Source of the DNA: a virus
Virus record (IMG/VR): IMGVR_UViG_3300049027_000140
Coordinates: 34,116-98,115 of that record
DNA length: 64,000 nt
Strand: one strand, 5' to 3'
Shown here: one piece after another, positions 1 to 64,000 of the stretch
Layout of the letters: every line of letters begins with the position of its first letter
How positions within the stretch are numbered: position 1 is the stretch's first letter
The notes under the pieces: generated by a model
What the model was told of the DNA's origin: nothing
The model's input: the letters and a program-made list of their open reading frames with translations, nothing else
The model's database searches: none
Program-made: the position numbers and the translations under genes

Positions 1-95
1 CGGCGTGGTGCCTCGGCGTGCTGCTGGCCGATGCGGTGTGGGCGGCGAGACGGGTTGTGCGGCGGTGGCGGCAGAATGGCCGCTGAGGAGGAGCG

Positions 96-338
96 ATGGC
101 GACGAAGAAGATGACGGGCAAGGACATCTCGACGGAGCAGGTGCTCGCCGCGGTGGGCGACGGCGCGACGTTCGGGGACATGTGCGCGAAGCTCGGACTG
201 CCGTGCGACTCGCGCGCGCTCGACCAGGCGCTCCAGCGGGAGAAGCGCGCGGGGCGCATCCGCCTCGGCGAAAAGCGGCGGTGGGTCAAGGCGGATGCGC
301 CGCCAGCGGCGAAGGCGAAGCGCGAGAGGTCGGCGTGA
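96..338 (+). CDS. Small basic putative winged-helix DNA-binding protein
   Basis: GAGGAGGAG RBS; helical pattern ending ALQREKRAGRIRL..RRW; overlaps next gene. Confidence 0.55.
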   Translation: MATKKMTGKDISTEQVLAAVGDGATFGDMCAKLGLPCDSRALDQALQREKRAGRIRLGEKRRWVKADAPPAAKAKRERSA

Positions 339-1141
339 CAGCTCCGAAGCTGTTCGCGCTCGCGACGCTGGTCGATTCTGGCGACCGGTTCGTCACGGTC
401 GACGCCGGCCACGCTGGTCACTTCGACCTGCACTTCAACAACCTCGTGCCGGCGGAGATCGCGGCGCTGAACGGGAAGCATCGTGCGCTCCGCGTCACCA
501 TCGAGCCCGCCTCCCCCGCCCCTTCGCCGCCTCGCTCCGCCGAGGAGATCGCGCGGGAGATGGTTCAGCCGATGACGCGGGAGGATCGCGTCGACGGCGA
601 GTTTCGCATGCTGGTGCGGGCCGGAGGCTGGCAGACCGAGGTGTCGACGCGCGCGCCAGACACGCTCGTCTGCGTCGTCGCCCGTGCCATCGAGCAGGCC
701 AACGTTGACGGCGCCGCGGCGGAGCGCGCAGCGCAGAACGAGCGACTGACTGCGCAGATTCGCGACGACTGGAAGATCCCCGCGGTCGACCATTACCGCG
801 AAGGCTTGCACCGCATATGGCGGGGCGAGCCGAACCCGCAGGCAATCGCGTGCTCGTACCTCGGCGAGGACGACCCGTCGCAGCCCCGCGACCTCGCCGG
901 CCGCATCCGCGCGCTGGTGATGGAGTACGCGGGGCGGTGGTGCGACGCAGTTGGCGATGCGGACGTGGGCGTCGAGAACGCGCTGGCCGCGCTCCGGTTT
1001 GCTCTGGCGGCTCACAACAGAGGCGGCGACGTCCAGAACCACATTCTCTGGATGAAGCAGCGAACGTGCCAGTACACGCGCAGAGCAGCCGACGAGCTCG
1101 AGGCCATCGTGCGCGAGTGCGGGGAGGAGAAGCGGTCATGA
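335..1141 (+). CDS. Hypothetical phage protein
   Basis: GTGA overlap with upstream stop; in-frame part of ORF 5..1141. Confidence 0.6.
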   Translation: MTAPKLFALATLVDSGDRFVTVDAGHAGHFDLHFNNLVPAEIAALNGKHRALRVTIEPASPAPSPPRSAEEIAREMVQPMTREDRVDGEFRMLVRAGGWQTEVSTRAPDTLVCVVARAIEQANVDGAAAERAAQNERLTAQIRDDWKIPAVDHYREGLHRIWRGEPNPQAIACSYLGEDDPSQPRDLAGRIRALVMEYAGRWCDAVGDADVGVENALAALRFALAAHNRGGDVQNHILWMKQRTCQYTRRAADELEAIVRECGEEKRS

Positions 1142-1479
1142 AGCTCAAAGTCGGCCAGACGGCGACGTGGACATCCCAGGCCGGCGGCATCGCCCGCGAG
1201 AAGACCGGGAAGGTGCTCGCGATCGTCACCGCGGGGGAGAGCCTCGGGATCGTGCGGCGGCGACTCAGGCTCGACGTGCTCCGCCGGGACGTGAAAGCGG
1301 ACGCCGACACGTCGATGTTCGATCGGTACCTCATTGAGGTCATGGTCGATCGCAAGCGCGGCGGCCCGAAGCCGGTGCTCTACGTGCCCAAGTGCTCGGT
1401 GGTCGACGCGCAGGTGGCTGCCGCGCCGGAGGCGAAGGCGCGCCAGGAGTCGTTCCGCCTCATCACGGAGGCCCTGTGA
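1138..1479 (+). CDS. Hypothetical phage protein, SH3/KOW-like
   Basis: ATGA overlap; MKLKVGQTATWTSQAGG..KTGKVLAIV beta pattern. Confidence 0.6.
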   Translation: MKLKVGQTATWTSQAGGIAREKTGKVLAIVTAGESLGIVRRRLRLDVLRRDVKADADTSMFDRYLIEVMVDRKRGGPKPVLYVPKCSVVDAQVAAAPEAKARQESFRLITEAL

Positions 1480-1704
1480 CCGCGGCCGCCCAGCTCTGCC
1501 GCTGCTGCCGCGGCGTCGGCGCCGTCGTGGAGGAGCTCCGCGCCCGCGGCTGGCGCGCCCGGCGAACGGTGGCCTGCGAGGCGCCCGGCTGCGTGGGCGG
1601 CGTCGTGACGCCCGCGGCGCTCGGGCTGAGGCTGGCGGTGAGCTGGGATGGGCTCGTGGGCGTGTGCAGGGTTGTGGAGGTGGGGCTTTGCTGAGGAGGA
1701 TGTG

Positions 1705-2139
1705 ATGGACATCGACATTCGCATCGGTCGTTTCAGGCTCTCATGGTCGTCGCGCTCATCGCTCATGCCGGAGAGCGCCCGGGAGATGGAGCAGGAACTC
1801 CTGAGCCTCCGCGCTCGGAACCGGCACATCGAGCTCAAGGAGATGGACATGCAGGACCTCCTCCGGCGCGAGCTCCGCGGCGAGCCCGAGGACGAGCCGA
1901 GCCCGCACGCGGCGAAGTGCGCGGCCGACCTGATCCGGCGCCTGAAAGAGGAGCTGGCCGAGGAGCGCTCCGGCGCGCGCGAGCTCCTCACCGGGCTGAT
2001 GAAGCGCGGAGCCACGCTCGCCCAGGTCGCGGACGCGGCCGGCGTCGAGTTGGACGAGCACCTCGACGACAACCAGATCGTCGGCGCGGTCCGGAGCCTG
2101 CGGGCGCGCACGGCGCCGCTGGTGCGGAGCGCGGCGTGA
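1705..2139 (+). CDS. Hypothetical coiled-coil protein
   Basis: GAGGAGG RBS; coupled to exonuclease gene. Confidence 0.55.
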   Translation: MDIDIRIGRFRLSWSSRSSLMPESAREMEQELLSLRARNRHIELKEMDMQDLLRRELRGEPEDEPSPHAAKCAADLIRRLKEELAEERSGARELLTGLMKRGATLAQVADAAGVELDEHLDDNQIVGAVRSLRARTAPLVRSAA

Positions 2140-2858
2140 TCCTCGCCCTCGACATCGAGACCATCCGTCACCCGGACGTCCCGGCGCCGGAGGCCGACGA
2201 GCAGGAGGACCGCTGCCCGGCGGCGCCGCATCACCGGATCGTCGCGGCGGCTGGAGTGGTGCTGGAGGAGCAGCACAAGCCGCTCTGGTACGAGGCTGAC
2301 CGCGCCGTGACGTTCGGCGAGGGCAGCACGGAGGAGCCCGTGATACTGGAGCACCTCGCGCGCGCCTTCCGGAACCGGCCGCAGCTGCTCACCTGGAACG
2401 GCGACGGCTTCGATCTGCGCGTGATCATCGCCGCGGCGATGGAGCACGGCATCCCGGTGCCGTGGCTCCTCTCCCGCGAGGTGACCTATCGATACGGCTG
2501 TGACGGCCACGAGGACCTCTGCGACACGCTCTCGCAGTACGGAGCGGCGAGGCGTGCCAAGCAGGACGCTTACGCCCGGCGGATCGGCCTGCCGGGGAAG
2601 ATGGGCGTGGATGGCGGAGACGTGGCCGCGATGGTTGCCGAGGGCCGCCTGGAGGTGCTGCGAGAGTACAACCTCCAGGACTGCGGCCAGCTCGCGGGGG
2701 TGTTCATCCGGCGCGAGTACGTGGCCGGGCGGCTGACGCTGGAGGGGTACCGGCAGAGCGCGGCGTCGCTCGTGGGCTTGATGGAGAGAACGCCGGGGCT
2801 TCGGCCGATCGTCGAGCACGAGCGGTTCAACCGGAAGCGTTTTTTGCTGGAGGGGTAG
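2136..2858 (+). CDS. 3'-5' exonuclease (DEDD, PolB-exo-like)
   Basis: ExoI LDIET, ExoII TWNGDGFD, HEDLCD, ExoIII YNLQD motifs. Confidence 0.85.
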   Translation: MILALDIETIRHPDVPAPEADEQEDRCPAAPHHRIVAAAGVVLEEQHKPLWYEADRAVTFGEGSTEEPVILEHLARAFRNRPQLLTWNGDGFDLRVIIAAAMEHGIPVPWLLSREVTYRYGCDGHEDLCDTLSQYGAARRAKQDAYARRIGLPGKMGVDGGDVAAMVAEGRLEVLREYNLQDCGQLAGVFIRREYVAGRLTLEGYRQSAASLVGLMERTPGLRPIVEHERFNRKRFLLEG

Positions 2859-3713
2859 ATGCTGACGGAATCCCAACGCGCAGCCAGGATGGCGGGGCTC
2901 GGCAGTTCGGATATCGCTGCGGTGGCCGGCGAGCACCCGTACAAGAACGCGCACGCCGTCTGGCTGGAGAAGCGCGGGCTCGTGGATCCGCAGCCCGAGA
3001 CCGACGCGACGTGGCTGGGCCACCAGATGGAGCCCATCATAGCTGCCCGGTACGCGCAGGAGATGGGCGTGCGCATCGTTCCAGGACCCGGCACGGTCGC
3101 GCATCCGGAGCACCCGTGGGCGCTCGCGACGACCGACTACGAGCATGCGGACGGCGCGCGCGTGGTCGAGTGCAAGTGGGTTGGAATGCGGCCTATGGCA
3201 CACTGGTCAATGGATGCGGACGGAGCGCCGATCTACGTGAATCTGCAAATGCAGCATCAGATGTTCGTGCGAGGCATCAACCGCGCCGACTGCGCTGTCA
3301 TCTTCGGCGCAACTGCCGAGTTCAGGATCTACGAGTTCACGCGGGACAACGGGATAATCGATGCTATCTTCCGCATCGGCCAGCGCTTCTGGCAGCGAGT
3401 GCTCGACGGCGAGCCGCCGCCCATCGACGAGACGGAGGAGGCGCGGCAGACGCTGCTCGCGCTCTACCCGACGAGCTACGCGCCGCTGAAGCCGGCGCCG
3501 CCGGAAGCTGACCGGTGGTTCCAGGAGCACGAGGCGGCGGACGCCGATGCGGAGGCGGCGCTGGCGAGGAAGAAGCTGGCGGCGAACAAGCTGCGTGAGG
3601 CGATCGGGGATGCCGTGGGGATCGAGGGTCCCTTCGGCAAGGCGACTTGGAAGGCGGACAAGAGGGGCGTGCGCACGCTGCGCACCTACCCGAGGAAGGA
3701 GCGCGCCGCGTAG
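2859..3713 (+). CDS. YqaJ/lambda-exonuclease family recombination nuclease
   Basis: R..GLGSSDIAAV.G..PY, GHQMEP, ATTD, VVECK, QMQHQM motifs. Confidence 0.92.
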   Translation: MLTESQRAARMAGLGSSDIAAVAGEHPYKNAHAVWLEKRGLVDPQPETDATWLGHQMEPIIAARYAQEMGVRIVPGPGTVAHPEHPWALATTDYEHADGARVVECKWVGMRPMAHWSMDADGAPIYVNLQMQHQMFVRGINRADCAVIFGATAEFRIYEFTRDNGIIDAIFRIGQRFWQRVLDGEPPPIDETEEARQTLLALYPTSYAPLKPAPPEADRWFQEHEAADADAEAALARKKLAANKLREAIGDAVGIEGPFGKATWKADKRGVRTLRTYPRKERAA

Positions 3714-3727
3714 GCGCGGAGGACGAG

Positions 3728-4603
3728 ATGGCGAATCAGGCACCGGCGAACATGACGACGACCAACGGCAACGGCAGCGCGGCTGTGGTGAGGGGGCCGC
3801 AGGCGCGGCTCAAGGCCATCAAAGAAGAGCTGGCCAAGGCGAGCAAGACGCTGGCGGTGCTGCTGCCGAAGCACGTCACCATCGACCGCATGGTCCGGAT
3901 CGTGACGTCATCGGTCAGCAGGACCCCTGCCCTACTCGACTGCACGCCGCAGTCGATCGTCCTCGCGACGGCGCAGGCGTGCGCGCTCGGTCTGGAGCCG
4001 GGGACCGCGCTCGGGCTCGGCTACCTCGTGCCCTTCAAGAAAGAGGCGCAGTTCATCCCAGGTTACCGCGGCCTGGCGAAGCTCGCGGTGCAGAGCGGCG
4101 AGGTGCAGTGGATCCAGTCGCGTGTTGTCTACGAGAAGGACACTTTCTCCATCGACTACGGCACCGAGCAGAAGATCGTCCACGCTCCCTTCCTCGCCGA
4201 GGAGGACGCCGGCAAGGTCATCGGCGCCTACGCGGTCGCGGAGATGAAGAACGGCGCGAAGCTGTTCGAGTTCATGACGATCGCTCAACTGGAGGGCATC
4301 CGGCGCCGCTCGAAGTCGGCGGACGACGGCCCGTGGAAGACGGACACGGAGGAGATGTACCGGAAGACGACCGTCCGCCGCCTCTGCAAGTCGCTTCCGC
4401 TCTCCGAGGAGCGCCTGGAGCGCGCACTTCACCATCAGGCGGTGGCCGAGGCCGGCGAGGCGCCCGACTACGGCGACGTGATCGAGGTGCTCGGCGACGT
4501 GGCCGAGGACGCGACGAACGGCGGCGACGGAGCGCCCGCCCCCGAGCCATCCCGCACGGACGCCGCGCGTGACCGTCTCCAGGCGCGGGCGGGCCAGTCG
4601 TGA
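3728..4603 (+). CDS. recT: RecT single-strand annealing protein
   Basis: LLDCTPQSI, LGLEP..LG.GYLVPF, QFIPGYRGL, PW.TD.EEM.RKT motifs; follows YqaJ. Confidence 0.93.
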   Translation: MANQAPANMTTTNGNGSAAVVRGPQARLKAIKEELAKASKTLAVLLPKHVTIDRMVRIVTSSVSRTPALLDCTPQSIVLATAQACALGLEPGTALGLGYLVPFKKEAQFIPGYRGLAKLAVQSGEVQWIQSRVVYEKDTFSIDYGTEQKIVHAPFLAEEDAGKVIGAYAVAEMKNGAKLFEFMTIAQLEGIRRRSKSADDGPWKTDTEEMYRKTTVRRLCKSLPLSEERLERALHHQAVAEAGEAPDYGDVIEVLGDVAEDATNGGDGAPAPEPSRTDAARDRLQARAGQS

Positions 4604-5124
4604 GCCCGGACCAGCGCGTCCAGGCTGAGCTGACGGCGATCCGGCGCGAGCTGGCCGAGATCAAGGCGCTCCTCCTGGGTGGATCGGGTGCAGCAGCGGC
4701 GCGTGGAGGGTCCGGCGCCGGCCGCGGCGGCGCGGTAGCCGACGACCGCGACCTCGATAGCGACTACGGCAACTTCAGCATCAAGCGCGATCCACCGCGC
4801 TGGGACGGGCAGAGCTACGTGGGCTACAAGCTCAGCGAGACGGAGCCCGCATACCTCGACGTCCTCGCCTCGTTCAAGGACTGGCAGGCGGACAAGGACG
4901 AGCAGCAGGACAAGCGCGACGCGAAGGGGCGGCCTACCGCGCCCATGAACCGCAAGGACGCGGCCCGCGCTCGCGGGTGGGCTACGAGGCTGCGGAATGG
5001 GTGGGCGGCTGGCGGCGGGGGCGGCGGGCACGCGAACGGTCACGGCGCCCCGTCTGGGGGCGGCTATGAGCAGCACGCGAACGGCTTCAGCGGCGGCGAC
5101 GCCGATGACGGGATCCCGTTCTGA
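4600..5124 (+). CDS. Protein with SSB-like acidic C-terminal tail (DDGIPF)
   Basis: Gly-rich linker ending GDADDGIPF; follows recT; no OB fold evident. Confidence 0.65.
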   Translation: MSPDQRVQAELTAIRRELAEIKALLLGGSGAAAARGGSGAGRGGAVADDRDLDSDYGNFSIKRDPPRWDGQSYVGYKLSETEPAYLDVLASFKDWQADKDEQQDKRDAKGRPTAPMNRKDAARARGWATRLRNGWAAGGGGGGHANGHGAPSGGGYEQHANGFSGGDADDGIPF

Positions 5125-5420
5125 TGCTCACCGCCCTCGACCTCGCCACCATCGACGCCTCCTGGGACGAGGAGCCCAGCGGCGTCCGCGCCCGCCCGCA
5201 GCGCAAGCCGCCGCTCCCGGTCCAGGCGATGCCGACCGAGGCCGTAGCGGCGCTCTACCTGCTCACGCGCTTCGAGCTGGAGGACCGCCTCGACTCCGGG
5301 CAGCGCCTGCGGGTCGAGCTCGACGGCGACGTGTTCGAGGTGGTGCGGGTGGCCGACCGGTTCGACGCGGAGGGCAGGTTCGTGGCGAAGGGCGGGCTGC
5401 GGGTGGAGAGAAAGCGATGA
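5124..5420 (+). CDS. Hypothetical protein
   Basis: TGATG coupling. Confidence 0.5.
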   Translation: MLTALDLATIDASWDEEPSGVRARPQRKPPLPVQAMPTEAVAALYLLTRFELEDRLDSGQRLRVELDGDVFEVVRVADRFDAEGRFVAKGGLRVERKR

Positions 5421-5883
5421 TCTGGGCGGCTCTGGTGGCGTTCGGGTGGCTGGTCGCGGCCGACGTGGCCGAGAGGAGGCGGCGATGATCTGGGTGGTGG
5501 CGTGGCTGATGGTATTCCGCCTCGGCTCGGCCGTGGGCGGCGATGTGGAGTGGAGGAAGTGATGAAACCGATCTTCTCGATTCAGGGCATTCTCCACCGG
5601 GACGCGCTCTCGGTGCTCGCCGGGTGCTTCTGCCTGCGGGCGATGCAGCGCCGGGACTGGGGGAAGGCGTGACGCTGGGCCAGCTCCTCTGGCTGGTCGC
5701 ACGCGGGCTCGGTATCGCCCTACTGGGAGTGCTGTGCCTGCTCCTCATCCCGGCGCACTGGCTGCTGGACCACGGCGGCCGCGGGCTCGCGCGGATGGCA
5801 GACCGCATCGTCGCGTTCGTGGCCTGGACCATCGAAGCCTTCGAGGCCTGGAAGCGCGACGTGCGGGCGACGGAGGCAAGCCT

Positions 5884-6657
5884 GTGACCGCGCCCCTTCC
5901 CTACGTTGGTATCTCCGGCCTGACGACCCGCACCGAGGTCCTCGCCGCCCGCTCGGTCTTCCCCGCGTGCGGCCGGCAGCTCATGGTCGGCGTTCTCGCC
6001 AGCGAGAAGACGCTCGCCGGCCAGCAGAACCGGTGGCACCGGCGCTATCCCCGCATCGAGAGCATCGCCGGGATCTTCAGCGACGACCCGCGCTGCCTCA
6101 ACCTGGTTCACTTCGGCGCCGACACGCCGCCAGACGCCGCGACGCTGCTGCGCCTGTTCGAGCTGGCGGGGCATCGCTGCCACGGGTTTCAATTCAATGG
6201 CGCCTGGCCCTACCGCTCGGACCTTTTCCGCCTCCACGAGGCAGCGGCGCACCGCGGGCGCGATCTGCGCGTGGTGCTCCAATGCCGGTGCGCGGGGCCC
6301 AGCGATCTCGTCTGGCTCACGGTGCCGTCGGTGGCGCACTACGGCGGGGCCATCACGGACGTGCTCGCGGATGCGTCAGGCGGCACCGGCAAGCCGCTGG
6401 AGCGCCACCACGTGGACGCGTGGCGGCAGAACGTCGCCAAGATCTGGCGCGATCGGCCGCTCGGCATCGGCATCGCCGGCGGGCTCTGCGCCGAGGCGAT
6501 CCCCGGGGTGGCCGACCTGCTGCGCGCCGGCGCATCGTGCGATGCGGAGGGCCGGCTGCGCGATGACGCCGACGGCGGCGGGCGGCTGGTGCAGGAGAAG
6601 GTCGAGGCGTACCTCGAGGCGGCAGGAGAGGCGGCCACGTCCACGCCGACCCCATGA
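5884..6657 (+). CDS. TrpF/PRAI-like TIM-barrel protein
   Basis: YVGISG, LADASGGTG, GIAGGL, S.DAEGRLR motifs. Confidence 0.75.
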   Translation: MTAPLPYVGISGLTTRTEVLAARSVFPACGRQLMVGVLASEKTLAGQQNRWHRRYPRIESIAGIFSDDPRCLNLVHFGADTPPDAATLLRLFELAGHRCHGFQFNGAWPYRSDLFRLHEAAAHRGRDLRVVLQCRCAGPSDLVWLTVPSVAHYGGAITDVLADASGGTGKPLERHHVDAWRQNVAKIWRDRPLGIGIAGGLCAEAIPGVADLLRAGASCDAEGRLRDDADGGGRLVQEKVEAYLEAAGEAATSTPTP

Positions 6658-7094
6658 CCTCCTCCCGCCCGCCGCGCTCCCCTTCCCCGCCGCCTCCTGG
6701 CACCTCGGCCACGGAGCTCCGCGAGGGCGTGCCGTGGACGGTGCTGACCGGCTGCATCACGCCGGAGGGGCTGCGCGCGTCGGCGGAGGCGTACCGGCGG
6801 CTTGGCGGCGGGGCGATCTGGGTGTTCGACACGCTCGGGGCCACGCGGTACACGCGGCCGGCGATCGGCTGCGCGCTCGACATCGCAGAGCGGGCGAGCC
6901 GCGAGCACGGGCTCCGGGTGGCGATCGTGGGCGTGCGGCCGGCGTCGGCGCTGTCGATGGGTCTCGCGGTGCTGCGGCTGCGCGGGCACCTGTTCGAGCA
7001 GCCGGTGGAGTACCTGGGCGCCGCGTCGGAAGACGAGATGCTGGCCGAGGTGCGGTGGTGGCAGGCGAAGCTGGCGGGAGGAGATGGGCGATGA
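6654..7094 (+). CDS. STAS/SpoIIAA-like protein
   Basis: LTG.IT, IWVFDT.GAT.Y, LRVAIVG alpha/beta pattern. Confidence 0.45.
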   Translation: MTSSRPPRSPSPPPPGTSATELREGVPWTVLTGCITPEGLRASAEAYRRLGGGAIWVFDTLGATRYTRPAIGCALDIAERASREHGLRVAIVGVRPASALSMGLAVLRLRGHLFEQPVEYLGAASEDEMLAEVRWWQAKLAGGDGR

Positions 7095-7312
7095 ACGACG
7101 AATCGAAGCGGTGCCAGTGCGGCGGTGTTCCGTACAAGCACCCTCCTCACCTGGAGGCGAAGCGGAAGGCGATGTGGGCCAAGAGCGTGGAGGAAGGCCG
7201 GCGTCGCCCTGACGAGGAGATGCCCGCCCTGTGCGCGGCCTGCATCTGGCGGCGCCTGACCGACGGCCTCGACGCGCGACACGACGTGAACGCCAGCGGC
7301 GGCAGCGCCTGA
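7091..7312 (+). CDS. Small Cys-containing hypothetical protein
   Basis: CQC and CAAC motifs; coupled at both ends. Confidence 0.5.
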   Translation: MNDESKRCQCGGVPYKHPPHLEAKRKAMWAKSVEEGRRRPDEEMPALCAACIWRRLTDGLDARHDVNASGGSA

Positions 7313-7770
7313 TGTCCTGCGCCGCCGTCGACCCCTTCGCCTGGCTCCCGCCGCACCTGCGCTCCGCCGGCGAGCGCTGGGCCTTCGGCTTGCGGCCGGG
7401 CGCGACCTGGTGCGTGTTCAGCATCCGCGGCGCGCTCTGGTACGGCGACGGCGCGTGCCTCGTGAGCTCGGGGCTGCCAGCGCATGGGCCGCAGTCCGCG
7501 ACGGCGCGGCTGCTGGAGGAGTACCTCGACACGGCTGCGGGCGAGCTGGCGATACCGGTGGTGCGTGGCGGCCCGGTGCGCGTGGGCGATGCGTGGATTC
7601 CGGAGGCGCATCACGGGCTGGTAGCCGAGCTCTTCCCTGGGGCGACGTGGAGCAATCCGCTCTGGTGGAGCGACTGGGAGCGAGATGCTGTGCCAGCGGC
7701 GCTCGCCAGATGCGATGGTGAAGCGGTGGCGTTGGTGCTTCCGCTGACTGGCAGTCTCGACAAGGTGTGA
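7312..7770 (+). CDS. Hypothetical protein
   Basis: TGATG coupling. Confidence 0.5.
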   Translation: MSCAAVDPFAWLPPHLRSAGERWAFGLRPGATWCVFSIRGALWYGDGACLVSSGLPAHGPQSATARLLEEYLDTAAGELAIPVVRGGPVRVGDAWIPEAHHGLVAELFPGATWSNPLWWSDWERDAVPAALARCDGEAVALVLPLTGSLDKV

Positions 7771-7812
7771 TAGGCTGTGCGGACTGACGGCGCCGCGAGG
7801 CGCGCTGGAGAG

Positions 7813-8037
7813 ATGATGAACGACCCGATTCCAATGCTCATCTGGTGTCCGCTATGCAAGGAGCGCCACATCGACCGCGGCGAGTTCGCCACGAAGCCGC
7901 ATCACACGCATTCGTGTCAGGGCTGCGGGCTGACGTGGAGACCGGCGGTCGTGGCGACGGTGGGCGTCCAGTACCTGCCAGGCTTCAAGGACGAAGATTG
8001 GCACACGGAGAAGAAGCCGGCCGCGTCGGAGACGTAG
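7813..8037 (+). CDS. Small zinc-binding phage protein
   Basis: CPLC..RHID..PHHTH.CQGC; GGAG RBS. Confidence 0.65.
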   Translation: MMNDPIPMLIWCPLCKERHIDRGEFATKPHHTHSCQGCGLTWRPAVVATVGVQYLPGFKDEDWHTEKKPAASET

Positions 8038-8078
8038 AACAAAAAAATGAGCGCGTCGCGAGTCGCTACGGAGCCAAG

Positions 8079-8303
8079 ATGGCAATCGTCGTGAAGTGGC
8101 GCAAGGACGGGACTTACCTCAGCGGTTTCTACTCGTCGCGCAAAGGTCCGCGCTTAGCCTGGAGCCGAAAGCAGTCGGAGGCGATGCTGTTTGCGACCGC
8201 CCAAGGCGCGAAAGACTGCGTGAAGGGACACCTGGGACGGTGGGGATTCATGCGAGCGCAGGTCGCGCTCGTCCGCCTCGTGCCCAAGAAGCGCGCCGCG
8301 TGA
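8079..8303 (+). CDS. Small basic hypothetical protein
   Basis: GGAG RBS; lower-GC segment. Confidence 0.55.
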   Translation: MAIVVKWRKDGTYLSGFYSSRKGPRLAWSRKQSEAMLFATAQGAKDCVKGHLGRWGFMRAQVALVRLVPKKRAA

Positions 8304-8508
8304 CCCTCCTCGCCTCGCGCTACCCGCACCTCTCCCCTGCGCACCTTGCCGATGCGGAGGAGCAGTTCCAGGCGATGCGGGCGGCGCTGAACGAGCGGAA
8401 CGGCCGCGGGCTCGGGCCGAGGCGGAGCGACGGGTGGCTGGCGGAGATGGCGGTGGATGCCGCGTTGCGGGGTGTGAAGGTGGGGTGGTTGTGGGGCGGG
8501 TGAGGAGG

Positions 8509-9081
8509 ATGATCGTGAGACACAAGGAGTTCATGGTGTCGCTGGTAGACGGCTCGCACTTCACGACGCGCGAGGTTGAGCCCCGCATCCGGACGGCGTT
8601 CGGGAAGGAGTTCGTCCCAGCAATCGAAGCCGCAAACCCGGGTGCAATCCAGGTGCTCGCCGACGAGCTGACCAAGCTGATTCAGCGCAAAGGTCGCGCG
8701 GTGGCCGAGGCCGGCGTCAACGAGTACGTCAAGGAGGCGTGCTCAGACCTGCGCGATCGGTACAACCGGGCGATCGAGGAGGCCGACGCGGAGCGTGCTG
8801 CGCTCGCCGCGGAACGCCTCCGCCTGAGCCAGTCCGACCCGCGGTTCGCATGGGCGGAGGAGCGGATCGCTGCGCTCATGGAGGAAGCGAAAGGCTCGCG
8901 CGACCGATACGCACTCCAGCAGGCAATCCGTAGCTCTGGCCTCATTGCCTTCGCTGCACTCGGGGGCACGTCCGTCGGGGCACACGCCCCGCAGCCGACC
9001 CAGGCGAGGTCCTCGTACGAGGACGATGAGGACTGGGGGAGCGAGTCGCCCAACGGCTCTTGCTGCCCGGGGGACGCATGA
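8509..9081 (+). CDS. Hypothetical protein
   Basis: GAGGAGG RBS; coiled-coil middle. Confidence 0.55.
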   Translation: MIVRHKEFMVSLVDGSHFTTREVEPRIRTAFGKEFVPAIEAANPGAIQVLADELTKLIQRKGRAVAEAGVNEYVKEACSDLRDRYNRAIEEADAERAALAAERLRLSQSDPRFAWAEERIAALMEEAKGSRDRYALQQAIRSSGLIAFAALGGTSVGAHAPQPTQARSSYEDDEDWGSESPNGSCCPGDA

Positions 9082-9617
9082 AGAGCGCCCACGCCGACCC
9101 CCTCGCCCCCTCCCCCGCGGCCTCGCCGGAGCAGCGGGAGGCGTGCCCTCCTCCGGACGACCCCCGGTTCGTCGAGTTCGACCGGATGGCGACGATGGCG
9201 CTGGCCGAGCCGGATCCAGGCGGCGACTGCCTCCGGTGCCACCTGCCGATGCGGCGACCGGACCGCGGCGACGGCGAGGATGCGACGCCGCTGTGCCACG
9301 CCTGCGCGCAGGAGGTCCTCGCGACGCTCGCGACGGCGGTGCTCGCGCTGTCGGCCGAGGTGCGGAGGCTGAGGGAGCGGGAGACGACGGCCGCGCGCGA
9401 TCGGGCGATCGGTTTGCTGGTCAGACATGGGTGGCTCGCGGCGGCTCAAGCGCTGGCCTCGGGCGCGGCTTCCGCGGCAACGATCGCGCGGCGGCTGAGG
9501 CGCAGCGAGCTGCTGCTCTGCGAGCCGGGGAACGAGGACCGCGCGTGCATTGCCGCAGTGGAGGCGCTGGCGTCCGTGGAGCCGCCGCAGGCGGGAGAGG
9601 AGCGGGAGGATGGTTGA
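9078..9617 (+). CDS. Hypothetical protein with CxxC..CxxC zinc finger
   Basis: CLRC and CHAC motifs. Confidence 0.55.
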   Translation: MKSAHADPLAPSPAASPEQREACPPPDDPRFVEFDRMATMALAEPDPGGDCLRCHLPMRRPDRGDGEDATPLCHACAQEVLATLATAVLALSAEVRRLRERETTAARDRAIGLLVRHGWLAAAQALASGAASAATIARRLRRSELLLCEPGNEDRACIAAVEALASVEPPQAGEEREDG

Positions 9618-10251
9618 TGTGCGAGCTGAACCGATCGGGCTGCTGGCCACGACAACAGGGAAGGTCGCCGGCTTCGTTTGCGGCGCATGCCGCTGCACCA
9701 CCATGGGCATGTTCCCGAGCGGCTACCTCGGCACCGAGGATGAGCGCCTCGCCGCCGCGCGGCAGACCGCCGTGGAGCACTGCGAGCCGAAGCTCTGCCC
9801 GTGCGGTGCCGAGCGCGAGCGGAACTACACGGTGTGCGCCACGTGCCGGCAGCAGCAATGGGCGGCGGAGCACGAAGCGAAAGAGGTGGCCGCCTTCGAG
9901 CGCGCCGAGAAGGTCAAAGCCTCGGACTGGACCGGCGAATACGTGTGGAGCGAGCGCTTCGAGGAGATCTTCGACAGCATCTCCGAGCTGCTCGGCCGGT
10001 ACGAGGACGAGGGGGAGGAGCCGCCCGACTACGTGTGGGAGTGCGAGGAGGAGGTGCTCGCGCTGGACGCCGAGGACATCCTCCACAACGCGCTGGAGCG
10101 GGAGGGCGCGACCTACATGATGGAGCACATCCCGCCCGTGGTGCTCGACGACCTCAAGAAGGCGCTGGACGACTGGGCGAAGAAGCACCCGGTGAAGTGG
10201 TGGGTCGAGGCGAACCGGCGAGCGGTGGTGCTGATCACGGAGGAAGGGTGA
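9610..10251 (+). CDS. Hypothetical zinc-finger/acidic protein
   Basis: CGAC, CPC, CATC motifs; GGAGG RBS. Confidence 0.6.
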   Translation: MVDVRAEPIGLLATTTGKVAGFVCGACRCTTMGMFPSGYLGTEDERLAAARQTAVEHCEPKLCPCGAERERNYTVCATCRQQQWAAEHEAKEVAAFERAEKVKASDWTGEYVWSERFEEIFDSISELLGRYEDEGEEPPDYVWECEEEVLALDAEDILHNALEREGATYMMEHIPPVVLDDLKKALDDWAKKHPVKWWVEANRRAVVLITEEG

Positions 10252-10496
10252 TGGCGAGCAACATCCAGTCGTTCTTCGGGTTCCCCGCCGCCGACCCGTG
10301 GCCTCGGACGTGCGGCGTCCCCGGCCCGCGCGGCCTCACCTGCGTCCGGCCGCACCGTCACCGCGGCGATCACCGGGTCGAGGTGGAGGGCCCGCCGCTC
10401 GCCTGCGACGTGTGCAGCGCCCGGGCCGGCGAGGACTGCGCCGACCCGAAGGCGTGCCGCGCGGCTCGCGAGCAACTGATGGCGGTGGCCACGTGA
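10251..10496 (+). CDS. Small Cys/His-rich protein
   Basis: C..H.H.GDH and CDVC motifs. Confidence 0.45.
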   Translation: MASNIQSFFGFPAADPWPRTCGVPGPRGLTCVRPHRHRGDHRVEVEGPPLACDVCSARAGEDCADPKACRAAREQLMAVAT

Positions 10497-11065
10497 CGAC
10501 CGATCTCCTCCCCGAGCTCCGCTCCCTCCTCGCCGCGCAGCCGCCCGGCTCTGGTGCCCACGACACGCTGGAGAGAGCCGTCGCTGAGATCGAGCGCCTC
10601 CGCTCCCGCCGTAGCTTCCAGGAGCAGGTAGCCGAGTTCCACCGCGCGCTGGACTTCCCGGTGCGGGAGACGCCGACGGTGCCCGGGGACGACGAGGTGC
10701 GGCTGCGGGCGCGGCTCATCGCTGAAGAGGCCTTCGAGGTGCTAGCGGCGATGTTTCCGAAGGAGCGCTGGATCTCGTGGTACCGCGGCGTGCGCGAGGT
10801 CATCGATCGGGCGCACGTCGACGTGTACCTCCCCGCGCTGGCCCACGAGCTCGCCGATCTCCACTACGTCACGAGCGGCACGGCGGTGCAACTCGGGATC
10901 GGCGAGGGCGCCGTGCTGGCCGAGGTCCACCGCGCCAACTGCGAGAAGCGCGGAGGCGGGAAGGATGCAGGGGGCAAGGCGCTGCGCCCCGCGAACTGGC
11001 GCCCGGCCGACGTTGCCGCCGTGCTGCGCGCGCAGGGGTGGGACGGCGGCGAGGAACCGCGATGA
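10493..11065 (+). CDS. MazG-like/PRA-PH nucleotide pyrophosphohydrolase
   Basis: QVAEFH, LRARLIAEE, HELADLHYV, EVHRAN..K, GK.LRP..W motifs. Confidence 0.85.
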   Translation: MTTDLLPELRSLLAAQPPGSGAHDTLERAVAEIERLRSRRSFQEQVAEFHRALDFPVRETPTVPGDDEVRLRARLIAEEAFEVLAAMFPKERWISWYRGVREVIDRAHVDVYLPALAHELADLHYVTSGTAVQLGIGEGAVLAEVHRANCEKRGGGKDAGGKALRPANWRPADVAAVLRAQGWDGGEEPR

Positions 11066-11330
11066 GCGAGCCCCGTTGTTCTTTCTGCGGCGTCACCCCG
11101 TCCTTCCCGCATCGCCGCCGCCCGTTCGTCTGGCAGGACGTCGCTGGCCGGCTGGTCTGCGACGAGGACTGCGCTGGGCTGGAGCGGGCGCGGCAGCCGG
11201 CTCAGCCGGTGCTGCTGGAGTACGCCGAGGTGGACGGGTGGTGGGGTCTACGGGGTGGCGTCGAGTACGTCGGCCCGTTCGAGAGCCGGGAGCGTCTACA
11301 GGACGTCATCGCGTGGTGAGGAGCAAGGAC

Positions 11331-11687
11331 ATGACCGAGCAACAGCGGATCGAGGCGACGGAGGCAGCGCTGCGGGCGGCGTGCGTGGAGGCGCGGGAGC
11401 AGGGGCTCGTGCTGGTGCGGGAGTCGCCCGGCGTGACGGTGGCCGGCGTCTTCGTCGGCTGCTGCGCGTGGACCGCGCTCGGCCTGACCGCGGACGCAGA
11501 GGCGGAGCTTCCGGAGGTCGACGCGCCCGAGTATGACGCCATCGAGCACGGCTGGGACGGGGAGCGCGCCATCGCCGAGCGCGACGGGTTGCCCATGCCC
11601 TGGTTCGGCATCGGCGCGAGGCTGGCGGCGGAGTTCCAGCCGGTGGCGGCGAGCGCGCTGGAGGCGGGGCGATGGCGAGGCCGCTGA
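11331..11687 (+). CDS. Hypothetical protein
   Basis: GAGGAG/AAGG RBS. Confidence 0.5.
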   Translation: MTEQQRIEATEAALRAACVEAREQGLVLVRESPGVTVAGVFVGCCAWTALGLTADAEAELPEVDAPEYDAIEHGWDGERAIAERDGLPMPWFGIGARLAAEFQPVAASALEAGRWRGR

Positions 11688-12037
11688 GCACGGACCCCGA
11701 TGTGCTGAGGATGAAGCCGATGGTGCTGCGCCTGCTGGAGGCGACGCCCGGAGCTTGGATGTCATACGGGGAGATCGACCGGCTGCTGCCGTCGTCCGGG
11801 CATAGGGAGTCCGCCGACGTACTCCTCGCCATCTGCGACCTCGCCGACGAGGCGAAGATCGAGCACCTGCGCCGCCCTAGCGACGGCGAGGACGTCTACC
11901 GTGCGCTGCGCCCGAACCCGGACGCGGACATGTCGAGGCGGGTGAGCGTGCTCGAGGCCGAACTCCAGAGCGCGCTGAAGCGGCTCGCGGATCTGGAGCG
12001 CGAGGTGGAGCACCTGACGACGCCGAGGAGCGGGTGA
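11672..12037 (+). CDS. Putative winged-helix protein with C-terminal coiled coil
   Basis: VL.LL..PG..MS..EI pattern. Confidence 0.45.
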   Translation: MARPLSTDPDVLRMKPMVLRLLEATPGAWMSYGEIDRLLPSSGHRESADVLLAICDLADEAKIEHLRRPSDGEDVYRALRPNPDADMSRRVSVLEAELQSALKRLADLEREVEHLTTPRSG

Positions 12038-12549
12038 TGCCCGAGATCCTCCTCTCCCCCGGCGACATCTTCGCCAGCGGCTGCGAGGCGCTGGTCAACC
12101 CGGTCGACACCACGGCCGCCATGGGTGCCGGCCTCGCGCTGGCGTTCACCAAGCGCTTCTCGCAGCAGACGACGTGGTACCGCGAGCACGCCCGCCGCGG
12201 GTTCGCTGAGGCCGGCAGCGTCTACCACGTGCTGCCGCGCCGAGACGAGGAGAGGCTCTCCGCCGCGCGCTGGGTGCTGGAGCGGCACAGGGCCGGCGGA
12301 CGCGCGCAGCCGCTCGTGCTGTTCGCCACGACCAAGGCGTCGTGGAAGAAACCCTCCGACCTCCGCTGGGTCATCGGCTGCTGCCAGGCGCTCGTGGACG
12401 TGGTGGCCGAGCTCGGCATCCGGTCGATCGGCATCCCGGCGCTGGGCTGCGGCGAGGGAAAGCTCTCCTGGACCGACGTGCGCCCGCTGCTGCTCGGCGC
12501 GGCGCAGCAGATGCAGTGCGAGCGCGTGGTGGTGTTTGAGCCAAGGTGA
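12037..12549 (+). CDS. Macrodomain ADP-ribose glycohydrolase (DarG/TARG1-like)
   Basis: GDIF, ALVNPVD..A.MGAGLA.AF, TK..W, SIGIPALGCG.G.L.W motifs. Confidence 0.88.
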   Translation: MPEILLSPGDIFASGCEALVNPVDTTAAMGAGLALAFTKRFSQQTTWYREHARRGFAEAGSVYHVLPRRDEERLSAARWVLERHRAGGRAQPLVLFATTKASWKKPSDLRWVIGCCQALVDVVAELGIRSIGIPALGCGEGKLSWTDVRPLLLGAAQQMQCERVVVFEPR

Positions 12550-12587
12550 TTGCGGATCTGCCCGACAGACATCATATTAGGATATCG

Positions 12588-13412
12588 ATGCAGCTGCCAA
12601 TTGGACGCCGGTTGAAGCACAGCGACATCACGCCGGAGATGGAGACCGAGCTTGCGCGCCAGTGTCAGGCTGGCGACACGCGAGCCGGTGCCGCTCTGGT
12701 CATGGCGAACGAGCCCATGATCTACAAGTTCGTGCGGCGGTACTTTCGCAAAGGCGTCCGGACCGAGGACATCATGCAGGCGGCGCGGTTTGGGTTCTAC
12801 CGCGGGATCTTACGATTCGACCCGGCCGTGGGCGCTCGGCTCACGACCTATGCGCTCTACTGGGCGAGGAACGAGGCGGTCGACGCACTCCAGGGCGAGG
12901 GGCCCACGATCCGCATCCCGCGGCACGTCTTCGACGCGATCTACAAGTCGGCGAAGACCGGAGAGGCACTGGATGAGGAGACGGCCGAGGCGGCGCGGCT
13001 GCTGACCACGCCGAGCCTCGACATCCCGGTGCGCAGGGACGGGTCCACGCGCGGCGACCTCGAGGTGAACCCGATGCCGGGCCCAGAAGCATCGGCCGAG
13101 GCCGACGACGCCCAGCGACGCCGCCGGGAGCTCATCCAGCGGGCGCTGACGTGGCTGACCGATCGGGAGCGCGAGATCGTCGAGCGTCGGTTCTGCGAGG
13201 AGCCGGAGAGCTACGAAGCGATCGGCGCCTCGCTCGGCTTCACGAAGCAGAGGACCGAGCAGATCATGAAACGCGCGCTGCCGAAGCTCGACCGGGCCGT
13301 GCGGCGCGTGATGGCGAAGGACGACTGGATGCTCTGGGGCGCGCGCGGGCCGCTGAAGCCGCTTGGGGAGACGGCGAGGGGCGAAGCGGAGAGCGTGGAG
13401 GTGGCGAGGTGA
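12588..13412 (+). CDS. RNA polymerase sigma-70 family factor
   Basis: Region 2 (LVMANE, EDIMQ, RFDP..G.RLTTYA.YW), IRIP, SLD.P, region 4 (LTDREREI..RRF..EAIG..LG); alternative start 12546. Confidence 0.9.
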   Translation: MQLPIGRRLKHSDITPEMETELARQCQAGDTRAGAALVMANEPMIYKFVRRYFRKGVRTEDIMQAARFGFYRGILRFDPAVGARLTTYALYWARNEAVDALQGEGPTIRIPRHVFDAIYKSAKTGEALDEETAEAARLLTTPSLDIPVRRDGSTRGDLEVNPMPGPEASAEADDAQRRRRELIQRALTWLTDREREIVERRFCEEPESYEAIGASLGFTKQRTEQIMKRALPKLDRAVRRVMAKDDWMLWGARGPLKPLGETARGEAESVEVAR

Positions 13413-14173
13413 GCGACGACGAGCAGCAAGACAGCGACCTCCCGCAGCGCCCCCGCGCGCGCGGCGACTGCGCCGGCGGTGCGCGCCCGTGTCCGTACGT
13501 CTCGTGCCGGCACCACCTCTACCTGGACGTGCCGCGCGGTGGGAGCGGCTTCCGGTTGACCCACCCTGACCTGGAGCCGTGGGAGCTCGAGGAGACGTGC
13601 TCGCTCGACGTGGCCGATCGCGGCGGTGGCACGCTGGAGGACGTGGCCGCGGTGATGAGCGTGACCCGCGAGCGCATCCGCCAGATCGAAGAGCTGGCGC
13701 TGCGTCGGCTCCGTCCGATCGCGAACAGGGCGCTGAGCGACGATCTGCCAGCTCCACGCCGGGCGGCTCCCGTGGTGGCCCCGGTGCGACGCCTGCCGGT
13801 CCTCGCCCCGCCTCGGCCGCGCCCGGCCCTCATCGAAGCTCCGCGCGCTGAGCCGGTGGCGCCTCCGGTCGCGCCCGTTGAGGTCGAGGGTGCCCGCGAG
13901 GCGCCGCCCGCGCCTGTGGCCGAGCCGGAGCCCGTCAGTGCGCCGCTCCTGCCTGCGCCCCCTGCGGCCGTCGAGCCGCCCGCGCGCCCCGTTGTCCGGC
14001 GGCAGGTCTTCGGCACCATCGACGCCATCCCACCTGCTCCACCGGAACCGCCGCCGACAGGGCTGACGCCCGCCGAGATCCAGGCGGCCCGGATCGCGCG
14101 GATGCGCCCGCTGCGGCCACCGACGCGGAAGCCCGCCGGCGACGACGCATGGCCGCTCCGGGAGCGCGCATGA
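13409..14173 (+). CDS. Myxobacterial-type Cys-rich sigma-70 region-4 HTH protein with Pro-rich tail
   Basis: [45 protein letters not shown]. Confidence 0.75.
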
Positions 14174-14397
14174 CCGACCAGAAGAAAGCTTCCGACGACC
14201 AGAAGGATCTTTCTCCCGTGCTGGACGCCGCTCGGCGTCGCCGGATGCGGGAGGCCGCGGAGAGGACGCGGTTCTTCAGTGACTGGAGCGGCCAGCTCGG
14301 CGGCATGCTCTCGTCCTGCCTCGACGCGCTGGAGCAGACGGAGCGGGAGCGCGACGTGCTGCGGGAGAGGCTCGCGGCGGCGGAAAGGGGCGCCTGA
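14170..14397 (+). CDS. Hypothetical protein
   Basis: ATGA coupling. Confidence 0.5.
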
Positions 14398-14398
14398 G

Positions 14399-14818
14399 AT
14401 GCCCTGCTATCGCGTGAACGTGAAGCCGATGACGCTGTGGGACGCGAAGGAAGCGGCCGGCTCCCAGCATGGCTGGAAGCGGAAGCGCCCCAAGCCAGGG
14501 CAAGGTCACCCGGGGCACCCGGACCTGTGGCCGGAGGAGGTCGCGACAGAGCGATCCGAGATCCTCCCGGGCGGGACATTCATCATGTGCGGCGATCTCG
14601 GGCCACACTGCTCCGATCCGTCATGCGGCGCCGTCGGCGACAACCTCTGCGACTGGCCGATGGGCCGCGGGAAGACGTGTGACCTGCCGCTCTGCGACGA
14701 GCACGCGCGCGAGATCGGTATGGACCGGCACCTGTGCCCGGTTCACCACCCGATGTGGGTCAAGGCGGCCGGCGTCGAGCGCGTGAACCCGTGGCCGCCC
14801 CCGCCGAGGAAGCGATGA
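14399..14818 (+). CDS. Cys-rich zinc-finger phage protein
   Basis: C..C..LCDWP..KTCD.PLC..H..LCP.H. Confidence 0.65.
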
Positions 14819-15135
14819 CCCGCACGCTCGACTGGAGCACCGGCACCTTCAGCAACTTCGCGGGCGAGCCACTCACCATGGAGAAGCTCGCGGCCCCGAT
14901 CGAGGCCTTCCGCCCGCCGGAGCCGTCTGTCGAAGCGCTGGAGCAAGCCTCTTTCCTCGGCTTCTTCGCCTTCGGCGTCCCCTGCTGCGCCGGCTGGGAT
15001 GGTCGCCGCATCCGCGTGGTGGCGCTTGAGCCCGTCAGCCGGCTCGACCTCAACGTCGCCCGGATGAAGCTGCGGCGGTGGTACCCCGAGCTGGCCGAGG
15101 TGGTCGAGCTGGCGGCGGCGGGGAGGTGGCGGTGA
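14815..15135 (+). CDS. Hypothetical protein
   Basis: ATGA coupling. Confidence 0.5.
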   Translation: MTRTLDWSTGTFSNFAGEPLTMEKLAAPIEAFRPPEPSVEALEQASFLGFFAFGVPCCAGWDGRRIRVVALEPVSRLDLNVARMKLRRWYPELAEVVELAAAGRWR

Positions 15136-15830
15136 GCCAGCTCGACCTGTTCGGCCTGACCGTCCGCGTCCCGCCGGCCCTGTGCCCGCCTGCGCTGAGA
15201 GCTGCCGAGCGGCGCCCCGTCCCCGCACCGCCACCGGAGACATCCGTTGCCACCTCGCCCGCCGTAGCGCTCGCGCTCGATCTCCGGGAGAGCCTCGACT
15301 ACAACGACGGGCCGGGGACCACGGTCGCGAGCTACAGCCTGACCCTGCGCAACCCGCACTGGGGCGAGTGGTGCCGCGCCGGCTTGTGGGTCTCGGTCGA
15401 GCGGCATTTCGGCACGCGCCCCCACCGCTGGATGGCCGAGGTGTACCTGGAGCTCCCGGACGAGGCCCGCACGTGGTGGAAGGCGCACGAGATCTTCGCC
15501 AGTCAGGACGAGGCCGCGGCGGAGGCGGCCGCGATGGCGCTGGCGGCGCGCGCGATGCTGGAGGCGGCGATCCGCGGCGAGCCGGTGGAGACGCCAGGGC
15601 GGCGACGGCAGCGGGCCGCGGAGGCCCACGCGGGCGCCCTGCCAGAGGTCCAGGCGGCGGCGAGGAAGGTGGCCGCGGAGCGCGCCGCGCGGGACGCGAT
15701 CGGCGCTGGCAACGACGGGTACCCCGAGGCACACCGACGCTACCTCGCCGCGAAGGACGCCGTCGATGGGCTGCGACGTCGCGCCGTGCAGGCGTTCTGC
15801 GAGGCGCACACGTGGCGGGAGTTCGTGTGA
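15132..15830 (+). CDS. Hypothetical protein
   Basis: GGAGG RBS; SQLDLF N-terminus. Confidence 0.55.
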   Translation: MSQLDLFGLTVRVPPALCPPALRAAERRPVPAPPPETSVATSPAVALALDLRESLDYNDGPGTTVASYSLTLRNPHWGEWCRAGLWVSVERHFGTRPHRWMAEVYLELPDEARTWWKAHEIFASQDEAAAEAAAMALAARAMLEAAIRGEPVETPGRRRQRAAEAHAGALPEVQAAARKVAAERAARDAIGAGNDGYPEAHRRYLAAKDAVDGLRRRAVQAFCEAHTWREFV

Positions 15831-16042
15831 TGGGAGGGCAGTTGTTGCGGAACGCGCAACAACTCAGCCTCTTCAGCGCCTCCAGCATCGGCCACCTGCT
15901 GGTCGAGCCCATCGACGGCGTGCCTGGCTGGCCGTGGTGCGTCCACGGCTCGGCGCCGCACTCGGCCTGGATCGAGCTCTACAAGAGCCGCGAGGAGGCC
16001 GAGGCGGACGCGCGGGCGATGCTGGAGCGCGGGCGGAGGTAG
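15830..16042 (+). CDS. Hypothetical protein, last gene of early operon
   Basis: TGATG coupling; QLSLF motif. Confidence 0.5.
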   Translation: MGGQLLRNAQQLSLFSASSIGHLLVEPIDGVPGWPWCVHGSAPHSAWIELYKSREEAEADARAMLERGRR

Positions 16043-16049
16043 AGCCGGT

Positions 16050-16238
16050 CTACCCGGCGGCCCACAACCTGGAGAGCGCCGCAGCCACGGCGCAGGCCAG
16101 GACGAAGACGGCGGGTCCGGTCACCTTCAGCTCAAAAGAGCTCTTTTGGGCTGGAACTGCCCCGAGTTCCAGATGGCGGTTGTCAACCGGAACGACGGCG
16201 GGTACCTTCTCATGCGGAAGACGTTCGTGATTCGTCAT
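16050..16238 (-). CDS. 62-aa small membrane protein
   Basis: GGAGG RBS 5 nt upstream of ATG; C-terminal hydrophobic helix PAVFVLACAVAAALSRLW. Confidence 0.55.
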   Translation of the reverse strand: MTNHERLPHEKVPAVVPVDNRHLELGAVPAQKSSFELKVTGPAVFVLACAVAAALSRLWAAG

Positions 16239-16251
16239 GGATGCCTCCACG

Positions 16252-16300
16252 AGCCCGGTCCCCCATCTCCGCCAAGAGCATGGGACCGGGCTTCTGCTTT
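16252..16300 (+). terminator. GC-rich hairpin, possible terminator of the early operon
   Basis: AGCCCGGTCCC..GGGACCGGGCT stem followed by TCTGCTTT. Confidence 0.5.
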
Positions 16301-16479
16301 CAGGCGCACGAACCCAGCGCCACGCACACCGGTGCGTGAGCCGTGTTCGCTGACCTGGGCAGGAGCATGCCATCGAATCCGCGAAACCCAAAGCGCGGGT
16401 GTAGGTCCAACGTCGCGCGGATGCACATTTCCGTGTCGGCGTCGTGGTTCACGTGGCGAAGGGCCGCCTTTTGCAAAGA

Positions 16480-16683
16480 TCACCCCTCCACCACCTCGAC
16501 CGCTCGCCACCACCCTCCACAGCGCCACGTCGCCGCGACGATGCCCCCGCCGTCGTAGGTCACGTCGAGCAGCACGCCCGGCGCGGCCGGGTGCGGCACC
16601 GTGAGCGTCCCGACGGGCTCGTCGAGGGCGGCTTCAGCGATGGCTGCGAGGTCTTCGAGATCGTCGGGGGAGAGGTCGTCCAT
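16480..16683 (-). CDS. Small acidic hypothetical protein
   Basis: 67-aa ORF downstream of HTH gene. Confidence 0.45.
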   Translation of the reverse strand: MDDLSPDDLEDLAAIAEAALDEPVGTLTVPHPAAPGVLLDVTYDGGGIVAATWRCGGWWRAVEVVEG

Positions 16684-16732
16684 GCCCGGAAGGTCGACGC
16701 GTGCGCGGGGCGGGTTGCGTCGGAAGTGTGCG

Positions 16733-16966
16733 CTACGGGCCGTCGCCTACGCGCTCGACGCGCAGCCTGCACCCTGCCGCCGACAGCAGCCGCACGACCG
16801 TCGACAGCGACGGATCCGCGGCGCCGGTGAGCGCCCGGCTGATGCTGCTCTGGGCGATGCCGGTCGCCACCTTCAGGTCGCGCTGCGAAAATCCTGCCGC
16901 GTCGATGGCGGCCGCGATCTGCTGGCGCAGTTCGGCGGTGAGGGTCGCGGGGTCGTCCTGGGGCAT
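16733..16966 (-). CDS. Cro/C1-type HTH transcriptional regulator
   Basis: GFSQRDL..ATGIAQSSISR..G..DPSL.TV.RL..A.G. Confidence 0.85.
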   Translation of the reverse strand: MPQDDPATLTAELRQQIAAAIDAAGFSQRDLKVATGIAQSSISRALTGAADPSLSTVVRLLSAAGCRLRVERVGDGP

Positions 16967-17478
16967 CAAGACCAGTTTCCTGAGAAGCCCGGGTTCTCAT
17001 CGCGCCACTCGGACACGATCTTCTCGTGGAGCGCGCGGTCCTCATCGTTGCCGCGCGCGAGGTAGCCCGCCCGCCGGCAGAGCGCCGTGTAGAGCTCGGC
17101 CTGGTCCTCGCCGTCGGTGCGGCGGAGGCGTTCGGCCGTGCCATCCTCCACCAGGCTTCCCGCAGCGCCCAGCAGGGCATCGGGTCGGCACGTCCAGAGG
17201 CAGGTGCCGTCGTTGACCACAACCCCGGCCTCGAACAGCGTGATCTTGAGGCCGGTGATGCCGGCCTCATTGAGAGCCGCCTTGATCTGCCGAACCGACG
17301 GCGCCGGGGCCTCGACCGAGATGAGCGACGGGTCCTCGGCGGCCACAGCGCGCGCCTCCTCGACGGAGAGGCCCTCGCGGGCGCCCTCGGTCGGGTCCGC
17401 CGCCTTGCTCAGGAGGAGCCCGCTGCGCTCCGCCACCTCGATCGCCGTCCACCCCGTCAGCCGCACCGTCGTCGCCAT
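16966..17478 (-). CDS. Hypothetical protein cotranscribed with HTH regulator
   Basis: GGGAG RBS; TGATG coupling to HTH gene; own promoter. Confidence 0.65.
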   Translation of the reverse strand: MATTVRLTGWTAIEVAERSGLLLSKAADPTEGAREGLSVEEARAVAAEDPSLISVEAPAPSVRQIKAALNEAGITGLKITLFEAGVVVNDGTCLWTCRPDALLGAAGSLVEDGTAERLRRTDGEDQAELYTALCRRAGYLARGNDEDRALHEKIVSEWRDENPGFSGNWS

Positions 17479-17515
17479 GATCGTCTCCCTCCCGGCGCCG
17501 CGCGCCGATGGTCTA

Positions 17516-17544
17516 CTGATATCGTATACGCTATCAGCTGTCAA
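17516..17544 (-). promoter_or_regulatory. Sigma-70 promoter overlapped by a 22-bp palindromic operator
   Basis: TTGACA-17-TATCAG on minus strand; CTGATATCGTATACGCTATCAG near-perfect palindrome at 17516-17537. Confidence 0.75.
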
Positions 17545-17915
17545 GGGGCGTGCGCTGACGAGGTCACAGTAGCCGGCGCCATCGGGTGGACGCGCCTCCA
17601 CCACCGGCGCCACAGCGGGTAGGCCGCGAACACGGCGCAGCCGACGAGCGCGGCGTAGGTGCCGGACCACACGAAGTAGAGCGCCCAGCAGAGCTCCTTG
17701 CCGATGAAGTACCACGTCGATGCGCGGTGGCACTCGACCGACGGCACCGCACGGGCGGCCTCGCGCTCTCGCAGCCGCTCGGACACGGAGGCGTGCCCGA
17801 AGCTCAGGTAGACGGCGAGCGACCCGGCGAGCTCTCGCAGCTCGTGTCCGGTCGCCAGCCAGACGCCGAGGAGAACCGTCACCACCACCGCATGCTCGAA
17901 GTGCCAAGTCTTCAT
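17541..17915 (-). CDS. Membrane protein
   Basis: Several hydrophobic segments; GAGG RBS. Confidence 0.6.
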   Translation of the reverse strand: MKTWHFEHAVVVTVLLGVWLATGHELRELAGSLAVYLSFGHASVSERLREREAARAVPSVECHRASTWYFIGKELCWALYFVWSGTYAALVGCAVFAAYPLWRRWWRRVHPMAPATVTSSAHAP

Positions 17916-18167
17916 CCTCTGCCTCCCAGGGCTCTCGCCCTCTCGTCCGCTATCCGCGACGCGCCCGTCGCCCCCAGCCTTCGGTACTCGCCGCACCACC
18001 GCTCGTGCTCGGCGTCCCGCGCGCCGCACGGGCAAAGATCCCGCCGCGGGTCGGCCCCGCGCTTCTGCGCCGCCTCCCAGTCCTCGAACGTCCGCTCCCG
18101 CATCGGGCCCTCCTGATAGAGAGGACGCCATCCAGCGGCGGATCGATCGCGGGCCGCGTCGATTTCT

Positions 18168-18602
18168 TCAGCCGCCGGGCGCTGGCCGGATCTCGTACTC
18201 CGGCCACGGCTCCAGGCCGCTCTCCTCGCGCCCGCGCATCCACCACTCGGCCGCGTCGCGCGACGGGAAGATGAAGGCCCGCTCGATGGGGCCGAAGGCC
18301 TCCTCGTCGAGCCCGTTGCGGACGAGCCCTGAGAGGTAGGCGAGCGCCTCGTCGTCCTCGTCCTTGACGCGCAGGACCACGCCGCCCGGTGCAGGACCCG
18401 CCATGCTGTGCTCGGCCAGCCACTCCGTCTTCGCGCGCTCCGCATGCTCCAGCCGCACGCCTGCGCCGAGGAGCGCGGCCATGGCCTCGCGCTCGGTCTG
18501 CACGTGCTTTGCGGCGTCGTAGAGCCAGCTCGGCCCGGGGATGTACGCCTGACGCTCCTCGTGGAACCAGCGCAGGAAGTCGGCCCACGCCGGTGCGCTC
18601 AT
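18168..18602 (-). CDS. Hypothetical protein
   Basis: Coupled ORF in leftward cluster. Confidence 0.55.
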   Translation of the reverse strand: MSAPAWADFLRWFHEERQAYIPGPSWLYDAAKHVQTEREAMAALLGAGVRLEHAERAKTEWLAEHSMAGPAPGGVVLRVKDEDDEALAYLSGLVRNGLDEEAFGPIERAFIFPSRDAAEWWMRGREESGLEPWPEYEIRPAPGG

Positions 18603-19009
18603 CGGAACCCCAGGATGCGCGCGAGGTCCTCGACGCGCCGCTGTCCCGCCTCGACGGTGGCGCGGAGCTCCTCCGCCGTCTGCGGCAGCGGCTCCCCGCG
18701 CGCGGCGATGTTGTAGACGGTCTGCACGTAGGCATCGACGCGGTCCGTTGCCGCGGCGACTGGGGACCGCGCCGCCTCCTCGATGCCGACACGCTCGGCG
18801 AGTTCGACGGCCCGCTGCGCCTCACCGCGGTCGCCGACGATGAGCGCGAGCCTGGCGATGGTCTCCTCGCGGGCCTGTGCGCGCTGTGCCGAGGCGGCCA
18901 GGATGGGGTGCGTGGCGAGGGAGGGGAGGAGGGGCGTGAGCTTGAGCTTCGGCCGTTTCCCGGTCGCGGCGAGGCGCAGTGCGTGGAGCTTGGAGGGAGG
19001 CGCCCTCAT
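18599..19009 (-). CDS. Hypothetical protein
   Basis: ATGA coupling at both ends. Confidence 0.5.
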   Translation of the reverse strand: MRAPPSKLHALRLAATGKRPKLKLTPLLPSLATHPILAASAQRAQAREETIARLALIVGDRGEAQRAVELAERVGIEEAARSPVAAATDRVDAYVQTVYNIAARGEPLPQTAEELRATVEAGQRRVEDLARILGFR

Positions 19010-19317
19010 CGGAGCGCCTCGATCCTCGCAGCAAGGTCGATGACGCGGCCGTAGAGCTCGTGGACGCGGCGCGCGTCGGAGGGCGAGAGCCCCACCGCCT
19101 CCACATTGACCCGCGCCGACATCGACGCCGTTTGCCGCAGCACGACGAGTTCGACCGCTGGGTGTCCACCCCGCGGGCACGGCGGGCGCCACGTCAGCAT
19201 CATCCGGTCCGCGCGGAGTCCTTCCTCCCGCACGTCGCCGGCCGTCATGCCGGCGTGCTCCAGCCCGAACTCGATCACGAGCTCGGCGGCGCGCTGGATG
19301 AGGGCGACGGAGGTCAT
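19006..19317 (-). CDS. Hypothetical protein
   Basis: ATGA coupling. Confidence 0.5.
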   Translation of the reverse strand: MTSVALIQRAAELVIEFGLEHAGMTAGDVREEGLRADRMMLTWRPPCPRGGHPAVELVVLRQTASMSARVNVEAVGLSPSDARRVHELYGRVIDLAARIEALR

Positions 19318-19496
19318 TGCGGGCCGTCCTTCGGACGCTTGAACAGGTACACGTCGGGTGCGTCGCCGGACGTGATGACCTGCACGAGTTCCCAGCCAAC
19401 GCCACCGAGTTCGTCCAGACCCGTGTCCAGCTTCCAGTCAGCGGTCTCCTGCATGATCTCCACTTCGGTCGCCCTGAGATATTCCCACTTGGTCAT
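19314..19496 (-). CDS. DUF4177-family small protein
   Basis: KWEY..LDELG..GWELVQV..YLFKRP; GAGGAGG RBS. Confidence 0.8.
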   Translation of the reverse strand: MTKWEYLRATEVEIMQETADWKLDTGLDELGGVGWELVQVITSGDAPDVYLFKRPKDGPQ

Positions 19497-19897
19497 CACG
19501 CCTCCTCCTCGTCCTTCGGTTCCGGCTCCTCGTCCCTGAACTCCTGCACGAGTCCAGGGCTCACGTACGCCCGGATGACCCGCCACGCCCACGCCAGCCG
19601 CCGCGCAGCAGCCATGTGGAGGCGGAAGTGCCGCGAGGCGAGTCTGTGCGAGCGCTCCGCCTTCTCCTCGGCCGCCCGCGACCGCGCCTCTGCTGCGGCC
19701 TCCCGAGCCTTCAGCGCCACGATCTCGGCCTGCGCGTTCATGAGTTCAGCTTGAAGACGCGCTCGCTCGTCGCTCCAGTTGAGCGGCTCCGCACCATTGA
19801 TCCGCGGCGAGGTCGTGGAGTAGCCGCGCTGGGCAAGGTCTGCGGCCACCCCGCGCGCGACCGAGACGCTGCCTCTTCTGTATGCCGCTGCACCCAT
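19496..19897 (-). CDS. Hypothetical coiled-coil protein
   Basis: GGAGG RBS; coupled to DUF4177 gene. Confidence 0.55.
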   Translation of the reverse strand: MGAAAYRRGSVSVARGVAADLAQRGYSTTSPRINGAEPLNWSDERARLQAELMNAQAEIVALKAREAAAEARSRAAEEKAERSHRLASRHFRLHMAAARRLAWAWRVIRAYVSPGLVQEFRDEEPEPKDEEEA

Positions 19898-20128
19898 GTT
19901 ACGCCTCCTCGAACCCCTGCATGATGGCGAACAGCCTCTCCGCCTCCGCTGTCACCGCCTGCGCCAGATCGGCCGGCGTCGTCGGATTCACCAGCTTTAG
20001 CGCCGCTCGGATGTGCCGCACCGCGCGGTCCAGCAGCTCCGCGGCGGCGACTGGGTCCTTGATGGCGCCCGCGATGCAGCGGCGCGCGGAGATGAGGTGT
20101 TGCACGGAGATGGCCTTTCGTCGAGTGA

Positions 20129-20647
20129 TTAAGCAGCTCGGACACGCACGCTGACCGACTCCGCGCCCGCGTCCCACGCCTCGCGCTTCAGCTGCTCGCA
20201 CAGCTCCTCGGCGCCCTGCCGGTCAGCGGGCACCTTGCGGCAGTAGGCCAAGCGGCGCACGCCGTCACTGCCCGAGCTGTCGAGGATCACCTGGTCGGCC
20301 GGGTAGAAGCCCGGCGCGCCGTGGACCTCGACCTCGAAGGCGTACTCCGTGCCGTCCGCCACGCCGCGCATCTCGGCCGCCTGCTCCTGGGTCAGCACCT
20401 CGGAGAACGCCCGCTTGATGGCGCGGCGGCTGCCCTCCGGCGCGGCCGCGCAGAGGACACCGAGCTTGCGAGGGTACGAGCCCGGGATCGAGCGGAGCCA
20501 GCGCGCGTGGACCGCGTGGCGGCGGAGCTCAGTGCCGAGCAGCCGCATCGCCGGAGCCGCGAGTAGGTAGGAGAGCTCGACCCGGAGGAGGGCGAGAGCC
20601 TGAGCCGGGGTGCCGATCCAGTCCTGGGCAGCGGGGCGACGGGGCAT
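20129..20647 (-). CDS. Hypothetical protein, first gene of leftward operon (probably leaderless)
   Basis: ATG 6 nt after the -10 box. Confidence 0.6.
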   Translation of the reverse strand: MPRRPAAQDWIGTPAQALALLRVELSYLLAAPAMRLLGTELRRHAVHARWLRSIPGSYPRKLGVLCAAAPEGSRRAIKRAFSEVLTQEQAAEMRGVADGTEYAFEVEVHGAPGFYPADQVILDSSGSDGVRRLAYCRKVPADRQGAEELCEQLKREAWDAGAESVSVRVRAA

Positions 20648-20653
20648 GTCTTA

Positions 20654-20681
20654 TTAGTAGCGCTTCGCTCTGTTAAGTCAA
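20654..20681 (-). promoter_or_regulatory. Leftward promoter TTGACT-16-TACTAA (leaderless)
   Basis: Reverse complement reads CCGTTGACTTAACAGAGCGAAGCGCTACTAATAAGACATG. Confidence 0.7.
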
Positions 20682-20716
20682 CGGCAGCTCGGTGGGAATC
20701 GGCCGACTCCACGCCG

Positions 20717-20744
20717 TTGACATCCTAGCGCCCGTCGCTACCAT
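20717..20744 (+). promoter_or_regulatory. Rightward promoter TTGACA-16-TACCAT with TAGCG-N5-CGCTA inverted repeat
   Basis: CCGTTGACATCCTAGCGCCCGTCGCTACCAT. Confidence 0.75.
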
Positions 20745-20780
20745 TGGCACGCGAGGTGCTATGAGGGAGCGAGGACGAGG

Positions 20781-21128
20781 ATGGTGAAGGGCGTGATGGG
20801 TCGGCCGCGTGGAGCTCCGCTGCCGGCGAGCGAACTGGCCGACGTAGGCGAAGGCATGGTGCGCGTGTTCCTGCGGGTGCCGCCGCCGCTCGCGGAAGGG
20901 ATGGGCAAACCGAGGCAGCGGCCGGTCCACCTGGCGATCGCGGTCGAGCGGCTGCTGCTGACCGAGCCGCGGCCGCGCATCCCCGAGGTGATGGCCGAGG
21001 GGCCCGGTGCGCAGTGGACGGTCCTGCGCTGGCAGGCCGAGCGAATGGAGGAGCGCTTCGGGCTCGCAGATCGCGACCGCGCCTTCCTCCTGGCGATCGA
21101 GCGGTACATCTCAGAGATAGACCAGTAG
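20781..21128 (+). CDS. Putative ribbon-helix-helix regulator
   Basis: GRPRG then MVRVFLRVP beta-ribbon pattern; lies between two operator-bearing promoters. Confidence 0.5.
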   Translation: MVKGVMGRPRGAPLPASELADVGEGMVRVFLRVPPPLAEGMGKPRQRPVHLAIAVERLLLTEPRPRIPEVMAEGPGAQWTVLRWQAERMEERFGLADRDRAFLLAIERYISEIDQ

Positions 21129-21174
21129 AGACGCTGCGTTAGGCGGCCCCCCGCAAGAACCGAATCACGGCCCG

Positions 21175-21202
21175 TTGACATCGTAGCGCCATGCGCTACT
21201 AT
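21175..21202 (+). promoter_or_regulatory. Rightward promoter TTGACA-16-TACTAT with the same inverted repeat (leaderless)
   Basis: CCGTTGACATCGTAGCGCCATGCGCTACTATGTCGACATG. Confidence 0.78.
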
Positions 21203-21208
21203 GTCGAC

Positions 21209-21790
21209 ATGAGCAACGGTGCTGCGGCGGTCTTCGGTGAGGTGGCGGCGAACGACGTGTGTGCGACGGTCTCCGAAGACCGCGCTCGCCGGCTGGAGCC
21301 TGAGTACGCGCGGCTCCGCGAGGTGGCGAAGGGGCACTGGACGGGCGCCAAATACGACAAGGAGCGGCCGTTCACGGAGACGGCGAAGCTCATCCGCAAA
21401 GAGCTCGCCGCGGCGTCGAAGGCTGACGGCGTGCTCCGCGGCGTGAAGTGCACCGTGAAGTCCGGGTGGTCGACGTACAAGCGGTCGCTCGACATCAAGA
21501 TCGTCGAGGTCGCCACCGGGGACAAGATGCCGATCATGAACCCGGCCCGTGTCGAGCGCGAGATGCGGAACCCGCACGCCGCCGTGCTCGGCTGCTGGCT
21601 CTCGAAGCGCGGGAAGGAGATCGAGAAGGCTGTCGAGACGATCGCGCGTCAGTACAGCTACGACAAGAGCGACTCGATGTCGGATTACCATGACACCGCG
21701 TTCCACATCTCGGTGACGTTCGCGAGTGATGTGCAAGCGTCGCACCGCGCCGAGGTCGAGGCCGCCGTGCGGATGGCCGGCCGGGTCTGA
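21209..21790 (+). CDS. LPD29-like (large polyvalent protein-associated) domain protein
   Basis: ETAKLIRKEL..GVKCTVKS..SLDI..IARQYSYDKSDSMSDYHDT.F. Confidence 0.75.
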   Translation: MSNGAAAVFGEVAANDVCATVSEDRARRLEPEYARLREVAKGHWTGAKYDKERPFTETAKLIRKELAAASKADGVLRGVKCTVKSGWSTYKRSLDIKIVEVATGDKMPIMNPARVEREMRNPHAAVLGCWLSKRGKEIEKAVETIARQYSYDKSDSMSDYHDTAFHISVTFASDVQASHRAEVEAAVRMAGRV

Positions 21791-21820
21791 CGCGAGCCCA
21801 CCGACAACCCACCACGCCGC

Positions 21821-21850
21821 GCCTGCATCCGGTCCGCCGGTGCGGGCTTT
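21821..21850 (+). terminator. Putative intrinsic terminator
   Basis: GCCTGCATCCGG-TCCG-CCGGTGCGGGC followed by TTT. Confidence 0.5.
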
Positions 21851-21868
21851 CGGCGTCGGGAGGGGGCC

Positions 21869-22081
21869 ATGGTGGTGCAGTGGAGCTTGGAGATGCTCGA
21901 GGCGACGTGGCGGCGGCAGGGGCTCGCGGTGGAGCGCGGCGGCATGGTGCGGGCGCGCTGCCGCGGCGAGGTGGTCGAGATTCCGTGCGAGCTCGTGGGC
22001 CGGGCGGCGAGCGGGCGGACGGTGATCTGCGTGGCCGGGCGGCTGGAGCAGTTCGACCCGGAGGAGGTCGTCGATGGGTGA
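21869..22081 (+). CDS. Hypothetical protein
   Basis: GGAGG RBS. Confidence 0.5.
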   Translation: MVVQWSLEMLEATWRRQGLAVERGGMVRARCRGEVVEIPCELVGRAASGRTVICVAGRLEQFDPEEVVDG

Positions 22082-22361
22082 GCAGTACTGGGCCGAGGTG
22101 ACGGGGGAGAACGAGACGTACGTGATCGCCACCGGGGACGCCGCGCCGGTGGCCGAGATCGTGGCGCACTGGACCCGGGAGCGGGAGCGTGCGATCGACA
22201 TCTACACCGGGGAGAGCCTGCCGACGGCGCGCCGGGTCGACCAGCTCATGAGGGCGCTGGACGGCACCCTGCGGCGGACGCAGCACGGGCGGGAGCTCGT
22301 GGCGCGCGGGAGCGACGCGGGGTGGCTGGAGGCGATTCGGGCGACGGGCGCGGTAAAGTAG
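22074..22361 (+). CDS. Hypothetical protein
   Basis: GGAGG RBS; overlaps previous gene. Confidence 0.5.
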   Translation: MGEQYWAEVTGENETYVIATGDAAPVAEIVAHWTRERERAIDIYTGESLPTARRVDQLMRALDGTLRRTQHGRELVARGSDAGWLEAIRATGAVK

Positions 22362-22376
22362 GGCCCATGGAGCGCG

Positions 22377-22402
22377 AAAACCGCCGGGACGTGCCCGGCG
22401 GT
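22377..22402 (-). terminator. Intrinsic terminator ending the late (minus-strand) transcript
   Basis: ACCGCCGGG-5-CCCGGCGGT stem with TTTT on the minus strand at the convergence point. Confidence 0.7.
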
Positions 22403-22425
22403 CTCGCTCTGCGACTCGGCGGAGG

Positions 22426-22734
22426 CTAACCTCCCGGCGCGCGGCCTCCAGGTGGACCACCGCCGCCGCCTCCACCCTGCCCATCCTCACGCGGCCGCCC
22501 CTTGAATCCGGTGTCCTCGGCATGCGCAGCTCCGCGAGCATCCCGCTCGTCTCCGTGCCGGCCGAGGTCGGACTGGTAGCCGACGAGGTAGGCGCCGTTC
22601 TGCGGGCGCTGGCCGTTGCGCGCTGTCTCCCAGCGGTCCACGCCGATAACGGCGAGGCATTCCTCCGGCGTCGGCGTCCGCTCCGGGTCGGCGTCGGCCA
22701 CGCGGATCACGAGGTGCAGGGTGCGGATGGCCAT
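22426..22734 (-). CDS. Hypothetical protein
   Basis: Last ORF before terminator. Confidence 0.5.
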   Translation of the reverse strand: MAIRTLHLVIRVADADPERTPTPEECLAVIGVDRWETARNGQRPQNGAYLVGYQSDLGRHGDERDARGAAHAEDTGFKGRPREDGQGGGGGGGPPGGRAPGG

Positions 22735-22736
22735 GG

Positions 22737-23756
22737 CTACACCGCCCTCTCGTGGACCTTGAAGCTGCCCGGCTCCGCGGCGCGCGCGCCTGTCGTGACG
22801 ACGGTGTACTCGTACACGCCGGCGCCGCGCTCCTCGGTGATCTCGACCTGCACGTCGAACGTCCCCTCCCCGGTACGGATCACGGCATCGCCATCCCCGC
22901 TGGTGGGCGCGACCCCATAGACCAGATCGAAGCTATCCCCGAGCGGGGTGCGCACGCTGACGGTGAGCGACGACGGGTCGACGAACTCGCCGGCGCGTGT
23001 GCGGACGGTGATGCCGGGAATGACGGCGGTGTCGCCGATGTGGAGTCTGGCCATGGGCCTCGTCAGGGTGATCGTGTGGGTGGAGGCGACCGCGGGCAGC
23101 GCGAGCTCGTAGAGGGCGCCTGCGCGCGGCAGCGTGAGAAAGGCGGGCTCGTCGTCTTCGCCGGAGGTGACCAGCGAGCCGGTCGCGTCGGCGGTGAGCG
23201 CCGGGAGCGCGGCGGAGCCGGTGCCGACGAAGCGGAGCGCGCCCGTCGCCGCGGCGACCATGGCTGGCAGCGAGACGGCCGCCGTGCCGGCGAAGACCAG
23301 CGTGATGGTTCCGGCGCCCGCGGCGGCGATACCCGGGAGCGCGGCCGCTCCGGTCCCGGCGAAGCCCAGTGCGCCGGCGGCGTCGCTCTCCAGCACGCCC
23401 AGAGCGACCGCGGCGGCGCCGAGGAAGACCTGCAGGCCGTCGCCATCGGCGGCGGGCGCCGGCAGGGCAGCGGCCCCGGTACCGGAAAACCCCAGCGCCC
23501 CGTCCCCCTCGCTGGCGACCGTCGGGAGCTCCACATCGGCCGTGCCGGCGAAGGTCTGGCTCCCCTCGCCCGCGGCCCCCAGCGCAGGCAGCGCCACGGC
23601 CGCGACGCCCACGAAGACCAGCTGGCCGACGCCGGCGGCGGTCAGGGTCGGGAGCTCAGCCTCGGCCGCGCCATCGACCGGCGGCGGCGCATCGCCGAGC
23701 GGCAGGTCGAGCGGCCCCGCGCCGGGACCGCGGAGAGCGATGTCGAGCGCGGCCAT
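22737..23756 (-). CDS. Virion fibre-like protein: eight ~21-aa repeats plus C-terminal Ig/BppU-like domain
   Basis: xGxAxxxLPxxxAxGxGxxxF repeats; C-terminal IGDT..VDPSSLTVSVRTP.G beta sandwich. Confidence 0.65.
   Translation of the reverse strand: MAALDIALRGPGAGPLDLPLGDAPPPVDGAAEAELPTLTAAGVGQLVFVGVAAVALPALGAAGEGSQTFAGTADVELPTVASEGDGALGFSGTGAAALPAPAADGDGLQVFLGAAAVALGVLESDAAGALGFAGTGAAALPGIAAAGAGTITLVFAGTAAVSLPAMVAAATGALRFVGTGSAALPALTADATGSLVTSGEDDEPAFLTLPRAGALYELALPAVASTHTITLTRPMARLHIGDTAVIPGITVRTRAGEFVDPSSLTVSVRTPLGDSFDLVYGVAPTSGDGDAVIRTGEGTFDVQVEITEERGAGVYEYTVVTTGARAAEPGSFKVHERAV
23166..23675 (-). repeat. Coding tandem repeat, 8 x ~63 bp
   Basis: For example SGTGAAALPAPAADGDGLQVF and VGTGSAALPALTADATGSLVT. 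Confidence 0.75.
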
Positions 23757-23759
23757 CGC

Positions 23760-25706
23760 TCAGCTCGGGGTGAACGGCAGGGTGCGACCCGACTTCGTGC
23801 CGTACTCCGTCTGGGCGTACAGCTCCAAGGTGTCGCTGTAGAAGGTGAACGAGTATCCGCCGCCGACGGCGCTCGTGGTCTGGTAGAGGAGCTCGTCGTT
23901 GTCGGCCCGGTGGACCTTGATCACGGCGCCGGACCCGTCCCCCTCGCTGGCGAAGTCGGAGAGCGTCCCACTCTCGCTGACCGTGATCGTGTGATACGTG
24001 ATGCTCGCGACGAACGACGAGAAGCCGCCGTGGCTGTTGGTGCCGTCCAAGAATCCAGAGATGCGCCACGTGCGCGAGGTCTCCAGCTCGAGCCGGTTCG
24101 GGTCAGGGTCTACCGGGTGCCGGTAGAAGTGCGCTGAGGCGTTGCACCACGGCGTGTTCACCGAGGTCTCGTTCGACACGCAGAAGCCGTTGGTCAGCAG
24201 CGTCTCCCACCCGTCGCCGATCCCCTCTCCGCTCTGGCGCTCGGCCAGGAGCGCGAGCATCCCGCGGCCGGCCTGCAAAAAGTCGATCTTGAAGCCGAGG
24301 CAGGTGACCCAGTATTCGCTCTCTGGGATCGCCGGCTGAAACGTGTAGTCCCGGACCGTGGACGAGCCCACCGCATCCGTCCCGCCGCCCCACAGATCGA
24401 TCGTGTGGTTGTGCGCGCCGGCGCCGTCGGCTGCCAGATCCGACACGTAGTTGAGGATGAGCATCGAGGTCCAGCCGTAGCCGGCGCCGCCGCTGCCCGT
24501 GCTGGTCCGGTACCAGGCCAGCGTGATCTCGTTCTCCCCGCGCGCGAGCGTCACGCCGCTGCCCGCCGCGGCGCCGGAGTCGAACCGGTGGCACACCGTC
24601 TGCTGCCCGGCAGGGCTGTTGTACAACGTGCTCGGCGTGTAGGTCCTGTGGCTTTGCGAGCCGACAGCGATATTGAGGCCGGCGAGCGTGCTGTTGGGCA
24701 TGTTGTAGGCTGCCACCACCCCGCTCTGCTTCAGCGTGATCGTCCCCGGCTCCTCAATGGGCACCACCATCGAGACCTTGGACTGGAGCCCAGATGTGGC
24801 CCCGCCGAAGTTGCCCGGCTCGGTGGGCATCGGCATCTGGAGCGAGTTCAGAAGCTGCGTCGTCGTGTCGTGGTCGTAGGTGTAGGTGACGTAGAGCAGA
24901 GCGAACAGCTGCGGGAACTTCCCTGTCGCGGTGCCGCGCGCCTTGAAGGCGTGCGCGGTGGACGTGGCCATGTCGGTCCGCTTCCAGACGGCCTCCAGCC
25001 ACGGCGACGAGTCGAGCGCCTGCTCGCAGACGCCGAGCGTCACCTCGCTCTCCGCATCGAGCGAGACCGCGAGCGAGAAGTCCGTGGTCCCCGAGGCGTG
25101 GCCCTCGTTCGCCATCACCACGAAAAAGATGTCCCGGATGGTGATGCCCGCCTCCGGGAGGAGCCCGCCGACGCCGGTGAGCTGCGGGATCTGGTTCGTC
25201 CCGATCTCCGCGAGCGAGTCGGTCAGCGTGCTCGCCGCACTCTCCAGCGGGATGCAGACGCTCTTCGTGCGGGTGCTCGCGCTCGCGTCGTCGTAGCTGT
25301 ACGTGATGACGAGCCGCGCGCTGTGGTTGATGGTCGGAAGCGTGCCGAACTGCACCGCGACCTGGACCGAATGCGAGGTGCCGGTGAAGTTGGTCTGGAG
25401 GTAGCTCGTGACGTCGCGGCGGAACCTGAACGAGTCCTGGTCGCCGCTGGTGCCGATGGTCTCGACCTTCGACTCGTCGTTCCACGCGACGGCATCGACT
25501 CGGATCCCGATGAGCCGGCTGGTCATCGACGTGGCCGCGGTCTCGTTGCCTCGGCAGGCGACCTCCAGGTACGCCGACACGATGGTGCGGCTCGACGTCT
25601 CCGCGATGGCGACGGTGATGGCGCCGAACTCCCGGCGCGTGGCCGCGGCGAGCGCGGTGGCGTCGGTGGTCCAGCCGTAGGTGACGGTGCTGGTGCGGAT
25701 CGCCAT
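23760..25706 (-). CDS. Large Ser/Thr-rich beta protein, putative fibre tip/receptor-binding protein
   Basis: 648 aa, beta-rich; C-terminal SGTL..VIKVHRAD..ELL..TTS..GGYSF domain. Confidence 0.6.
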   Translation of the reverse strand: MAIRTSTVTYGWTTDATALAAATRREFGAITVAIAETSSRTIVSAYLEVACRGNETAATSMTSRLIGIRVDAVAWNDESKVETIGTSGDQDSFRFRRDVTSYLQTNFTGTSHSVQVAVQFGTLPTINHSARLVITYSYDDASASTRTKSVCIPLESAASTLTDSLAEIGTNQIPQLTGVGGLLPEAGITIRDIFFVVMANEGHASGTTDFSLAVSLDAESEVTLGVCEQALDSSPWLEAVWKRTDMATSTAHAFKARGTATGKFPQLFALLYVTYTYDHDTTTQLLNSLQMPMPTEPGNFGGATSGLQSKVSMVVPIEEPGTITLKQSGVVAAYNMPNSTLAGLNIAVGSQSHRTYTPSTLYNSPAGQQTVCHRFDSGAAAGSGVTLARGENEITLAWYRTSTGSGGAGYGWTSMLILNYVSDLAADGAGAHNHTIDLWGGGTDAVGSSTVRDYTFQPAIPESEYWVTCLGFKIDFLQAGRGMLALLAERQSGEGIGDGWETLLTNGFCVSNETSVNTPWCNASAHFYRHPVDPDPNRLELETSRTWRISGFLDGTNSHGGFSSFVASITYHTITVSESGTLSDFASEGDGSGAVIKVHRADNDELLYQTTSAVGGGYSFTFYSDTLELYAQTEYGTKSGRTLPFTPS

Positions 25707-25709
25707 GGG

Positions 25710-26015
25710 TCAGCGGGGCGGCTCGACGTGGCCGATGGCGCGGAAGACGATGCCGGGGAGCGCGCGCGGGACGCTCGGCACCGGCGTAGCGGCCTGCTCC
25801 GGCGGGGGCGCCAGGCGCGCTGCGAGGTCGGCGTGCTCGGGCGCGAGCTCCACGGCGACGGGCACGACGCGAAGCCAGCCCGGGCCGTGCAGCCGGTCGA
25901 GGCGCGCCTGCTCGGCAGCGAGGCGCTCGTCGGACGGCGGCGCCGAGAAGAGCGGGGCGAAGATGGTCCCGCCGCGCTGGTGACGGAGGGCGAAGAGGCC
26001 AGCCTGCGCGCTCAT
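25710..26015 (-). CDS. Hypothetical protein
   Basis: ATGA coupling. Confidence 0.5.
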   Translation of the reverse strand: MSAQAGLFALRHQRGGTIFAPLFSAPPSDERLAAEQARLDRLHGPGWLRVVPVAVELAPEHADLAARLAPPPEQAATPVPSVPRALPGIVFRAIGHVEPPR

Positions 26016-26410
26016 GAGCCGATCGGCTGCGAGACGGTGAAGGACGAGATGGATATCTCGGCGCCGACGTCCCAGAGCAGGCCGGGGAACTCGATGTCCC
26101 CACCGCCGCCCGTTGCCGTGACGGTGAGGTCGGCAACCGCGGTGCCGCCGCTCGTGACCGCGCGCGCCCACGCCACGGTCCCCTGGGTGCCGACGGTGCC
26201 GGCCACGATGGCGTTCGCAGTGGCGCTGGCGCTCGCAGCGGCCGCGAAGGCATCCGCGTTGAAGTCGAGGGTGACGAGCAACTCCTGGGTGGAAATCGCC
26301 GTCTCCGGCGTCGCGGGCCTCGATCCGTCGTAGAAGCGGAGCTCGCCGCCATCCAGCAGCGCCGTGAAGACGTTGATCATTGCGTTGCGAGAGGCGACAG
26401 ATGCACGCAT
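26012..26410 (-). CDS. Small virion structural protein (filament/fibre subunit-like)
   Basis: RNAM..LLDGG.LRFYDG.RPATP..LLVTL..AFAAA..GT.AWAR pattern common in phage virion proteins; AAAGGA RBS. Confidence 0.7.
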   Translation of the reverse strand: MRASVASRNAMINVFTALLDGGELRFYDGSRPATPETAISTQELLVTLDFNADAFAAAASASATANAIVAGTVGTQGTVAWARAVTSGGTAVADLTVTATGGGGDIEFPGLLWDVGAEISISSFTVSQPIGS

Positions 26411-26508
26411 GCGTGTCCTTTCGAGCCGGCTCGGCCGGCGTGAGGCGATGGGGGGCGCCGACGCGAGAGGGCGTCAGCGCGAGGAGGCTTGATGGTGGCG
26501 AGCGGCGC

Positions 26509-27222
26509 TCAGCCCGGGAACGAGCGGTAGACGCCCGTCATCCGGTGGGCGTACTGGTCCGGCGTTTCGGTGAACCACACGAGTTCGCCGAGCTTGAGCG
26601 CGGCGTCGTATGGGCGGCCTGCGTCGAAGAGGGGCAGCGCGTCCTCGTAGGTCTTCGACATCACGCGCCAGTAGTCCGCCGAGCCGGCCTGCGGCGTCCC
26701 GTGCGCGCGAAACAGCATGTCGCGCCACTCCCACCGATCCGGGTTCTGCTCGATGCGCTCCTGGACGCGGATGACGTACACCGAGCCCTGCCAGCGGAAG
26801 CCAGTGATGTTGCCGAAGTTGTTGCAGTAGACGTGTTGCCCGCGGCCGTTCTCGAGCGCCACGTGGGCCCAGGCGACGGCGAGGCGCGACCGTGTCGGCT
26901 GCGCACCGAAGACCGCTTCGTGGCCCCGGGCGAGAGCGTTGGCGAGGCCGACCTCGGAGAGCGGCGTATGCACCTTCTCGACACGGCGGCGCTCGGCCTG
27001 CGGCGGCGTCGCCTCGTCGGCGAGCTCGGCTCGGGTCTGCGGCCCGACGATGCCGTCGGCGTGGAGGCCGCGGGCTGCCTGGAAGGCGCGCGCGGCGGCC
27101 TCGGTCTTGCGGCCGAAGATGCCGTCGCTCGGACCAGGGTCGTGCCCGCGGGCGCGGAGGAGGTCCTGGACGGCGGCGACGTCCGCGCCGGAGGAGTCAC
27201 GGCGAAGGATGCGCGGCCTCAC
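26509..27222 (-). CDS. Endolysin 2: PG-binding domain plus GH73/FlgJ-like glucosaminidase
   Basis: DGIFGRKT..FQ..GL.ADGIVGPQT; ALENG.G..NNFGNI; FRAH..; WFT....Y. Confidence 0.82.
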   Translation of the reverse strand: MRPRILRRDSSGADVAAVQDLLRARGHDPGPSDGIFGRKTEAAARAFQAARGLHADGIVGPQTRAELADEATPPQAERRRVEKVHTPLSEVGLANALARGHEAVFGAQPTRSRLAVAWAHVALENGRGQHVYCNNFGNITGFRWQGSVYVIRVQERIEQNPDRWEWRDMLFRAHGTPQAGSADYWRVMSKTYEDALPLFDAGRPYDAALKLGELVWFTETPDQYAHRMTGVYRSFPG

Positions 27223-28055
27223 GCGGCCCCCTTCTGCCGCAGCGCGCAGTTCGGCGGGCACGTCCGGTGGCACGCTCCCGCGGGCGCGCCCTCCTTCTCG
27301 GCCAACCGGTGGCGAGCCTTCTCGAGCGCCCCGTTGAGGCGCGTGCGGTCCGCCTCCACCGTGTCGATCGCGTAGAGCAGATCCCGGAACTCGGCCTCGT
27401 GGTGCTCGTGCGGGACCTCGAGACGAGCCTGGATCACACGGGCCCACGTCTCCCCGTCGTGTGTCGCGTGCAGGTGCGCGGTCAGCGCGAGGACGACGGA
27501 CTCGAGCGCGGCTACCTCGCGAGAGACACGGCGGGTCAATGCGTCGAAGCTGCGACCCCCGCGCTTGAACGAGATGGCCGCCGGGAAGAAGTCCCGGATG
27601 TCGCGCTCGGGAATCCGCGTAGCCCTGACCGTCGGCGTGCGGCCGGGTCCCGTGCGGACGAGACCGAACATCGCCTCGATCTCCCACAGCCCGAAGTCCT
27701 CGGTGTGCGAGATGCACACCCGATCGAAGCGCTCGGTGAAGCGCGCGGCCTCCTGAAGACCCGTTGCGATCTTGACCACCGCGTCGCCCAGAAACCGCCA
27801 CTCCCTGAACTGGGCCATGTACTGGCCAGGCACCTCGCCGTCGTAGAGGTCGTGGCTGATCTGGACGAGTTCAGCCCGATCCCCCTCTGTGGCAGCGATC
27901 ATGATGGCACGCCGCCCGGGGTGCTCGATGCGCCAGAAGGCGGCGCGAACGAGGATCTCCCGCTTCCGACGGCTGCGCTCGCCTTCGAGCATGAGGCATT
28001 CCTCGTCCCCCTCCACGAAGCGCGCCTCGAAGCTCTCGAGCGTGGCGTCGGTCAT
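27219..28055 (-). CDS. Degenerate Terminase_6-like ATPase-domain protein with helical C-terminus
   Basis: Motif order of a terminase ATPase (EHPG.RAI..T, S.DLY, W.F, FD, VRAT..P) with Walker A/B degraded; coupled to both endolysins. Confidence 0.6.
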   Translation of the reverse strand: MTDATLESFEARFVEGDEECLMLEGERSRRKREILVRAAFWRIEHPGRRAIMIAATEGDRAELVQISHDLYDGEVPGQYMAQFREWRFLGDAVVKIATGLQEAARFTERFDRVCISHTEDFGLWEIEAMFGLVRTGPGRTPTVRATRIPERDIRDFFPAAISFKRGGRSFDALTRRVSREVAALESVVLALTAHLHATHDGETWARVIQARLEVPHEHHEAEFRDLLYAIDTVEADRTRLNGALEKARHRLAEKEGAPAGACHRTCPPNCALRQKGAA

Positions 28056-29470
28056 CCGTCGAGCCATCCAGCGCCGCGGAATTTCGGGTCCCGGAGATCA
28101 CGATCCATCTCGGCCACGCGGTCACCCTTCGCTCCGCTGTTGCCCTCGACCGTTTTGACCTTCGTGCCGCTGACGGTCCGGCGCTTGATGCCGACGTGGC
28201 CGCGCCAATCGTCGCGCGTCGTGCGGTCCCAGAATATGAGCATCCCGTCGCGGAGTTTGAGCGGGTCCTTGAGCAGATCGTCGGCGTCGATGAAGCGCCC
28301 GGCGCGCCGGAACTGCGCCTCGAGCGTCTTCGCGCCCGCGCTCCCGATGACGGGCGCCACGGTACCAATCGCCTCTGCCGCGTCGAGGATCCACGAACTC
28401 GCCGTGACGGAGCACCAGTCAGCAGGCGGCTCGATGTCGAAGCGGCGGAGATATTGCCCGATGCGCTCGCCGTCGTTGGGCCGCTCCTCGCAGACGCCGG
28501 CCTCGAGGTCGGCCACGGCGCGCGCGAGCGCGGCGGCCGCGAGTCCATCGGGCGGCGCCGCCGGCTGCGGCCGAGGCCGCACCATCTCCGCGGCGGCCCG
28601 CGTCTTCGGCCCGACCACACCGTCGGCCTTGAGGTGTGCGTCGCCCTGGAACTCCTTCGTGGCGCGCTCGACCAGCGGCCCGAACGCGCCATCAGGCGCG
28701 CCGGGGTCGTAGCCCAGGGCGATCAGGCGCTCCTGCCAGGCGAGAACGTCGGGCCCCTTCGCGCCGCGCTTGAGCGCCCGCGGCGGCTCGCGCTCGGTCG
28801 AGGGTGGCTCCGGCGTGTCGCGGCTCTCGGTCGGCGCTGCGCCCCCGCTCGCCATGGCGTCCGCCGCGAACGTGGGCCCCCACCCATCGCGCGCGGCGAC
28901 GTGCTCGGCCTTGTCGTCTGTCGCGACGTTGTGCGCGCGCACGAGAAAGCGCCCGCCCTGCCCACCGGCGAGCTTCAGGACCTCCTCGGCGACCTTCGTC
29001 GTGCTCGCTACGTTGCCGTAGGTCCGGACGTCCGTGTGCCCGATCCAGAGCGTCGAGCGCCCCGCCTTCGCCTCACGCGCCCAGTCGACCAGCCACTGCA
29101 CGCCCGCGTCGCTCGCGGTGTTGTCGCGGTCCAGCGTCGTGTGCCCGCCGTCGAGCAGCACGAGGCCGGCGAGCTCGGCGCGGTCGGCCGGCCGCATGGC
29201 GCGTGCGAGGGCGTAGGAGCCCGACCAGCAGACGAGCCACGTCGAGGCGTAGCCCTGCCGCGGCGGCTTGTACTTCGCGAGAAGGCCGGGTAGCACGCGG
29301 CCGTTCTGGAGGCAGGCGTGGGCCAGCGCGTCGTAGGCGGCGCTCATGCCGGCGTACGGCGAGCGGATCGGCACGACGTCCACGTCGAGACCACGAGCCG
29401 CGGCGGCAGCGCCGAACATGGGCGCGACGTCCGGCGTGGCGTGCGCGAGGAGGATGAGGTGGTGGCTCAC
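28052..29470 (-). CDS. Endolysin 1: alpha/beta-hydrolase-like domain, PG-binding domain and CHAP amidase
   Basis: LVCWSGSY..GLVLLDGGH; DGAFGP..FQ..L.ADGVVGPKT; DWCSVTASSW..GHVGI..TVEGN. Confidence 0.82.
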   Translation of the reverse strand: MSHHLILLAHATPDVAPMFGAAAAARGLDVDVVPIRSPYAGMSAAYDALAHACLQNGRVLPGLLAKYKPPRQGYASTWLVCWSGSYALARAMRPADRAELAGLVLLDGGHTTLDRDNTASDAGVQWLVDWAREAKAGRSTLWIGHTDVRTYGNVASTTKVAEEVLKLAGGQGGRFLVRAHNVATDDKAEHVAARDGWGPTFAADAMASGGAAPTESRDTPEPPSTEREPPRALKRGAKGPDVLAWQERLIALGYDPGAPDGAFGPLVERATKEFQGDAHLKADGVVGPKTRAAAEMVRPRPQPAAPPDGLAAAALARAVADLEAGVCEERPNDGERIGQYLRRFDIEPPADWCSVTASSWILDAAEAIGTVAPVIGSAGAKTLEAQFRRAGRFIDADDLLKDPLKLRDGMLIFWDRTTRDDWRGHVGIKRRTVSGTKVKTVEGNSGAKGDRVAEMDRDLRDPKFRGAGWLDG

Positions 29471-29802
29471 GGGGTGGCTCTTGGCGGCGGGATGGTCAGC
29501 GCGTCCGGCTCGGTCGGGTCGGGGTCCGGCGGCTCCTCGCCACGCAGGGCGGTGCCAGGGAGCGGCCGCGAGGGAGCGCTCGCTCCCGGCGTAGCTCGGC
29601 TGAGCCGCTCGTCGATGCCGGCGTGGCCCCGCGCCGTGATGTCGGCGTCGGCGCGCTTGGGGAAGTTGTCCGTCCTGCGCGGCGTGGGCGTGGCCGGTTT
29701 CGGGGTCGGCTTGGCGGCCACGCGGTTCACGAGGAAGGCGCCGATCGCGGCGACAGCGACCTCGGCGAGGAGCGTGCCCAGTTTGTCCCAGGGGAACTTC
29801 AC
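29467..29802 (-). CDS. Small membrane-anchored Pro-rich protein (lysis cassette)
   Basis: N-terminal hydrophobic helix; GTGA coupling. Confidence 0.5.
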   Translation of the reverse strand: MKFPWDKLGTLLAEVAVAAIGAFLVNRVAAKPTPKPATPTPRRTDNFPKRADADITARGHAGIDERLSRATPGASAPSRPLPGTALRGEEPPDPDPTEPDALTIPPPRATP

Positions 29803-30305
29803 GAGCAGGCCTCCATTGCGCCCTGGTTGGGCGTGATGGCGGCTTGCCGCGGCGCTGGCGCCCGCGGCTGCCCGAGCGTCTCGATGGCGCGCCAGAGGTC
29901 CTCGCTCGCGATCGCGAGGCGGACGACGGCCTGCCCGAGCACCAGCGCGTTGGGCCGGCGCCCTGCTGCGACGGCGGCGCGCGCGGTCTCCGCGGTGGCC
30001 TTCGCGACGAAATAGGCGGCCTTGATCGCGTCGTAGGCGTCCCAGGCTGGCAGGTAGCGGGCGTGGAGTTCGGCGATCTGGCGGTGGCCCGTCGCGGCAT
30101 CCGGCGCGGTCGCCTCGATCCGCTCGCGCTCGGCGTCGTGCATCGCCTTGAGCACGCGGTGCCCCTCGGTGATGGCCACGGCGGCGGCGTCCAGTGCGTC
30201 GTCCACGTCGGCGAAGGCGTCGGCGGTCTGCGCCTGGCTCTGGCTGCCGGCGCACCCCGAGAGCAGCGCCAGCGCGAACACGGCGAGCAGGACGAGCGCC
30301 TTCAC
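29799..30305 (-). CDS. Lipoprotein, spanin candidate
   Basis: MKALVLLAVFALALLSGC lipobox; helical body; within lysis cassette. Confidence 0.65.
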   Translation of the reverse strand: MKALVLLAVFALALLSGCAGSQSQAQTADAFADVDDALDAAAVAITEGHRVLKAMHDAERERIEATAPDAATGHRQIAELHARYLPAWDAYDAIKAAYFVAKATAETARAAVAAGRRPNALVLGQAVVRLAIASEDLWRAIETLGQPRAPAPRQAAITPNQGAMEACS

Positions 30306-30724
30306 CGCGGCTCCTTGCCGGGCAAGGACATCGCCACCGGAGGCGCCTCCGGGATCGTGTCCTGCGGCGCGCCAGGCTCCAGCGAGAGCGGCACGTCGAG
30401 TTCGGGGATGGGCGACGGCGCGGCGGCGGGTGGCACCGCGGGCGCGTTCGCCTTCGCCGCCTCCGCCTGCGCGAGCATCGCTCGGACGTCAGCGACCGCC
30501 TTCGCCAGGTTCTTGAGCTCGGCGATGAAGCGCACGTGGTCTCCGGAGAAGAACGCGGCGAGCGCCCCGCATACGGCGCCGACAACGAGCGACCACAGCT
30601 TCACCGACGGGTGCGCGCCAGCCGCTTCCGCGACGGCGTAGGCGATGAAGCCGAACGCGCTGAAGAAGCCCAGGAGCGACGAGCGCCAGGACTGCGTGAT
30701 CGAGCCGTTGAACTTCAGGTCCAT
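30302..30724 (-). CDS. Two-TM holin candidate
   Basis: Two hydrophobic helices; upstream of lysins. Confidence 0.55.
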   Translation of the reverse strand: MDLKFNGSITQSWRSSLLGFFSAFGFIAYAVAEAAGAHPSVKLWSLVVGAVCGALAAFFSGDHVRFIAELKNLAKAVADVRAMLAQAEAAKANAPAVPPAAAPSPIPELDVPLSLEPGAPQDTIPEAPPVAMSLPGKEPR

Positions 30725-31242
30725 CACTTCACCCTCGGCAGCGGCATCATGGGCGCGGCCGCCGCCGACGACGCCTCCGCCGGCGGCAGGATTCCCGGCG
30801 GGCAGCAGACGCCGCTGCGGCAGCTGTCCGAGCCGTCGCTCACATCGCACGGCGTCCCGTCGGCCAGCACCGTCCAGCGGCACGTGCCGCGCCGGCCGTA
30901 CGGGTCCGGAGGGCTGTGCGGCTCCGCGAGGTCGCAGACGTCCTGGCTGCACTGGCTGCCGTCGAAGCAATCGGAGTCGTTCTCGCAGGTCGTGTGCTTC
31001 GGCGCGCGGACCTCGCAGCCGCCGGGCTCACGCGGGCCCTCCGAGGCGCCCGCAGACGTCGAGGCGACGCTCGCGGCCGCGCTCTCAGCGGTCTCCGCGG
31101 CGCCGCCAGCACCGGAGGCGCCGACGCTGGTCGAGGTGGTGGCCTCCGGCTGCGGGCCGGGCTCGGGGCGGCAGGTGGCGATCAGGGCGCACAGCGCGAG
31201 CGTCGCCGCCCCGCCGATGGGGTACAGGGTGGATCTCTGCAT
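30724..31242 (-). CDS. Exported Cys-rich protein (myxobacterial type)
   Basis: Signal-like N-terminus, Ser/Ala linker, C..DSDC.DG..CS.DVC..DGTPC. Confidence 0.6.
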   Translation of the reverse strand: MQRSTLYPIGGAATLALCALIATCRPEPGPQPEATTSTSVGASGAGGAAETAESAAASVASTSAGASEGPREPGGCEVRAPKHTTCENDSDCFDGSQCSQDVCDLAEPHSPPDPYGRRGTCRWTVLADGTPCDVSDGSDSCRSGVCCPPGILPPAEASSAAAAPMMPLPRVK

Positions 31243-31319
31243 CAGGTCTCTGTGAGGTTGGTTTCAAAGAGCGGAGGCGCGACTGGGCGAACCCGGCAGC
31301 GCCGTGCTATCGGTCGGGG

Positions 31320-31574
31320 ATGACCGAGAAAAAGGCTCAATATGCAGGAGTGCGGTGGCAGTACGCTCTGTTCGCCCAGCTGGGCGACACGATCGCGACC
31401 ACGAAGGAGCTGAATAGACTGGGCGCAGATGGCTGGGAGGCCTACGCCGTTCTGCTCGACAACAACGGTGAGCGCGTCCACTTCTTCAAGCGCCCCATCG
31501 CCATCGATCCGCCCCCGGATGGCGGCCGCGCCGCTCGTCCTGCTCCCATCGACCCGCCGCCCGATGGCGGCTGA
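31320..31574 (+). CDS. DUF4177-family protein with duplicated IDPPPDGG tail (moron)
   Basis: RWQY..ELNRLGADGWE..FFKRP; TGCTATCGG 6 nt before ATG. Confidence 0.75.
   Translation: MTEKKAQYAGVRWQYALFAQLGDTIATTKELNRLGADGWEAYAVLLDNNGERVHFFKRPIAIDPPPDGGRAARPAPIDPPPDGG
31501..31571 (+). repeat. 26-bp imperfect direct repeat encoding IDPPPDGG twice
   Basis: 31501-31526 and 31546-31571. Confidence 0.8.
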
Positions 31575-31613
31575 CCGCGCCCGCAGCGCCATGCCGTGGT
31601 AAGCCTCGGCGGC

Positions 31614-32276
31614 GTGACGCCGCTCTCCCCGCTCACTCTCATCCTCGCCGCCTGCGTCGTGCTGGCGTGGGCTCTCGCCCGCGGCTGGCGCGGACGCCCG
31701 CAGTGGCCGTTCTATCGGCCCGTGGCGCTGCTGCTCTCGTGGGCGCTCGCGACGTCTATCGCCCGTGGCGCCATCCAGCACTGGGCGCTGAACCCGGCGC
31801 GTGAGGCGATCGGGCCGGAAGCGCCGTACAGCGGCCAGGGCCACGCCTGGTACCTCGCCGAGGTGGCCATCCGGCTCTCGTGGCCCTTCGCGATCTTCGG
31901 CGCGACGCTGGCCGTGTACCTGCGGCGCCGGCCGTGGTGGCTTGTGCCAGCGTGGGCGGTCGCCGCCGCGGCGCTCTGCTGGAGCTACCCGGAGGTCCGC
32001 CGAGAGCTCCAGTGGCACCTCGAGGCCGGCGTGGCCTCCGCCTGCTGGTTGGCCTCAGCGTGGGCCGTGTGGCGCTGGTACGCGGGCGACGAGAGTGCGC
32101 CAGTGGCCTCGCACACGGCCATGATCCTCGTGCTCGCGGCCCAGCTGTCGGTGCTCGCCGTGACGCAGTGGAGCGGCAATCCGGTGGAGCACTGGACGAG
32201 CGCCCGTGTCACACACGGCGTCATGTACGCGGCCGTGCTAGTTTACCAGGCGCGGAAGTTCTGGGGGGAACGCTGA
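31614..32276 (+). CDS. Polytopic membrane protein, about 7 TM (moron)
   Basis: Multiple Trp/Ala-rich hydrophobic helices. Confidence 0.7.
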   Translation: MTPLSPLTLILAACVVLAWALARGWRGRPQWPFYRPVALLLSWALATSIARGAIQHWALNPAREAIGPEAPYSGQGHAWYLAEVAIRLSWPFAIFGATLAVYLRRRPWWLVPAWAVAAAALCWSYPEVRRELQWHLEAGVASACWLASAWAVWRWYAGDESAPVASHTAMILVLAAQLSVLAVTQWSGNPVEHWTSARVTHGVMYAAVLVYQARKFWGER

Positions 32277-32554
32277 TGGATGTACAAGCCCAGATCGCCG
32301 AACTGCTCAACACCGTCAGGATCGGAGGAGGCGTCGCGCTCGCGGTTCTCGCGGCCACGGCTGGCGCCAACTTCCTGACCTTCCGGCGGCTTCGACGACT
32401 GGAGGACCGTCAGGAGCGCCTCGTGCAATGGCAGGAGCAGCACCGGCCGGCCCTCGAGCGCCTCGCTCTGGAGCAAGACGCCTCCTCCGACCCCGCGCGC
32501 GCGGCCGCGGTGAAGCGTCCGCAGCGCGGCGGCAGCCGAGAAGCGCCGCTCTAG
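32276..32554 (+). CDS. Single-TM small protein
   Basis: TGATG coupling; one TM followed by a coiled segment. Confidence 0.55.
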   Translation: MDVQAQIAELLNTVRIGGGVALAVLAATAGANFLTFRRLRRLEDRQERLVQWQEQHRPALERLALEQDASSDPARAAAVKRPQRGGSREAPL

Positions 32555-32727
32555 CCCGGCGGCGCCGACGGCGCTGGGTCGCGGAACGGCGGCGGGCGGC
32601 GCGCAGCGAGACGCAGCAGCCCGTCGAGGCTGCGGTTCATCTTGCGGAGCTCGGCCTCGATCTCGTCGATGCCGGCCTCCTCGGGCGCGGGCGGCTCGCT
32701 GGGCACGGCAGGCTTCTCGTCCGGCAT
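32551..32727 (-). CDS. Small hypothetical protein
   Basis: TGATG coupling with upstream gene. Confidence 0.45.
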   Translation of the reverse strand: MPDEKPAVPSEPPAPEEAGIDEIEAELRKMNRSLDGLLRLAARRPPPFRDPAPSAPPG

Positions 32728-33275
32728 CAGCGCCTCCGGCTCCCGGGGCCGCCGCCGTTGATCCAGCCGTCGAGCCACCCCTCGAGCTTGGCCAGGCGCT
32801 CGGCGAAGTCCTTGATCCCGCGCAGCACCGTGGCCTTGAGCCGCTCGAAGGCGCGCGCGAGTCGGTCGAGGCGCTCGGCGAGTCGGGTGGTCTCCGCCTT
32901 CGCCTCGGCCACCTCGCGCAGCACCTCGGCTCGCAGGTCGGCGATGCGGGCGTCAACCTCGGCGCGGCTCGGCACATCGCCGGGGATCGACGGCGCCGGC
33001 GCGCGCTGGGCCTGCGCGGGCCGCAGCGCCGCGGGCTCACGCTGCGTGGCCGGCTCGTCGGTGGCCTCCGGGAGCGCCGGCGGCGGGGCCACGGGGTGCT
33101 GGCGCTCCAGCTTCCTGGACTCGCGGCGATCGGCGGAGATCTTGAGGTACATGTCGACCACCAGCGGACCGTACTTCGCGACGACCGCTCCGGCCGCCGA
33201 GGTGACCGCGAGCCAGAAGGGGAACCAGCCGTACGAGTCCTGCGCGATGGGCTTCAGCGGCTCGATGGGGCTCAC
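32727..33275 (-). CDS. Single-TM coiled-coil protein (holin-like)
   Basis: N-terminal TM FPFWLAVTSAAGAVV, C-terminal coiled coil. Confidence 0.5.
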   Translation of the reverse strand: MSPIEPLKPIAQDSYGWFPFWLAVTSAAGAVVAKYGPLVVDMYLKISADRRESRKLERQHPVAPPPALPEATDEPATQREPAALRPAQAQRAPAPSIPGDVPSRAEVDARIADLRAEVLREVAEAKAETTRLAERLDRLARAFERLKATVLRGIKDFAERLAKLEGWLDGWINGGGPGSRRR

Positions 33276-33312
33276 GCTGGCGGCGCCGCCGCGCGCTGGC
33301 TCGGGGTGAGGC

Positions 33313-34290
33313 TCACGAGCCTTCCTCCCACGGCTCGAGCGTGATCACGAGCACTCCAGCCGGCATGATCACGCCTGTCCCCACCTTGGTGAGGCTGAAG
33401 CTCAGGTAGTAGTTCTCGTCCAACGGCAGCTCCGCCATGAACTCCTGGAGAGTCAGCGTGGCCGGGAGAAACGCCGTCCATGTCCCCGTCGAGTTGCTTC
33501 CTGACGGAGTCGTGCTGCCAATGGCGGCGTACGTAAGCGCTGAACCGTCGAACACCTGCCGGACGCGCACAGACAAGGTGGCGTAATTGGTGGCGTTGGC
33601 GGCCACCCCTGAGCGTGGATAGAACTTGGCGCCAACGAATCGCCACTGCCCCGTAAACACACCGCAGATCGGGTATTCGACGGTTTCATCCCCCGCCGCC
33701 GTGTCGCTGTGCTCCTTGTGGACGCGGATCTCTTGGGTGCGGAGGGTCTCCAGCAGCGGGCTCGACACAGTGACCTCGCCGCCGGTCTCCTCCGCCACGA
33801 TCTCGCCGGAGCCAACGACGGAGGTGACGCCGCCGCCTCCTCCGCCCAGCCCGGCCTCGATGATCCGCAGGTTCGCGCGCTGGTGCTTCGCCCACTTCTC
33901 GGCGCTCCCGCCGAACTGCCCCGCCTCGCGATGCCCTAGGTCCAGCAGCCCGCTCGGGCTCGGCACGGAGATCGCGGTGGCCTCGTCCACGGCAGCCCCG
34001 CCGTTGACGATGAGCCTGGTCATGTACTTGCCCCACAGGCTCAGCGTGACGGGCTGAGGCGCCGTGCGACCGAGGACGTAGAAGACCGTGTGGCCGTCGA
34101 CCGTGGAACTCGTCCATCCGGTAGGCGTCGGGTAGCCCGGCGGCGCGGAGAGCTCGAGCCTCGCGCCGCTCCAGCCGGTCGTGTTGAGGAACGAGAACTG
34201 CACCTCGTCGTCGAGGGCCGCGGTGATGCCGCCGGTCGTCGGCGCGCCGCCGTTCACGCTGGCGAGCAGCGTGGCGTTCAGGTTGGGCAT
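33313..34290 (-). CDS. Tail fibre/receptor-binding protein
   Basis: Poly-Gly hinge, GVTSV motif, C-terminal jelly-roll-like domain of lower GC. Confidence 0.65.
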   Translation of the reverse strand: MPNLNATLLASVNGGAPTTGGITAALDDEVQFSFLNTTGWSGARLELSAPPGYPTPTGWTSSTVDGHTVFYVLGRTAPQPVTLSLWGKYMTRLIVNGGAAVDEATAISVPSPSGLLDLGHREAGQFGGSAEKWAKHQRANLRIIEAGLGGGGGGVTSVVGSGEIVAEETGGEVTVSSPLLETLRTQEIRVHKEHSDTAAGDETVEYPICGVFTGQWRFVGAKFYPRSGVAANATNYATLSVRVRQVFDGSALTYAAIGSTTPSGSNSTGTWTAFLPATLTLQEFMAELPLDENYYLSFSLTKVGTGVIMPAGVLVITLEPWEEGS

Positions 34291-34435
34291 GTGGTGTCCG
34301 GGTCCGAAATGCAGGCGGCCCGCGCTCCGGAGAGGCGGGCCGCTGGGGGGGGGCGTTGGAGGTGGAGGCTGGTTCGCCAGATACTGAACGCGCGTCACGT
34401 AGACCACGCCTGGCGGGCGTCGCTAGTCTGCGGAC

Positions 34436-35455
34436 ATGACCGGCCGCGTGATCCTCGGAACGGCGCTATTCGGGACAGTCGCCGCGTTTCTAGGTGCGGC
34501 GGTCGTCACAAGGACGCTCAGCCCCGAGCCTACCCGCAACGCCTACGTCGAGCGCGAGGTGTCGCCGCCGACCAGCGCGGCACCACCTTCGCCGCCAGCA
34601 CCCACCCAGGACCCGGCGATCGCCGTCAGCGCCACCTACGAGGCGCAGTACGCCGGTGCGAAGCCCGAAGCCCGGGCGTCCGCCGTCCGGGCGTGCATCC
34701 TGGGCTCAACGTGCCCGCAGGCGCAGCTCGACGGCATCATCGCCGCCGGCGCCCATGAGCGCGAGCGGGAGGAGCTGCGCCGGCTGAGTCACGCGTGGGG
34801 CGCGCACGTCGCGGCCAAGGGCGGCACGGACGGGGAGCAGCTCAGCGCCCTCGCTGTCACGACCGCTGCGCTTCAGCTGGAGGAGTGCGGCATCGCCGAG
34901 CTGAAGAAGCTCGACTGGACGACCCAGGGCGAGGCCGACAAGGACATCGGCGGCGCCCGCGGGAAGATGATCAACGTCTACGGCCGCGTGAACCAGATCA
35001 GGAAGGACGGCGACCTCCACTGGGGCACCATGGGCACCTCCGCCGGGTGGGTCTATTTCGTTGTAGTTGGCCTCACCAATGGCGTGGTCGCCGGGCGATC
35101 CGCGGAGATCGCCGGCATGGTGGTGCAGCGGTACAACTACGCGAACACCATGGGCGGGCTCACCGATTCGATCCTTGTCGTAGGCCGCGTCCGAGGCCAG
35201 TCTGACAACGACAAGCCGCTGCCGCCGGCGCCATCACGAAGCGCCGCGCTTGCATCGGCGCCGACGGGGCCGCGGAAGGCAACCGCGCCGCCGAGCCCTG
35301 CCGTTTCTGCGCCCCCGGCCGCGCCGGCGGCGCCTCCTCCCGAGCGACGGTCCGGCGTACTCGACGATCGCCCGCCGCCACCGCCCAAAGCCCAGGCGCA
35401 GCCCGAGGCAGCCACAGCGCCGGCAGGGGCAGCTACCGCTGCCGCTGAAAACTGA
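34436..35455 (+). CDS. Membrane-anchored protein with OB-fold-like domain (moron)
   Basis: N-terminal TM; RGKMINVYGRVNQI..YNYANT.GG..LVVG; TAGTCT 6 nt before ATG. Confidence 0.65.
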   Translation: MTGRVILGTALFGTVAAFLGAAVVTRTLSPEPTRNAYVEREVSPPTSAAPPSPPAPTQDPAIAVSATYEAQYAGAKPEARASAVRACILGSTCPQAQLDGIIAAGAHEREREELRRLSHAWGAHVAAKGGTDGEQLSALAVTTAALQLEECGIAELKKLDWTTQGEADKDIGGARGKMINVYGRVNQIRKDGDLHWGTMGTSAGWVYFVVVGLTNGVVAGRSAEIAGMVVQRYNYANTMGGLTDSILVVGRVRGQSDNDKPLPPAPSRSAALASAPTGPRKATAPPSPAVSAPPAAPAAPPPERRSGVLDDRPPPPPKAQAQPEAATAPAGAATAAAEN

Positions 35456-35532
35456 GCGCACACACGCCCACGTAACAGGCGGCCAGCGTGGCGGCCCTCG
35501 CCGCTCATGCGTATCCTGACGCCCGAGGTCCG

Positions 35533-35967
35533 ATGCTCGCCCTGCTGTTCACCCTGCTGCTCCTGGGCCCCTGCGCACCCTCCGAGGAGGAGCTCCTGTT
35601 TTGCGAAGGCTGCGCGGCGCTGGACCTTACCGAGGCGGAAGGCGGCGCAGGTGGCGACGCCGGGGCCGACCAAGGGGGCAGCGGCGGGGACCCGGGCGGG
35701 GCTGGGGGCGACGGCACGCCGCCGTGCGAGTGCGACGACGGCAACAGCTGCAACGGCGCGGAGACGTGCGCCGCCGATGGGTCCTGCGTCACGACCGGAG
35801 CACCGGTGCCGGCCGATGACCGGGATGCTTGCACCGACGATTTCTGCGACAACGGCGCGCCGGTGCACCAGGAGATCCCCATCGACGATGGGGACCCGTG
35901 CACCAAGGACTACTGCGATCACGACTTGGGGGTTCTCCACTACCCCATCGCCGCGTGCAGTGATTAG
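35533..35967 (+). CDS. Secreted Cys-rich repeat protein (CDDGxxCTxDxC repeats; moron)
   Basis: Signal peptide, Gly-rich linker, CDDGNSC, DDRDACTDDFC, DDGDPCTKDYC. Confidence 0.75.
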   Translation: MLALLFTLLLLGPCAPSEEELLFCEGCAALDLTEAEGGAGGDAGADQGGSGGDPGGAGGDGTPPCECDDGNSCNGAETCAADGSCVTTGAPVPADDRDACTDDFCDNGAPVHQEIPIDDGDPCTKDYCDHDLGVLHYPIAACSD

Positions 35968-36845
35968 CCGCGGATTTGCTCGATAGCGATCGACGACTGG
36001 AAATCCAGTATCCGCATCGAGGCGGCTACGCTGGCGTGGTACGGCGCTCGCACCTGCACACCGTAATGGTACTGCTTGTCGATCGTGACAGGCGCATCTG
36101 GCGTGAGCACCGTGTCCACCTCGGCAGACCACGATGCTGGGTCGTGCGCGTCCTCGACGTCGCCGAGCGGCACCGGGGTCTCCCCCTTCCCCCATCGGTA
36201 GAGAGTGTATTCCGGCAACGTCAAGCTGCTATTGCCGGCTACGCCCTGGGTCGTGATCGTGACGCTATTGATCGTGCCGCTATCCGGCAGCTCCAGTAGC
36301 TCCACGAAGAAAAACCGAGCGGTCGTCTCGTCGCTGGTTTTTATAGACGGGCCGTCGAGGCCAGTTTCCAGCCACGCGCGCGGTGACTCCGGAGCCGTCC
36401 CGCTGTACGTCACAGAGGCCAGCCTCCAAGCGCAGCGATGCACGTTCCGGCTGGTGACCAGAGGCCACTTGTTATTCTGCCACGTCGCGTCGCCGAAGAT
36501 GTTCAGTTCGGCGCCAGAGCTGATCTGGAGCAGGCTCCCGAGTTGGAAGACGTGCGACGAATTGACCTTCATCCGCAGCAGCGAGCCGTCCTCCATGGAC
36601 ACCTCGCCATGCATCTCGAAGAGGCTCGCCGCGTCCTGCTCCAGATCGCCGTCAACATCGAGGAGACCGGTCACATTGAGGCCGGCTCCGCCGAGGATAA
36701 TCGGCGCGGTCGGCGCATGCGTGCTCCCGTCCGCCGCATTGATGAGCTTCGGCCAGCGCGAGTCGATCTCCTCCATCTCGGTCGAGAGCAGCGCGCTATT
36801 GCCCGCCCAGACCCCGCCGACGCGAACCGTTACGAAGTTTGCCAT
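35964..36845 (-). CDS. Tail fibre protein
   Basis: Follows baseplate genes; beta-rich; lower-GC distal half. Confidence 0.65.
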   Translation of the reverse strand: MANFVTVRVGGVWAGNSALLSTEMEEIDSRWPKLINAADGSTHAPTAPIILGGAGLNVTGLLDVDGDLEQDAASLFEMHGEVSMEDGSLLRMKVNSSHVFQLGSLLQISSGAELNIFGDATWQNNKWPLVTSRNVHRCAWRLASVTYSGTAPESPRAWLETGLDGPSIKTSDETTARFFFVELLELPDSGTINSVTITTQGVAGNSSLTLPEYTLYRWGKGETPVPLGDVEDAHDPASWSAEVDTVLTPDAPVTIDKQYHYGVQVRAPYHASVAASMRILDFQSSIAIEQIRG

Positions 36846-37805
36846 TTACAGCGTCACAGCCTCAAAGGGTGTCACGTCCATCGGCGACTCATCCAGGAGG
36901 AACGGCCCGGCTTGCCCAGGTTCCGACTCGGCCACGATGTCCCAGGTGCTCACGGCGCGCGCGATGCGCCTCATGAGGTCGTGAACGCGTCGGCGCTTCT
37001 CCGGGTCGGCCGCTGCCACTGCGGTGAGCACGACGAGCGAGTGCCGCTTCGTGCTCATCCACATCGGGTAGGGCGCCGTGATAGCGAGCGTCTCAGGCGG
37101 GTGCGGCTTCGTGAACGTGGCGGTCAGGTACTCGGCGTCCACGGCCGAAGTGACCGCGGTGACCGTGACCCGCTCCTCGGTGGAGGTGCCTGGGCCGACC
37201 ACGAGTACGTCGCCCACGTGCGCCAGCAGCTGCGCGTCCTCCGCCTCGGTCTTCGTCTCGATGTACTCGACCTGCTGCGGCGCCCCGAGCCCGGTGGAGA
37301 TGGCCGGCGTGATGACCAGGCGCTTCCGGACCACCTCGGGCGGCGCCAGGTTCATGGGGCTGTCGCCGAGGTTCGCCGGGTAGAGGACCATCTCGGTCGT
37401 CGTCGTGGGCCTGTACGCCACGAAGTCCTCGCCGAGCAGCTCAGCCAGCGCGTTCTCCACGTTCGTCTGCGAGGCCCCGCCCGGGAGCAGCTGCCGCGCC
37501 TTGAGTTCGGCGGTGCGCTCCGCCATGGTGTCCTCGGCGCGCGGCGTAATGCCGTGCTCGCGCTCGAGGATCTCGAAGAAGTCGGTGGCGCTCTCGGGGA
37601 ACTGCTGGTTGCCAGCCCGCTCCAGCGCGTACTGCCCGCGGGCGAGCCCCATGGCCTGCGCGTAGAGCTTCGCCTCGTGGGGGCCGCCGCTCGCGTAGGC
37701 GTCGCCCTGGCTGCGCTTCAGGGCGCGGAAGATGGTCTCGGCGTGGGACGGCCGGCTCGACAGGGAGAGCATCCCCATCGGCGTGAAGCGCGACAGCAGC
37801 GGCAT
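36846..37805 (-). CDS. Baseplate wedge protein (Mu gp48/DUF2313-like)
   Basis: FPESATD..LERE.GI.P..T.AER...L.A. Confidence 0.75.
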   Translation of the reverse strand: MPLLSRFTPMGMLSLSSRPSHAETIFRALKRSQGDAYASGGPHEAKLYAQAMGLARGQYALERAGNQQFPESATDFFEILEREHGITPRAEDTMAERTAELKARQLLPGGASQTNVENALAELLGEDFVAYRPTTTTEMVLYPANLGDSPMNLAPPEVVRKRLVITPAISTGLGAPQQVEYIETKTEAEDAQLLAHVGDVLVVGPGTSTEERVTVTAVTSAVDAEYLTATFTKPHPPETLAITAPYPMWMSTKRHSLVVLTAVAAADPEKRRRVHDLMRRIARAVSTWDIVAESEPGQAGPFLLDESPMDVTPFEAVTL

Positions 37806-38302
37806 CAGCGACGCGTGGCCGTGAAGTGCAGATCGACAGCGCCTGCGGCCTGGTAGGTCCGGACGCGCACCCCGTTGGTCACGGCCACGACGGTGCCGCC
37901 GACGATCGCTCCGATGTCCTGATTGATGGTCAGCTCCGGCCGCGTGAGCTCAGGCGGGAACGTGTCCGCGGGCCAGGTGATCGTCGTGTCGCCGGTGCCG
38001 TTGTCGGTCACGGTGAAGTCGTCGATCCCCATGCCGGTGCGCGGACAGGTGAACGCGACCACCGCCGGGGCGCCGCCCGAGAACTCGACCGAGAGGACCA
38101 GCGACTCGACGACCTGCCCCTGCGCGGATGCCTGCTTCTGGAGCTGGTTGAGCTGCGCCGCGTACGGCATCCGCGAGCGGTCCGGCTCGAACTCCGTGTC
38201 GTCGACGAGCGTGGCGCCGCCCATGTCCTCGAGCGACGGGCGCCGGGGGCCGCCGTCTGCCGCTTCGAGGTCCCAGGAGAGTTCTTCGAGTGCTCGTGTC
38301 AT
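37805..38302 (-). CDS. Baseplate-associated small protein
   Basis: Between gp47-like and gp48-like genes; DNGTGD.TI beta motif. Confidence 0.55.
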   Translation of the reverse strand: MTRALEELSWDLEAADGGPRRPSLEDMGGATLVDDTEFEPDRSRMPYAAQLNQLQKQASAQGQVVESLVLSVEFSGGAPAVVAFTCPRTGMGIDDFTVTDNGTGDTTITWPADTFPPELTRPELTINQDIGAIVGGTVVAVTNGVRVRTYQAAGAVDLHFTATRR

Positions 38303-39810
38303 GTGGTCTGTTTCAGGATCGCCAGGTCGGACAGCGACATCAGGTACGACTCCACGCCCGGCGTGCCGACGGTCGTCACGTGCGGGATCTCAGGCGATGT
38401 GAGCTCCACGTCGGACACGGCCGAGATCGAGAAGATGGGGGAGATGAGCCGGTTCGTGATCTCGTTCGGCCACTCGGCGCTCGTCTCCGGCTGCCGCTTC
38501 TGCCGCCGGCCGGAGTCGTAGAACGTCGACACCTGCTCGCCTGGCCCGAGGCGGTCGAACTGCGACACCACGGAAGCGGCCACGAGGTTCGACGACCCGC
38601 TCCACGGAGAGGCCATCTGCTCGGCGACGGGCACGAAGCTCGTGTCGCTCACGTTGTTGGTCGTGTCGCAGGTGATGGCCCAGCGCGTCTCGGAGCCGAC
38701 GACCGAGGCGGACACGGTGCGGATCCGCTTCCGGACGAAGCGCCCACTGGCCGCGTTGTAGAAGGCGATCGTCTGCCCAACGGCCGGCGCCGGAGGCGAG
38801 ACCGCCGTGGTGTAGAGCCTGAAGGTCGTCGCCGTCGGCGTCGCGCTGGAGGACACGCGCACCGGGTCCGAGAGCGGCGGCGGCCACGGGGAGGTGTCGA
38901 CGAAGCCCGCGGCGGTGGGAGCCCACTTCACCTCGAGGGCCACGCTCACCGGATCGTCGAGTAGCGCGCAGACGAAGATGCCGTCGTCGGCCGGGAACAG
39001 CGCCTTGAGCCGCGCCTCGACGATCGCGAGCTGCGCGTCGTTCGGGATGCGCGAGCCACCCGGGCGCGCCGGCCGGAGCGTGAAGGCGATCCCGGTCGTG
39101 CCCGGACCGCGGATCGCCGGGTAGGTGAAGACCTGCTGGACGGCGAGCCCGGGCGTCTTTCGGACGGCCTCCTGGTACTCGGCGTCGTTGCCGCTGGCGG
39201 GGGGCTCTGCCCGGCGCCGTCGTAGCTCCTCGCGGTACTCCTCCGGGGTCTGCCGAGCGTGGCCACCGGTGAGCCCGGTGCCGTCCCCCGCCTCGAAGAC
39301 GGTCGCGGTCGGGTAGATGCCCTCTGGCGGGTTCGGGAGCTCGAGCACCTCGCCGGGACCGAGGTTCGTCTCGGCGCCGGTGTCGATGCCGATCACCGGC
39401 ACGAGGTCGCCATCGACGTAGGTGTCGGCGACCGCGCACTGGAACCGGAGCCGCGACGTCTTGTGCCTGAAGACGACGCCCTCGTCGATGTAACCGCCGC
39501 CCGTGGAGGCTCCGATCACGGCGTACCCGCTCGCGCCGGTCGCCTCGCCCCACTCCACCCGGATGGCGGCGCCGCGCCGCTCCAGCCACTCGCCCGAGCT
39601 GAACTCGTCCGTGGTGCCGTTGGCGATGACCTGGGCGTTGTGCCCGACCACCACGAGCTGGTCGGCGAGCGTCGACGCGTCGTTGTCTGGCTGCGTCCCC
39701 GGGCCCGTCTCTGCGTTCGGGTCGACGAGCCGGTAGTCGCGGAGGTAGTTCTGACGGTGCTGCTCGCGCGTGAAGAGGAGCAGTTCGCCGGGGAGTGAGT
39801 CTGTCGCCAT
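38299..39810 (-). CDS. Baseplate J-like protein (Mu gp47)
   Basis: G..TNL..G..L, GLTGG...T.EEYR..L, PASGN..EY, RGPGT. Confidence 0.9.
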   Translation of the reverse strand: MATDSLPGELLLFTREQHRQNYLRDYRLVDPNAETGPGTQPDNDASTLADQLVVVGHNAQVIANGTTDEFSSGEWLERRGAAIRVEWGEATGASGYAVIGASTGGGYIDEGVVFRHKTSRLRFQCAVADTYVDGDLVPVIGIDTGAETNLGPGEVLELPNPPEGIYPTATVFEAGDGTGLTGGHARQTPEEYREELRRRRAEPPASGNDAEYQEAVRKTPGLAVQQVFTYPAIRGPGTTGIAFTLRPARPGGSRIPNDAQLAIVEARLKALFPADDGIFVCALLDDPVSVALEVKWAPTAAGFVDTSPWPPPLSDPVRVSSSATPTATTFRLYTTAVSPPAPAVGQTIAFYNAASGRFVRKRIRTVSASVVGSETRWAITCDTTNNVSDTSFVPVAEQMASPWSGSSNLVAASVVSQFDRLGPGEQVSTFYDSGRRQKRQPETSAEWPNEITNRLISPIFSISAVSDVELTSPEIPHVTTVGTPGVESYLMSLSDLAILKQTT

Positions 39811-40265
39811 CAGGCTCTCAGCTGGACCTCGCGCGGCTTCTCGTCGCGCAGGAGCAGGTTCACGTAGAAGACGGTCACCAGCAGCTTCCCGCGCGCCGGC
39901 ATCTGGACATCGACCCGCACGAGTTCGATCTCGCGAGCGTCGATCATCTGGGAGAGCGCGAGTCGCACCGCGTCCTCGGCTCCCGTCTGGAGCTTCAGCC
40001 GGCTGCCGCGCGTGAGGCTGCGCAGGCGCGAGCCCAGCGTCGGGACGGCCGAGACGTCGCGCTCCTCGATGACGAGGGCCAGCGCGACCTTCTGGTCGAC
40101 CCAGTGGAGGGTCTTGTACTGGCCGTTGGCGTCGAGCACGTAGTCGCGCCGGGCGCCGTCGTAGAGGATGGCCCCGGTGGCGCGCCGCTGCGCCGCCGGC
40201 CCAGGGTCGGCCACGGCGTCATGGCCGGCCGGGCTGTCCCCCGCCGGGTCGTCTCCAGCGCCCAT
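39810..40265 (-). CDS. Baseplate wedge protein (gp46/gp25-like)
   Basis: LGSRL..L.R..AEDAVRLAL..MID. Confidence 0.75.
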   Translation of the reverse strand: MGAGDDPAGDSPAGHDAVADPGPAAQRRATGAILYDGARRDYVLDANGQYKTLHWVDQKVALALVIEERDVSAVPTLGSRLRSLTRGSRLKLQTGAEDAVRLALSQMIDAREIELVRVDVQMPARGKLLVTVFYVNLLLRDEKPREVQLRA

Positions 40266-40828
40266 CAGGCCGCCCGCGTGGTGGTGGTGGTGACGCTCTC
40301 CGGGGGGTCGACCTCGATCGGACCCCCCGGGGCCAGGGCGAGCTTCGGCAGGAGCTTCGCCATGATCCACGTGATCAGGTCCTGGTTGACCAGCGTCTTC
40401 GCGCCGGCGCCGCCGAGTTCGATGCTCGCGTCGTCCACGACCACGGTGTTGCCGCCGACCTTGAGCGTCCACGAGCCGTCGTCCCCGTCGAACAGCGCGT
40501 AGGCCACGTCCGTGCCCGTGTCGGCGTACTGCATCGAGCCGCCGCGCTTCACCTCAGGGAGCCGCCCGGCAACCCGTGGGTCGCTCAGCACGAGCGCGTG
40601 GCGCTGGTTGCCCTCGTAGCCGTAAAGCACCGTCGGGCCGAGCCGCGCGGCGCCCTCCGGGTCCACGTCCGGGTCGCGCGGCCGACCGAGGAATCCGGCC
40701 GGGTGGTACGTCTCGACAGGCTGGGAGCCGCCGGACCCGAACTCCGAGATCTGCACGCGGTAGAAGCCATCGGGGTCGCGCACGGTGTACGCGCACATCC
40801 CGAGGTCGAACGCGATCGCGCCGGTCAT
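40265..40828 (-). CDS. Baseplate spike (Mu gp45-like)
   Basis: VETYHPAGFLGRP..DPR..G.S.QY. Confidence 0.75.
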   Translation of the reverse strand: MTGAIAFDLGMCAYTVRDPDGFYRVQISEFGSGGSQPVETYHPAGFLGRPRDPDVDPEGAARLGPTVLYGYEGNQRHALVLSDPRVAGRLPEVKRGGSMQYADTGTDVAYALFDGDDGSWTLKVGGNTVVVDDASIELGGAGAKTLVNQDLITWIMAKLLPKLALAPGGPIEVDPPESVTTTTTRAA

Positions 40829-41976
40829 TCGCTGTCTCCGCCGAACACGAGGTCTTCTGGTCGCATCAGGTTGATCACGGTGTCAGTCTGCGGCCCGCGC
40901 GAGAACTCGACCGACTCAACCCAGAACGACCCCTGCACGCCGAGGTCGTAATCGTCCACCTCGACGACGGTATCGACGGCCCAGACGATGCGTTCGCGCC
41001 CGCCGAGTCGCTGCGTGGTGTGGCCGGCGAGCGTGTAGCTCAGGGACCATCCAGAGCGCCGCGCCTCCGCGACCTTCCGCCGGGCGATCGTGTCCGCCTG
41101 CCCTGGCGTCGAGCACTTCGGGTCTCGGATCACGAGCGGCCGGTTGATGCCCCACCGGACGAGCTCCTCGTCGGGGCACTCGCCGGTGAAGTTCTGCCGC
41201 CCATCCTTGCCTCCGCCGCCGCGCCCGTGAATGACGCAGCGGGAGTAGCGGCCAGAACTCCCGTTGCGGTAGCGGAAGCTCTTGACGTTGCCGGCGCGGT
41301 TCGACTCGCCGCGGCCCCGCACGATGCGCGCCACCGGCCGCTGGGAGGCGTTCGGCGCGGTGATAATCACCTCCCCCTTGGCGCCGGCCAGCATGAACAG
41401 CCCCGCGCGATCAAACTGGTCGCGCAAGAACTTGAACCACGAATCGCCCGCCTTCGCCTGGAACGGCCGGTCCTTCGACGCGGTGGTCTTCATGCCGGAC
41501 GAATCGACCGGCAGGTCCGACTGGATGACCTCGCCGCCGACCTGGATCGTGCGATTCCGCTCGTTCGTGTAGGCGATCGCGGTCTCCGGCCCGATGACCT
41601 CGGCCACGATGTCTCGTGCCAGCTCGGCGAAGGTGCCGTTGGTGAAGCTGCGGTCCGCCTCGATGCGGGAGTCCACTAGCGCAGCCAGCAGGTCGCGCCC
41701 GGAGAGGCTCACGGACGAGCCGTTCGCGTCGCCGTTGGCATCCTGGTCGTCCACGCGCCCGGTCTGCTGTAGGACGTTGCCGATCGACAACGTGTAAGGC
41801 GTGCCCGGCTGGAAGCGTTGAAGAAGCTCGCGGACCGCGCCGGCGTGCCCGATGCGCAGAGACCACGTGGACGGCTGCGTGAGGAAGCTCTGCCGGACCG
41901 TGTACGTCTCGACGACGAGCGCCTCCGCTCCGCCGAGTGTGATGCGCACGCGGTCGTCGATGCTGCCTGTGGCCAT
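40825..41976 (-). CDS. Baseplate hub (Mu gp44/gpP-like)
   Basis: TGRVD..SLSGRDL.A.LVDS; RYS..V.G; RPLVI..; GH..WAVDTVVEV.D. Confidence 0.88.
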   Translation of the reverse strand: MATGSIDDRVRITLGGAEALVVETYTVRQSFLTQPSTWSLRIGHAGAVRELLQRFQPGTPYTLSIGNVLQQTGRVDDQDANGDANGSSVSLSGRDLLAALVDSRIEADRSFTNGTFAELARDIVAEVIGPETAIAYTNERNRTIQVGGEVIQSDLPVDSSGMKTTASKDRPFQAKAGDSWFKFLRDQFDRAGLFMLAGAKGEVIITAPNASQRPVARIVRGRGESNRAGNVKSFRYRNGSSGRYSRCVIHGRGGGGKDGRQNFTGECPDEELVRWGINRPLVIRDPKCSTPGQADTIARRKVAEARRSGWSLSYTLAGHTTQRLGGRERIVWAVDTVVEVDDYDLGVQGSFWVESVEFSRGPQTDTVINLMRPEDLVFGGDSE

Positions 41977-42968
41977 CAGGCTGCGGCCCTGGGCTCCGGG
42001 CGGTACATCCGCAGCGCGGACTCGCGCGGGATGTTGAATGGGTCGCGGAGCGCGTTCAGGCGCAGAATCTCGACCGCGCGCGACTGGTCGCCGTACACGG
42101 CCCGCGAGACGTCGTGGACGCTCATCCGGTCGAGCGGCGTAACGTAGAGGATCACGCGCTCGCGCTTCCGCTCGATGTCGCGGCGCCGGTCGTCGGCCGC
42201 CGCCCAAGCGGCCAGCGTCGCCTGCCGGAGGCGAGCGTTTCGCGCGTCCTGCATCGGAGCGCGGCTCGCCACCTCCTTGGACAGCGAGATGATGCGTTGG
42301 ATCTTCAGGTCGAGCTGCGTGTTGTAAAAGTCGGCCTGGTCGTCGATGGCCAGCAGCGCGTTGAAGGCGTCGTCCAGCGCGCCGAGCAGGTCCAGCACGT
42401 CCTGCTTCGCTGCGTCCGGCGGCGGGACGTTGGGGGCCAGGAGCGGGTCCGTCGGCGGCGCCTCGAGGATGACCTGGCCCGGCGGCGTCTGCCGGTACCG
42501 CTCCGTCACGTAGGCGAGCCGCTGCTGGGCCTGCTCCACGGCGGCGGGAGCGGTCACGTCGAGGAGGCCGTTCAGGAAGAGGGTGTCGACGTACTCGCGG
42601 AACGTGAACTCGACGGTCACCCCACTGCGCTGGCGCGCCGTCATGGTCTCGGGCCAGTTCACCGCGTAGGCGGTCAACATTCCGAGCGTGGGGACCACGA
42701 GTTCCTCAGGCTTCCCGGCCTCGCAGATGTTTCGAAGGCGGTTCCACCGGCGCGGGTAGAGGTCCGCGGGCCACCCGAGAAGGGTATTGTGGAACTTCGC
42801 CCGCATCCTGAAGCTGTAGAGCTTCCGACCGAGGAGCTCGGGGGCACCTCCTGGCGCGTGCGGGTACTCGTGCACGTGGTCGCGCAGGCCACCGTCGATG
42901 CTGACCTCCTCGACGGGGAACTCGAGGCCCGCGAACGAGGCGCGCTTGAGGCGGTCGAAGGCAGCCAT
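41976..42968 (-). CDS. DNA circularization protein (Mu gpN-like)
   Basis: RASFAG.EF.V..G.R.HVHEYP..E.LGRK; C-terminal LysM-like VYGD.SR..EI..LN. Confidence 0.88.
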   Translation of the reverse strand: MAAFDRLKRASFAGLEFPVEEVSIDGGLRDHVHEYPHAPGGAPELLGRKLYSFRMRAKFHNTLLGWPADLYPRRWNRLRNICEAGKPEELVVPTLGMLTAYAVNWPETMTARQRSGVTVEFTFREYVDTLFLNGLLDVTAPAAVEQAQQRLAYVTERYRQTPPGQVILEAPPTDPLLAPNVPPPDAAKQDVLDLLGALDDAFNALLAIDDQADFYNTQLDLKIQRIISLSKEVASRAPMQDARNARLRQATLAAWAAADDRRRDIERKRERVILYVTPLDRMSVHDVSRAVYGDQSRAVEILRLNALRDPFNIPRESALRMYRPEPRAAA

Positions 42969-45439
42969 CAGGGAGTCGGAAAGCCGATGTAGTCGCCGGA
43001 CATGTCGACGCGCGGACCGGTTGGCTGCGGGCGCGCGGCCTCGGCGATGTTCATCACGTTGACGTTGAGCGTGCCGTTTGCGAGGCGGTTCAGGACTTCA
43101 TTGTTGCGCTCGAGTTGCGCGACCATCTCCTCGAGCTGCGCCTTGTCGCTCTCCATCTGCGACTGCGCGTCGAGGCTGGTGCCGACCGACCCGCCGGAGA
43201 TGTAGTTGGCGATCGCGGAGATGCCGCGGCCGATCGTGCCTTGCGTGAGCGAGGTGGTGAAGACCCCCGTCTCCGCGTCCTTCGCCGCTTCGATGCGTGC
43301 GGCGAGCTTCTCCTGCTGCGCCTGGAGCTCCTTGATGGCTGCGGGGTCGGCCTGACCGAGCGCGGCCATGCCCTCTACGCCGCCCATCACGCCCTTGGCC
43401 ATGTCGACCGGGCCTCCCAGCTTGCCCGCGGTGGCCACGGCGTTGGCGCGCGCGACGGCGGCGCCGGTGAGCGCGTCCTGCGTCTTCGACGTCGCCTCGT
43501 CCTTCGAGTTCATCACCCTGTCGATCACAAGCTCGCCGACCTGCTCGATGGTCACGGCAGTGGCTGCGATCGCGAGCGCTGCTCCAGCAGCACCGATGGC
43601 GCCGCCGGGGCCGAGGAACTTGCCTCCCTTGCCGGGCTGCCCGCCAGCGGCAGCGGGAACGAGCACAGAGCCAGCGCCGCCTGCCGCAGCGCCACCGGCC
43701 GTGAACCCGGTCTTGATCGCGCTCTCGATGCCTGCGCGGATCGTCGCCTCACCAGCGGCCCGGATGATGCTCACTCCGAGCACCGCAAACGCTGCCTTGA
43801 GCGGGTTGTCGGACACCCATACGGCCAGCTTCCCCAGTGCATCGACCGCGTCGATGGCGACCGGTCCGAGCCTCTCCAGCTTCGGCAGTACCTCTTCCGT
43901 GAACCGCCCGCCCGCGCTGGCGACCGCGTTGTTGAAGAGCTGGACCCGCGCCTCGCTGCCGGCCATCGACCGGTTGAACGACTCGGTGATCTCGCCCTGG
44001 GCCATGGCGATCTTCTTGAACTTGTCGAACTCCGCACGAACCGCGGCGAGCCCGGCGTCCCCGCCGCCCGCCTGCCGGTACGTGTTTGCGAAGCCTTCAA
44101 CGGCGCGGGCGCCCTGCACGTTGGCGAAGATCTTCTTGAACGCCGCGGGGTCACCTTTCGTGGCCTCCAGCGACTTGAGGATGATCTCCTCGGGGTTCTT
44201 GAACATCCCCGTCTTCTCGTTGTAGACCTTCTCCCCGGTCGCAGCCTCGAAGGCCTCCATGCGCGCCGGCGTGCGGAGGGTGTTCACGAACGACGCGACG
44301 CTCGTGGCGGCCTGCGTGGCGCTGGCGGAACCGCCCTTCGCGCGGCTCATCTGCACGAGCGCGCCCATCATTGTCAGGTTCTCCATCGGGTCGCCCTCGA
44401 AGGCGGTCGCCGACGTGCCGAGCTTGGCCATCTGCGTGGCGAGGTTCTTGATCTCGACCGCGCCGATCTTCCCCTGGCCCGCGATCACCTTCATGATCGC
44501 GCTGACCTTGCCGCCCTTGTTGTCGGTATCGCCGAGTGCGTTCGCGACGTCGCCGGCGGCATCCACCATGTCCTCGAGCTCTGCGCCCGTGGCGCGCGCG
44601 AGCTGGGCCATGTCCTTAAGCGAGTCGCGTCCGGCCTGGAGGTCGCCGGTCTTGGCCACGAACGCCTGGAGGCCCTGGAGGACCTTCGCGGGGTCGAACG
44701 CGGCGAAGTTGGCGACCTCGGTCGCCTGCGACATGAGGGCGCGCGGGTCCTGTCGGACGCCCGCCGGCCCCGTCGCGCCCGGCATGAAGCCGGCGTTCGA
44801 CAGGTCCGTGGCGCGCTTCTCGAGTTCGACGGCGCCGCCTACGATCGAGCCGATGTCCGTCTTGACGCCGGCGCCGCGGGCGATGTCCTGCGCCACCTGG
44901 GAGCCCGCGCGGACCATCCCGCCGACGTGGTGGATCGCGCGGTAGCTGGTGCGCCGCCCGAAGCTCTCCTGCTCTCGGTCCTCACGGGCGGCCGCGTGCG
45001 CCTGCTGACGCTCGAACCGGCGCCGGAAGGCCATCGCCGCGCGCCGGGCCCGCAGTTCCTCGTTCGCCGACCTGATGGCCTCGCGCTCTGCGTTCCTGGC
45101 CGCCTGCGCCGCCTCGGCGTCCGCCTTCCGCTGCGCGGCCGCGTTGCGCTCGATCCCGCGGCGCTCCTCTTCCTGGGCCGCGCGCTTGATGCGGGCGATT
45201 CGGTGGACCTCTGCGGCCTGGCGGGAGAGCTCTCGCTGGGCGACACGAGCGGCGCGCGCAGCCTCGTCCGACTCGCGCTTCGGTCCGCCGGCGCCGCCAC
45301 CTCCGCCGCCACCGCGGAGCGGCTTGCCGAGTTCTGCTTCGATCTGCCGGCGCGCGATCTTCGCGCCCTCCACGAAGGGCCGGTACAGCCCCGCGACGTT
45401 CGCGTCGAGCGCGGCGCCTACGCGAATGCGAATGTCCAA
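42968..45439 (-). CDS. Tail tape measure protein
   Basis: 823 aa Ala-rich helical; GKIGAVEIKNLA motif; position. Confidence 0.88.
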   Translation of the reverse strand: MDIRIRVGAALDANVAGLYRPFVEGAKIARRQIEAELGKPLRGGGGGGGAGGPKRESDEAARAARVAQRELSRQAAEVHRIARIKRAAQEEERRGIERNAAAQRKADAEAAQAARNAEREAIRSANEELRARRAAMAFRRRFERQQAHAAAREDREQESFGRRTSYRAIHHVGGMVRAGSQVAQDIARGAGVKTDIGSIVGGAVELEKRATDLSNAGFMPGATGPAGVRQDPRALMSQATEVANFAAFDPAKVLQGLQAFVAKTGDLQAGRDSLKDMAQLARATGAELEDMVDAAGDVANALGDTDNKGGKVSAIMKVIAGQGKIGAVEIKNLATQMAKLGTSATAFEGDPMENLTMMGALVQMSRAKGGSASATQAATSVASFVNTLRTPARMEAFEAATGEKVYNEKTGMFKNPEEIILKSLEATKGDPAAFKKIFANVQGARAVEGFANTYRQAGGGDAGLAAVRAEFDKFKKIAMAQGEITESFNRSMAGSEARVQLFNNAVASAGGRFTEEVLPKLERLGPVAIDAVDALGKLAVWVSDNPLKAAFAVLGVSIIRAAGEATIRAGIESAIKTGFTAGGAAAGGAGSVLVPAAAGGQPGKGGKFLGPGGAIGAAGAALAIAATAVTIEQVGELVIDRVMNSKDEATSKTQDALTGAAVARANAVATAGKLGGPVDMAKGVMGGVEGMAALGQADPAAIKELQAQQEKLAARIEAAKDAETGVFTTSLTQGTIGRGISAIANYISGGSVGTSLDAQSQMESDKAQLEEMVAQLERNNEVLNRLANGTLNVNVMNIAEAARPQPTGPRVDMSGDYIGFPTP

Positions 45440-45445
45440 GGCGGA

Positions 45446-46057
45446 TTATTCCTGCGTCGTCTCGTCGTCGTCCGCCGCTTCGTCCGTATCAGCGACGCGC
45501 GCGCGCCCGGCGCCGATGCGGTCCAGCACGACAACGAGCAGCCGTCGCGTTCCGCGCTGCTCCGCCTCGCTCATGCCCACGAACGGCGCGTCGCTCTCCA
45601 GGATCGCTGCGAGGTCGAGGAGTTCGTCGTCGGAGATCGGCTTGTAGAGCGGCGAGGTCTCGAGGTCGAAGACCTCGATCTCGAAGGCGAGGAGCTTCAC
45701 GCCCTCGGTCGACAGCGCCATCCGCACGGTATCCTCGGCGGCCCGGAACCACGGCTTGCGCTGGTCGTCCGGCTGGCAGGTCGTGCGCGCGATACGGTGC
45801 CTCAAAAGCGCGTCGTTGAAGCAGTCGACCGCCTCCGGGGTGTTCCACCGGTCGCCGTAGCGCGCGAACACGAACCGCGCCGACTCGTCCCGCGCGGCCT
45901 GAATGTCCTCGTCGGGCACAATGCGCAGGCCCATCTCGACGGGCTGCTCGGGGCGCTCCGGCCACTCCCACGAGAAGGCCTCGGGCGGGACCGTGATGAC
46001 CTTCGGCGGCCGGTGCTTCTCGGCGTCGTCCGGCTGATGCGCGGCAAACGTCGACAT
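45446..46057 (-). CDS. Tail assembly chaperone 2
   Basis: Between tube and tape measure; resembles the upstream gene. Confidence 0.6.
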   Translation of the reverse strand: MSTFAAHQPDDAEKHRPPKVITVPPEAFSWEWPERPEQPVEMGLRIVPDEDIQAARDESARFVFARYGDRWNTPEAVDCFNDALLRHRIARTTCQPDDQRKPWFRAAEDTVRMALSTEGVKLLAFEIEVFDLETSPLYKPISDDELLDLAAILESDAPFVGMSEAEQRGTRRLLVVVLDRIGAGRARVADTDEAADDDETTQE

Positions 46058-46644
46058 CAGCTATTCAACGGCTTTGCGGCGGAGCTCGTAGTTGTATCGG
46101 AGCCCCATCCAGAGTGCGACTTGAGCTCGAGTGAGCTCATGCACTGGGCGGCAGTAGTACGCATGAAGATCCACCGCAAACCTGGCCGCATCCTCAAGAA
46201 AGGGCGCTCGTCCTCGGACGTGGCCACCTCCACGACCTTCGCGACGAACTCGTCGCCCGTGAGGGTGAGCTGCTGCGGGGCGCAGCGGTCCTGCCAGATC
46301 TGCTGCGCCTCGAAGAGGTAGGCGATGCGGTCGCGGTCGAGCCCCAGCCGGATCTCCTCCTCGCTGGAGAAGAACGGCACCGGCGCCTCGTCAGGCGATT
46401 CAGGGTCGCTGTACGAGAGGAGGATCGTGAAGCGGGCGAAGGCGCGGTCGTAGAGGGTGTTGCCGGGCTTCGGGTCCTCCACGCCGAGCTTCTTCGCGTG
46501 CTCACGCGCGAGCCGGTCGATCTCCTCGTCCTCGTCGTCGAGGAGCGCGCGCACGGCCACATTGGTGACCTCGCCGCTGGCGAGCGGCAGGTCAACCGGG
46601 TGCCGCCCCCGCGTCCCTCTCGCGATATCTCGAAACCTCGGCAT
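46057..46644 (-). CDS. Tail assembly chaperone 1
   Basis: Immediately after the tube gene. Confidence 0.65.
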   Translation of the reverse strand: MPRFRDIARGTRGRHPVDLPLASGEVTNVAVRALLDDEDEEIDRLAREHAKKLGVEDPKPGNTLYDRAFARFTILLSYSDPESPDEAPVPFFSSEEEIRLGLDRDRIAYLFEAQQIWQDRCAPQQLTLTGDEFVAKVVEVATSEDERPFLRMRPGLRWIFMRTTAAQCMSSLELKSHSGWGSDTTTSSAAKPLNS

Positions 46645-47018
46645 CAGGCGAACTCGGGCTCGCCGCCCTCGGCGGTGAACGCGCCCTTCACCGTGCCGGC
46701 GCGGGAGTCGAAGTTGTACGAGCGGCTCATGATGCGCATCGTCAGGAGTTCGGCGCGGCCGTCGATGATGACGGCGACCTGTGCGTACTCCTTGTTCTTG
46801 ATGATGTTGCTGAAGGTAATCTCGTGGCCCACGGCTGGCACGACCGTGTTGAAGGTGAGCCGCGTGATCCCGGCGCCGTCCGAGTGGCCCATCCAGCCCT
46901 CGGAGCCGAACTGCGCCTCGTCGCCGGAGTTGTGCTCGTACGTGCCGCTCTCGATCTCCGCGACCTTGCGGCTGTTGATGTAGACCGAGGCGTTCCTGAA
47001 CGTCTTGGGGGCTGCCAT
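46644..47018 (-). CDS. Tail tube protein
   Basis: 124-aa beta protein directly after sheath; G..GHSDG motif. Confidence 0.8.
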   Translation of the reverse strand: MAAPKTFRNASVYINSRKVAEIESGTYEHNSGDEAQFGSEGWMGHSDGAGITRLTFNTVVPAVGHEITFSNIIKNKEYAQVAVIIDGRAELLTMRIMSRSYNFDSRAGTVKGAFTAEGGEPEFA

Positions 47019-47026
47019 GGGCTACC

Positions 47027-48523
47027 TCACGCCGCCATCTGGCGCACGGAGACGCCGATCTGGTGCTGGCTGGGAGCGACGACGACCGGGCAGATCGACA
47101 TGATCCGCTTCGCCGCGCTGTTGTACTCGCTGGTGGGAAGGTGCGTGTCGACGTCGATGATCTGCGGCGGGCTCGCGCTCTCGAGGTCCTTGAGGTACTT
47201 GACGGTGCGCTGCGTCCACCGCTTCGGGGTCGCCACGCCGGCGGGCCGTTCCTTCCCGTCGGGCAGGTCGTCCGCGACGCGCGGGTTCGCAGGCTTGAAC
47301 TCACTGAGCCAGACGAGACGCAGCCCGTCGCGCACGTAGTCGGGCACCACCGCCTCGCTCGTGTCGAGGGTGTTGTAGTCCGGCGTCGTGCCGTTCAGGC
47401 AGCGCGTGGTGATCGAGCGGCAGACGACGACGCGCCCGTCGTTCGTGGTGAGCAGCGGCGTGACGCCGTTGTCGAGGCACGCGCTCTGCGTCGACACGCT
47501 CGGCCAGTCGGCCACGAAGGCCTGCGGCGCTATGCCGAGGAGCTGCTTGTCGTCGTACGAGGCGCCCGGGTCGTCGCCCTCGGTCGCGGCGCGCAGCGCG
47601 GCCATGGCCGCCGCCGTCTCGCTCGGGTGCGACTCGCCGTTTAGCTGCCAGAGGTTCTGGAAGCGCGGGTCGTTGAGCGTGGCCGTGGAGAGCGACGCCG
47701 CGGCCGACTGCGTGCCGTTCGTCGCGACGACGACGTGCTCCATGCGACCCTCGGTGGGGCCCGCCTTCGCGTTGATGTGCGTGCGCCAGCGACCGAGGTT
47801 GGTCGCGTCGTTCTGCGCGATCGCGATGCGCTGGTACCAGCCGGAGTAGATCGCCGTGAGCAGGGTCGTGACGTCCGTGGTCCCGGTGCCGCCGGTGAAC
47901 TTCACCCCGCCGCCTGTGACCGAGGCGCCGCCTGCCAGCGTGACGGTGACGCCCGCCGCGAGCAGCGTCTCGTCCTTGTGTAGGACGTACTGGTTGCCCT
48001 CGACGCCAGCGCTCTTCACCTCGAGGGTGACCTCGCCGGCATCGTTCACCGCGGTGACCGGCAGCCACGGCTTCTCCGAGAACGCCGTCACGGTCGCGTC
48101 GCCAATATCGGTCGCGGTGTCGCCGCTCGAGATGGTCACGGAGACGGTCTCGCCGCCGACGCGGAAGAACACCTCGCCAGAGCTCGACGCGGGGCCGGCG
48201 AACGTGATGGTCGCCGAGGCGCCCACCGCGCCGCCCGCGCGGGCCGGCGCCGCGAGCCAGATCCGGACGTTGGGCACCCTGGACGCCGCGGCGAACATGC
48301 GCGCGAGCTGGCTGCCCTCGCCGGCGTACGCGTTGGCCTCGTCCTGGTCGAAGGCCTGCACGGGGCTGCCGTTCTCGGTCATCGTGCCGTCGTCGCTGAT
48401 GAGACCGACGAGAAGTAGGTTGATGGGGATCGACCCCTGCGCGAGCGCCCCGGCGCCGAAGATGGTCTCCGCGGCGAACATCGGGACCTTGAAAGACGAG
48501 CTGAAGCCGACGATTTGGATCAC
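47027..48523 (-). CDS. Contractile tail sheath protein (Mu gpL-like)
   Basis: GEGSQLARM, LPVTA, K..G.EGN, L.NGVTPL, RSITT motifs. Confidence 0.93.
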   Translation of the reverse strand: MIQIVGFSSSFKVPMFAAETIFGAGALAQGSIPINLLLVGLISDDGTMTENGSPVQAFDQDEANAYAGEGSQLARMFAAASRVPNVRIWLAAPARAGGAVGASATITFAGPASSSGEVFFRVGGETVSVTISSGDTATDIGDATVTAFSEKPWLPVTAVNDAGEVTLEVKSAGVEGNQYVLHKDETLLAAGVTVTLAGGASVTGGGVKFTGGTGTTDVTTLLTAIYSGWYQRIAIAQNDATNLGRWRTHINAKAGPTEGRMEHVVVATNGTQSAAASLSTATLNDPRFQNLWQLNGESHPSETAAAMAALRAATEGDDPGASYDDKQLLGIAPQAFVADWPSVSTQSACLDNGVTPLLTTNDGRVVVCRSITTRCLNGTTPDYNTLDTSEAVVPDYVRDGLRLVWLSEFKPANPRVADDLPDGKERPAGVATPKRWTQRTVKYLKDLESASPPQIIDVDTHLPTSEYNSAAKRIMSICPVVVAPSQHQIGVSVRQMAA

Positions 48524-49230
48524 TTCGTCCCTCCGTGCGCCTCAGCGGGCGTGGTGTCCGTGCTCGCGTTCGCGAACGCATCGGTCGCCTCTCGGATCGG
48601 CTGAAGGTCGCCGGTCCTCTCGACGAACTCGGGCGCTTCCGGCCCCGCGCTGTCGGCCGGCGGCGCGCCATCGGCCTCAGGAGCAGTGGCCGGCAGCGTC
48701 GGGATGTGAGCCGGCGTCTCCGCGTCAGCCGTCGTCGCAGCCTCTGCGACCTGCGGCGCCTCCTCGCGCGTGAACGCCGGGTCCTTGCCGGTCGCGGCCT
48801 TGTACTCGTCGAAGGCTCTGCTCCGCGCGTCGGCCAGCGCCTGCGCGGGCTCCACGTACTTCGCGCGCCCGCCGAACACCTTCGCGAAGGTCTCCTCGTT
48901 CGCGGCGATGAGCGACCCCTCGCGGATGCGGTCGAGGTAGTGCGCGGTCGACGGGATATCGACAGACTCTTTCGCGAACGTGAACTTCACCGTCTGCGGC
49001 CGGGGGCGCGGGTCACCGGTCCACGCCGTGTCGCGGCCGCCCCGGCGCACCTTGGGCCGATCGGCGTAGTCGGCCTGGAACTGCGTGCGCTTCGGGTCGA
49101 GCTTCGCGCCGACCCACATGCGCTTTCCTGCCGCATGGCCAGGGTCCGCAGGGCATGCCCCCTGCGGCTCGCCGTCCCCGTCGATGAACGTGTACGGGTT
49201 CGGCAGGACGAGCAATCGCTCCTGCTGCAT
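48520..49230 (-). CDS. Pre-sheath protein (DUF2635/Mu gp38-like motif)
   Basis: VDIPSTAHYLDRIREGSLI; position. Confidence 0.55.
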   Translation of the reverse strand: MQQERLLVLPNPYTFIDGDGEPQGACPADPGHAAGKRMWVGAKLDPKRTQFQADYADRPKVRRGGRDTAWTGDPRPRPQTVKFTFAKESVDIPSTAHYLDRIREGSLIAANEETFAKVFGGRAKYVEPAQALADARSRAFDEYKAATGKDPAFTREEAPQVAEAATTADAETPAHIPTLPATAPEADGAPPADSAGPEAPEFVERTGDLQPIREATDAFANASTDTTPAEAHGGTK

Positions 49231-49249
49231 ATGCTGTCTCGCTTTCGGG

Positions 49250-50347
49250 TCAGTCGTAGAAGGCGCTGTCGATCACAGAGCCGTCACGGCGGACGAAGGT
49301 CTGGTTGGCGCCGGCGTTCACGCCGTCGGCGCCGTCGCCGTCATCGAGGAGGTCGTACTGCTCCAGGTCGGGCACGAGCCGCTCCTCGACCTCGAGGATC
49401 ACCTCGAGCGCGTCGTAGGGCTCCACGTTGCCCTGGCCCGCTGGCATGTTGACGGTCTTGGGCGTCGGCCGGGTCGCGCGGATCTCCTGGAGACCTGCGG
49501 CGGAGAGAACGTGAGTCCCGAGCCCGACGCGCGCAGCCAATCCGAGCTGCATCGTGAGCCCGGTGCCCGTCTGCGCCCCGATGGCGACCGACGTCACGCG
49601 GGCGAAGTCGTAGTGGGCGTGGACGATGCCCGTGCCGGCGATCTCTTGCTCGACGGCGATCTCCTGGCCGAGCACGTTGAGCCCGGTCCAGGTCACGGTC
49701 GAGCCGACCGCCACGTCGGTGCCCGGGCCGGAGATGGTGATCGTCGGGCTGCGCGGCGGGGTCATCTCGGCGCCGCCCACCTCGCCGTCAAGGTCCGCGC
49801 CGGAGAGCTCCACAGGGTCCGTCGAGCTCGCAAACGCTGTCGCGATCGCGTCCGGGTCCGCCTCGAAGCTCGGCGCGAACGTGTCGGTATCGCCCTCCTG
49901 GACGTAGGCCGGGTGACGACCTGCATCCAGCGCGGCGTCGATGATCTTGCCGATGGCGTTCGCGAAGGGGGCGCGCACGGCGGACTTCGGGTCCGTCGTC
50001 TGCCGGAGGAGCCACCAGACGGTCCATGTCGACCTGGCTGTCCGGTAGTCGGCCGCGGCGTCCTCGAAGGTGCCGCCCTGGCTCCGGAACACGTAAAGTG
50101 CCGGCAGCGGCGTCTCCGAGAAGGCGGTGTTGACCGGGTCGGCCCAGAGGGCCCGGTTGACCGGCGCGTCCTTGGTGCCCTTGCCGATCAGCGTCGCGAT
50201 CGACCGCCACGCCGCGCCGGCTCGCGCGTTGATGACGGCCATGAGGAAGTCGGCGATGACCTTGAGCGCCGGGTCCCCGCAGGGCTCCTGGCGCCCGTCC
50301 TCGACCGCGGGGATGTCGAGCGGGATGGCTCCGTAGCGGTCGGCCAT
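49250..50347 (-). CDS. Tail terminator/completion protein with inserted beta domain
   Basis: LPALYVFR motif; position. Confidence 0.6.
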   Translation of the reverse strand: MADRYGAIPLDIPAVEDGRQEPCGDPALKVIADFLMAVINARAGAAWRSIATLIGKGTKDAPVNRALWADPVNTAFSETPLPALYVFRSQGGTFEDAAADYRTARSTWTVWWLLRQTTDPKSAVRAPFANAIGKIIDAALDAGRHPAYVQEGDTDTFAPSFEADPDAIATAFASSTDPVELSGADLDGEVGGAEMTPPRSPTITISGPGTDVAVGSTVTWTGLNVLGQEIAVEQEIAGTGIVHAHYDFARVTSVAIGAQTGTGLTMQLGLAARVGLGTHVLSAAGLQEIRATRPTPKTVNMPAGQGNVEPYDALEVILEVEERLVPDLEQYDLLDDGDGADGVNAGANQTFVRRDGSVIDSAFYD

Positions 50348-50886
50348 CAGTACCTGTCCGCGATGCTCTGGGCGCGCGCGACGGAGACGCCGATCTCGCG
50401 CAGGAACGTCCGCTCGATCTGGTGGACGCCCGCCGCCATGTATCCGGTCGCCTGCGTCCCAGGGTGGTTCACGACGCGCGCGAAGTGCACCTGGCCGCCG
50501 GCGTCATGCCAGCGGAGCGCAACCCGGTGCGTGCCGATGTCGGTCTCGCTGCGTCGCCCCTGGCCGGACCGGACCGGACCCCTGAGCCCGCTCTCTACCT
50601 TCGGGCGGATCTGGTGCGGCCGCGTCCCCGCCTCGAGGAACGAGGCATGCGGCACGAGGCTGTTGAGCGTGCCGGCACCGCCGGTCGCCGTCGTGAAGTC
50701 CACCGTGCCGCGGGTGTTACGCCTGGTCTCGCCGGTCCGGTCCTTCCAGCGGCCGGTGGACAGCGCCGCGGCCTCGCCCTCGGCGAGGCCCATGACGAAG
50801 CCGCGCACCGTGCCGCGCGCGAGCTCCGCCACGATGTCGCGCCAGGCGTGCTCGATGTCGCTGGTGTCGAGGGCGATCGCGAACAT
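50347..50886 (-). CDS. Neck/tail-completion protein (HK97 gp10-like)
   Basis: WKDRTG.TR, ASFLE.GTRPH.IRP, VNHPGT. Confidence 0.8.
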   Translation of the reverse strand: MFAIALDTSDIEHAWRDIVAELARGTVRGFVMGLAEGEAAALSTGRWKDRTGETRRNTRGTVDFTTATGGAGTLNSLVPHASFLEAGTRPHQIRPKVESGLRGPVRSGQGRRSETDIGTHRVALRWHDAGGQVHFARVVNHPGTQATGYMAAGVHQIERTFLREIGVSVARAQSIADRY

Positions 50887-51362
50887 CAGAAGAACCCCCA
50901 CTTGCCGCGGCCGCCGGAGAAGATCGGGCCGAGGTTGCCGGTGAGCCGCCCGGGCGTCGGGTAGACGGCGCCGCCGTGGTTCGCGGCCGGGTCCGGGGGC
51001 CGTTGGCCGAGCGAGCGCTTCGCCGTCCGCACCCGGTCGAGGTCCTTGTCGAGGGCCTCTTTCAGCTCCAGCCAGTTCATCCGGATCACCGTCGGGTGGC
51101 GCTTCGCGAGGAACATCTCCGCGGCGTCGAGCGAGAGCCTGATGCACTCGTTAGGAACCGCGTTGGCCGCGAAGGGGTAGTTCGGGTAGACGTCCGCGAG
51201 CGCCGCGCCCACGTAGCTGTCCGAGTCGCGCTGGAGGCGCTCCAGGGGGCCTGGCTTGACCGCTCCGGCATCGGCCGTTCCCTCGTTGTCGTCGTCGAGA
51301 AGCTCGGCGACCCGGTACTCGGAGAGGCGGTCTTGCAGGTCTTCGAGTGTCCACCAGGGCAT
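50886..51362 (-). CDS. Head-tail adaptor (Mu gp36/DUF1320-like)
   Basis: T.EDL..R, L.DDDN.G..D, DSYV...L...Y..P. Confidence 0.8.
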   Translation of the reverse strand: MPWWTLEDLQDRLSEYRVAELLDDDNEGTADAGAVKPGPLERLQRDSDSYVGAALADVYPNYPFAANAVPNECIRLSLDAAEMFLAKRHPTVIRMNWLELKEALDKDLDRVRTAKRSLGQRPPDPAANHGGAVYPTPGRLTGNLGPIFSGGRGKWGFF

Positions 51363-51565
51363 GGGTCACCTCGACGCGGTGTCGGAGCGCTGGAGGGCGC
51401 GAGAGGTCAGCCGCGGCACCCGCCGTGTGAGGGCCATGAGGAGGGCCGCCGCGAGCTGGAGACGCGCCCAGAGCGCCACCAGGCAGACGCGTGTCGCCTC
51501 CCACCGGCCCGGCCGAGGCGGGGGCCATGGTCCACGCCCGTACCAGGCACTCCAGTCGAGCGGCA

Positions 51566-52249
51566 TCAGAGCCGGCGGAAGGCGCGCGGGTGGGCGTCCA
51601 CGTCGCGGCTGCGGAACTCGCCGGCCCGGTTGGGCTTCCAGCTCCGGGCGGCGGCGCCCTCCACGTCGAAGCCAGCCGCCTCGACGTTGTGTCGCGTGAC
51701 GGCCCAGACGTAGCCGAGCCGGGCGCGCCGCGGGGGCTCGAAGCCTTCGGCGACGGGCGCGTCGACCTTCGGCTCCGGCACGGGCGGCCTGAACTCGCGG
51801 TCGAACTCCTCGTTCTCGCCCTGCGGCGGGTAGTCGCCCGGGTCGTGGATCCACCGGTCGCCGGTGATGTGCTGCGTCTGGATCGGCCAGTTGCGGCCGA
51901 GCGCGGGGATCCAGAGCAGCGCCTGCGTCCCCTCCTCGCGGATCTCCCGCACCTCGGCGCGCACCGAGAGGTTGCCCTCGAAGTGCTCGCAGCGGAGGCG
52001 ATCGCCCACCGCGAGGCCGGGAGGCCCGTGCGGCACCTCGGCCGCCGTGGGACCGATGAGGGGCGGGCTGCTCGGGGGCAGCGCCTCGGTGGCGGCGTCG
52101 GGGGCGCCCGCCATCTCCCCCGCCGTCGGCTCCTCGAACGGCGCATCGCCGTCCGCGCCGTCATCGAACGCGTCGCCGAGGAGATCGGCGCCGCCGGTCT
52201 CGGAGGCCGAGGGTTGCCCGACGCCTCCCCTGCGATGACGGCGGCTCAT
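51566..52249 (-). CDS. Hypothetical acidic protein after capsid gene
   Basis: TGATG coupling to capsid gene. Confidence 0.55.
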   Translation of the reverse strand: MSRRHRRGGVGQPSASETGGADLLGDAFDDGADGDAPFEEPTAGEMAGAPDAATEALPPSSPPLIGPTAAEVPHGPPGLAVGDRLRCEHFEGNLSVRAEVREIREEGTQALLWIPALGRNWPIQTQHITGDRWIHDPGDYPPQGENEEFDREFRPPVPEPKVDAPVAEGFEPPRRARLGYVWAVTRHNVEAAGFDVEGAAARSWKPNRAGEFRSRDVDAHPRAFRRL

Positions 52250-53403
52250 CAGATCGGGGTGTTGATGAGGAAGGCGGTGTCGGCCGCGACGATCTTGCGA
52301 TCCTCGAAGTGGGACCGCTTGTAGGTCCAGCTACCGATCGGACCCTCCTTCGGGTCGAACCAGAGCTGCTGGAAGACGCCGTTGACGAAGCCGGGGGCGG
52401 TCGCGGCGGACGCCCCCGTGCCGGTCCAGCGGAAGGTGTAGCCGAGGCTCGCGTTGCGCTGCATCGGCGCATCCGACACGTGCGCGATGACGAAGGCGTT
52501 CCCCCAGATCCGCTCGTAGTCGGCCGTCTGGCCGATGTTCGCCGTGTCGGTGCGGGCGTCCGAGACGAGGAGGCCGTCGAGGCCGGTGATCTCGAGGAAC
52601 GCCGCCGGGCTCACGGCCCCGCGCTCGTTCATGCCGAGCATGCCCAGCAGGCCGGTGTTCAGGGCGATCTGATTCCAGACCTCGAGGCTGGTCGCCGCGA
52701 CGAGCCGCGTGTTGCCGCGCCCGGGCCACATCGCCGCCTTCGCGGTGAGGATGTTCGCCAGGATCGTGGCGGTGTCGGTGTTCCACTTATCGTCGCCGGT
52801 CAGCGTCATGACGTTGCTGGCGCTGTAGTTGTCCGGGTCGGTGACCATCTCGGCGATCTCGCGCTCGCGGTTGAGCGCAAGGTCGTGGTTCACGTCCTCC
52901 TGGAGCTGGAGGAGTTCGTTGAGCGGCTGCGGCGAGTTCAGGATGACCTGCGCCTCGACCACGCCCTTGAGCTGGTCGTCCTTGACCGAGTAGGTCGAGG
53001 TCGAGAGACGCCGGTTGATCTCGTTCGCGTCGCCGCGCTGGCCGCGCCCCTTGGTCTTCGGCTTCTGGAGGCGGTCGCGCCGCTCCCACACGTTGAACTG
53101 CGCGCTCATCGCCTCGACCGGGACGACGGGGAAGAGCTCGAGCCCGATGAGGTCCTCGGCGGCGTAGGCGATCGACAGGTTGTTGAGCACCGGGACGCCC
53201 TGCATGTCGCCGGGCGACATTTCCCTCTTCTTGAGGGCCATGTCGGTGCTCCGCTGGACGAGCGCCTTCATGCGCGGATCGCCGGCCTGGGCATCCTCGA
53301 GCATGCTCGTGAAGCCCATCTTCTTCGCTGCGTACTTGCTCGCGAGGCTGGTGCCGTCGCGGTTCGGGCCCTTGCCGGCCTTGTAGTGGACGATCGTGGA
53401 CAT
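52249..53403 (-). CDS. Major capsid protein
   Basis: LNNLSIAY..IG.ELFPVVPV, RE.EIA, IWGN, GYTF; GGAGG RBS. Confidence 0.88.
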   Translation of the reverse strand: MSTIVHYKAGKGPNRDGTSLASKYAAKKMGFTSMLEDAQAGDPRMKALVQRSTDMALKKREMSPGDMQGVPVLNNLSIAYAAEDLIGLELFPVVPVEAMSAQFNVWERRDRLQKPKTKGRGQRGDANEINRRLSTSTYSVKDDQLKGVVEAQVILNSPQPLNELLQLQEDVNHDLALNREREIAEMVTDPDNYSASNVMTLTGDDKWNTDTATILANILTAKAAMWPGRGNTRLVAATSLEVWNQIALNTGLLGMLGMNERGAVSPAAFLEITGLDGLLVSDARTDTANIGQTADYERIWGNAFVIAHVSDAPMQRNASLGYTFRWTGTGASAATAPGFVNGVFQQLWFDPKEGPIGSWTYKRSHFEDRKIVAADTAFLINTPI

Positions 53404-53494
53404 GACACCTCCGCCGTCGCGGCGGAGCCGCGCGTGCGTGTGAATCCTTGTTGGAGCTGCTGTGGAGTCGGCGACGGGTGGCCGCCGTCAGAGG

Positions 53495-53935
53495 TCAGGC
53501 GGTGGAGAGAGACGAGGGCGCGATACCGATCGCCACGAAGTCGCCGGCCACGCCGGTCGCGAGGAAGATCCCGGGGCTGTGGACGCGGGCGGCGGTGCCG
53601 TGGGCGGCCGCGTTGGTGAGGCCGTCGGTCGTGGCCACGGCGCGCGAGCCGCGCGTGGCGCCGCCGGTGCCGACGCGCGCCCACTGCACGACGCTGAAGA
53701 TATGCAGCGCGTCGAACTGCTCGCCCGCGGCGTAGGACGTGCCGGGGTCGCCCTTGGCGATGGCGAACACGACGGACGTGGCCGCCGTCGCCTCGCGCGC
53801 GTTGACGTAATCCTCGCTGCCGTTCGTGTCGGTGGCGTCGAGGACAATGGGCATGCCGGCTCGGACGGTCTGCCCGGCGGGCACGGTGTACCGGCCCCAG
53901 TCGGCGAAGTTGAGCCTGCGCTCCGGAGTATGCAT
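53495..53935 (-). CDS. Capsid decoration/cement protein (DUF2190-like)
   Basis: Small Gly/Ala/Thr-rich protein between protease and capsid genes; G.AT.G..V, AGD.V.I. Confidence 0.7.
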   Translation of the reverse strand: MHTPERRLNFADWGRYTVPAGQTVRAGMPIVLDATDTNGSEDYVNAREATAATSVVFAIAKGDPGTSYAAGEQFDALHIFSVVQWARVGTGGATRGSRAVATTDGLTNAAAHGTAARVHSPGIFLATGVAGDFVAIGIAPSSLSTA

Positions 53936-54015
53936 GGAGGTCTCCTGCACGGGGCGCAGCGGCCCCGTTCACGTGATCTGGTTGTGGTCGGGAGGTGCGA
54001 GCGCCGGGCGGCGCG

Positions 54016-55434
54016 TCAGCGGGTGAGCGAAGTGGCGGTGTTGTTCGCGGCGCGGGACTTCTGGAGCTCCGCGGTGCGCTTCTCCATCTCGGCGAACAGC
54101 GCGGCATCGTCGCCGACGCTGCTCAGCTGCTGCACCGGCGGCTTTTCGTCGGGCTTGGAGGTGTCCGGCGTGCGCTCCACGACGTCGCTCCGGAGGGCCC
54201 CGGCGGCGACGCCCTTCTGGCGGGTCTCGGCGACGTCGGCGGCGTAGCCATCGGGGTCGGTCGCGGCGCGCTTCGCGAGGCGCTGCGCCTGGGCCGGCGA
54301 GAGCTGCCACGGGTCGAGCCCCGTGAGCGGCCCGAGCTCCAGCGCGGCCTTGGCCGAGATCGCCTCGTCCGCCTTCTTCTTCTCGTCGTCGGCGCGCTTC
54401 GCGGCCGCGTCGCGCTCCTGGGTGAGCGTCGTCTTCGCGCTCTCCGCCGCGGTCGCGCGCTCCTCGGCGCTCTTCGCGCGGGTCTCCGCCTCGGCCTTGG
54501 CCTGCTCGGCGGCCTTGGCGCGCTCCTCGGATGCCTTCGCGCGGGCGGAGAGGTCCTTGTGCTCCTGGGCGAGCTGCACGACGCCCGGCGCCTCGAGCAC
54601 CATCACGCCCTTGCACTCCTCGCACTCGTGCGTGATCACGCCGCGGCGCCCGAGGTCCTCGTGCTGCTCCTGGGTGAGCTTCCTGATCTTCATGACGTTC
54701 TTCCTCATGCCGGCAGCCGCCGGGTTGTTGTTTTGACCCCGCTGGCTGCGGGCGGTCGGGATGGAGTGCACCGCGTTCTTGGCGCGCTCCTCCAGCATCT
54801 TGGACATGCGCTCTTCGGTCGACTCGATCACCAGCGCATCGGGGTTCGCCCCCATGGGGCAGATCGAGAACTCGTAGAGTTCGTTCTGGTCGCAGACCGT
54901 GCGCTCGACGCCGTTGATCGTCTCGCGAGAGACCTTGTGCGGCTTGAAGCCGACGCTGCCCGCCTTGAGCATCCCCTCAACGAGCATGTCGAAGACGATG
55001 ACCGCGAACGGGTTCTTGACGCTGAACTGCGGCGTGATCAGGAGCTGGTCGTTCTCGACGACGTGGCGCACCGACCGCCCGACGGGCAGCGTGGGGACCG
55101 CCCAGTCGTTGTTGTGCGCCCACAGGATCACGGGGTTCCTGTCGAACCGGGTGAAGATCCAGTTCTGGCGCAGCACCTCGCCGTAGGAGTCGACGGCCTC
55201 GGTGGACGCTACGTAGTCGACCTGCCGCTCTGCCTCGCGCACCGCTCGCACGTGGACCGCCCGCATGTGCAGGCCATCCGGTCCCTTCGCGGGATCTCGT
55301 CTCTTCGCGGCGCCCGCGTCGGAGGCGACGGAGAGGAGGTCGGCTCGGGTGTCGTCGTCGAGCCCTCCCGCGTTGAGGGTGAAGACGGCGATGGCGCGCG
55401 CGAGGGCGTCGAGTCTGTGCTCATGGGTCTTCAT
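54016..55434 (-). CDS. HK97-type prohead protease fused to coiled-coil scaffold
   Basis: ASTE.VDSYGE, NPVILWAH, LKAGSVGF, ELYEFS.CP.GANPDA. Confidence 0.9.
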   Translation of the reverse strand: MKTHEHRLDALARAIAVFTLNAGGLDDDTRADLLSVASDAGAAKRRDPAKGPDGLHMRAVHVRAVREAERQVDYVASTEAVDSYGEVLRQNWIFTRFDRNPVILWAHNNDWAVPTLPVGRSVRHVVENDQLLITPQFSVKNPFAVIVFDMLVEGMLKAGSVGFKPHKVSRETINGVERTVCDQNELYEFSICPMGANPDALVIESTEERMSKMLEERAKNAVHSIPTARSQRGQNNNPAAAGMRKNVMKIRKLTQEQHEDLGRRGVITHECEECKGVMVLEAPGVVQLAQEHKDLSARAKASEERAKAAEQAKAEAETRAKSAEERATAAESAKTTLTQERDAAAKRADDEKKKADEAISAKAALELGPLTGLDPWQLSPAQAQRLAKRAATDPDGYAADVAETRQKGVAAGALRSDVVERTPDTSKPDEKPPVQQLSSVGDDAALFAEMEKRTAELQKSRAANNTATSLTR

Positions 55435-55474
55435 GGTGGCTCATCGCCCGGCGCGCGGCTGGGCTGGTTGTGGT

Positions 55475-56170
55475 CTACGCGGCGCGGCCGCTCTCGAGCG
55501 GGAAGAGGCCGAGCACGCGCGAGCGGTAGAGAGGGTGGCTCGCGTAGTCCGGTCCCCATTCGCGCCGCTTCTCATCGATCCACGCGCGCGTCGCGAGGCC
55601 GTGGATGACCCTCTCGCCGGTCTGCGCGTTCGGTGTGTCCTCGCTGTTGAGGCGCATGGTCGACCAGCGCGGCTCGTGCGCGCCGTGGTGGATCTGGTGC
55701 CAGAGCGTGCCGGGCTCGGCCTTGGCGAGGCCGAACATGATGGCGCGAGCGCCGGCGTCCGTTGCCTGGTCGATCGCGCGCAGAGTCTCGTCGCTCAGAT
55801 GGTCCGCGTTGTCGACGACGATCAGCTCGGTCCTGCCGACCACTTCGAGCGGATCAGGTCTCCACCATGAGAACTCCGACGAGCAGAAATAGATCTTGCT
55901 CTCCGCGGCCCGACCCGGCAGCAGGTTCAGTACGTCGTTCACCAGAACGATGCCTGGTGACACCAGGTGCACACGTGACCATCGCGTCGCGTAGAACCAG
56001 AGCGCCGCCGCTGCTGCGGCGGTCGTCATGCCGGTCTTGTGACCGGACACGACTGCGAGCCGCGGCGCCTCGGCAGCCGCGCGCAGGACGTCCTCCTGCC
56101 CACGCCAGAGCGTGAGCCCGAGGTCCTCGCGGGCGAACTCGCTGGGAGACACGTTCGACTGGTCGCTCAT
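55475..56170 (-). CDS. Inactive TerL ATPase-domain paralogue (no nuclease domain)
   Basis: Aligns by eye to the N-terminal half of TerL (58160-59794); Walker A GHKTGMT, Walker B VVDNA. Confidence 0.85.
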   Translation of the reverse strand: MSDQSNVSPSEFAREDLGLTLWRGQEDVLRAAAEAPRLAVVSGHKTGMTTAAAAAALWFYATRWSRVHLVSPGIVLVNDVLNLLPGRAAESKIYFCSSEFSWWRPDPLEVVGRTELIVVDNADHLSDETLRAIDQATDAGARAIMFGLAKAEPGTLWHQIHHGAHEPRWSTMRLNSEDTPNAQTGERVIHGLATRAWIDEKRREWGPDYASHPLYRSRVLGLFPLESGRAA

Positions 56171-57696
56171 GACATCTCCGCGGCTCTCCGCCGCTCGCGG
56201 CGCCGCTGCGCGTCCTCGATGGCGCGCGCCTCAGCTTCGGCCTCCGCGTCGAGGTGGTCGGCGAGGTCGTCGCCTTCGAGCATCCGGACCCGTCCGGGCT
56301 CCGGGAGCGCGATGCGGGCGCCCTCGCTGGCGATCCGCATGCGAGCGATGCGCGCGCGGTCCGCCTCGGCGGGCACGAGCGCCGGGACCGGGTTGCCGAT
56401 CACGGCCTCGCCCGTCTTCGGCGTCGGCATGCCGTAGAGCTTGTAGATCCAGGGGATCGACACCGGCAGCCCGAGCCTCACGAGCCGCTCGATGGCCTGC
56501 GCGAGCGCCGCGAGGTCCACGTCGTCGCCGCCGGCGAGGTGGATGCTGGGCACTGCCGCGTCGGCGCCGAAGTTCAGCCGGACCGCAGCGGCCACGAGCT
56601 GGCGCTGGAGCACCGAGGCGATCGCGCGCGCAGCAGCGTTGCGCCGGTCGTTCTGCACCTTCCGGTGCACCTGAGCCTGCGACAGGCTCGAGCCGTCCTC
56701 CGTGGTCATCGTCTGACCGAGGACAGCCTTCGACATCTCCGCCGCGAGGAACGCCGCCAGGGAGCCGTGGGCGCCTCCGCCGTTGCTCCCCGTCTGACCG
56801 CCATTCGACTTGGCGAACACGACGTCCAGCGCCACCGTGTCCGGCAGCATCGTCGCCCCGTTGGTGACGAGGTACTGGAGCGCGTTCTCGAGCGCCGCGA
56901 TGTCCTTGTCGCTGGCGAACTCGTCCTTCTTGTACTTGCCGATCCGCCAGGGCTTCCACGCCAGCTCGGCGAGGGCGAGCCAGTCCTTGACCGTCCAGTT
57001 GCGGAACAGCGCCGCCCACGTGAGCGGCCGGATGAGGCCCTCCCGGGAGGCGATCGCGCCTGTCACGCGCGGCCTGAACTGCACGAAGCGGTTCGGGTAC
57101 TTCGTCGGCAGGTGGATGCCGCTGGTAGCCCCGAACCCGCTCACGTCGAAGTGGAGCTCCGACGTGGCCTGGTCGTAGAGGAAGCGCCGCGGCATGATCG
57201 GCTCAGCGCCGATCGGCACGAGTTCGAGGCCGCGCTTCTCCCAGATGACCTCGGCGACCGCGTGGCTGTAGGTGTAGCCACCGGCCAGGTGCGAGATCAG
57301 CGTGGAGAGGTCGTAGGCCCTGTCGCTCTCGACGCGGCTGCCGAAGCTGCGGAGGAAGGACTCGACCCAGGCGGCGATCTTGAGGTCCCGGCGCCGCGGG
57401 CTCGCCGGGACGACCTGCACCTCAAGGAGCGCGAGGGCGAGTTCGAAGGTGCTGAGCACCGCGTGGAGGTGGCAGTCCTTCTGCCGGCTTTCGTCGAACA
57501 GGTCGACGAGCTGCCAGAGGTGCCCCTGGTCCGCCGCGGCGAAGATGTTGCTGACGGCGCGGGGGGTCAGCTCGCCGCCGATGCGGCCCGGGTTAAACCA
57601 GAGCGGCAGTTCGTCGACGACGCCGACGCGCTCCGTCATCGCTCGCCGCCCGACGGCACGGGCGAGCATGCCGCTCAGGGAGGCGAAGATGCCCAC
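56167..57696 (-). CDS. Portal protein (Mu gp29/DUF935 family)
   Basis: A..G.L..L.DL, KD.HL, W..LAE...KP.RIGKY, EMSKAVLGQT.TT, A.VH..V..D. Confidence 0.92.
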   Translation of the reverse strand: MGIFASLSGMLARAVGRRAMTERVGVVDELPLWFNPGRIGGELTPRAVSNIFAAADQGHLWQLVDLFDESRQKDCHLHAVLSTFELALALLEVQVVPASPRRRDLKIAAWVESFLRSFGSRVESDRAYDLSTLISHLAGGYTYSHAVAEVIWEKRGLELVPIGAEPIMPRRFLYDQATSELHFDVSGFGATSGIHLPTKYPNRFVQFRPRVTGAIASREGLIRPLTWAALFRNWTVKDWLALAELAWKPWRIGKYKKDEFASDKDIAALENALQYLVTNGATMLPDTVALDVVFAKSNGGQTGSNGGGAHGSLAAFLAAEMSKAVLGQTMTTEDGSSLSQAQVHRKVQNDRRNAAARAIASVLQRQLVAAAVRLNFGADAAVPSIHLAGGDDVDLAALAQAIERLVRLGLPVSIPWIYKLYGMPTPKTGEAVIGNPVPALVPAEADRARIARMRIASEGARIALPEPGRVRMLEGDDLADHLDAEAEAEARAIEDAQRRRERRRAAEMS

Positions 57697-57725
57697 GGGA
57701 GATCAGGAGGCCGGAACGGCCTCGA

Positions 57726-58163
57726 TCACGACCTGACGGTGTAGAACAGGTTCACCTTGACGCTGCCCGCGGTCGCGGTGTTCAGGTCCTCGCTGCTCGT
57801 GATGACGACCTTGTACGTCTCGTTCGCCAGCGGGCGCATCAGGACCGCCTCGACGCCCGCGGTCCCCGTCTTCGGGAACCCGGTCTGCCCGGCCGCGACG
57901 TTGACCGTCGTAACGATCGAGTCGTCGTCGCTGTCGCTCCCGACCTTGAGCACGTAGGTAGCGGTCGCGCCGTCGGAGAAGCCCGTGAAGCTCTCGCCGA
58001 TCGTGTGGCCGAGGTAGCGCGCGTCATCGGGCAGGACGGCGCCAAGGTCGACCTCGTGGCTCGTCACGCCCTCCGCCAGGTCGGCGAAGTCCGTGAAGGC
58101 GATCGTGACGGTGCGCTTCTGGAATGCGGCGCTGGGAACGCCTGCGGGGGTCATGCCTCTCAT
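57726..58163 (-). CDS. Jelly-roll-like virion (cement) protein
   Basis: LP..A.., F.DG..A..LKVG, TAGSV.V.L.Y pattern. Confidence 0.6.
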   Translation of the reverse strand: MRGMTPAGVPSAAFQKRTVTIAFTDFADLAEGVTSHEVDLGAVLPDDARYLGHTIGESFTGFSDGATATYVLKVGSDSDDDSIVTTVNVAAGQTGFPKTGTAGVEAVLMRPLANETYKVVITSSEDLNTATAGSVKVNLFYTVRS

Positions 58164-59794
58164 CCGAATCCTCTTCCGGGCTGGTCCGCGTAGCGGAGCG
58201 GTGTCTGCTTCTTCGGCAGGTGGACGGTGCGGCGCTTGACCACGCCGTCGAACACGGCGAGCCCGGCCCCGTCGCCATGGTCGGGGGAGCGGCCGATGCG
58301 CTTCTTGAGCTTGTCCTTGCTCTCGATCTGGACGCGGCCTACGCCGTCCAGGAAGTACTTCGGGGCGAGCAGGTCATCCTGGAGCCGCTGGTCGGGCTCG
58401 AAGCCACCGCCGGCGCGGATCCAACTCCGCACGCCCAGGCCGATCTCGGCGCGGAGGTTGACGTACTCGTCCTCGTTGCCGTCGGTCGGGCTCTCGCCGG
58501 AGTTCACCGCGATCACCTCGACGCCGCGCTTGTGCTTCAAAAAGTCGTAGGCGGAGGCGCCGATGCCGATCGCGTCGATGAGCACCAGCGGCCGCTCGAC
58601 GCCGACCACGTGCTCCTCGATGCAGGTCATCACCTCGTCGGCCACTTCCTGCCCGTCGCAGAACTTCAGCACGCGAGGCTGGAAGAGCCGTAGGCCGCGC
58701 CGCGGGTAGATGACCGTGAGATCGTCGCCGTACCTGGCGGGGTCGACGCCGATCTGGAGCCGCTCTGTCGGCTCGCGCCAGGCGCCGCGAACCACCGCGA
58801 GTTCGCCTGGGGTGCGGATGATGCCGCGCCAGTTCTTGGGGTCGTCGAGAAGCTCTCGTCGCCCGAGCAGCTGCGCGGCGAACGTGTACCAGACGCGGTG
58901 GGCCCGCTCGATGTCCTTGAGCGAGACGACCTGGTCGGCTGCCTGGAGCGGAAACTCGCCGAGGACGCGCACGCGGTACCGCGGGTCGTTCTCGTAGTCG
59001 GGGCCCCACTCCTTGCGCTTCTCTTCGATCCAGCCGAGCGTGGCCAGGCCGGGGAGGACCTTCTTGCCCGCCCGGACGTTGGGCGTCTCCTCGCTGGAGA
59101 AGCTGAAGCAGATGTAGAGGTCGCGCTTCGAGTTGAAGGCGTCGTAGAACTCGCCCGACGTCTGCGTCGGGTTGCTGAACATCAGCACGGAGGCGCCGCC
59201 GGCTCGGTTGCCGTCGATCGCCTCGAAGATCGCCGCGCCGACGCCGCTCGCCTCGTCGATGAGGTAGAGGATGTTCTCGCCGGAGATGCCGGCCATTCGC
59301 TCGGGCTGCTTCGTGCTGAAGCCGAGGACCTCGCTCTGCTGCCCTGACTCAAGGTGCTGGAGCCCGAGCTCGGGCACCTCGTGCAGGCGACCACCGAGAC
59401 CACCGAGGACCTTGAGCCGATCGGCTGCGAGCCCCCAGAGCTTGCGGATCTCCCTCCACAAGATGCTGCGGATCTGCCGCGCCGTCGGAGCCGTCATGAT
59501 GACGCGGGCGGCGGGTCGCGTGACCCACCACCACAGCGCCACGACGGCGATCACGAGGCTCTTACCGATCTTGTGGCCGCTCTTGACCGCGACGCGGACC
59601 GGCCCGCGGGAGCTCCGCGCGATGGCCTTGCAGATCCGCCGCTGGGCTCGCCAGAGCTGGACGCCGAACACGTCCCAGGCGAACCGGACCGGGTCGTTGT
59701 ACCAGCGCGCGATGAGCTGCGCGGCCAGCTCGCGGGCTTCGCCGCTGTCGCCCGGGGCCTCGGAGGCTCCGGCGTGGTCTGCTGCGGCCTGCAT
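58160..59794 (-). CDS. terL: Terminase large subunit
   Basis: Walker A SGHKIGKS, Walker B YLIDEASG, SNP motif, nuclease IGVDPARYGDD, IDAIGIGA, SPDHGD. Confidence 0.95.
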   Translation of the reverse strand: MQAAADHAGASEAPGDSGEARELAAQLIARWYNDPVRFAWDVFGVQLWRAQRRICKAIARSSRGPVRVAVKSGHKIGKSLVIAVVALWWWVTRPAARVIMTAPTARQIRSILWREIRKLWGLAADRLKVLGGLGGRLHEVPELGLQHLESGQQSEVLGFSTKQPERMAGISGENILYLIDEASGVGAAIFEAIDGNRAGGASVLMFSNPTQTSGEFYDAFNSKRDLYICFSFSSEETPNVRAGKKVLPGLATLGWIEEKRKEWGPDYENDPRYRVRVLGEFPLQAADQVVSLKDIERAHRVWYTFAAQLLGRRELLDDPKNWRGIIRTPGELAVVRGAWREPTERLQIGVDPARYGDDLTVIYPRRGLRLFQPRVLKFCDGQEVADEVMTCIEEHVVGVERPLVLIDAIGIGASAYDFLKHKRGVEVIAVNSGESPTDGNEDEYVNLRAEIGLGVRSWIRAGGGFEPDQRLQDDLLAPKYFLDGVGRVQIESKDKLKKRIGRSPDHGDGAGLAVFDGVVKRRTVHLPKKQTPLRYADQPGRGFG

Positions 59795-60651
59795 CAGCGC
59801 CTCGGCGGCTGCCAGATGAACGGCCGCTTGGGCGCCGGGCCTGCCATGGCGGGCTCGGGAGCGCGCGGCGTGGGGGAAGGTTGCGGCGCCGGTGGGGTCT
59901 CCTCGACCGGCCCCTCCACCACCTCGCGGTCGGGCTCGCCGTCCGGTTCGCCATCGGCCCAGCGCGGTGGGGGCCTCAGGTACTCGTCCTCGTCCTCCTC
60001 GCCGTCGGGCTCGTCGCCCTCGATGGCGGGCGGAGGGCTGTTGCCCACGAGCGCCTTGAGGCCGTCGGCGGGGGTCTCCTTCTTCTGGCCCGGCAGCCCG
60101 CCGCCGGTGACCATGTTCCGGATCTGGACGAGCTTGCCGAGCTCCCTGGCGAGCCCTGCCATCAGGGTCGACTGCGGGAACGTCATCTCGTCGGGATTGC
60201 CACGGACGGTGCGCCCGACCGCCTGGACCGTCTGAAATAGCTCGAGCGCCAGCTCGTCCAGCCCGGAGAGGTCCGGCTTCCAGACGTGGACCTCGGTCGC
60301 GGGCTCCGACGCGTCGGGCCTGCTGTCGGGCCTCGGCGCCGCCTGTCGGGCCTGCTGTCGGGGCTGGCCGGGCCGGAGCGGGGTGACCGTCGCGACGCGG
60401 GCAGAGGGCGGTGGGGGCTTCTGGGCGGGCTCCGGCGCGCCAGCCCGGTGCAGCTTCCAGTGCCGGCCGAGGGCGTCGTGGCGGATGTGCTCGCCGTGCT
60501 CCGCCTCCAGCCAGACCGAGATCCCCCGCGCCGAGTCCCCGCGCGCCAGCCGCGCCTCGATCTCCGCCCGCCACGGCGACGTGCAGGTCTTGCAGTCGTG
60601 CCTGAACTTGGCGGGGCTGTTGTCGGGGCTGGCGGGCCTGTCGGCGGCCAT
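59794..60651 (-). CDS. Putative terminase small subunit
   Basis: CKTC.SP.R.EIE..L.RG.S.R.I..ALGRH HTH; TGATG coupled to terL. Confidence 0.7.
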   Translation of the reverse strand: MAADRPASPDNSPAKFRHDCKTCTSPWRAEIEARLARGDSARGISVWLEAEHGEHIRHDALGRHWKLHRAGAPEPAQKPPPPSARVATVTPLRPGQPRQQARQAAPRPDSRPDASEPATEVHVWKPDLSGLDELALELFQTVQAVGRTVRGNPDEMTFPQSTLMAGLARELGKLVQIRNMVTGGGLPGQKKETPADGLKALVGNSPPPAIEGDEPDGEEDEDEYLRPPPRWADGEPDGEPDREVVEGPVEETPPAPQPSPTPRAPEPAMAGPAPKRPFIWQPPRR

Positions 60652-60684
60652 GGCGGGCCTGTGCTGCGGCGGATGCCCGACGGC

Positions 60685-60957
60685 CTACGGGGTCGCGATG
60701 GGCTTGGCGGCGGTCTCGCTGTTGGGTGTCGGGGTGGTCGTGTCGGGTCTGGCGGGCCCGCTGTCGGGGCGGGCGCCGGAGTGCTCGGGGCAGAGGCAGC
60801 GGGCGGTCCGGCTGTGGCCGTCCGTCTCGACGCGCCAGTCGATGCTCTGGAGCGCCGCGACGAGATCACCGTAGGTCTCGCCGAGGCCGTCGAAGCCGGC
60901 GCTCGTGGCGGTGCTGCAGTCGGGCGCATCGCAGGTGATGCAGATGTGGATGGGCAT
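60685..60957 (-). CDS. Small zinc-binding protein
   Basis: ITCD..DC..W..CLCPEH. Confidence 0.6.
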   Translation of the reverse strand: MPIHICITCDAPDCSTATSAGFDGLGETYGDLVAALQSIDWRVETDGHSRTARCLCPEHSGARPDSGPARPDTTTPTPNSETAAKPIATP

Positions 60958-61298
60958 CAGCCGAACGGCGTGTGAGCCGGTCTCCCGCCCACCCGGAACG
61001 AATGACGGCGTGAGCGGCCACCGCGTCCGCGACACGGACACCGCCGGTGGTGAGCCCGCGTCCGCCCGTCTGCGCACTTCCAGCAACGGATGCTCCGCCC
61101 GAGGAAGAGGCGCCCGACCTGGTGAGCGAGGCCCTTGATGCCGACTGCGCCGACGCGCGCCTCGCTGGCGAGCGCGCCCAGCGCGAAGGTCTCGCCGAGG
61201 ATGAGCTTGCGGAACAGCGGGCCGGGCGGAGCGTCCGGCGGCCGTACCAGCAGGTGGTCCGCGGCGGCCTCGGTCGTGGAGTCAGCGTGGGGCTGCAC
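60957..61298 (-). CDS. Hypothetical protein
   Basis: CWKC..H..CPC; start uncertain. Confidence 0.4.
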   Translation of the reverse strand: MQPHADSTTEAAADHLLVRPPDAPPGPLFRKLILGETFALGALASEARVGAVGIKGLAHQVGRLFLGRSIRCWKCADGRTRAHHRRCPCRGRGGRSRRHSFRVGGRPAHTPFG

Positions 61299-61381
61299 GG
61301 TGGAAGAGGGAGCGGCCCGATGACAGCAGTCACCTTTGCAACCGGTCCAGCCGGATGCGGCGCAGGCCTGGCGCCGATGTG

Positions 61382-61420
61382 CCAACGCCGGCTCACCGCT
61401 GGGCAGCGGGCCGGCGTTGG
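61382..61420. other. Strong hairpin in the leader upstream of the packaging genes
   Basis: CCAACGCCGGC-TCA-CCGCTG-GG-CAGCGG-GCCGGCGTTGG. Confidence 0.6.
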
Positions 61421-61530
61421 GTTGCTCGGGCGCCCGGTGGGGACGCCTCTCGCGAGCGTGAGCGGATTCTGCAAGATGCTGTGGCGTCAGCGCTACCGAA
61501 TTCGACGCGCGAGAAACAGCCTGTTCACTG

Positions 61531-61947
61531 CTATCCCGCGAGCCTATCCGTCAGCCACACCGAAACAGCGGGCTTGTCCTGCGCGTCGAACCAGTCGATC
61601 AGGGCGTCCTCGTAGACCCAGGGGCTGCGTCCGCCGAGGCCGAAGACGGGGAGCGGGTCCTCCCTCCTGCTCGCGTAGGCCTTCACGGTGTTCACGCTGC
61701 ACCGGAGGCGCTTCGCCATCGCGCGGAGTCCCACGATGCGCGGGCAGTCGTTGTCGGGCCGCTGACGGGCCTTCCAGCGGTCGACCCGCTCGGCCTTCAT
61801 CCAGTGCTTGCCGAGGATGTACCGCACCCGGAGCGGGTCCCGTGTGCGCATGGCGTACCCGACCACAGTCTCCTCCTCGGCGACGCCGAGTCGCCGCTTC
61901 AGGGCGCGCATCGTCCAGATGACGTGGGGCGTGGCGAGCGGCGTCAA
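61531..61947 (-). CDS. Tandem MerR/Xis-like winged-HTH protein
   Basis: Two repeats: RAL.RRLGV..ETV..YA.R..DPL.V and RAMAKRL.CS.NTV..YA.R..DPLPV. Confidence 0.7.
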   Translation of the reverse strand: MTPLATPHVIWTMRALKRRLGVAEEETVVGYAMRTRDPLRVRYILGKHWMKAERVDRWKARQRPDNDCPRIVGLRAMAKRLRCSVNTVKAYASRREDPLPVFGLGGRSPWVYEDALIDWFDAQDKPAVSVWLTDRLAG

Positions 61948-63074
61948 CCGAGGAGCGCCTCCGACGCGGAACCCGACCCCGTGCCTGGGTGGAAGTCGTG
62001 CCGCGGCGAGCGCCGCTCCCCCCTCGGCCTCGCCGCCGGCGTCAGCGGCGCCAGGAACGCCTTGTCCCCGGTCACCAGGGCCATCTCCTCGGCCCGGGGC
62101 GCGAGCCGCCGCAGGTGCCGCTCCAGCGCGCCCTTGGCCTTGGTGAGCCTGCCGAGGATCTCCTGGTCGCTGAGTTCGGCGGTCGCCGCGGCCGCCTCGG
62201 CATCGCTCACCGAGACGTCGAACGTTCCCCGCCCCCACCGGATGCCGTATCCGCGCGTCGCGGCCAGCCTGCGCCGGTAGCGCGCCACCCGGGTCGCAGG
62301 ACTCGCGCGATCCCGCAGCCAGTCGTTCAGGCCGGCGCGGTCCACGGGGTCGAGCTTCGCGCCCGCCGTGCTCCGCTGGGCGTCGATGGTGCGCTCCACG
62401 GCCCCGAGGTTCTTCACGTGGCCGGCCGTGACGTGGGTAGCCTTGCACTCCACCTCGTGCCAGTGGGCCCGGGTGCGGCCGCGACTCTCGGCGACCTGGA
62501 GGCTCTGCGACCCAGCGCCGAGGCGCCGCCCCTCGCCGTCCTCTGACGCCACCGCCAGCACGTGCCCCGCGCCTCGGAAGAGCGGTTGCTCGGGATCCTC
62601 CCGCCGCTGCCGTCCCACCACCTCGGCGAGCGCCACCGTCGCGGCCGCCCAGGGCTCGTCGGTGTCCGGGTAGAAGAGCAGGTCGCCGAGTGCTTGGACG
62701 ATGCCCACCATCGTCAGCGCCACGGGACGCGGCAGGTGCTCCGGCGGGCTCCTGGGGTCCAGCCGGTCGACGGCGGCCCGGACGACCTTGGCCACCTGCT
62801 CCACGCTCCGCCGGTGCCGCGGAGGCGGGATCCAGCCTTGATCCTCCGGCTCCTCGCCGGCGGCGCTGCGCTCGTCTCGGTGGCTCCAGCCAGCAGCAAG
62901 GAGCCGCTGGGCGTGCTCCGCGCCGGCCCTCGCGAGCCCGCCGCCCGGGAAGCGCCCCAGCGACTCATCCCACGTCTCCCACTCTCGCCCCGGGCTCGGG
63001 TAACGCGCAGAGTCGAGCCAGTCGATCTCGCGCGTGCCGCCCCACGTCCTGTCGATGATCTGCACGTCGCCCAC
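61944..63074 (-). CDS. Hypothetical protein, possible late-transcription regulator
   Basis: GAGGAGG RBS; position upstream of late genes; helical C-terminus. Confidence 0.5.
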   Translation of the reverse strand: MGDVQIIDRTWGGTREIDWLDSARYPSPGREWETWDESLGRFPGGGLARAGAEHAQRLLAAGWSHRDERSAAGEEPEDQGWIPPPRHRRSVEQVAKVVRAAVDRLDPRSPPEHLPRPVALTMVGIVQALGDLLFYPDTDEPWAAATVALAEVVGRQRREDPEQPLFRGAGHVLAVASEDGEGRRLGAGSQSLQVAESRGRTRAHWHEVECKATHVTAGHVKNLGAVERTIDAQRSTAGAKLDPVDRAGLNDWLRDRASPATRVARYRRRLAATRGYGIRWGRGTFDVSVSDAEAAAATAELSDQEILGRLTKAKGALERHLRRLAPRAEEMALVTGDKAFLAPLTPAARPRGERRSPRHDFHPGTGSGSASEALLG

Positions 63075-63193
63075 AGCGTTCCTCCTCGACAGCGCCCGGC
63101 CGTCGTGGTAGTTCTTGCGTGGGACGAGCCCGCCCGGCGATGTCCAAGACGCCCGTCACCTGGCCAGAGGTGGCGGGCGTTGTGCTGTGAGGG

Positions 63194-63676
63194 CTACGTG
63201 GTGCCCTCCGAGCGTGTCCACCCGGTCCAGCCAGGGCCCATGTGCGTCGCTCCGCACGTCAGATGCCCACTCGGGCAACGGTAACCGACATCCTGCTCGC
63301 GGTCGTACGCTGCGCCATCGGCCGACACGATGCCGAATCGTCCGACGGCGACGGGCTTCGCATCGTCACCGCAGCTCCGGCATTGGATGGGCGGGAAGTG
63401 CTCTGCACAGGCCCATACATCGCCCAGGCGAGCGACGCGGCGCACCTGCTTGCCGCAGACGTCACAGGTCGACACGCGATGCACGCTGCTGGGCTCCGCC
63501 TCCACCACGCGCACCCGCAGCGGCACCTCGGTCCACCCGCCGGCCTCTACGCCATGCGCCACCAGCACCATCCGCCGCGTGAGGCGGTCGAGAAGCAACC
63601 ACCGCGCACGAGCGAGCGCGAGGAAGGCCTCCGTGCTGCCGAAGCGCTCCAACTCGGCCTCGATGTCAGCTCTCAT
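63194..63676 (-). CDS. Zinc-finger hypothetical protein
   Basis: CDVC..C..H, CRSC..C..GH. Confidence 0.55.
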   Translation of the reverse strand: MRADIEAELERFGSTEAFLALARARWLLLDRLTRRMVLVAHGVEAGGWTEVPLRVRVVEAEPSSVHRVSTCDVCGKQVRRVARLGDVWACAEHFPPIQCRSCGDDAKPVAVGRFGIVSADGAAYDREQDVGYRCPSGHLTCGATHMGPGWTGWTRSEGTT

Positions 63677-64000
63677 CCGTCCTCCCAGTTGAACCACACC
63701 ATCTCGCCGTCGTCGCCCATGAAGCCAGTGAGCGGGCGGTCGACGCCGCGGAGCTGCTCGGGGCCCCAGCCTGCCGCCTCGCGCACATCCGCGGCCGGCC
63801 AGGTGGCGCACGCACCGTACACGACGTCGGGCCCGTCCCAGGACGCCAGCATGCGCGGCGGCGCCACCGGGTCGGGCGCCTTCACGAGCGCGATGGGCGG
63901 CGGTGGGGCAGCGGCGAGCGCCTCGAGGATCTCCCGCAGCGGGCTCCCGAGGTCCACCGGGTCCACCGGCGCGCCGGTCCGGGCGCAGACGATGGGCATC
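63673..64000 (-). CDS. Hypothetical protein (may be 5'-truncated)
   Basis: Open to window edge; ATGA coupling. Confidence 0.45.
   Translation of the reverse strand, partial: MPIVCARTGAPVDPVDLGSPLREILEALAAAPPPPIALVKAPDPVAPPRMLASWDGPDVVYGACATWPAADVREAAGWGPEQLRGVDRPLTGFMGDDGEMVWFNWEDG

Follow-up and report, generated by a model that had tools for sequence, protein, structure and literature searches.

A probable large-terminase ATPase derivative without catalytic motifs in the lysis cassette of a Sorangium myovirus

Introduction

A hallmark of tailed phages is their motor protein, the large terminase subunit (TerL), which to our knowledge is normally found only as an active ATPase-nuclease encoded beside the portal gene. 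In other P-loop proteins, such as the F1 alpha subunit and clamp-loader delta-prime, the fold has been kept, the catalytic residues are degenerate and the domain is used for binding or in a structural capacity. The described proteins closest to the one reported here are the TerLs of the Terminase_6N type (PF03237), which include those of psiM2, those of the Ounavirinae and those resident in Polyangiales genomes. A second point of comparison is phi29 gp16, a packaging ATPase that stands alone without a nuclease.

Here, we analysed a 64,000-nucleotide stretch of DNA (the window; bases 34116-98115 of the 98-kb IMG/VR virus record IMGVR_UViG_3300049027_000140), which is 70% GC and comes from a Sorangium myovirus. 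A sequence-only reading of the window had proposed that one gene on its minus strand encodes a degenerate terminase-like ATPase, captured from a foreign lineage and repurposed as a non-catalytic late protein. We find that this gene encodes a predicted pseudo-enzyme of the TerL-ATPase fold in a new architecture and genomic setting, for which Pfam, NCBIfam, the PHROG functions and PADLOC hold no name. Literature searches for terminase decoys and pseudo-terminases returned no description of such a protein.

Compared with the Terminase_6N TerLs, the 278-aa protein has the same ASCE fold, the same strand order and the same motif order and spacing. Common to both are a helix before the P-loop, a P-loop of eight residues, the EW.F.(S)GA strand, the Walker B strand followed by ..F, the (S)RAR helix and the R.T..P strand. 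By contrast, the 278-aa protein has no Walker A Ser/Thr, no catalytic Glu, no NP motif, no Terminase_6C domain and no TerS or portal neighbour, and it carries an extra four-helix domain with a Cys3His tip. Like phi29 gp16 it has no nuclease, but gp16, whose Walker motifs are intact, works as an active motor and has no sequence relationship to it.

Results

The minus strand of the window carries a myovirus late operon encoding TerL, a Mu-type portal (PF06074, E 2e-65), a protease, the major head protein, sheath, tape measure and baseplate. No RNA sequencing run was listed for this DNA; the sole listed run is from a soil metagenome, its probable source. Two TerL-related genes are part of this region:

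58160..~59800 (start approximate), minus strand: the phage's own TerL (P0014, phrog_2) with intact motifs GHKIGKS, LIDEA and FSNPT, immediately upstream of the Mu-type portal gene
55475-56170, late strand shared with the own TerL: dead, ATPase-only TerL paralog with damaged motifs GHKTGMT and VVDN

The gene of interest, hereafter the target gene, is ~30 kb from the portal gene and is not beside small terminase and portal genes. We place it in the lysis cassette because it is flanked by two lysin genes and the genes for a TM protein, a lipoprotein and a holin-like protein are found further upstream:

29467..30724, minus strand: upstream part of the cassette, with a putative holin-like protein with 2 TM segments (30302-30724), a lipoprotein (29799-30305) and a small TM protein (29467-~29800)
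28052..29470, minus strand: lysin 1, 472 aa, with an N-terminal domain without a family match, a PG_binding_1 domain and a CHAP-like peptidase domain with conserved Cys and His
27219..28055, minus strand: target gene, 278 aa (P0002; ORF and translation), probable pseudo-ATPase derived from a TerL ATPase, with a C-terminal four-helix bundle that carries a Cys3His tip
26509..27222, minus strand: lysin 2, 237 aa, with a PG_binding_1 domain and a weak glucosaminidase/FlgJ-like domain

The roles given for 29467..30724 come from sequence features alone (ORF translations, the frame plot and orthologs at loci L001, L002 and L017). The PG_binding_1 domains of the two flanking lysins were detected with E values of 5e-16 and 3.5e-17, and both proteins match PHROG endolysin families; the sequence-only reading had thus correctly placed the target gene between two endolysin genes. 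It had also described translational coupling to both of them, and the start and stop codons do overlap on either side: the ATG at 28055 overlaps the TGA of the upstream lysin 1 (28052-28054) as ATGA, and the TGA of the target gene (27219-27221) overlaps the GTG of the downstream lysin 2 (27220-27222) as GTGA. Lysin 1 itself starts with a GTG that overlaps the stop codon of the TM-protein gene before it. In the ortholog of the Sorangium So ce134 prophage, which is 51% identical, the ATGA overlap with lysin 1 is retained; at the So ce134 locus, lysin 2 is absent. A scan of 22-33 kb returned no promoter-like sites and one terminator-like site, on the plus strand at 32616, and such a scan is uninformative for a myxobacterial phage of 70% GC.

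GC1/2/3 values of 0.71/0.50/0.87 give the target gene a clear coding periodicity. If translation began at an alternative ATG at 28067, the protein would have 282 aa. The dN/dS ratio among close orthologs is 0.15-0.19 in both domains, and the reading frame is intact in every observed copy. We conclude that 27219..28055 on the minus strand is a real gene under purifying selection.

Homologs of the 278-aa protein amount to about 13 members with 35-86% identity, the closest of which are hypothetical proteins in Sorangium strains. Beyond these, no family member was detected by a profile word-search, a longer search, two metagenome scans, viral scans or tblastn against cultured phages. As a single sequence, the protein gave no useful match in Pfam or PHROGs, and the Pfam Terminase_6N model did not hit it at E values up to 1; the NCBIfam scan likewise returned nothing useful. 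Four family members had no match at E values up to 1 among the PADLOC-DB models, a library of systems described up to 2023, and a profile search of the family against PDB sequences gave a chance match only (E 1.7).

The features within the target gene are as follows:

27540..28055, minus strand: N-terminal domain, residues 1-172, with a large-terminase-type ASCE P-loop fold
27960..27983, minus strand: Walker A remnant G25-E-R-S-R-R-K31-R32, aligned to TerL GAAGGGKT, with the first Gly and the Lys invariant and the second Gly and the Ser/Thr lost
27705..27722, minus strand: Walker B remnant R112-V-C-I-S116-H117, with I115-S116-H117 aligned to TerL F-D-E (CISH versus GFDE)
27609..27626, minus strand: coupling-motif remnant R144-A-T-R-I-P149, aligned to TerL R-S-T-S-N-P
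27222..27530, minus strand: C-terminal domain, residues 176-278, a family-specific four-helix bundle plus tail
27246..27272, minus strand: C262-H263-R-T-C266-x3-C270 tip, a putative metal-binding knuckle, invariant in the family alignments A2 and A4

An AF2 model of the 278-aa protein, with the family alignment A2 as input, had a pLDDT of 80.8. We compared it with about 48,000 PDB representatives using VIA-align, a search that is independent of Foldseek. The top six matches were all TerL ATPase domains, i.e. those of P74-26 (Z 15.4), D6E (15.3), Sf6 (15.0), PhiV-1 (14.6), T4 gp17 (14.6) and HK97 (14.1), with rmsd values of 2.8-3.3 over 161-173 aligned residues spanning model residues 1-165/176; helicases scored 13.5 or lower, and phi29 gp16 (5hd9; Z 12.0) was also below the TerLs. 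In a Foldseek search of BFVD, most of the named proteins among the top 50 matches were terminases (E 4e-9 to 1e-5), and a search of the ESM Atlas led to Terminase_6N clusters. F1 alpha and beta chains were among the Foldseek matches in the PDB, with an rmsd of about 17 Å that reflects the shared core only, and no ring partner of the 278-aa protein is evident.

The relationship is also detected between sequence profiles. The 278-aa family (A2) aligned to a profile of Terminase_6N TerLs (A3) in hhalign with a probability score of 97.5 and an E value of 6.6e-12 over 151 columns. Moreover, the family profile retrieved full-length TerLs from genomes of Polyangiales and other Myxococcota with E values of about 1e-11 to 7e-14; these TerLs are Pfam Terminase_6N plus 6C proteins with the motifs GGAAGGGK[ST], FDELTHF and [SA]T[ST]NPGG. 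The family HMM scored 40-53 bits on the Myxococcota TerLs versus 19-29 bits on those of psiM2 and the Ounavirinae, and identity to Terminase_6N-type TerLs is only about 19%. In total, these observations make it very likely that residues 1-172 derive from a large terminase of the Terminase_6N type, namely from its ATPase domain. They uphold the earlier assignment of the first ~160-170 residues to a terminase-like ATPase, including by the Foldseek comparison that had been suggested as a check (BFVD top matches were TerLs, E down to 4e-9), and they leave a helicase as no better match; the Terminase_6-type motif order that had been recognised agrees with the column mapping onto genuine Terminase_6N TerLs.

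The catalytic motifs are degraded, as had been noted previously: GERSRRKR stands in place of GAAGGGKT, CISH in place of GFDE and RATRIP in place of RSTSNP. In the 12 aligned family members, the Ser/Thr that follows the Walker A Lys is never present, and the position of the catalytic Glu is occupied by His (11 members) or Arg (one member). The Walker B Asp is Ser in P0002 and is kept in seven of the 12. After strand 2, the 278-aa protein has two Ala where TerLs have two invariant Arg. By contrast, G25, K31, R134, R144 and the length of the P-loop are invariant across the 12 members, down to 35% identity, and R134 and R144 have counterparts among the invariant arginines of TerLs. The second P-loop Gly is replaced by Arg in the Sorangium clade, and the most distant members retain CGK in the P-loop; Cys114 and His117 are nearly invariant in the family. 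We conclude that the whole family has lost the Ser/Thr of Walker A, the catalytic Glu of Walker B and the NP coupling motif, and that the P0002 copy additionally lacks the Walker B Asp and the second Gly of Walker A; there is no nuclease domain. Judged from these motifs, the 278-aa protein is probably non-catalytic.

The nuclease domain that follows the ATPase domain in TerLs is replaced by a different structure. No Pfam hit to an RNase H-like nuclease domain (Terminase_6C) was obtained for the 278-aa protein, and residues 176-278 form a four-helix bundle that, folded alone by AF2, had a pLDDT of 87.8 and a pTM of 0.82. A specific relative of this region was not found: PDB searches gave generic four-helix bundles with Z of at most 7.5, and BFVD gave no match below E 0.7. 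C262, H263, C266 and C270 at the tip are invariant in 12/12 aligned members. Thus, the nuclease-free helical tail with a Cys-rich tip described from the sequence alone is confirmed, with the tip refined to C262-H263-x2-C266-x3-C270.

The phage's own TerL and its paralog share with the 278-aa protein the TerL-ATPase fold and the late strand, and the paralog also resembles it in consisting of an ATPase domain alone, with damaged motifs; unlike the 278-aa protein, both are of a separate lineage. There is no significant likeness between the own TerL and the 278-aa family (2.3 bits; hhalign Prob 0.2, and 0.2-0.3 when the paralog is included). In a small tree, with long branches and a small sample, the 278-aa family is monophyletic (98/95) and adjoins the Terminase_6N TerLs, and the own TerL groups with its paralog in a clade apart from these (100/99). 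The statement that the protein does not resemble the phage's own TerL and comes from a different lineage therefore holds.

Orthologs of the target gene occur in two sister prophages, those of So ce388 and So ce134, within the same lysis/fibre arm. Both prophages also have a Terminase_6N-type TerL 34-40 kb upstream on the same strand. In So ce388, the prophage that was annotated, this TerL is followed by genes for portal, protease, head, sheath, tape measure, baseplate and fibres in one contiguous prophage, and its head and tail genes differ from those of the window phage. Relatives of the Mu-type portal were not found in either prophage, and relatives of the window's Mu-type TerL were found at neither prophage locus; a relative of this TerL does occur at another site of the So ce134 chromosome. 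What the window has in common with these prophages is confined to the arm from ~34.4 kb down to ~16 kb, which contains fibre genes, the lysis cassette, the target gene and genes for a 649-aa and a 340-aa protein. We conclude that the target gene moves as part of the lysis/fibre arm between phages of different packaging machinery, because the sister prophages share the arm but differ in their TerL and head modules.

These observations bear on the proposal that the protein is a captured foreign terminase scaffold put to a new use. Descent from a TerL and loss of the catalytic motifs both stand; capture by this phage, as it was worded, is not supported. As judged from its sequences, the 278-aa family is old and is without the catalytic motifs throughout, and it is not a recent copy of the TerLs of the So ce388 and So ce134 prophages (4.4 bits). 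Moreover, sister prophages with a Terminase_6N-type TerL carry the ortholog themselves. The mismatch between the target gene and the resident TerL is thus explained by the exchange of whole modules (mosaicism) and not by the capture of a rival's terminase.

The association with lysin genes was followed in other genomes. Among 80 other viral loci with PG_binding_1 lysins, the family HMM matched only on the ortholog's own contig, which argues that the 278-aa protein is not a general lysin partner. In 201 genomes of the host order, lysin 1 had a full-length match in So ce388 alone, and no related cassette without the target gene was found. A complex prediction of the PG_binding and CHAP part of lysin 1 with the 278-aa protein, run without controls, returned a score of 0.00 and no verdict, and it weighs neither for nor against binding. 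A distant MAG has four copies with 40% identity that are not lysin-coupled. On one contig of this MAG, the gene is ~2.8 kb from a GH25 lysin gene and a homolog of the cassette lipoprotein; on another, it follows the gene for an HTH_3 regulator. The uncoupled MAG copies, the copy behind the HTH_3 regulator and the So ce134 locus without lysin 2 are points against a role in lysis. A ~290-aa protein encoded convergently with MAG copies was considered as an SLT transglycosylase and rejected, as it had no Pfam hit.

Discussion

The explanation that best fits the evidence overall, and that we favour with some reservation, is a genuine late gene for a two-domain protein in which a dead TerL ATPase domain is part of a non-catalytic binding accessory. 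More specifically, and only tentatively, we propose that it is an accessory, i.e. an adaptor or regulator, of the late or lysis programme and not a part of the packaging motor; this role is judged the likeliest because the target gene moves with the lysis/fibre arm, whichever type of terminase is present. The 278-aa protein would then be unable to drive DNA packaging or to hydrolyse ATP and would work as a binding module. The old active site may still hold a phosphate-bearing ligand and the Cys3His tip may hold a metal. Through the ATGA coupling, the protein would be made late and in a fixed ratio with the CHAP lysin.

A broader reading, which we regard as doubtful, is that this phage lineage uses terminase-shaped dead proteins as mimics and that P0002 is either a late poison for rival motors, directed against a type of terminase frequent among competing myxobacterial phages, or a decoy for TerL-directed immunity. 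As a poison, the dead ATPase domain would enter or block the Terminase_6N terminase ring of a rival, or bind its TerS or portal, so that packaging fails in co-infection or co-induction. The retention of the Walker A Lys and the core fold with loss of catalysis is what would be expected of a dominant-negative subunit, the nearest TerLs come from genomes that share the host's order and phylum (40-53 bits versus 19-29 bits for TerLs of this lineage in phages of other hosts), and the window phage's own TerL, being of another type, would be spared. However, the So ce388 and So ce134 prophages use Terminase_6N-type TerLs and keep the gene at the risk of harming themselves, and the low identity of only about 19% to such TerLs makes surface mimicry questionable. 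Moreover, the overlapping codons embed the gene in the late operon without a promoter-like site of its own, a placement unlike that of an exclusion gene expressed in lysogeny. Interference with packaging is unlikely on this evidence. The decoy version, in which a TerL mimic soaks up or competes for receptors such as Avs-type STAND NTPases without activating them, is quite improbable: the TerL-like fold fits it, the PDB matches include the PhiV-1 terminase chain solved with Avs3 (8dgc_E, Z 14.6) and the same phage has a second dead TerL-ATPase copy, the paralog at 55475-56170, but a TerL-shaped protein is generally expected to trigger Avs sensors rather than to silence them. In addition, no report of a TerL decoy was found in the literature searches, PADLOC had no match to the family, and the two dead copies do not travel together, as So ce388 has the ortholog and no detectable relative of the Mu-type TerL.

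The conserved residues of the old active site could alternatively belong to a working nucleotide switch or atypical NTPase, in which Lys31, Arg134, Arg144 and Cys114/His117 would form a remodelled active or ligand-sensing site that, for example, makes a late step depend on cellular energy status. The invariance of the P-loop length, G25 and K31 in 12 members, the match of R134 and R144 to arginines invariant in TerLs and the CGK retained by the most distant members speak for such a site; nevertheless, the Mg-coordinating Ser/Thr and the catalytic Glu are absent from every member, the second P-loop Gly is Arg in the Sorangium clade and P0002 has also lost the Walker B Asp. We therefore see a switch as improbable. 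At the other extreme, a protein that has lost its nuclease domain and every catalytic motif could be a decaying, functionless terminase remnant left by recombination. This is very hard to reconcile with the intact frame in each copy, with dN/dS of 0.15-0.19 in both domains, with the conserved start and stop overlaps and with an extra domain that is itself conserved, confidently folded and endowed with an invariant Cys3His tip, and we give it hardly any weight.

The 278-aa protein is a concrete instance in which the domain of a packaging motor has been put to a different, non-motor use. For annotators it is a caution that a match to a terminase-like fold does not by itself identify a terminase. 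Taken with the other dead TerL copy that this phage carries, it prompts one to ask what role terminase-shaped non-enzymes play in late infection. Finally, with the Walker A Lys and both core Arg still invariant, some nucleotide binding or even atypical catalysis may persist.

A fibre/lysis arm shared with Sorangium prophages

We compared the window with the prophage loci of Sorangium So ce388 and So ce134 (L110-L115), and found that the part in common is the fibre/lysis arm only, at window positions ~16000-34400. The head, packaging and most tail genes of the Sorangium prophages are of other types than those of the window, and a Terminase_6N TerL replaces the TerL type of the window. We conclude that there is strong mosaicism between the window phage and these prophages.

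The following features of the arm were considered.

22737-23759, minus strand: 340-aa protein, downstream of the lysis cassette
23760-25709, minus strand: 649-aa protein, downstream of the lysis cassette
28841-29470, minus strand: N-terminal ~210 residues of lysin 1, compared with the So ce134 locus L002
30724-31242, minus strand: Cys-rich 172-aa protein with a hydrophobic N terminus, first gene of the lysis cassette
31575-32276, plus strand: 233-aa gene on the opposite strand within the minus-strand late block

Conservation in the shared arm is highest in the genes for the 649-aa and 340-aa proteins (up to 86% identity to So ce134), neither of which was given a family assignment by searches. 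The 233-aa gene is kept in both Sorangium prophages (57-62% identity), and its product was without a match in the family search. The Cys-rich protein, which has weak EB-module/DUF7107 matches, is kept in So ce388 (51% identity).

The first ~210 residues of lysin 1 had no match in the family search. The So ce134 lysin (L002) aligns with lysin 1 from residue 211 only and does not share the N-terminal part. This pattern points to a shuffling of domains in the lysin.

A second terminase-like copy

55475-56170, minus strand: ATPase-only terminase copy with damaged motifs, between the portal and protease genes

In a profile comparison, this copy showed no relationship to the family of the 278-aa terminase-like protein. 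Its product and the N-terminal half of the TerL of the phage itself are 32% identical (E 6e-33). GHKIGKS in the own TerL is changed to GHKTGMT, and LIDE to VVDN.

Family copies in a metagenome-assembled genome

The metagenome-assembled genome G003 contains four copies of the 278-aa protein family on contigs L003 and L017-L019, two of which are cut by contig ends. Each copy is part of a repeated module that also has an HTH_8 gene and a gene for a ~290-aa protein. The four contigs have a GC content of about 66-70% under the title "uncultured Cellvibrionaceae", and the bin is possibly mislabelled. In total, these observations suggest that G003 contains several related prophages.

Follow-up and report, generated by a model that had tools for sequence, protein, structure and literature searches.

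One competent large terminase (TerL) and two stand-alone, catalytically dead proteins derived from TerL ATPase domains are encoded in the window, the whole 64,000-nucleotide stretch of DNA that was analysed. With a probability of about 0.5, the two dead proteins, termed here copy 1 and copy 2, are independent binding pseudo-enzymes that would belong to separate, exchangeable modules and would not form a two-part system. Their descent from two different TerL lineages is supported by the sequence comparisons, and each appears to be retained for a purpose other than catalysis.

The window covers the late half of a ~98-kb soil myophage contig, and the phage is a Sorangium (myxobacterial) phage. 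A megablast comparison of 20 kb of the window with GenBank phages gave zero matches. Among the data sets listed for the locus, none was of RNA, and the one that contains it in full is a soil metagenome, perhaps the origin of this DNA. The genes of TerL, copy 1 and copy 2 are all located on the minus strand, their coordinates were confirmed and their codon usage is of the coding type (Table 1). The initial annotation had placed the two copies in one late minus-strand operon. The strand was assigned correctly, but a single operon is not found, since plus-strand gene islands (31350-32554 and 34436-35967) separate the copy 1 and copy 2 blocks.

Table 1. Terminase, head and lysis genes of the window and the basis of their assignment.
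Feature	Coordinates	Strand	Basis
phiKZ gp144-like endolysin, 237 aa	26509..27222	-	Pfam, E 3.5e-17
Copy 2, Terminase_6N-derived pseudo-ATPase, 278 aa	27219..28055	-	family profile, hhalign, fold searches
Multidomain lysin	28052..29470	-	Pfam PG_binding_1, E 2.4e-16; alignment
111-aa protein with N-terminal membrane anchor and Pro-rich tail	29467..29802	-	conserved in L004, L005
Lipoprotein with LSGC lipobox, spanin-like candidate	29799..30305	-	sequence; conserved in L004, L005
Holin-like protein with two hydrophobic helices, 141 aa	30302..30727	-	hydropathy scan; conserved in L004
Major head protein	52249..53403	-	phrog_1005, E 3.5e-49
Prohead protease/scaffold-like protein, 472 aa	54016..55434	-	phrog_11321, E 2.5e-24; phrog_80 (head maturation protease), E 4e-16
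Copy 1, stand-alone dead TerL ATPase domain (core and lid), 231 aa	55475..56170	-	phrog_5902, E 4.7e-8; phrog_2, E 2.1e-5
Mu-type portal, 509 aa	56167..57696	-	Portal_Mu (Pfam), E 2e-65; phrog_113, E 7e-69
142-aa beta-rich ORF between the TerL and portal genes	57726..58154	-	gene call
TerL, large terminase, 544 aa	58160..59794	-	phrog_2, E 1.8e-30; phrog_5902, E 8.9e-39
285-aa ORF, 3' end overlapping the TerL start by 1 nt	59794..60651	-	gene call

In TerL, the ATPase motifs (Walker A SGHKIGKS, Walker B LIDEAS, C-motif SNPT) and the nuclease motifs (GVDPARYGDD, LIDAIG, SPDHGD) were read intact in the translation, in agreement with its earlier description as the active enzyme. Full-length homologues of this TerL are present in 20 of 201 host-order genomes. 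The 285-aa ORF next to TerL matched no family in Pfam, PHROG or NCBIfam, and it is its position that suggests a small-terminase candidate. The 142-aa ORF on the other side of TerL was likewise without a family match (Pfam, PHROG). No such ORF lies between the TerL and portal genes of L017, the closest head-module relative.

The ATG of copy 1 overlaps the stop codon of the portal gene (ATGA). The protein stops at the lid subdomain; it is devoid of the RNase H-like nuclease domain and of ~40 residues of TerL, the conserved WRExR among them. Its Walker A motif, SGHKTGMT, carries Met in place of Lys and does not fit the canonical [AGS]xxxxGK[ST]. In Walker B (VVDNA) the catalytic Glu is replaced by Asn, and GLAK is found where TerL has SNPT. 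Relative to the TerL of the same phage, identity is 58% in the lid and ~20% in the catalytic core. The only known homologue of copy 1 (P0005) is full length and 62% identical, and it retains both the Lys-to-Met and the Glu-to-Asn substitutions. Identity between these two proteins amounts to 82% in the N-terminal segment, 80% in the lid and 26% in the middle, in a family of n = 2 where selection is gauged by protein conservation alone. Copy 1 belongs to the phage's own TerL family, as its initial designation as a cognate mimic implied; a recent duplication of the phage's own TerL goes beyond the data.

Copy 1 was absent from the 201 host-order genomes, and its comparison with GenBank phages gave matches to genuine terminases only, at 27% identity. 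The gene usually located 3' of a Mu-type portal gene encodes the Mu F / SPP1 gp7 head-morphogenesis protein. Phage_Mu_F (PF04233) is absent from the entire 98-kb contig at E 0.1 or better. A role of copy 1 as a replacement of Mu F was considered and rejected, since L017 has nothing between the portal and protease genes: the protease gene follows directly 3' of the portal gene, and copy 1 is lacking. Judged from gene order and overlap, copy 1 is a probable accessory gene inserted 3' of the portal gene, to which it would be translationally coupled.

In copy 2, residues 1-155 form a pseudo-ATPase domain. A disordered linker leads from it to a four-helix domain, and the C-terminal CH-x2-C-x3-C motif is invariant in the family. 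Taken alone, it gave no match in pairwise BLAST, Pfam or PHROGs (hmmscan: none at E 0.01 or better) and falls short of the Pfam gathering threshold of Terminase_6N (PF03237). The profile of its family retrieved Terminase_6N proteins at E 1e-5 to 7e-4 from a library of 1.8 billion proteins. The alignment of the family with Terminase_6N-type TerLs by hhalign covers residues 2-155 (probability 99.2%, E 1.4e-19) and is significant only profile to profile, the comparison of the copy 2 profile with single TerL sequences being not significant. No hhalign match was obtained with the TerL type of the window. Fold searches placed TerL ATPase domains at the top, level with DEAD-box helicases. The copy 2 profile matched nothing among PDB sequences, tblastn of copy 2 against GenBank phages likewise had no match, and nothing was found in metagenome contigs scanned with the family alignment and protein P0018. 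The proposals of the initial annotation that the gene at 27219-28055 is terminase-derived and that the two mimics arose independently are both borne out by the profile comparisons.

The Walker A motif of copy 2 (GERSRRKR) keeps the Lys, but both the Ser/Thr and the second Gly of the P-loop have given way to Arg. Walker B reads CISH, and the position of the catalytic Glu is occupied by His in nearly all family members. The C-motif is RATRIP instead of RATxNP. No nuclease match was found in copy 2, and a helical domain stands in the place of the nuclease. This C-terminal domain matches no family of known function. The loss of Walker motifs and nuclease that had been claimed for both copies holds for both, except for the retained Walker A Lys of copy 2. 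The family includes at least 12 full-length members, with identity down to 34%. Copy 2 is under purifying selection: dN/dS is ~0.2 (0.16-0.22), alike in the N- and C-terminal domains, the value being approximate as dS is near 0.8-1.0 in the comparisons. Together with the substitutions kept in the copy 1 homologue, this agrees with the earlier suggestion that the copies are retained for a non-catalytic role. Copy 2 was also considered as a cognate of the Terminase_6N TerLs of related Sorangium prophages. This was rejected, as the profile scores against them are 12-16 bits; against another Terminase_6N subtype they reach 54-98 bits.

Flanked by a lysin gene and an endolysin gene, copy 2 is situated within the lysis cassette, as had been noted initially. 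It overlaps each of the two by 4 bp (start/stop). ATGA/GTGA start/stop overlaps occur at both copy 2 junctions as well as at the junction of portal and copy 1, and the holin-like gene also overlaps each neighbour gene by 4 bp. The upstream lysin contains an N-terminal domain of unknown family, PG_binding_1 and a CHAP/NlpC-P60-like C-terminal domain in which Cys353, His425 and Asn444 are invariant in the alignment. The Atlas cluster of this lysin has CHAP in 48% of its members, which is a lead only. In the endolysin, a transglycosylase-like region comes after the N-terminal PG_binding_1, and phmmer matched residues 4-118 of the protein to 3bkh and 9xps (E 7e-9). The order lysin, copy 2, endolysin is kept together with the downstream genes in L004 and L006; L005 is without the endolysin. 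A complex prediction for copy 2 and the PG-binding/CHAP half of the upstream lysin scored 0.00 and was counted neither way.

Homologues of copy 2 were found in Sorangium prophages and in one IMG/VR contig, all having the lysis arm in common with the window. The Sorangium strains with such homologues are So ce388, So ce134, So ce233 and So ce1024. The cassette travelling with copy 2 comprises the holin, lipoprotein, lysin, copy 2 and endolysin genes. The relatives bearing it combine a different head module with a Terminase_6N TerL and lack copy 1. Both copies are lineage-restricted accessory genes. Since the relatives of copy 2 are without copy 1, and copy 1 with its single homologue is rare, the co-presence of the two genes in this phage looks like module mosaicism. 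The paired decoy system proposed in the initial annotation is not supported by this distribution.

Binding is the mode of action that we infer for both copies, and the same applies to their binding targets. In copy 1, the catalytic core has decayed; the N-terminal segment and the lid remain conserved. Both of the latter engage in protein-protein contacts in TerLs. Their conservation suggests that copy 1 most likely binds a TerL partner; this might be TerL itself, the portal or the small terminase, and the assembly of the motor could be modulated in this way. Copy 2 is fixed between two peptidoglycan hydrolase genes in a cassette that moves among phages with different terminases. It would most likely serve as a non-catalytic partner in, or a regulator of, the lysis module and would work via the helical and Cys/His domain conserved at its C-terminus. 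Gene position is weak functional evidence, and accessory genes of unrelated function, those of anti-defence included, commonly land in lysis cassettes and head modules.

The ASCE ATPase fold is common to both copies and to TerLs, for which solved examples are those of P74-26 (4zni), HK97 (6z6d), T4 gp17 (2o0h, 3cpe) and Sf6 gp2 (4idh). The nearest TerLs are of the PacB/phrog_2 type for copy 1 and of the Pfam Terminase_6N (PF03237) type for copy 2. Unlike TerLs, both copies are without the nuclease and have the residues of Walker A, Walker B and the C-motif replaced, and the helical domain at the C-terminus of copy 2, with its Cys/His motif, is unrelated to them. T4 vs.8 and Ksap2 are the nearest published relatives in kind and are known only as Avs2 triggers. 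The stand-alone TerL-ATPase-like protein vs.8 engages Avs2 (PMC13601566). It resembles copies 1 and 2 in being a nuclease-less, lineage-restricted paralogue of the phage TerL ATPase domain. Walker A and B are conserved in vs.8, which was modelled with ATP in the Avs2 pocket (PMC13601566), whereas the residues for nucleotide binding and hydrolysis are lost in copies 1 and 2; it is the published description of vs.8 that sets the copies apart. Ksap2 (Bas60_220) activates KpAvs2 (Bechon et al. 2024, PMC11564622): this small phage protein, similar to the ATPase domain of TerL and taxonomically restricted, is recognised by a terminase sensor. It has been proposed by the authors that such TerL look-alikes may be anti-defence proteins (PMC13601566, PMC11564622).

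A search of the literature gave no description of terminase decoys, of terminase pseudo-enzymes or of Sorangium phages with such a feature. The initial statement that nothing comparable had been described is too broad with respect to vs.8 and Ksap2 and stands for dead copies and decoys. TerL-derived pseudo-enzymes are essentially undescribed, and this genome supplies two clean independent examples of different ancestry and in different gene contexts.

Terminase ATPase domains are directly bound as ligands by Avs2, Avs3 and Upx (PMC13601566, PMC11564622). Immune mimicry or anti-defence, with the dead copies occupying sensors of the Avs1-3 or Upx type or shielding TerL, fits this background and the engagement of Avs2 by vs.8 and Ksap2, and lineage-restricted accessory genes are the usual pattern of counter-defence. 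It is nevertheless an unlikely explanation. The published look-alikes trigger Avs2 and do not block it. Recognition by Avs2 involves a terminase-bound ATP and a bridging ATP (PMC13601566), a mode made unlikely for both copies by their lost nucleotide-binding residues. Moreover, a decoy role leaves unexplained why translation would be coupled to that of the portal or of the lysins. A wider form of this idea, distinctly unlikely in our estimate, is that phages in general use TerL-ATPase look-alikes devoid of nucleotide to counter immunity that senses terminase. Copy 1, whose TerL type is that of the phage itself, and copy 2, of a foreign type, would then bind Avs- or Upx-like sensors or shield nascent TerL without permitting activation, and the placement in the lysis cassette would result in copy 2 being made just when TerL is abundant. 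Interference with packaging, in which the dead domains would insert into, or cap, the TerL rings of competitors, satellites or the phage's own motor as dominant-negative subunits, is quite improbable. Ring-ATPase motors can take in inactive subunits (PMC8589836), copy 1 has kept the lid and N-terminal segment, and the TerL type of copy 2 is unused by the phage itself, yet present in myxobacterial prophages. However, homologues of copy 2 coexist with Terminase_6N TerLs in the prophages of So ce388 and So ce134, and the profile scores given above point to no nameable target. The missing Arg-bearing segment leaves copy 1 with no trans-acting residue to donate, a loss that would also suit a poison.

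A very improbable reading is the coupling of packaging to lysis, where copy 2 would keep TerL-like contacts (with DNA ends, portal, TerS or TerL) and its C-terminal domain would restrain or free the lysins. The constant placement of the gene between two lysin genes, each overlapped by 4 bp, and the purifying selection on both domains are consistent with it. The cassette, copy 2 included, occurs in phages whose head and terminase modules are unrelated, which argues against a specific packaging contact, and the TerL-like domain of copy 2 retains the core strands but not identifiable interaction surfaces. That the copies are functionless, decaying recombination fragments would account for the loss of catalytic motifs in both and for the great rarity of copy 1. 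This explanation is largely refuted and hardly credible: both ORFs are intact with coding-type codon usage, both genes appear translationally coupled to their neighbours, copy 2 combines its low dN/dS with a broad full-length family, and the diverged homologue of copy 1 is full length with the same substitutions.

If either copy binds an immune sensor, a motor or a lysin, it would represent a phage regulator or counter-defence protein of a new class, one that would recycle the most conserved phage enzyme. If neither copy has a phenotype, the pair still shows a ready co-option of the TerL ATPase fold. The role of copy 2 is testable in the Sorangium strains carrying its homologues.

The protein P0022 (Terminase_6N + GH25 + PG_binding_1) was considered as a natural terminase-lysin fusion and rejected. 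The junction interrupts both its TerL nuclease and its GH25 domain, and this points to an assembly chimera or to the relic of a rearrangement.

The window, bases 34116-98115 of a linear 98-kb IMG/VR virus contig with about 70% G+C, is present in full in one sequencing run only, a soil metagenome, and homologues of its genes are carried on Sorangium chromosomes. According to a codon-model gene call, it consists of a plus-strand early arm, a minus-strand block (22426-31242) and a minus-strand virion block (35964-63999) that includes the sheath, major head protein, protease/scaffold, Mu-type portal and TerL genes. Both terminase-derived copies are on the minus strand, as the initial annotation stated, but they lie in separate blocks with two small plus-strand islands between them, not in one late block.

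Features of the terminase region and the lysis cassette
Feature	Position	Strand	Evidence or remark
138-aa protein	61531-61947	-	two similar HTH-like halves; upstream of the TerL block
TerL, 544 aa	58160-59794	-	phrog_2 and phrog_5902 matches
Beta-rich ORF, 142 aa	57726-58154	-	between TerL and portal; no family match
Copy 1, 231 aa	55475-56170	-	BLASTP to own TerL
172-aa protein	30724-31242	-	heads the lysis block
Lysis cassette	30727 down to 26509	-	holin-like, lipoprotein, anchored Pro-rich protein, lysin, copy 2, endolysin
Holin-like protein	first in cassette	-	two helices
PG_binding_1 lysin, 472 aa	28052-29470	-	C-terminal invariant Cys-His-Asn set, typical of CHAP/NlpC-P60 enzymes
Copy 2, 278 aa	27219-28055	-	profile-profile match to Terminase_6N-type TerLs
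Copy 2 C-terminal motif	27219-27260	-	residues 262-270 of 278 (266-274 in family-alignment numbering)
Endolysin, phiKZ gp144-like	after copy 2	-	
648-aa protein	23760-25706	-	no family match

The TerL has a T4-style Walker A (SGHKIGKS), the Walker B LIDEAS, the coupling motif SNPT and three acidic nuclease motifs, and with this full set it would be of the active type, as first annotated. Its full-length homologues were found in prophages of 20 of the 201 sampled host-order genomes. The 138-aa protein is among the few virion-side genes matched in the So ce388 prophage (35-43% identity, E down to 4e-14), and the location of this match near the TerL of that prophage makes the protein a candidate for DNA recognition or for a small-terminase-like role.

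Copy 1 matches the TerL of its own phage over residues 9-227 (BLASTP, E 6e-33, 32% identity), and the match ends at the start of the nuclease domain. Motif losses were read in an alignment of copy 1, its sole homologue P0005 (62% identical) and 12 active TerLs of the family. In both copy 1 and P0005, the Walker A Lys is replaced by Met and the Walker B Glu by Asn, SNPT has become GLAK or GHAT, the GN of EGNRAGG is gone, and a deletion of about 40 residues removes the conserved WRExR. The two proteins are 82% identical in the N-terminal segment and 80% in the lid, compared with 55% from Walker B to the C-motif and 26% in the middle. Identity of copy 1 to its own TerL is 58% in the lid subdomain and about 19% in the catalytic core. 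Among the 12 TerLs, the lid is nearest to the phage's own, and the N-terminal segment is nearest to another branch (L021 and L022, 57-59%). In the tree, copy 1 groups with P0005 on a long stem, and the pair is not resolved as sister to the window TerL. The term "cognate" used for this copy therefore holds in the sense of the same TerL family, not of a recent duplicate.

The start codon of copy 1 is preceded by GGAG and overlaps the portal stop codon (ATGA). In the closest head-module relative (TerL 43%, portal 39% identical), the protease gene directly follows the portal gene and the 142-aa ORF is missing, so that a lineage-specific insertion stands on either side of the portal gene, this ORF on one and copy 1 on the other. 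The 201 host-order genomes, IMG/VR viral contigs and GenBank phages yielded no short frame resembling copy 1, and no Mu F homologue was found on the contig.

Copy 2 has no match in Pfam, PHROGs or NCBIfam, nor to TerL by pairwise BLAST. Its close homologues number nine (49-86% identical), of which four are labelled as coming from Sorangium genomes, and an exhaustive HMM search with their profile added three remoter ones, P0018, P0019 and P0020, the last being the N-terminal domain alone (177 aa). The family HMM also reaches Pfam Terminase_6N proteins (E 1e-5 to 7e-4, with 1.8 billion proteins searched). In a profile-profile comparison, residues 2-155 of the family match TerLs of the Terminase_6N type (probability 99.2%, E 1.4e-19). 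The comparison is partly circular, since the TerL alignment includes proteins found by the same HMM; its first rows are two independently chosen Sorangium prophage TerLs. The window's own TerL type was not matched in this way. Terminase descent, foreign origin and derivation independent of copy 1 are thus upheld for copy 2.

The P-loop of this family decays stepwise from GGGKT (P0020) through GCGKV (P0019) and CGKR or CGKD to GERSRRKR in the window. Several members (e.g., P0011, P0014, P0016, P0017) still have the Walker B Asp, where the window protein has Ser; at the position of the catalytic Glu, almost the whole family has His. Walker inactivation as originally proposed applies to the Glu in both copies and to the Lys in copy 1 (Met), but the P-loop Lys is retained in every aligned member of the copy 2 family. 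The ARHRLAE helix of the C-terminal domain and a CH-x2-C-x3-C motif are nearly invariant. The latter falls within G-A-C-H-R-T-C-x3-C-S-L-R, which occurs in every full-length member, matches no known domain and could serve in metal binding or redox chemistry.

Copy 2 does lie in a lysis cassette, between a lysin and a gp144-like endolysin, with overlaps on both sides; all junctions of the cassette are 4-bp start/stop overlaps. Synteny of the cassette and of the genes downstream of it extends to one IMG/VR contig and to the prophages of So ce388 and So ce134, the gp144-like endolysin being missing from So ce134. The lysin comprises about 220 N-terminal residues without family match, then PG_binding_1 and a CHAP/NlpC-P60-like domain. 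The So ce134 version retains the PG-binding and CHAP half but has other sequence in place of the N-terminal part. The 172-aa protein has a signal/lipoprotein-like N-terminus and a Cys-rich C-terminal half.

The early and lysis arms are common to the So ce388 and So ce134 prophages, and the virion block is not. These prophages encode TerLs of the Terminase_6N type, some 30-45 kb distant from the copy 2 gene; a TerL of the window's type does not occur in So ce388 and is 8 Mb away in So ce134. Copy 1 is absent from both prophage loci, and in the genomes compared there was no sign that the two copies are inherited together. The copy 2 profile gives 12-16 bits against the TerLs of these prophages and 54-98 bits against another Terminase_6N subtype, so that copy 2 is foreign there too. 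Its presence beside a different virion block and without copy 1 indicates that the dead copies belong to separately exchangeable modules. The proposal of a paired system is not supported by this distribution; on the sequence comparisons, the copies appear to have been brought together in this genome by mosaicism.

The pattern of constraint suggests that both copies are maintained for a role other than ATP hydrolysis, in line with the selection beyond catalysis envisaged earlier. It is seen in the N-terminal segment and lid of copy 1 and in both domains of copy 2 (dN/dS 0.16-0.22 against So ce388 and a further cassette relative, approximate because dS is 0.6-1.1). In TerL structures, the N-terminal segment and lid bear contacts between subunits and with partners. 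The conservation of these parts and the coupling of copy 1 to the portal gene suggest that it acts at or near the packaging motor. For copy 2, a role in the lysis module is suggested by its fixed place, coupled to a lysin gene on each side, in phages whose terminases differ.

An unlikely alternative is that the dead copies serve as TerL look-alikes for terminase-sensing immunity. The TerL ATPase domain is sensed by Avs2, Avs3 and Upx (PMC13601566), and Avs2 is engaged by the stand-alone TerL-like proteins T4 vs.8 (PMC13601566) and Ksap2 (PMC11564622), which according to their authors may be anti-defence. However, both of these activate the sensor, and Avs2 reads ATP bound to terminase (PMC13601566), which the dead copies would hardly hold. 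Poisoning of packaging motors and coupling of packaging to lysis are possible but unlikely, each with its specific difficulty. No description of dead TerL-ATPase paralogues, of a terminase-derived lysis-cassette gene or of terminase decoys was found in the literature, as had been supposed, but with vs.8 and Ksap2 published, the two copies appear to belong to a known kind, TerL-ATPase-like stand-alone proteins. What is particular here, judging from the predicted genes, is the presence of two TerL lineages in one genome and the new domain architecture and lysis-cassette wiring of copy 2.

Between 11300 and 34300, proteins of the window are 40-88% identical to those of two prophages, So ce388 and So ce134, whose virion modules have essentially no relation to that of the window. 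This is a clear example of modular mosaicism among myxophages. The best-conserved gene of this arm encodes the 648-aa protein (86% identity in So ce134), with unusually low first-position G+C; the gene follows the lysis genes and adjoins that of a phrog_3758 virion structural protein. Outside the window, the predicted 483-aa protein P0022 combines a Terminase_6N ATPase with part of a GH25 muramidase and with PG_binding_1. Because the junction truncates GH25 as well as the nuclease domain of TerL, this protein is probably the product of a chimeric assembly or else a relic of rearrangement.

Follow-up and report, generated by a model that had tools for sequence, protein, structure and literature searches.

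The window analyzed in this study is the right-hand 64 kb (64,000 nucleotides) of a 98,115-bp IMG/VR virus record, which is rated 78% complete and belongs to an uncultured phage with a GC content of 71%. Among genomes, the nearest counterparts of its large terminase subunit (TerL) and portal belong to prophages in Polyangiaceae, Sorangium, and Chondromyces (loci L017, L019, L020, L022, L023, and L026; portal matches P0244 and P0257). These prophage relatives, together with the high GC content, suggest a myxobacterial host. Therefore, the phage probably infects a myxobacterium.

The head and packaging genes of this phage form a block in which all genes lie on the minus strand. A 285-aa ORF (59794 to 60651), with no Pfam or PHROG match and a GC3 of 0.93, ends at the TerL start and may encode the small terminase. 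The full-length TerL gene occupies positions 58160 to 59794 (phrog_2, E = 1e-30) and encodes intact GHKIGKS, IDEAS, and FSNPT motifs as well as a nuclease domain. The longest ORF call for TerL (804 aa) starts from a GTG at 60574 and overlaps the 285-aa ORF; the ATG at 59794, which overlaps the stop codon of that ORF as TGATG, is the likely start in its place. Between TerL and the portal lies a 145-aa ORF (57726 to 58163) without a Pfam or PHROG family, weak homologues of which are found 4 to 5 kb downstream of TerL in the Polyangiaceae prophage loci L017 and L023. The portal gene itself is of the Mu type (DUF935; 56167 to 57696; PF06074, E = 2e-65; phrog_113), and its stop codon overlaps the start of the 231-aa ORF (55475 to 56170, minus strand) with which this study is concerned. 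A prohead protease/scaffold gene (54016 to 55434; phrog_80 and phrog_11321, with a weak match to PF04586) follows 40 nt downstream. A 151-aa ORF is listed between this gene and the major head protein gene (52249 to 53403; phrog_1005, E = 3.5e-49), which closes the head module. Thus, the 231-aa gene sits between portal and protease, as a preliminary description of this DNA had placed it. When the phage record was searched for TerL-type genes, one full TerL and the 231-aa ORF were recovered.

The reading frame of the 231-aa ORF is intact. Its ATG overlaps the portal stop codon as ATGA, with GGAG 5 nt upstream. The preliminary description had taken the open frame and this coupling as arguments against a decaying pseudogene. 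The frame argument holds, and the ATGA is indeed present, but it is not special to this gene, as overlapping starts and stops are the rule in the operon (TGATG before TerL, ATGA after TerL, and ATGA between the portal and the 231-aa ORF). Since such overlaps are common here, the ATGA shows that the gene is integrated into the operon and says nothing specific about it. No promoter-like sites and no minus-strand terminator-like sites were found within 53900 to 60800. The GC3 of the ORF is 0.87 in frame versus 0.51 to 0.68 in the other frames, and that of the neighboring genes is 0.92 to 0.96.

The 231-aa ORF is a nuclease-less paralogue of the TerL ATPase domain

In BLASTP, the 231-aa protein matches the TerL of the same phage with an E value of 6e-33 and 32% identity, residues 9 to 227 aligning with TerL residues 27 to 277. 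The match covers the whole ATPase domain of TerL and ends at the nuclease boundary; the 231-aa protein stops four residues past the end of this alignment and lacks the C-terminal RNase H-like nuclease domain. The ORF also matches phrog_2 (terminase large subunit; E = 2e-5), and no Pfam family was found for it at E ≤ 0.01.

The predicted structure agrees with this assignment. An AlphaFold2 model built from an alignment of 145 sequences reached a pLDDT of 87.7 and a pTM of 0.87, superseding a run on a two-sequence alignment (pLDDT 51). In a Foldseek search of the PDB with this model, the four best matches were to the ATPase domain of the P74-26 TerL (4znj and 4zni; TM 0.61 to 0.65), followed by the D6E, T4 gp17, HK97, and Sf6 terminases. 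Pairwise alignment and structure prediction thus bear out the earlier proposal that the ORF corresponds along its length to the ATPase part of TerL and stops where the nuclease would begin. The 231-aa ORF is confirmed as a real, nuclease-less paralogue of the TerL ATPase domain.

Conservation relative to the phage's own TerL is unequal along the protein. It is highest in the lid and hinge-proximal segment (residues 168 to 224; 55499 to 55669, minus strand), where 31 of 57 residues are identical, versus 24 of 62, 9 of 48, and 11 of 50 elsewhere; the lid had already been singled out as the best-conserved part. This segment contains a helix-loop-helix with helices at residues 195 to 204 and 213 to 218.

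A small family of ATPase-only copies

When 1.84 billion cluster representatives were searched exhaustively and without a profile, 1344 relatives were returned at E ≤ 0.001, and the best 150 of these 1344 are nearly all full-length ordinary TerLs. Among 178 fetched sequences, 10 are without the Walker A lysine or the Walker B glutamate. P0063 was rejected as a dead copy, as it is a full-length TerL in which only the lysine is missing. The 231-aa ORF and eight other clusters (50% identity) make up the nine sequences that we refer to as dead copies, and all of them end just after the lid. Five of these clusters are stand-alone proteins of 200 to 248 aa, namely P0002 (62% identical to the 231-aa protein), P0005, P0011, P0007, and P0065. 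The last is N-terminally partial; hence, Walker A is covered in seven of the eight other clusters. The remaining three (P0006, P0029, and P0072) carry the dead module at the C terminus of longer ORFs. A profile built from the dead family alone recovered no solved terminase in a PDB sequence search.

The longer ORFs may be either true fusions or gene-calling artifacts. P0006 (560 aa) and P0029 (767 aa) have in common an N-terminal region of about 325 aa that is 66% identical between them and includes a short match to phrog_3954. The 700-aa N terminus of P0072 (971 aa) matches nothing searched; P0072 was considered as a portal fusion and dismissed, having no portal match. None of these three N-terminal parts has a counterpart in the present phage.

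Several other members of the same TerL group have features of their own. P0075 (247 aa) is ATPase-only and keeps both the Walker A lysine and the Walker B glutamate; judged from its sequence, it could be a stand-alone form still capable of catalysis or, alternatively, a TerL that is truncated or split. In the TerLs P0048, P0087, P0111, and P0127, long insertions with HNS-type junction ends follow directly after the Walker A lysine and look like P-loop inteins. In the metagenome locus L005, about 1 kb (10846 to 11899) interrupts the TerL match.

The divergence between the 231-aa protein and P0002 is distributed unevenly. Identity amounts to 50 of 62 residues (81%) in the N-terminal part, 11 of 43 (26%) in the middle, 29 of 52 in the next part, and 47 of 57 (82%) in the lid. 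This unevenness argues for constraint on specific surfaces. Furthermore, some dead relatives are only 33 to 37% identical to the 231-aa protein and still have intact frames, which, together with the uneven divergence, argues for selection at the protein level. The preliminary description had named stops and frameshifts in homologues as the mark of decay; the frames are intact in the eight other clusters. These sequence comparisons argue for a selected pseudo-enzyme rather than a decaying copy. That the gene is a functionless remnant of a terminase duplication, on its way to decay, is barely credible to us. The GC3 slightly below that of the neighbors and the rarity of the family (see below) would fit such a remnant, but the frame is open here and in the other clusters even at 33 to 37% identity, one common domain boundary ends all copies, the divergence differs greatly between segments and leaves the lid invariant, and the fold is predicted with confidence.

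Motifs lost and kept

The three motif changes reported in the preliminary description, GHKIGKS to GHKTGMT, IDEA to VDNA, and SNP to GLA, are all present in the alignment. The Walker A remnant GHKTGMT (residues 43 to 49; 56024 to 56044, minus strand) has Met48 in place of the classical lysine and keeps the upstream Lys45. In the Walker B remnant IVVDNA (residues 117 to 122; 55805 to 55822, minus strand), the aspartate is kept and the catalytic glutamate is replaced by Asn121. The remnant of the coupling (C) motif, FGLA (residues 146 to 149; 55724 to 55735, minus strand), replaces FSNP/GNPT.

Losses and retentions across the family were counted against a reference set, the 32 positions at which 134 TerLs show a conservation of 85% or more. 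The classical Walker A lysine is found in 133 of 135 TerLs and in none of the eight dead copies that cover Walker A; the Walker B glutamate is found in 135 of 135 TerLs and in none of the nine dead copies. The coupling Asn148, present in 98% of TerLs, is likewise missing from all nine, the 231-aa ORF having Leu148-Ala149. The universally lost positions are thus K48 (8/8) and E121, G124, and N148 (9/9 each). The residues that replace them vary from copy to copy, with M, V, T, L, or G at the lysine position and N, Y, Q, R, or D at that of the glutamate, and this variety fits a loss of function and not a new, fixed chemistry. On the other side, K45, the P-loop T49, and the adenine-binding Q25 are kept in all eight copies covering them, the Walker B D120 is kept in eight of nine, and the ten TerL-conserved positions of the lid are all kept in nine of nine.

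In the TerL group of this phage, the classical lysine has another lysine three residues ahead of it (GHKxGKS). In the HK97 TerL, the lysine at the same spacing, K57, is essential, and lambda gpA has a lysine of this upstream type and is without the classical one (PMC9410871). Hence, in view of the retention of K45, T49, D120, and Q25 and of the upstream lysines of HK97 and lambda, the 231-aa protein may still bind ATP. As for hydrolysis, every change of the equivalent glutamate in lambda, Glu179, is lethal (PMC6379665). ATP hydrolysis by the 231-aa protein without this glutamate is, from its sequence, very unlikely. The earlier term "catalytically dead" can therefore be kept in part: the residues for hydrolysis are gone, which predicts a hydrolysis-incompetent protein, but a loss of ATP binding does not follow, K45, T49, D120, and Q25 being kept.

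These residues also bear on whether the 231-aa protein could still be an enzyme, that is, an ATPase or an ATP-dependent switch working through the upstream K45 in the manner of lambda gpA. The consistent retention of K45, T49, and Q25 and the near-consistent retention of D120, along with the HK97 and lambda precedents, speak for it; the absence of the catalytic glutamate from all nine copies, the lethality of the lambda changes, and the loss of the coupling motif in all copies speak against it. We consider it highly improbable. ATP binding without turnover is possible and would fit the explanation that we favor below, in which the protein acts as a non-catalytic mimic of TerL.

A further reduction is seen between strand 2 and Walker B. 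This segment measures 44 aa with four lysine or arginine residues in the 231-aa ORF versus a median of 65 aa with nine such residues in TerLs. By analogy with TerL, the DNA-gripping or trans-acting functions of this segment are probably gone.

Origin and distribution

The preliminary description had regarded the gene as a copy of the phage's own TerL. A recent copy is not what we find, because the own TerL is no closer to it than unrelated TerLs are: identity to the former is about 32 to 35%, and identity to the latter is up to 38%. The tree of ATPase domains also separates the two, with the 231-aa ORF joining P0002 and P0005 (SH-aLRT 97) and the own TerL joining P0016, P0017, and the dead copy P0065 (SH-aLRT 98). 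A recent self-duplication was therefore rejected on both the identities (35% to the own TerL versus up to 38% to others) and the grouping with dead copies. The best tree requires three changes of the "dead" label; a single clade for the nine dead copies was not rejected by the AU test (p = 0.13).

The almost equal distance of the 231-aa protein from its own TerL (about 32 to 35% identity) and from the other TerLs of the clade makes a discrimination between self and non-self conceivable. Ring ATPases are classically poisoned by subunits with mutated Walker motifs. On these grounds, the protein could be a weapon in conflicts between phages or between phage and satellite, a dominant-negative subunit that would poison the motors of rivals and spare the diverged motor of its own phage. 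We think this very unlikely. No co-resident element is known, the protein would be produced alongside its own TerL with a risk of self-poisoning, and, having lost the basic segment with its possible pore-lining or trans-acting role, it may be unable to join a functional ring at all.

The extra gene is rare, and its small family has members from uncultured phages only. A search for ATPase-only paralogues, proposed in the preliminary description, yielded the eight other clusters. Scans of metagenomes and genomes matched ordinary TerLs only, and of 9 viral or metagenome loci and 25 genome loci, not one has another copy within 10 kb of its TerL. No second TerL-like match was found in 50,697 cultured phage records. 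In 401 sampled genomes from the phylum of the Polyangiaceae metagenome-assembled genome that holds locus L017, only TerLs were found; an odd second match in one of these genomes (G199) proved to be an unrelated gene of the Terminase_6 type. Scans of IMG/VR with P0005, P0006, P0065, P0029, and the alignment of the dead family found nothing.

In two relatives with the same head module, L004 and L041, the portal is followed directly by the protease with no intervening gene. Thus, the 231-aa gene is an insertion at the portal-protease junction. Two of the other dead copies may also share a contig with a portal. An indirect link, based on equal contig sizes only, suggests that P0005 lies on the same 11,561-bp contig as a portal 74% identical to the present one. 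By the same kind of link, equal sizes only, P0029 appears to lie on one 117,917-bp contig with a portal 51% identical. If these contig links hold, the paralogue (46% identical) is evolving about twice as fast as the portal.

Discussion

Our best guess, and a tentative one, is that the 231-aa protein is a non-catalytic mimic of TerL at the packaging vertex, where it would modulate the docking or assembly of the motor. Its partner and its effect are our inference from what was observed here, namely the relationship to TerL, the fold, the missing motifs, the distribution of conserved positions, and the place in the operon. The gene would be expressed as part of the late head/packaging operon, immediately behind the portal gene. 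The protein has the TerL ATPase fold. It is without the nuclease domain, the classical lysine, the catalytic glutamate, and the coupling motif, and little is left of the basic segment that follows strand 2. The N-terminal adenine-pocket helix is kept, as is the P-loop backbone with its upstream lysine, and kept most strictly are the lid and the hinge-proximal helix-loop-helix. Such a protein could occupy the contacts of the TerL ATPase domain, either on the portal clip or on neighboring TerL subunits, and the docking or assembly of the motor would thereby be regulated. Guard, assembly factor, and brake are all possible roles for such a mimic.

The ATPase ring of T4 is turned toward the portal, the residues in contact with the portal are placed in a hinge-side helix-loop-helix, and packaging is inhibited by a peptide from this part of the protein (PMC9958956). 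The guess of a mimic at the vertex rests on this precedent, on the kept lid and helix-loop-helix, and on the position of the gene after the portal, to which it is coupled. Several observations weigh against a mimic at the vertex. For HK97 and D6E, contact with the portal has been ascribed to the C-terminal arm of TerL (PMC5727402), an arm that the 231-aa protein lacks. The retention of the lid may reflect the stability of the fold rather than an interface, the lid being the most conserved part of TerLs generally. Besides, the slightly low GC3 (0.87 versus 0.92 to 0.96) is listed against this reading, and the placement in the head module beside the portal is a neighborhood known from this phage alone.

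Terminases are among tailed phages the most conserved enzymes and are a main target of bacterial immune sensors. The 231-aa protein could accordingly face the host and not the motor: as an anti-defense mimic, it would take the place of TerL on Avs1-3 or Upx and leave these sensors inactive, or it would otherwise blunt the sensing of terminase. This we consider unlikely, and an immune-decoy role is possible but unsupported. It would be in keeping with the recurrence of stand-alone TerL ATPase-like proteins in unrelated phages (phage 186 CDS 1215-1961 and T4 vs.8; PMC13601566), and the authors of that report raise such a role for activators that are not terminases. Furthermore, Upx requires the ATPase domain only, and the catalytic aspartates are dispensable (PMC13601566). 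Lost catalysis on a retained fold is what a mimic would show, and the operon predicts that the gene is co-expressed with TerL late in infection. Nevertheless, recognition by SeAvs3 involves the nuclease domain as well as the residues of the active site and the ATP bound there; EcAvs2 touches the ATP of the terminase via a bridging ATP; and vs.8, the only ATPase-only paralogue that has been tested, is toxic with EcAvs2, which suggests that it triggers the sensor and does not block it (PMC13601566). The gene also lies in the head module, away from early or anti-defense genes. Since Avs3 and Avs2 read the active site and bound ATP, a simple decoy is not favored. A decoy is conceivable, more so for Upx-like sensors, in view of the need of Upx for the ATPase domain only and of the suggestion made by those authors.

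The window holds a second candidate of a related kind. A 282-aa ORF (27219 to 28067, minus strand) lies next to an endolysin gene (28052 to 30100). It has no Pfam or PHROG match, and HHalign against the present TerL group gave a probability of 1%. Its ESM Atlas model matches Terminase_6N-type TerLs with a TM of 0.56 over residues 10 to 244, with feature scores of 0.84 to 0.87 that fall below the 0.9 mark. On the strength of this model, it is possible that the ORF is a second TerL-like relic of a different lineage. One could go further and suppose that nuclease-less, eroded copies of the TerL ATPase are recurrent terminase mimics (in the present lineage, in phage 186, and in T4 vs.8) that share the task of interfering with Avs1-3 or Upx, and that this phage may carry two of them, the second being the candidate at 27219 to 28067. 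We regard this generalization as quite unlikely.

If the 231-aa protein proves to be a regulator of the motor, it would be a natural tool for studying what the surfaces of the ATPase do beyond catalysis, including portal docking, ring assembly, and control of the nuclease. Should it be directed at the host instead, it would represent a novel type of anti-defense protein. In both cases, the combination of catalytic loss with an untouched lid offers a testable handle, namely the lid and the hinge-proximal helix-loop-helix. This value is tempered by the paralogues of phage 186 and T4 (vs.8), which are already annotated or published, and by the small size of the family, known from uncultured phages only.

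Comparison with known systems

The TerL ATPase domain, as solved for P74-26 (4znj/4zni), D6E, T4 gp17, HK97, and Sf6, has the same fold as the 231-aa protein, whose homology to its own TerL is clear. Like TerL, the 231-aa protein keeps the adenine-binding glutamine, the P-loop glycines and threonine, the HK97-type lysine, the Walker B aspartate, and the lid. Unlike TerL, it has no nuclease domain, classical Walker A lysine, catalytic glutamate, or coupling Asn-Pro, and its segment after strand 2 is short and poor in basic residues.

In Mu-like head modules, the slot after the portal is filled by minor head proteins such as Mu gp30 (Phage_Mu_F) and SPP1 gp7. The 231-aa gene has the same position, after a Mu-type portal and before the protease/scaffold gene, with no relation to them in sequence or fold. 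Such a relation is excluded by the lack of a Pfam match and by the TerL ATPase fold.

A parallel in gene order is found in coliphage 186, where CDS 1215-1961 (NC_001317; 248 aa, annotated as "similar to Orf12") is an ATPase-only gene between TerL and the portal. As with the 231-aa ORF, its genome also has a full TerL and the portal gene is adjacent; the encoded protein is 37% identical to the ATPase domain of its own TerL. In contrast to the present gene, it lies upstream of the portal and not downstream, and its Walker B Asp-Glu is kept. BLASTP found no significant direct similarity between the two proteins (best E value 3.0). As each resembles its own TerL lineage and neither resembles the other directly, the 186 gene and the 231-aa gene arose independently. 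T4 vs.8, likened here by its description, is a stand-alone homologue of the terminase ATPase domain found in one phage group (Evans et al. 2026, PMC13601566). It differs from the 231-aa protein in that Walker A and Walker B are reported intact, in that it is toxic with EcAvs2, and in that its gene lies outside the head operon (PMC13601566). A search of the T4 record with gp17 did not recover vs.8.

Thus, proteins of this kind are already known from phage 186 and T4. What is new here is the occurrence of such a gene in another TerL lineage, its position downstream of a Mu-type portal, and the consistent loss of the hydrolysis and coupling residues.
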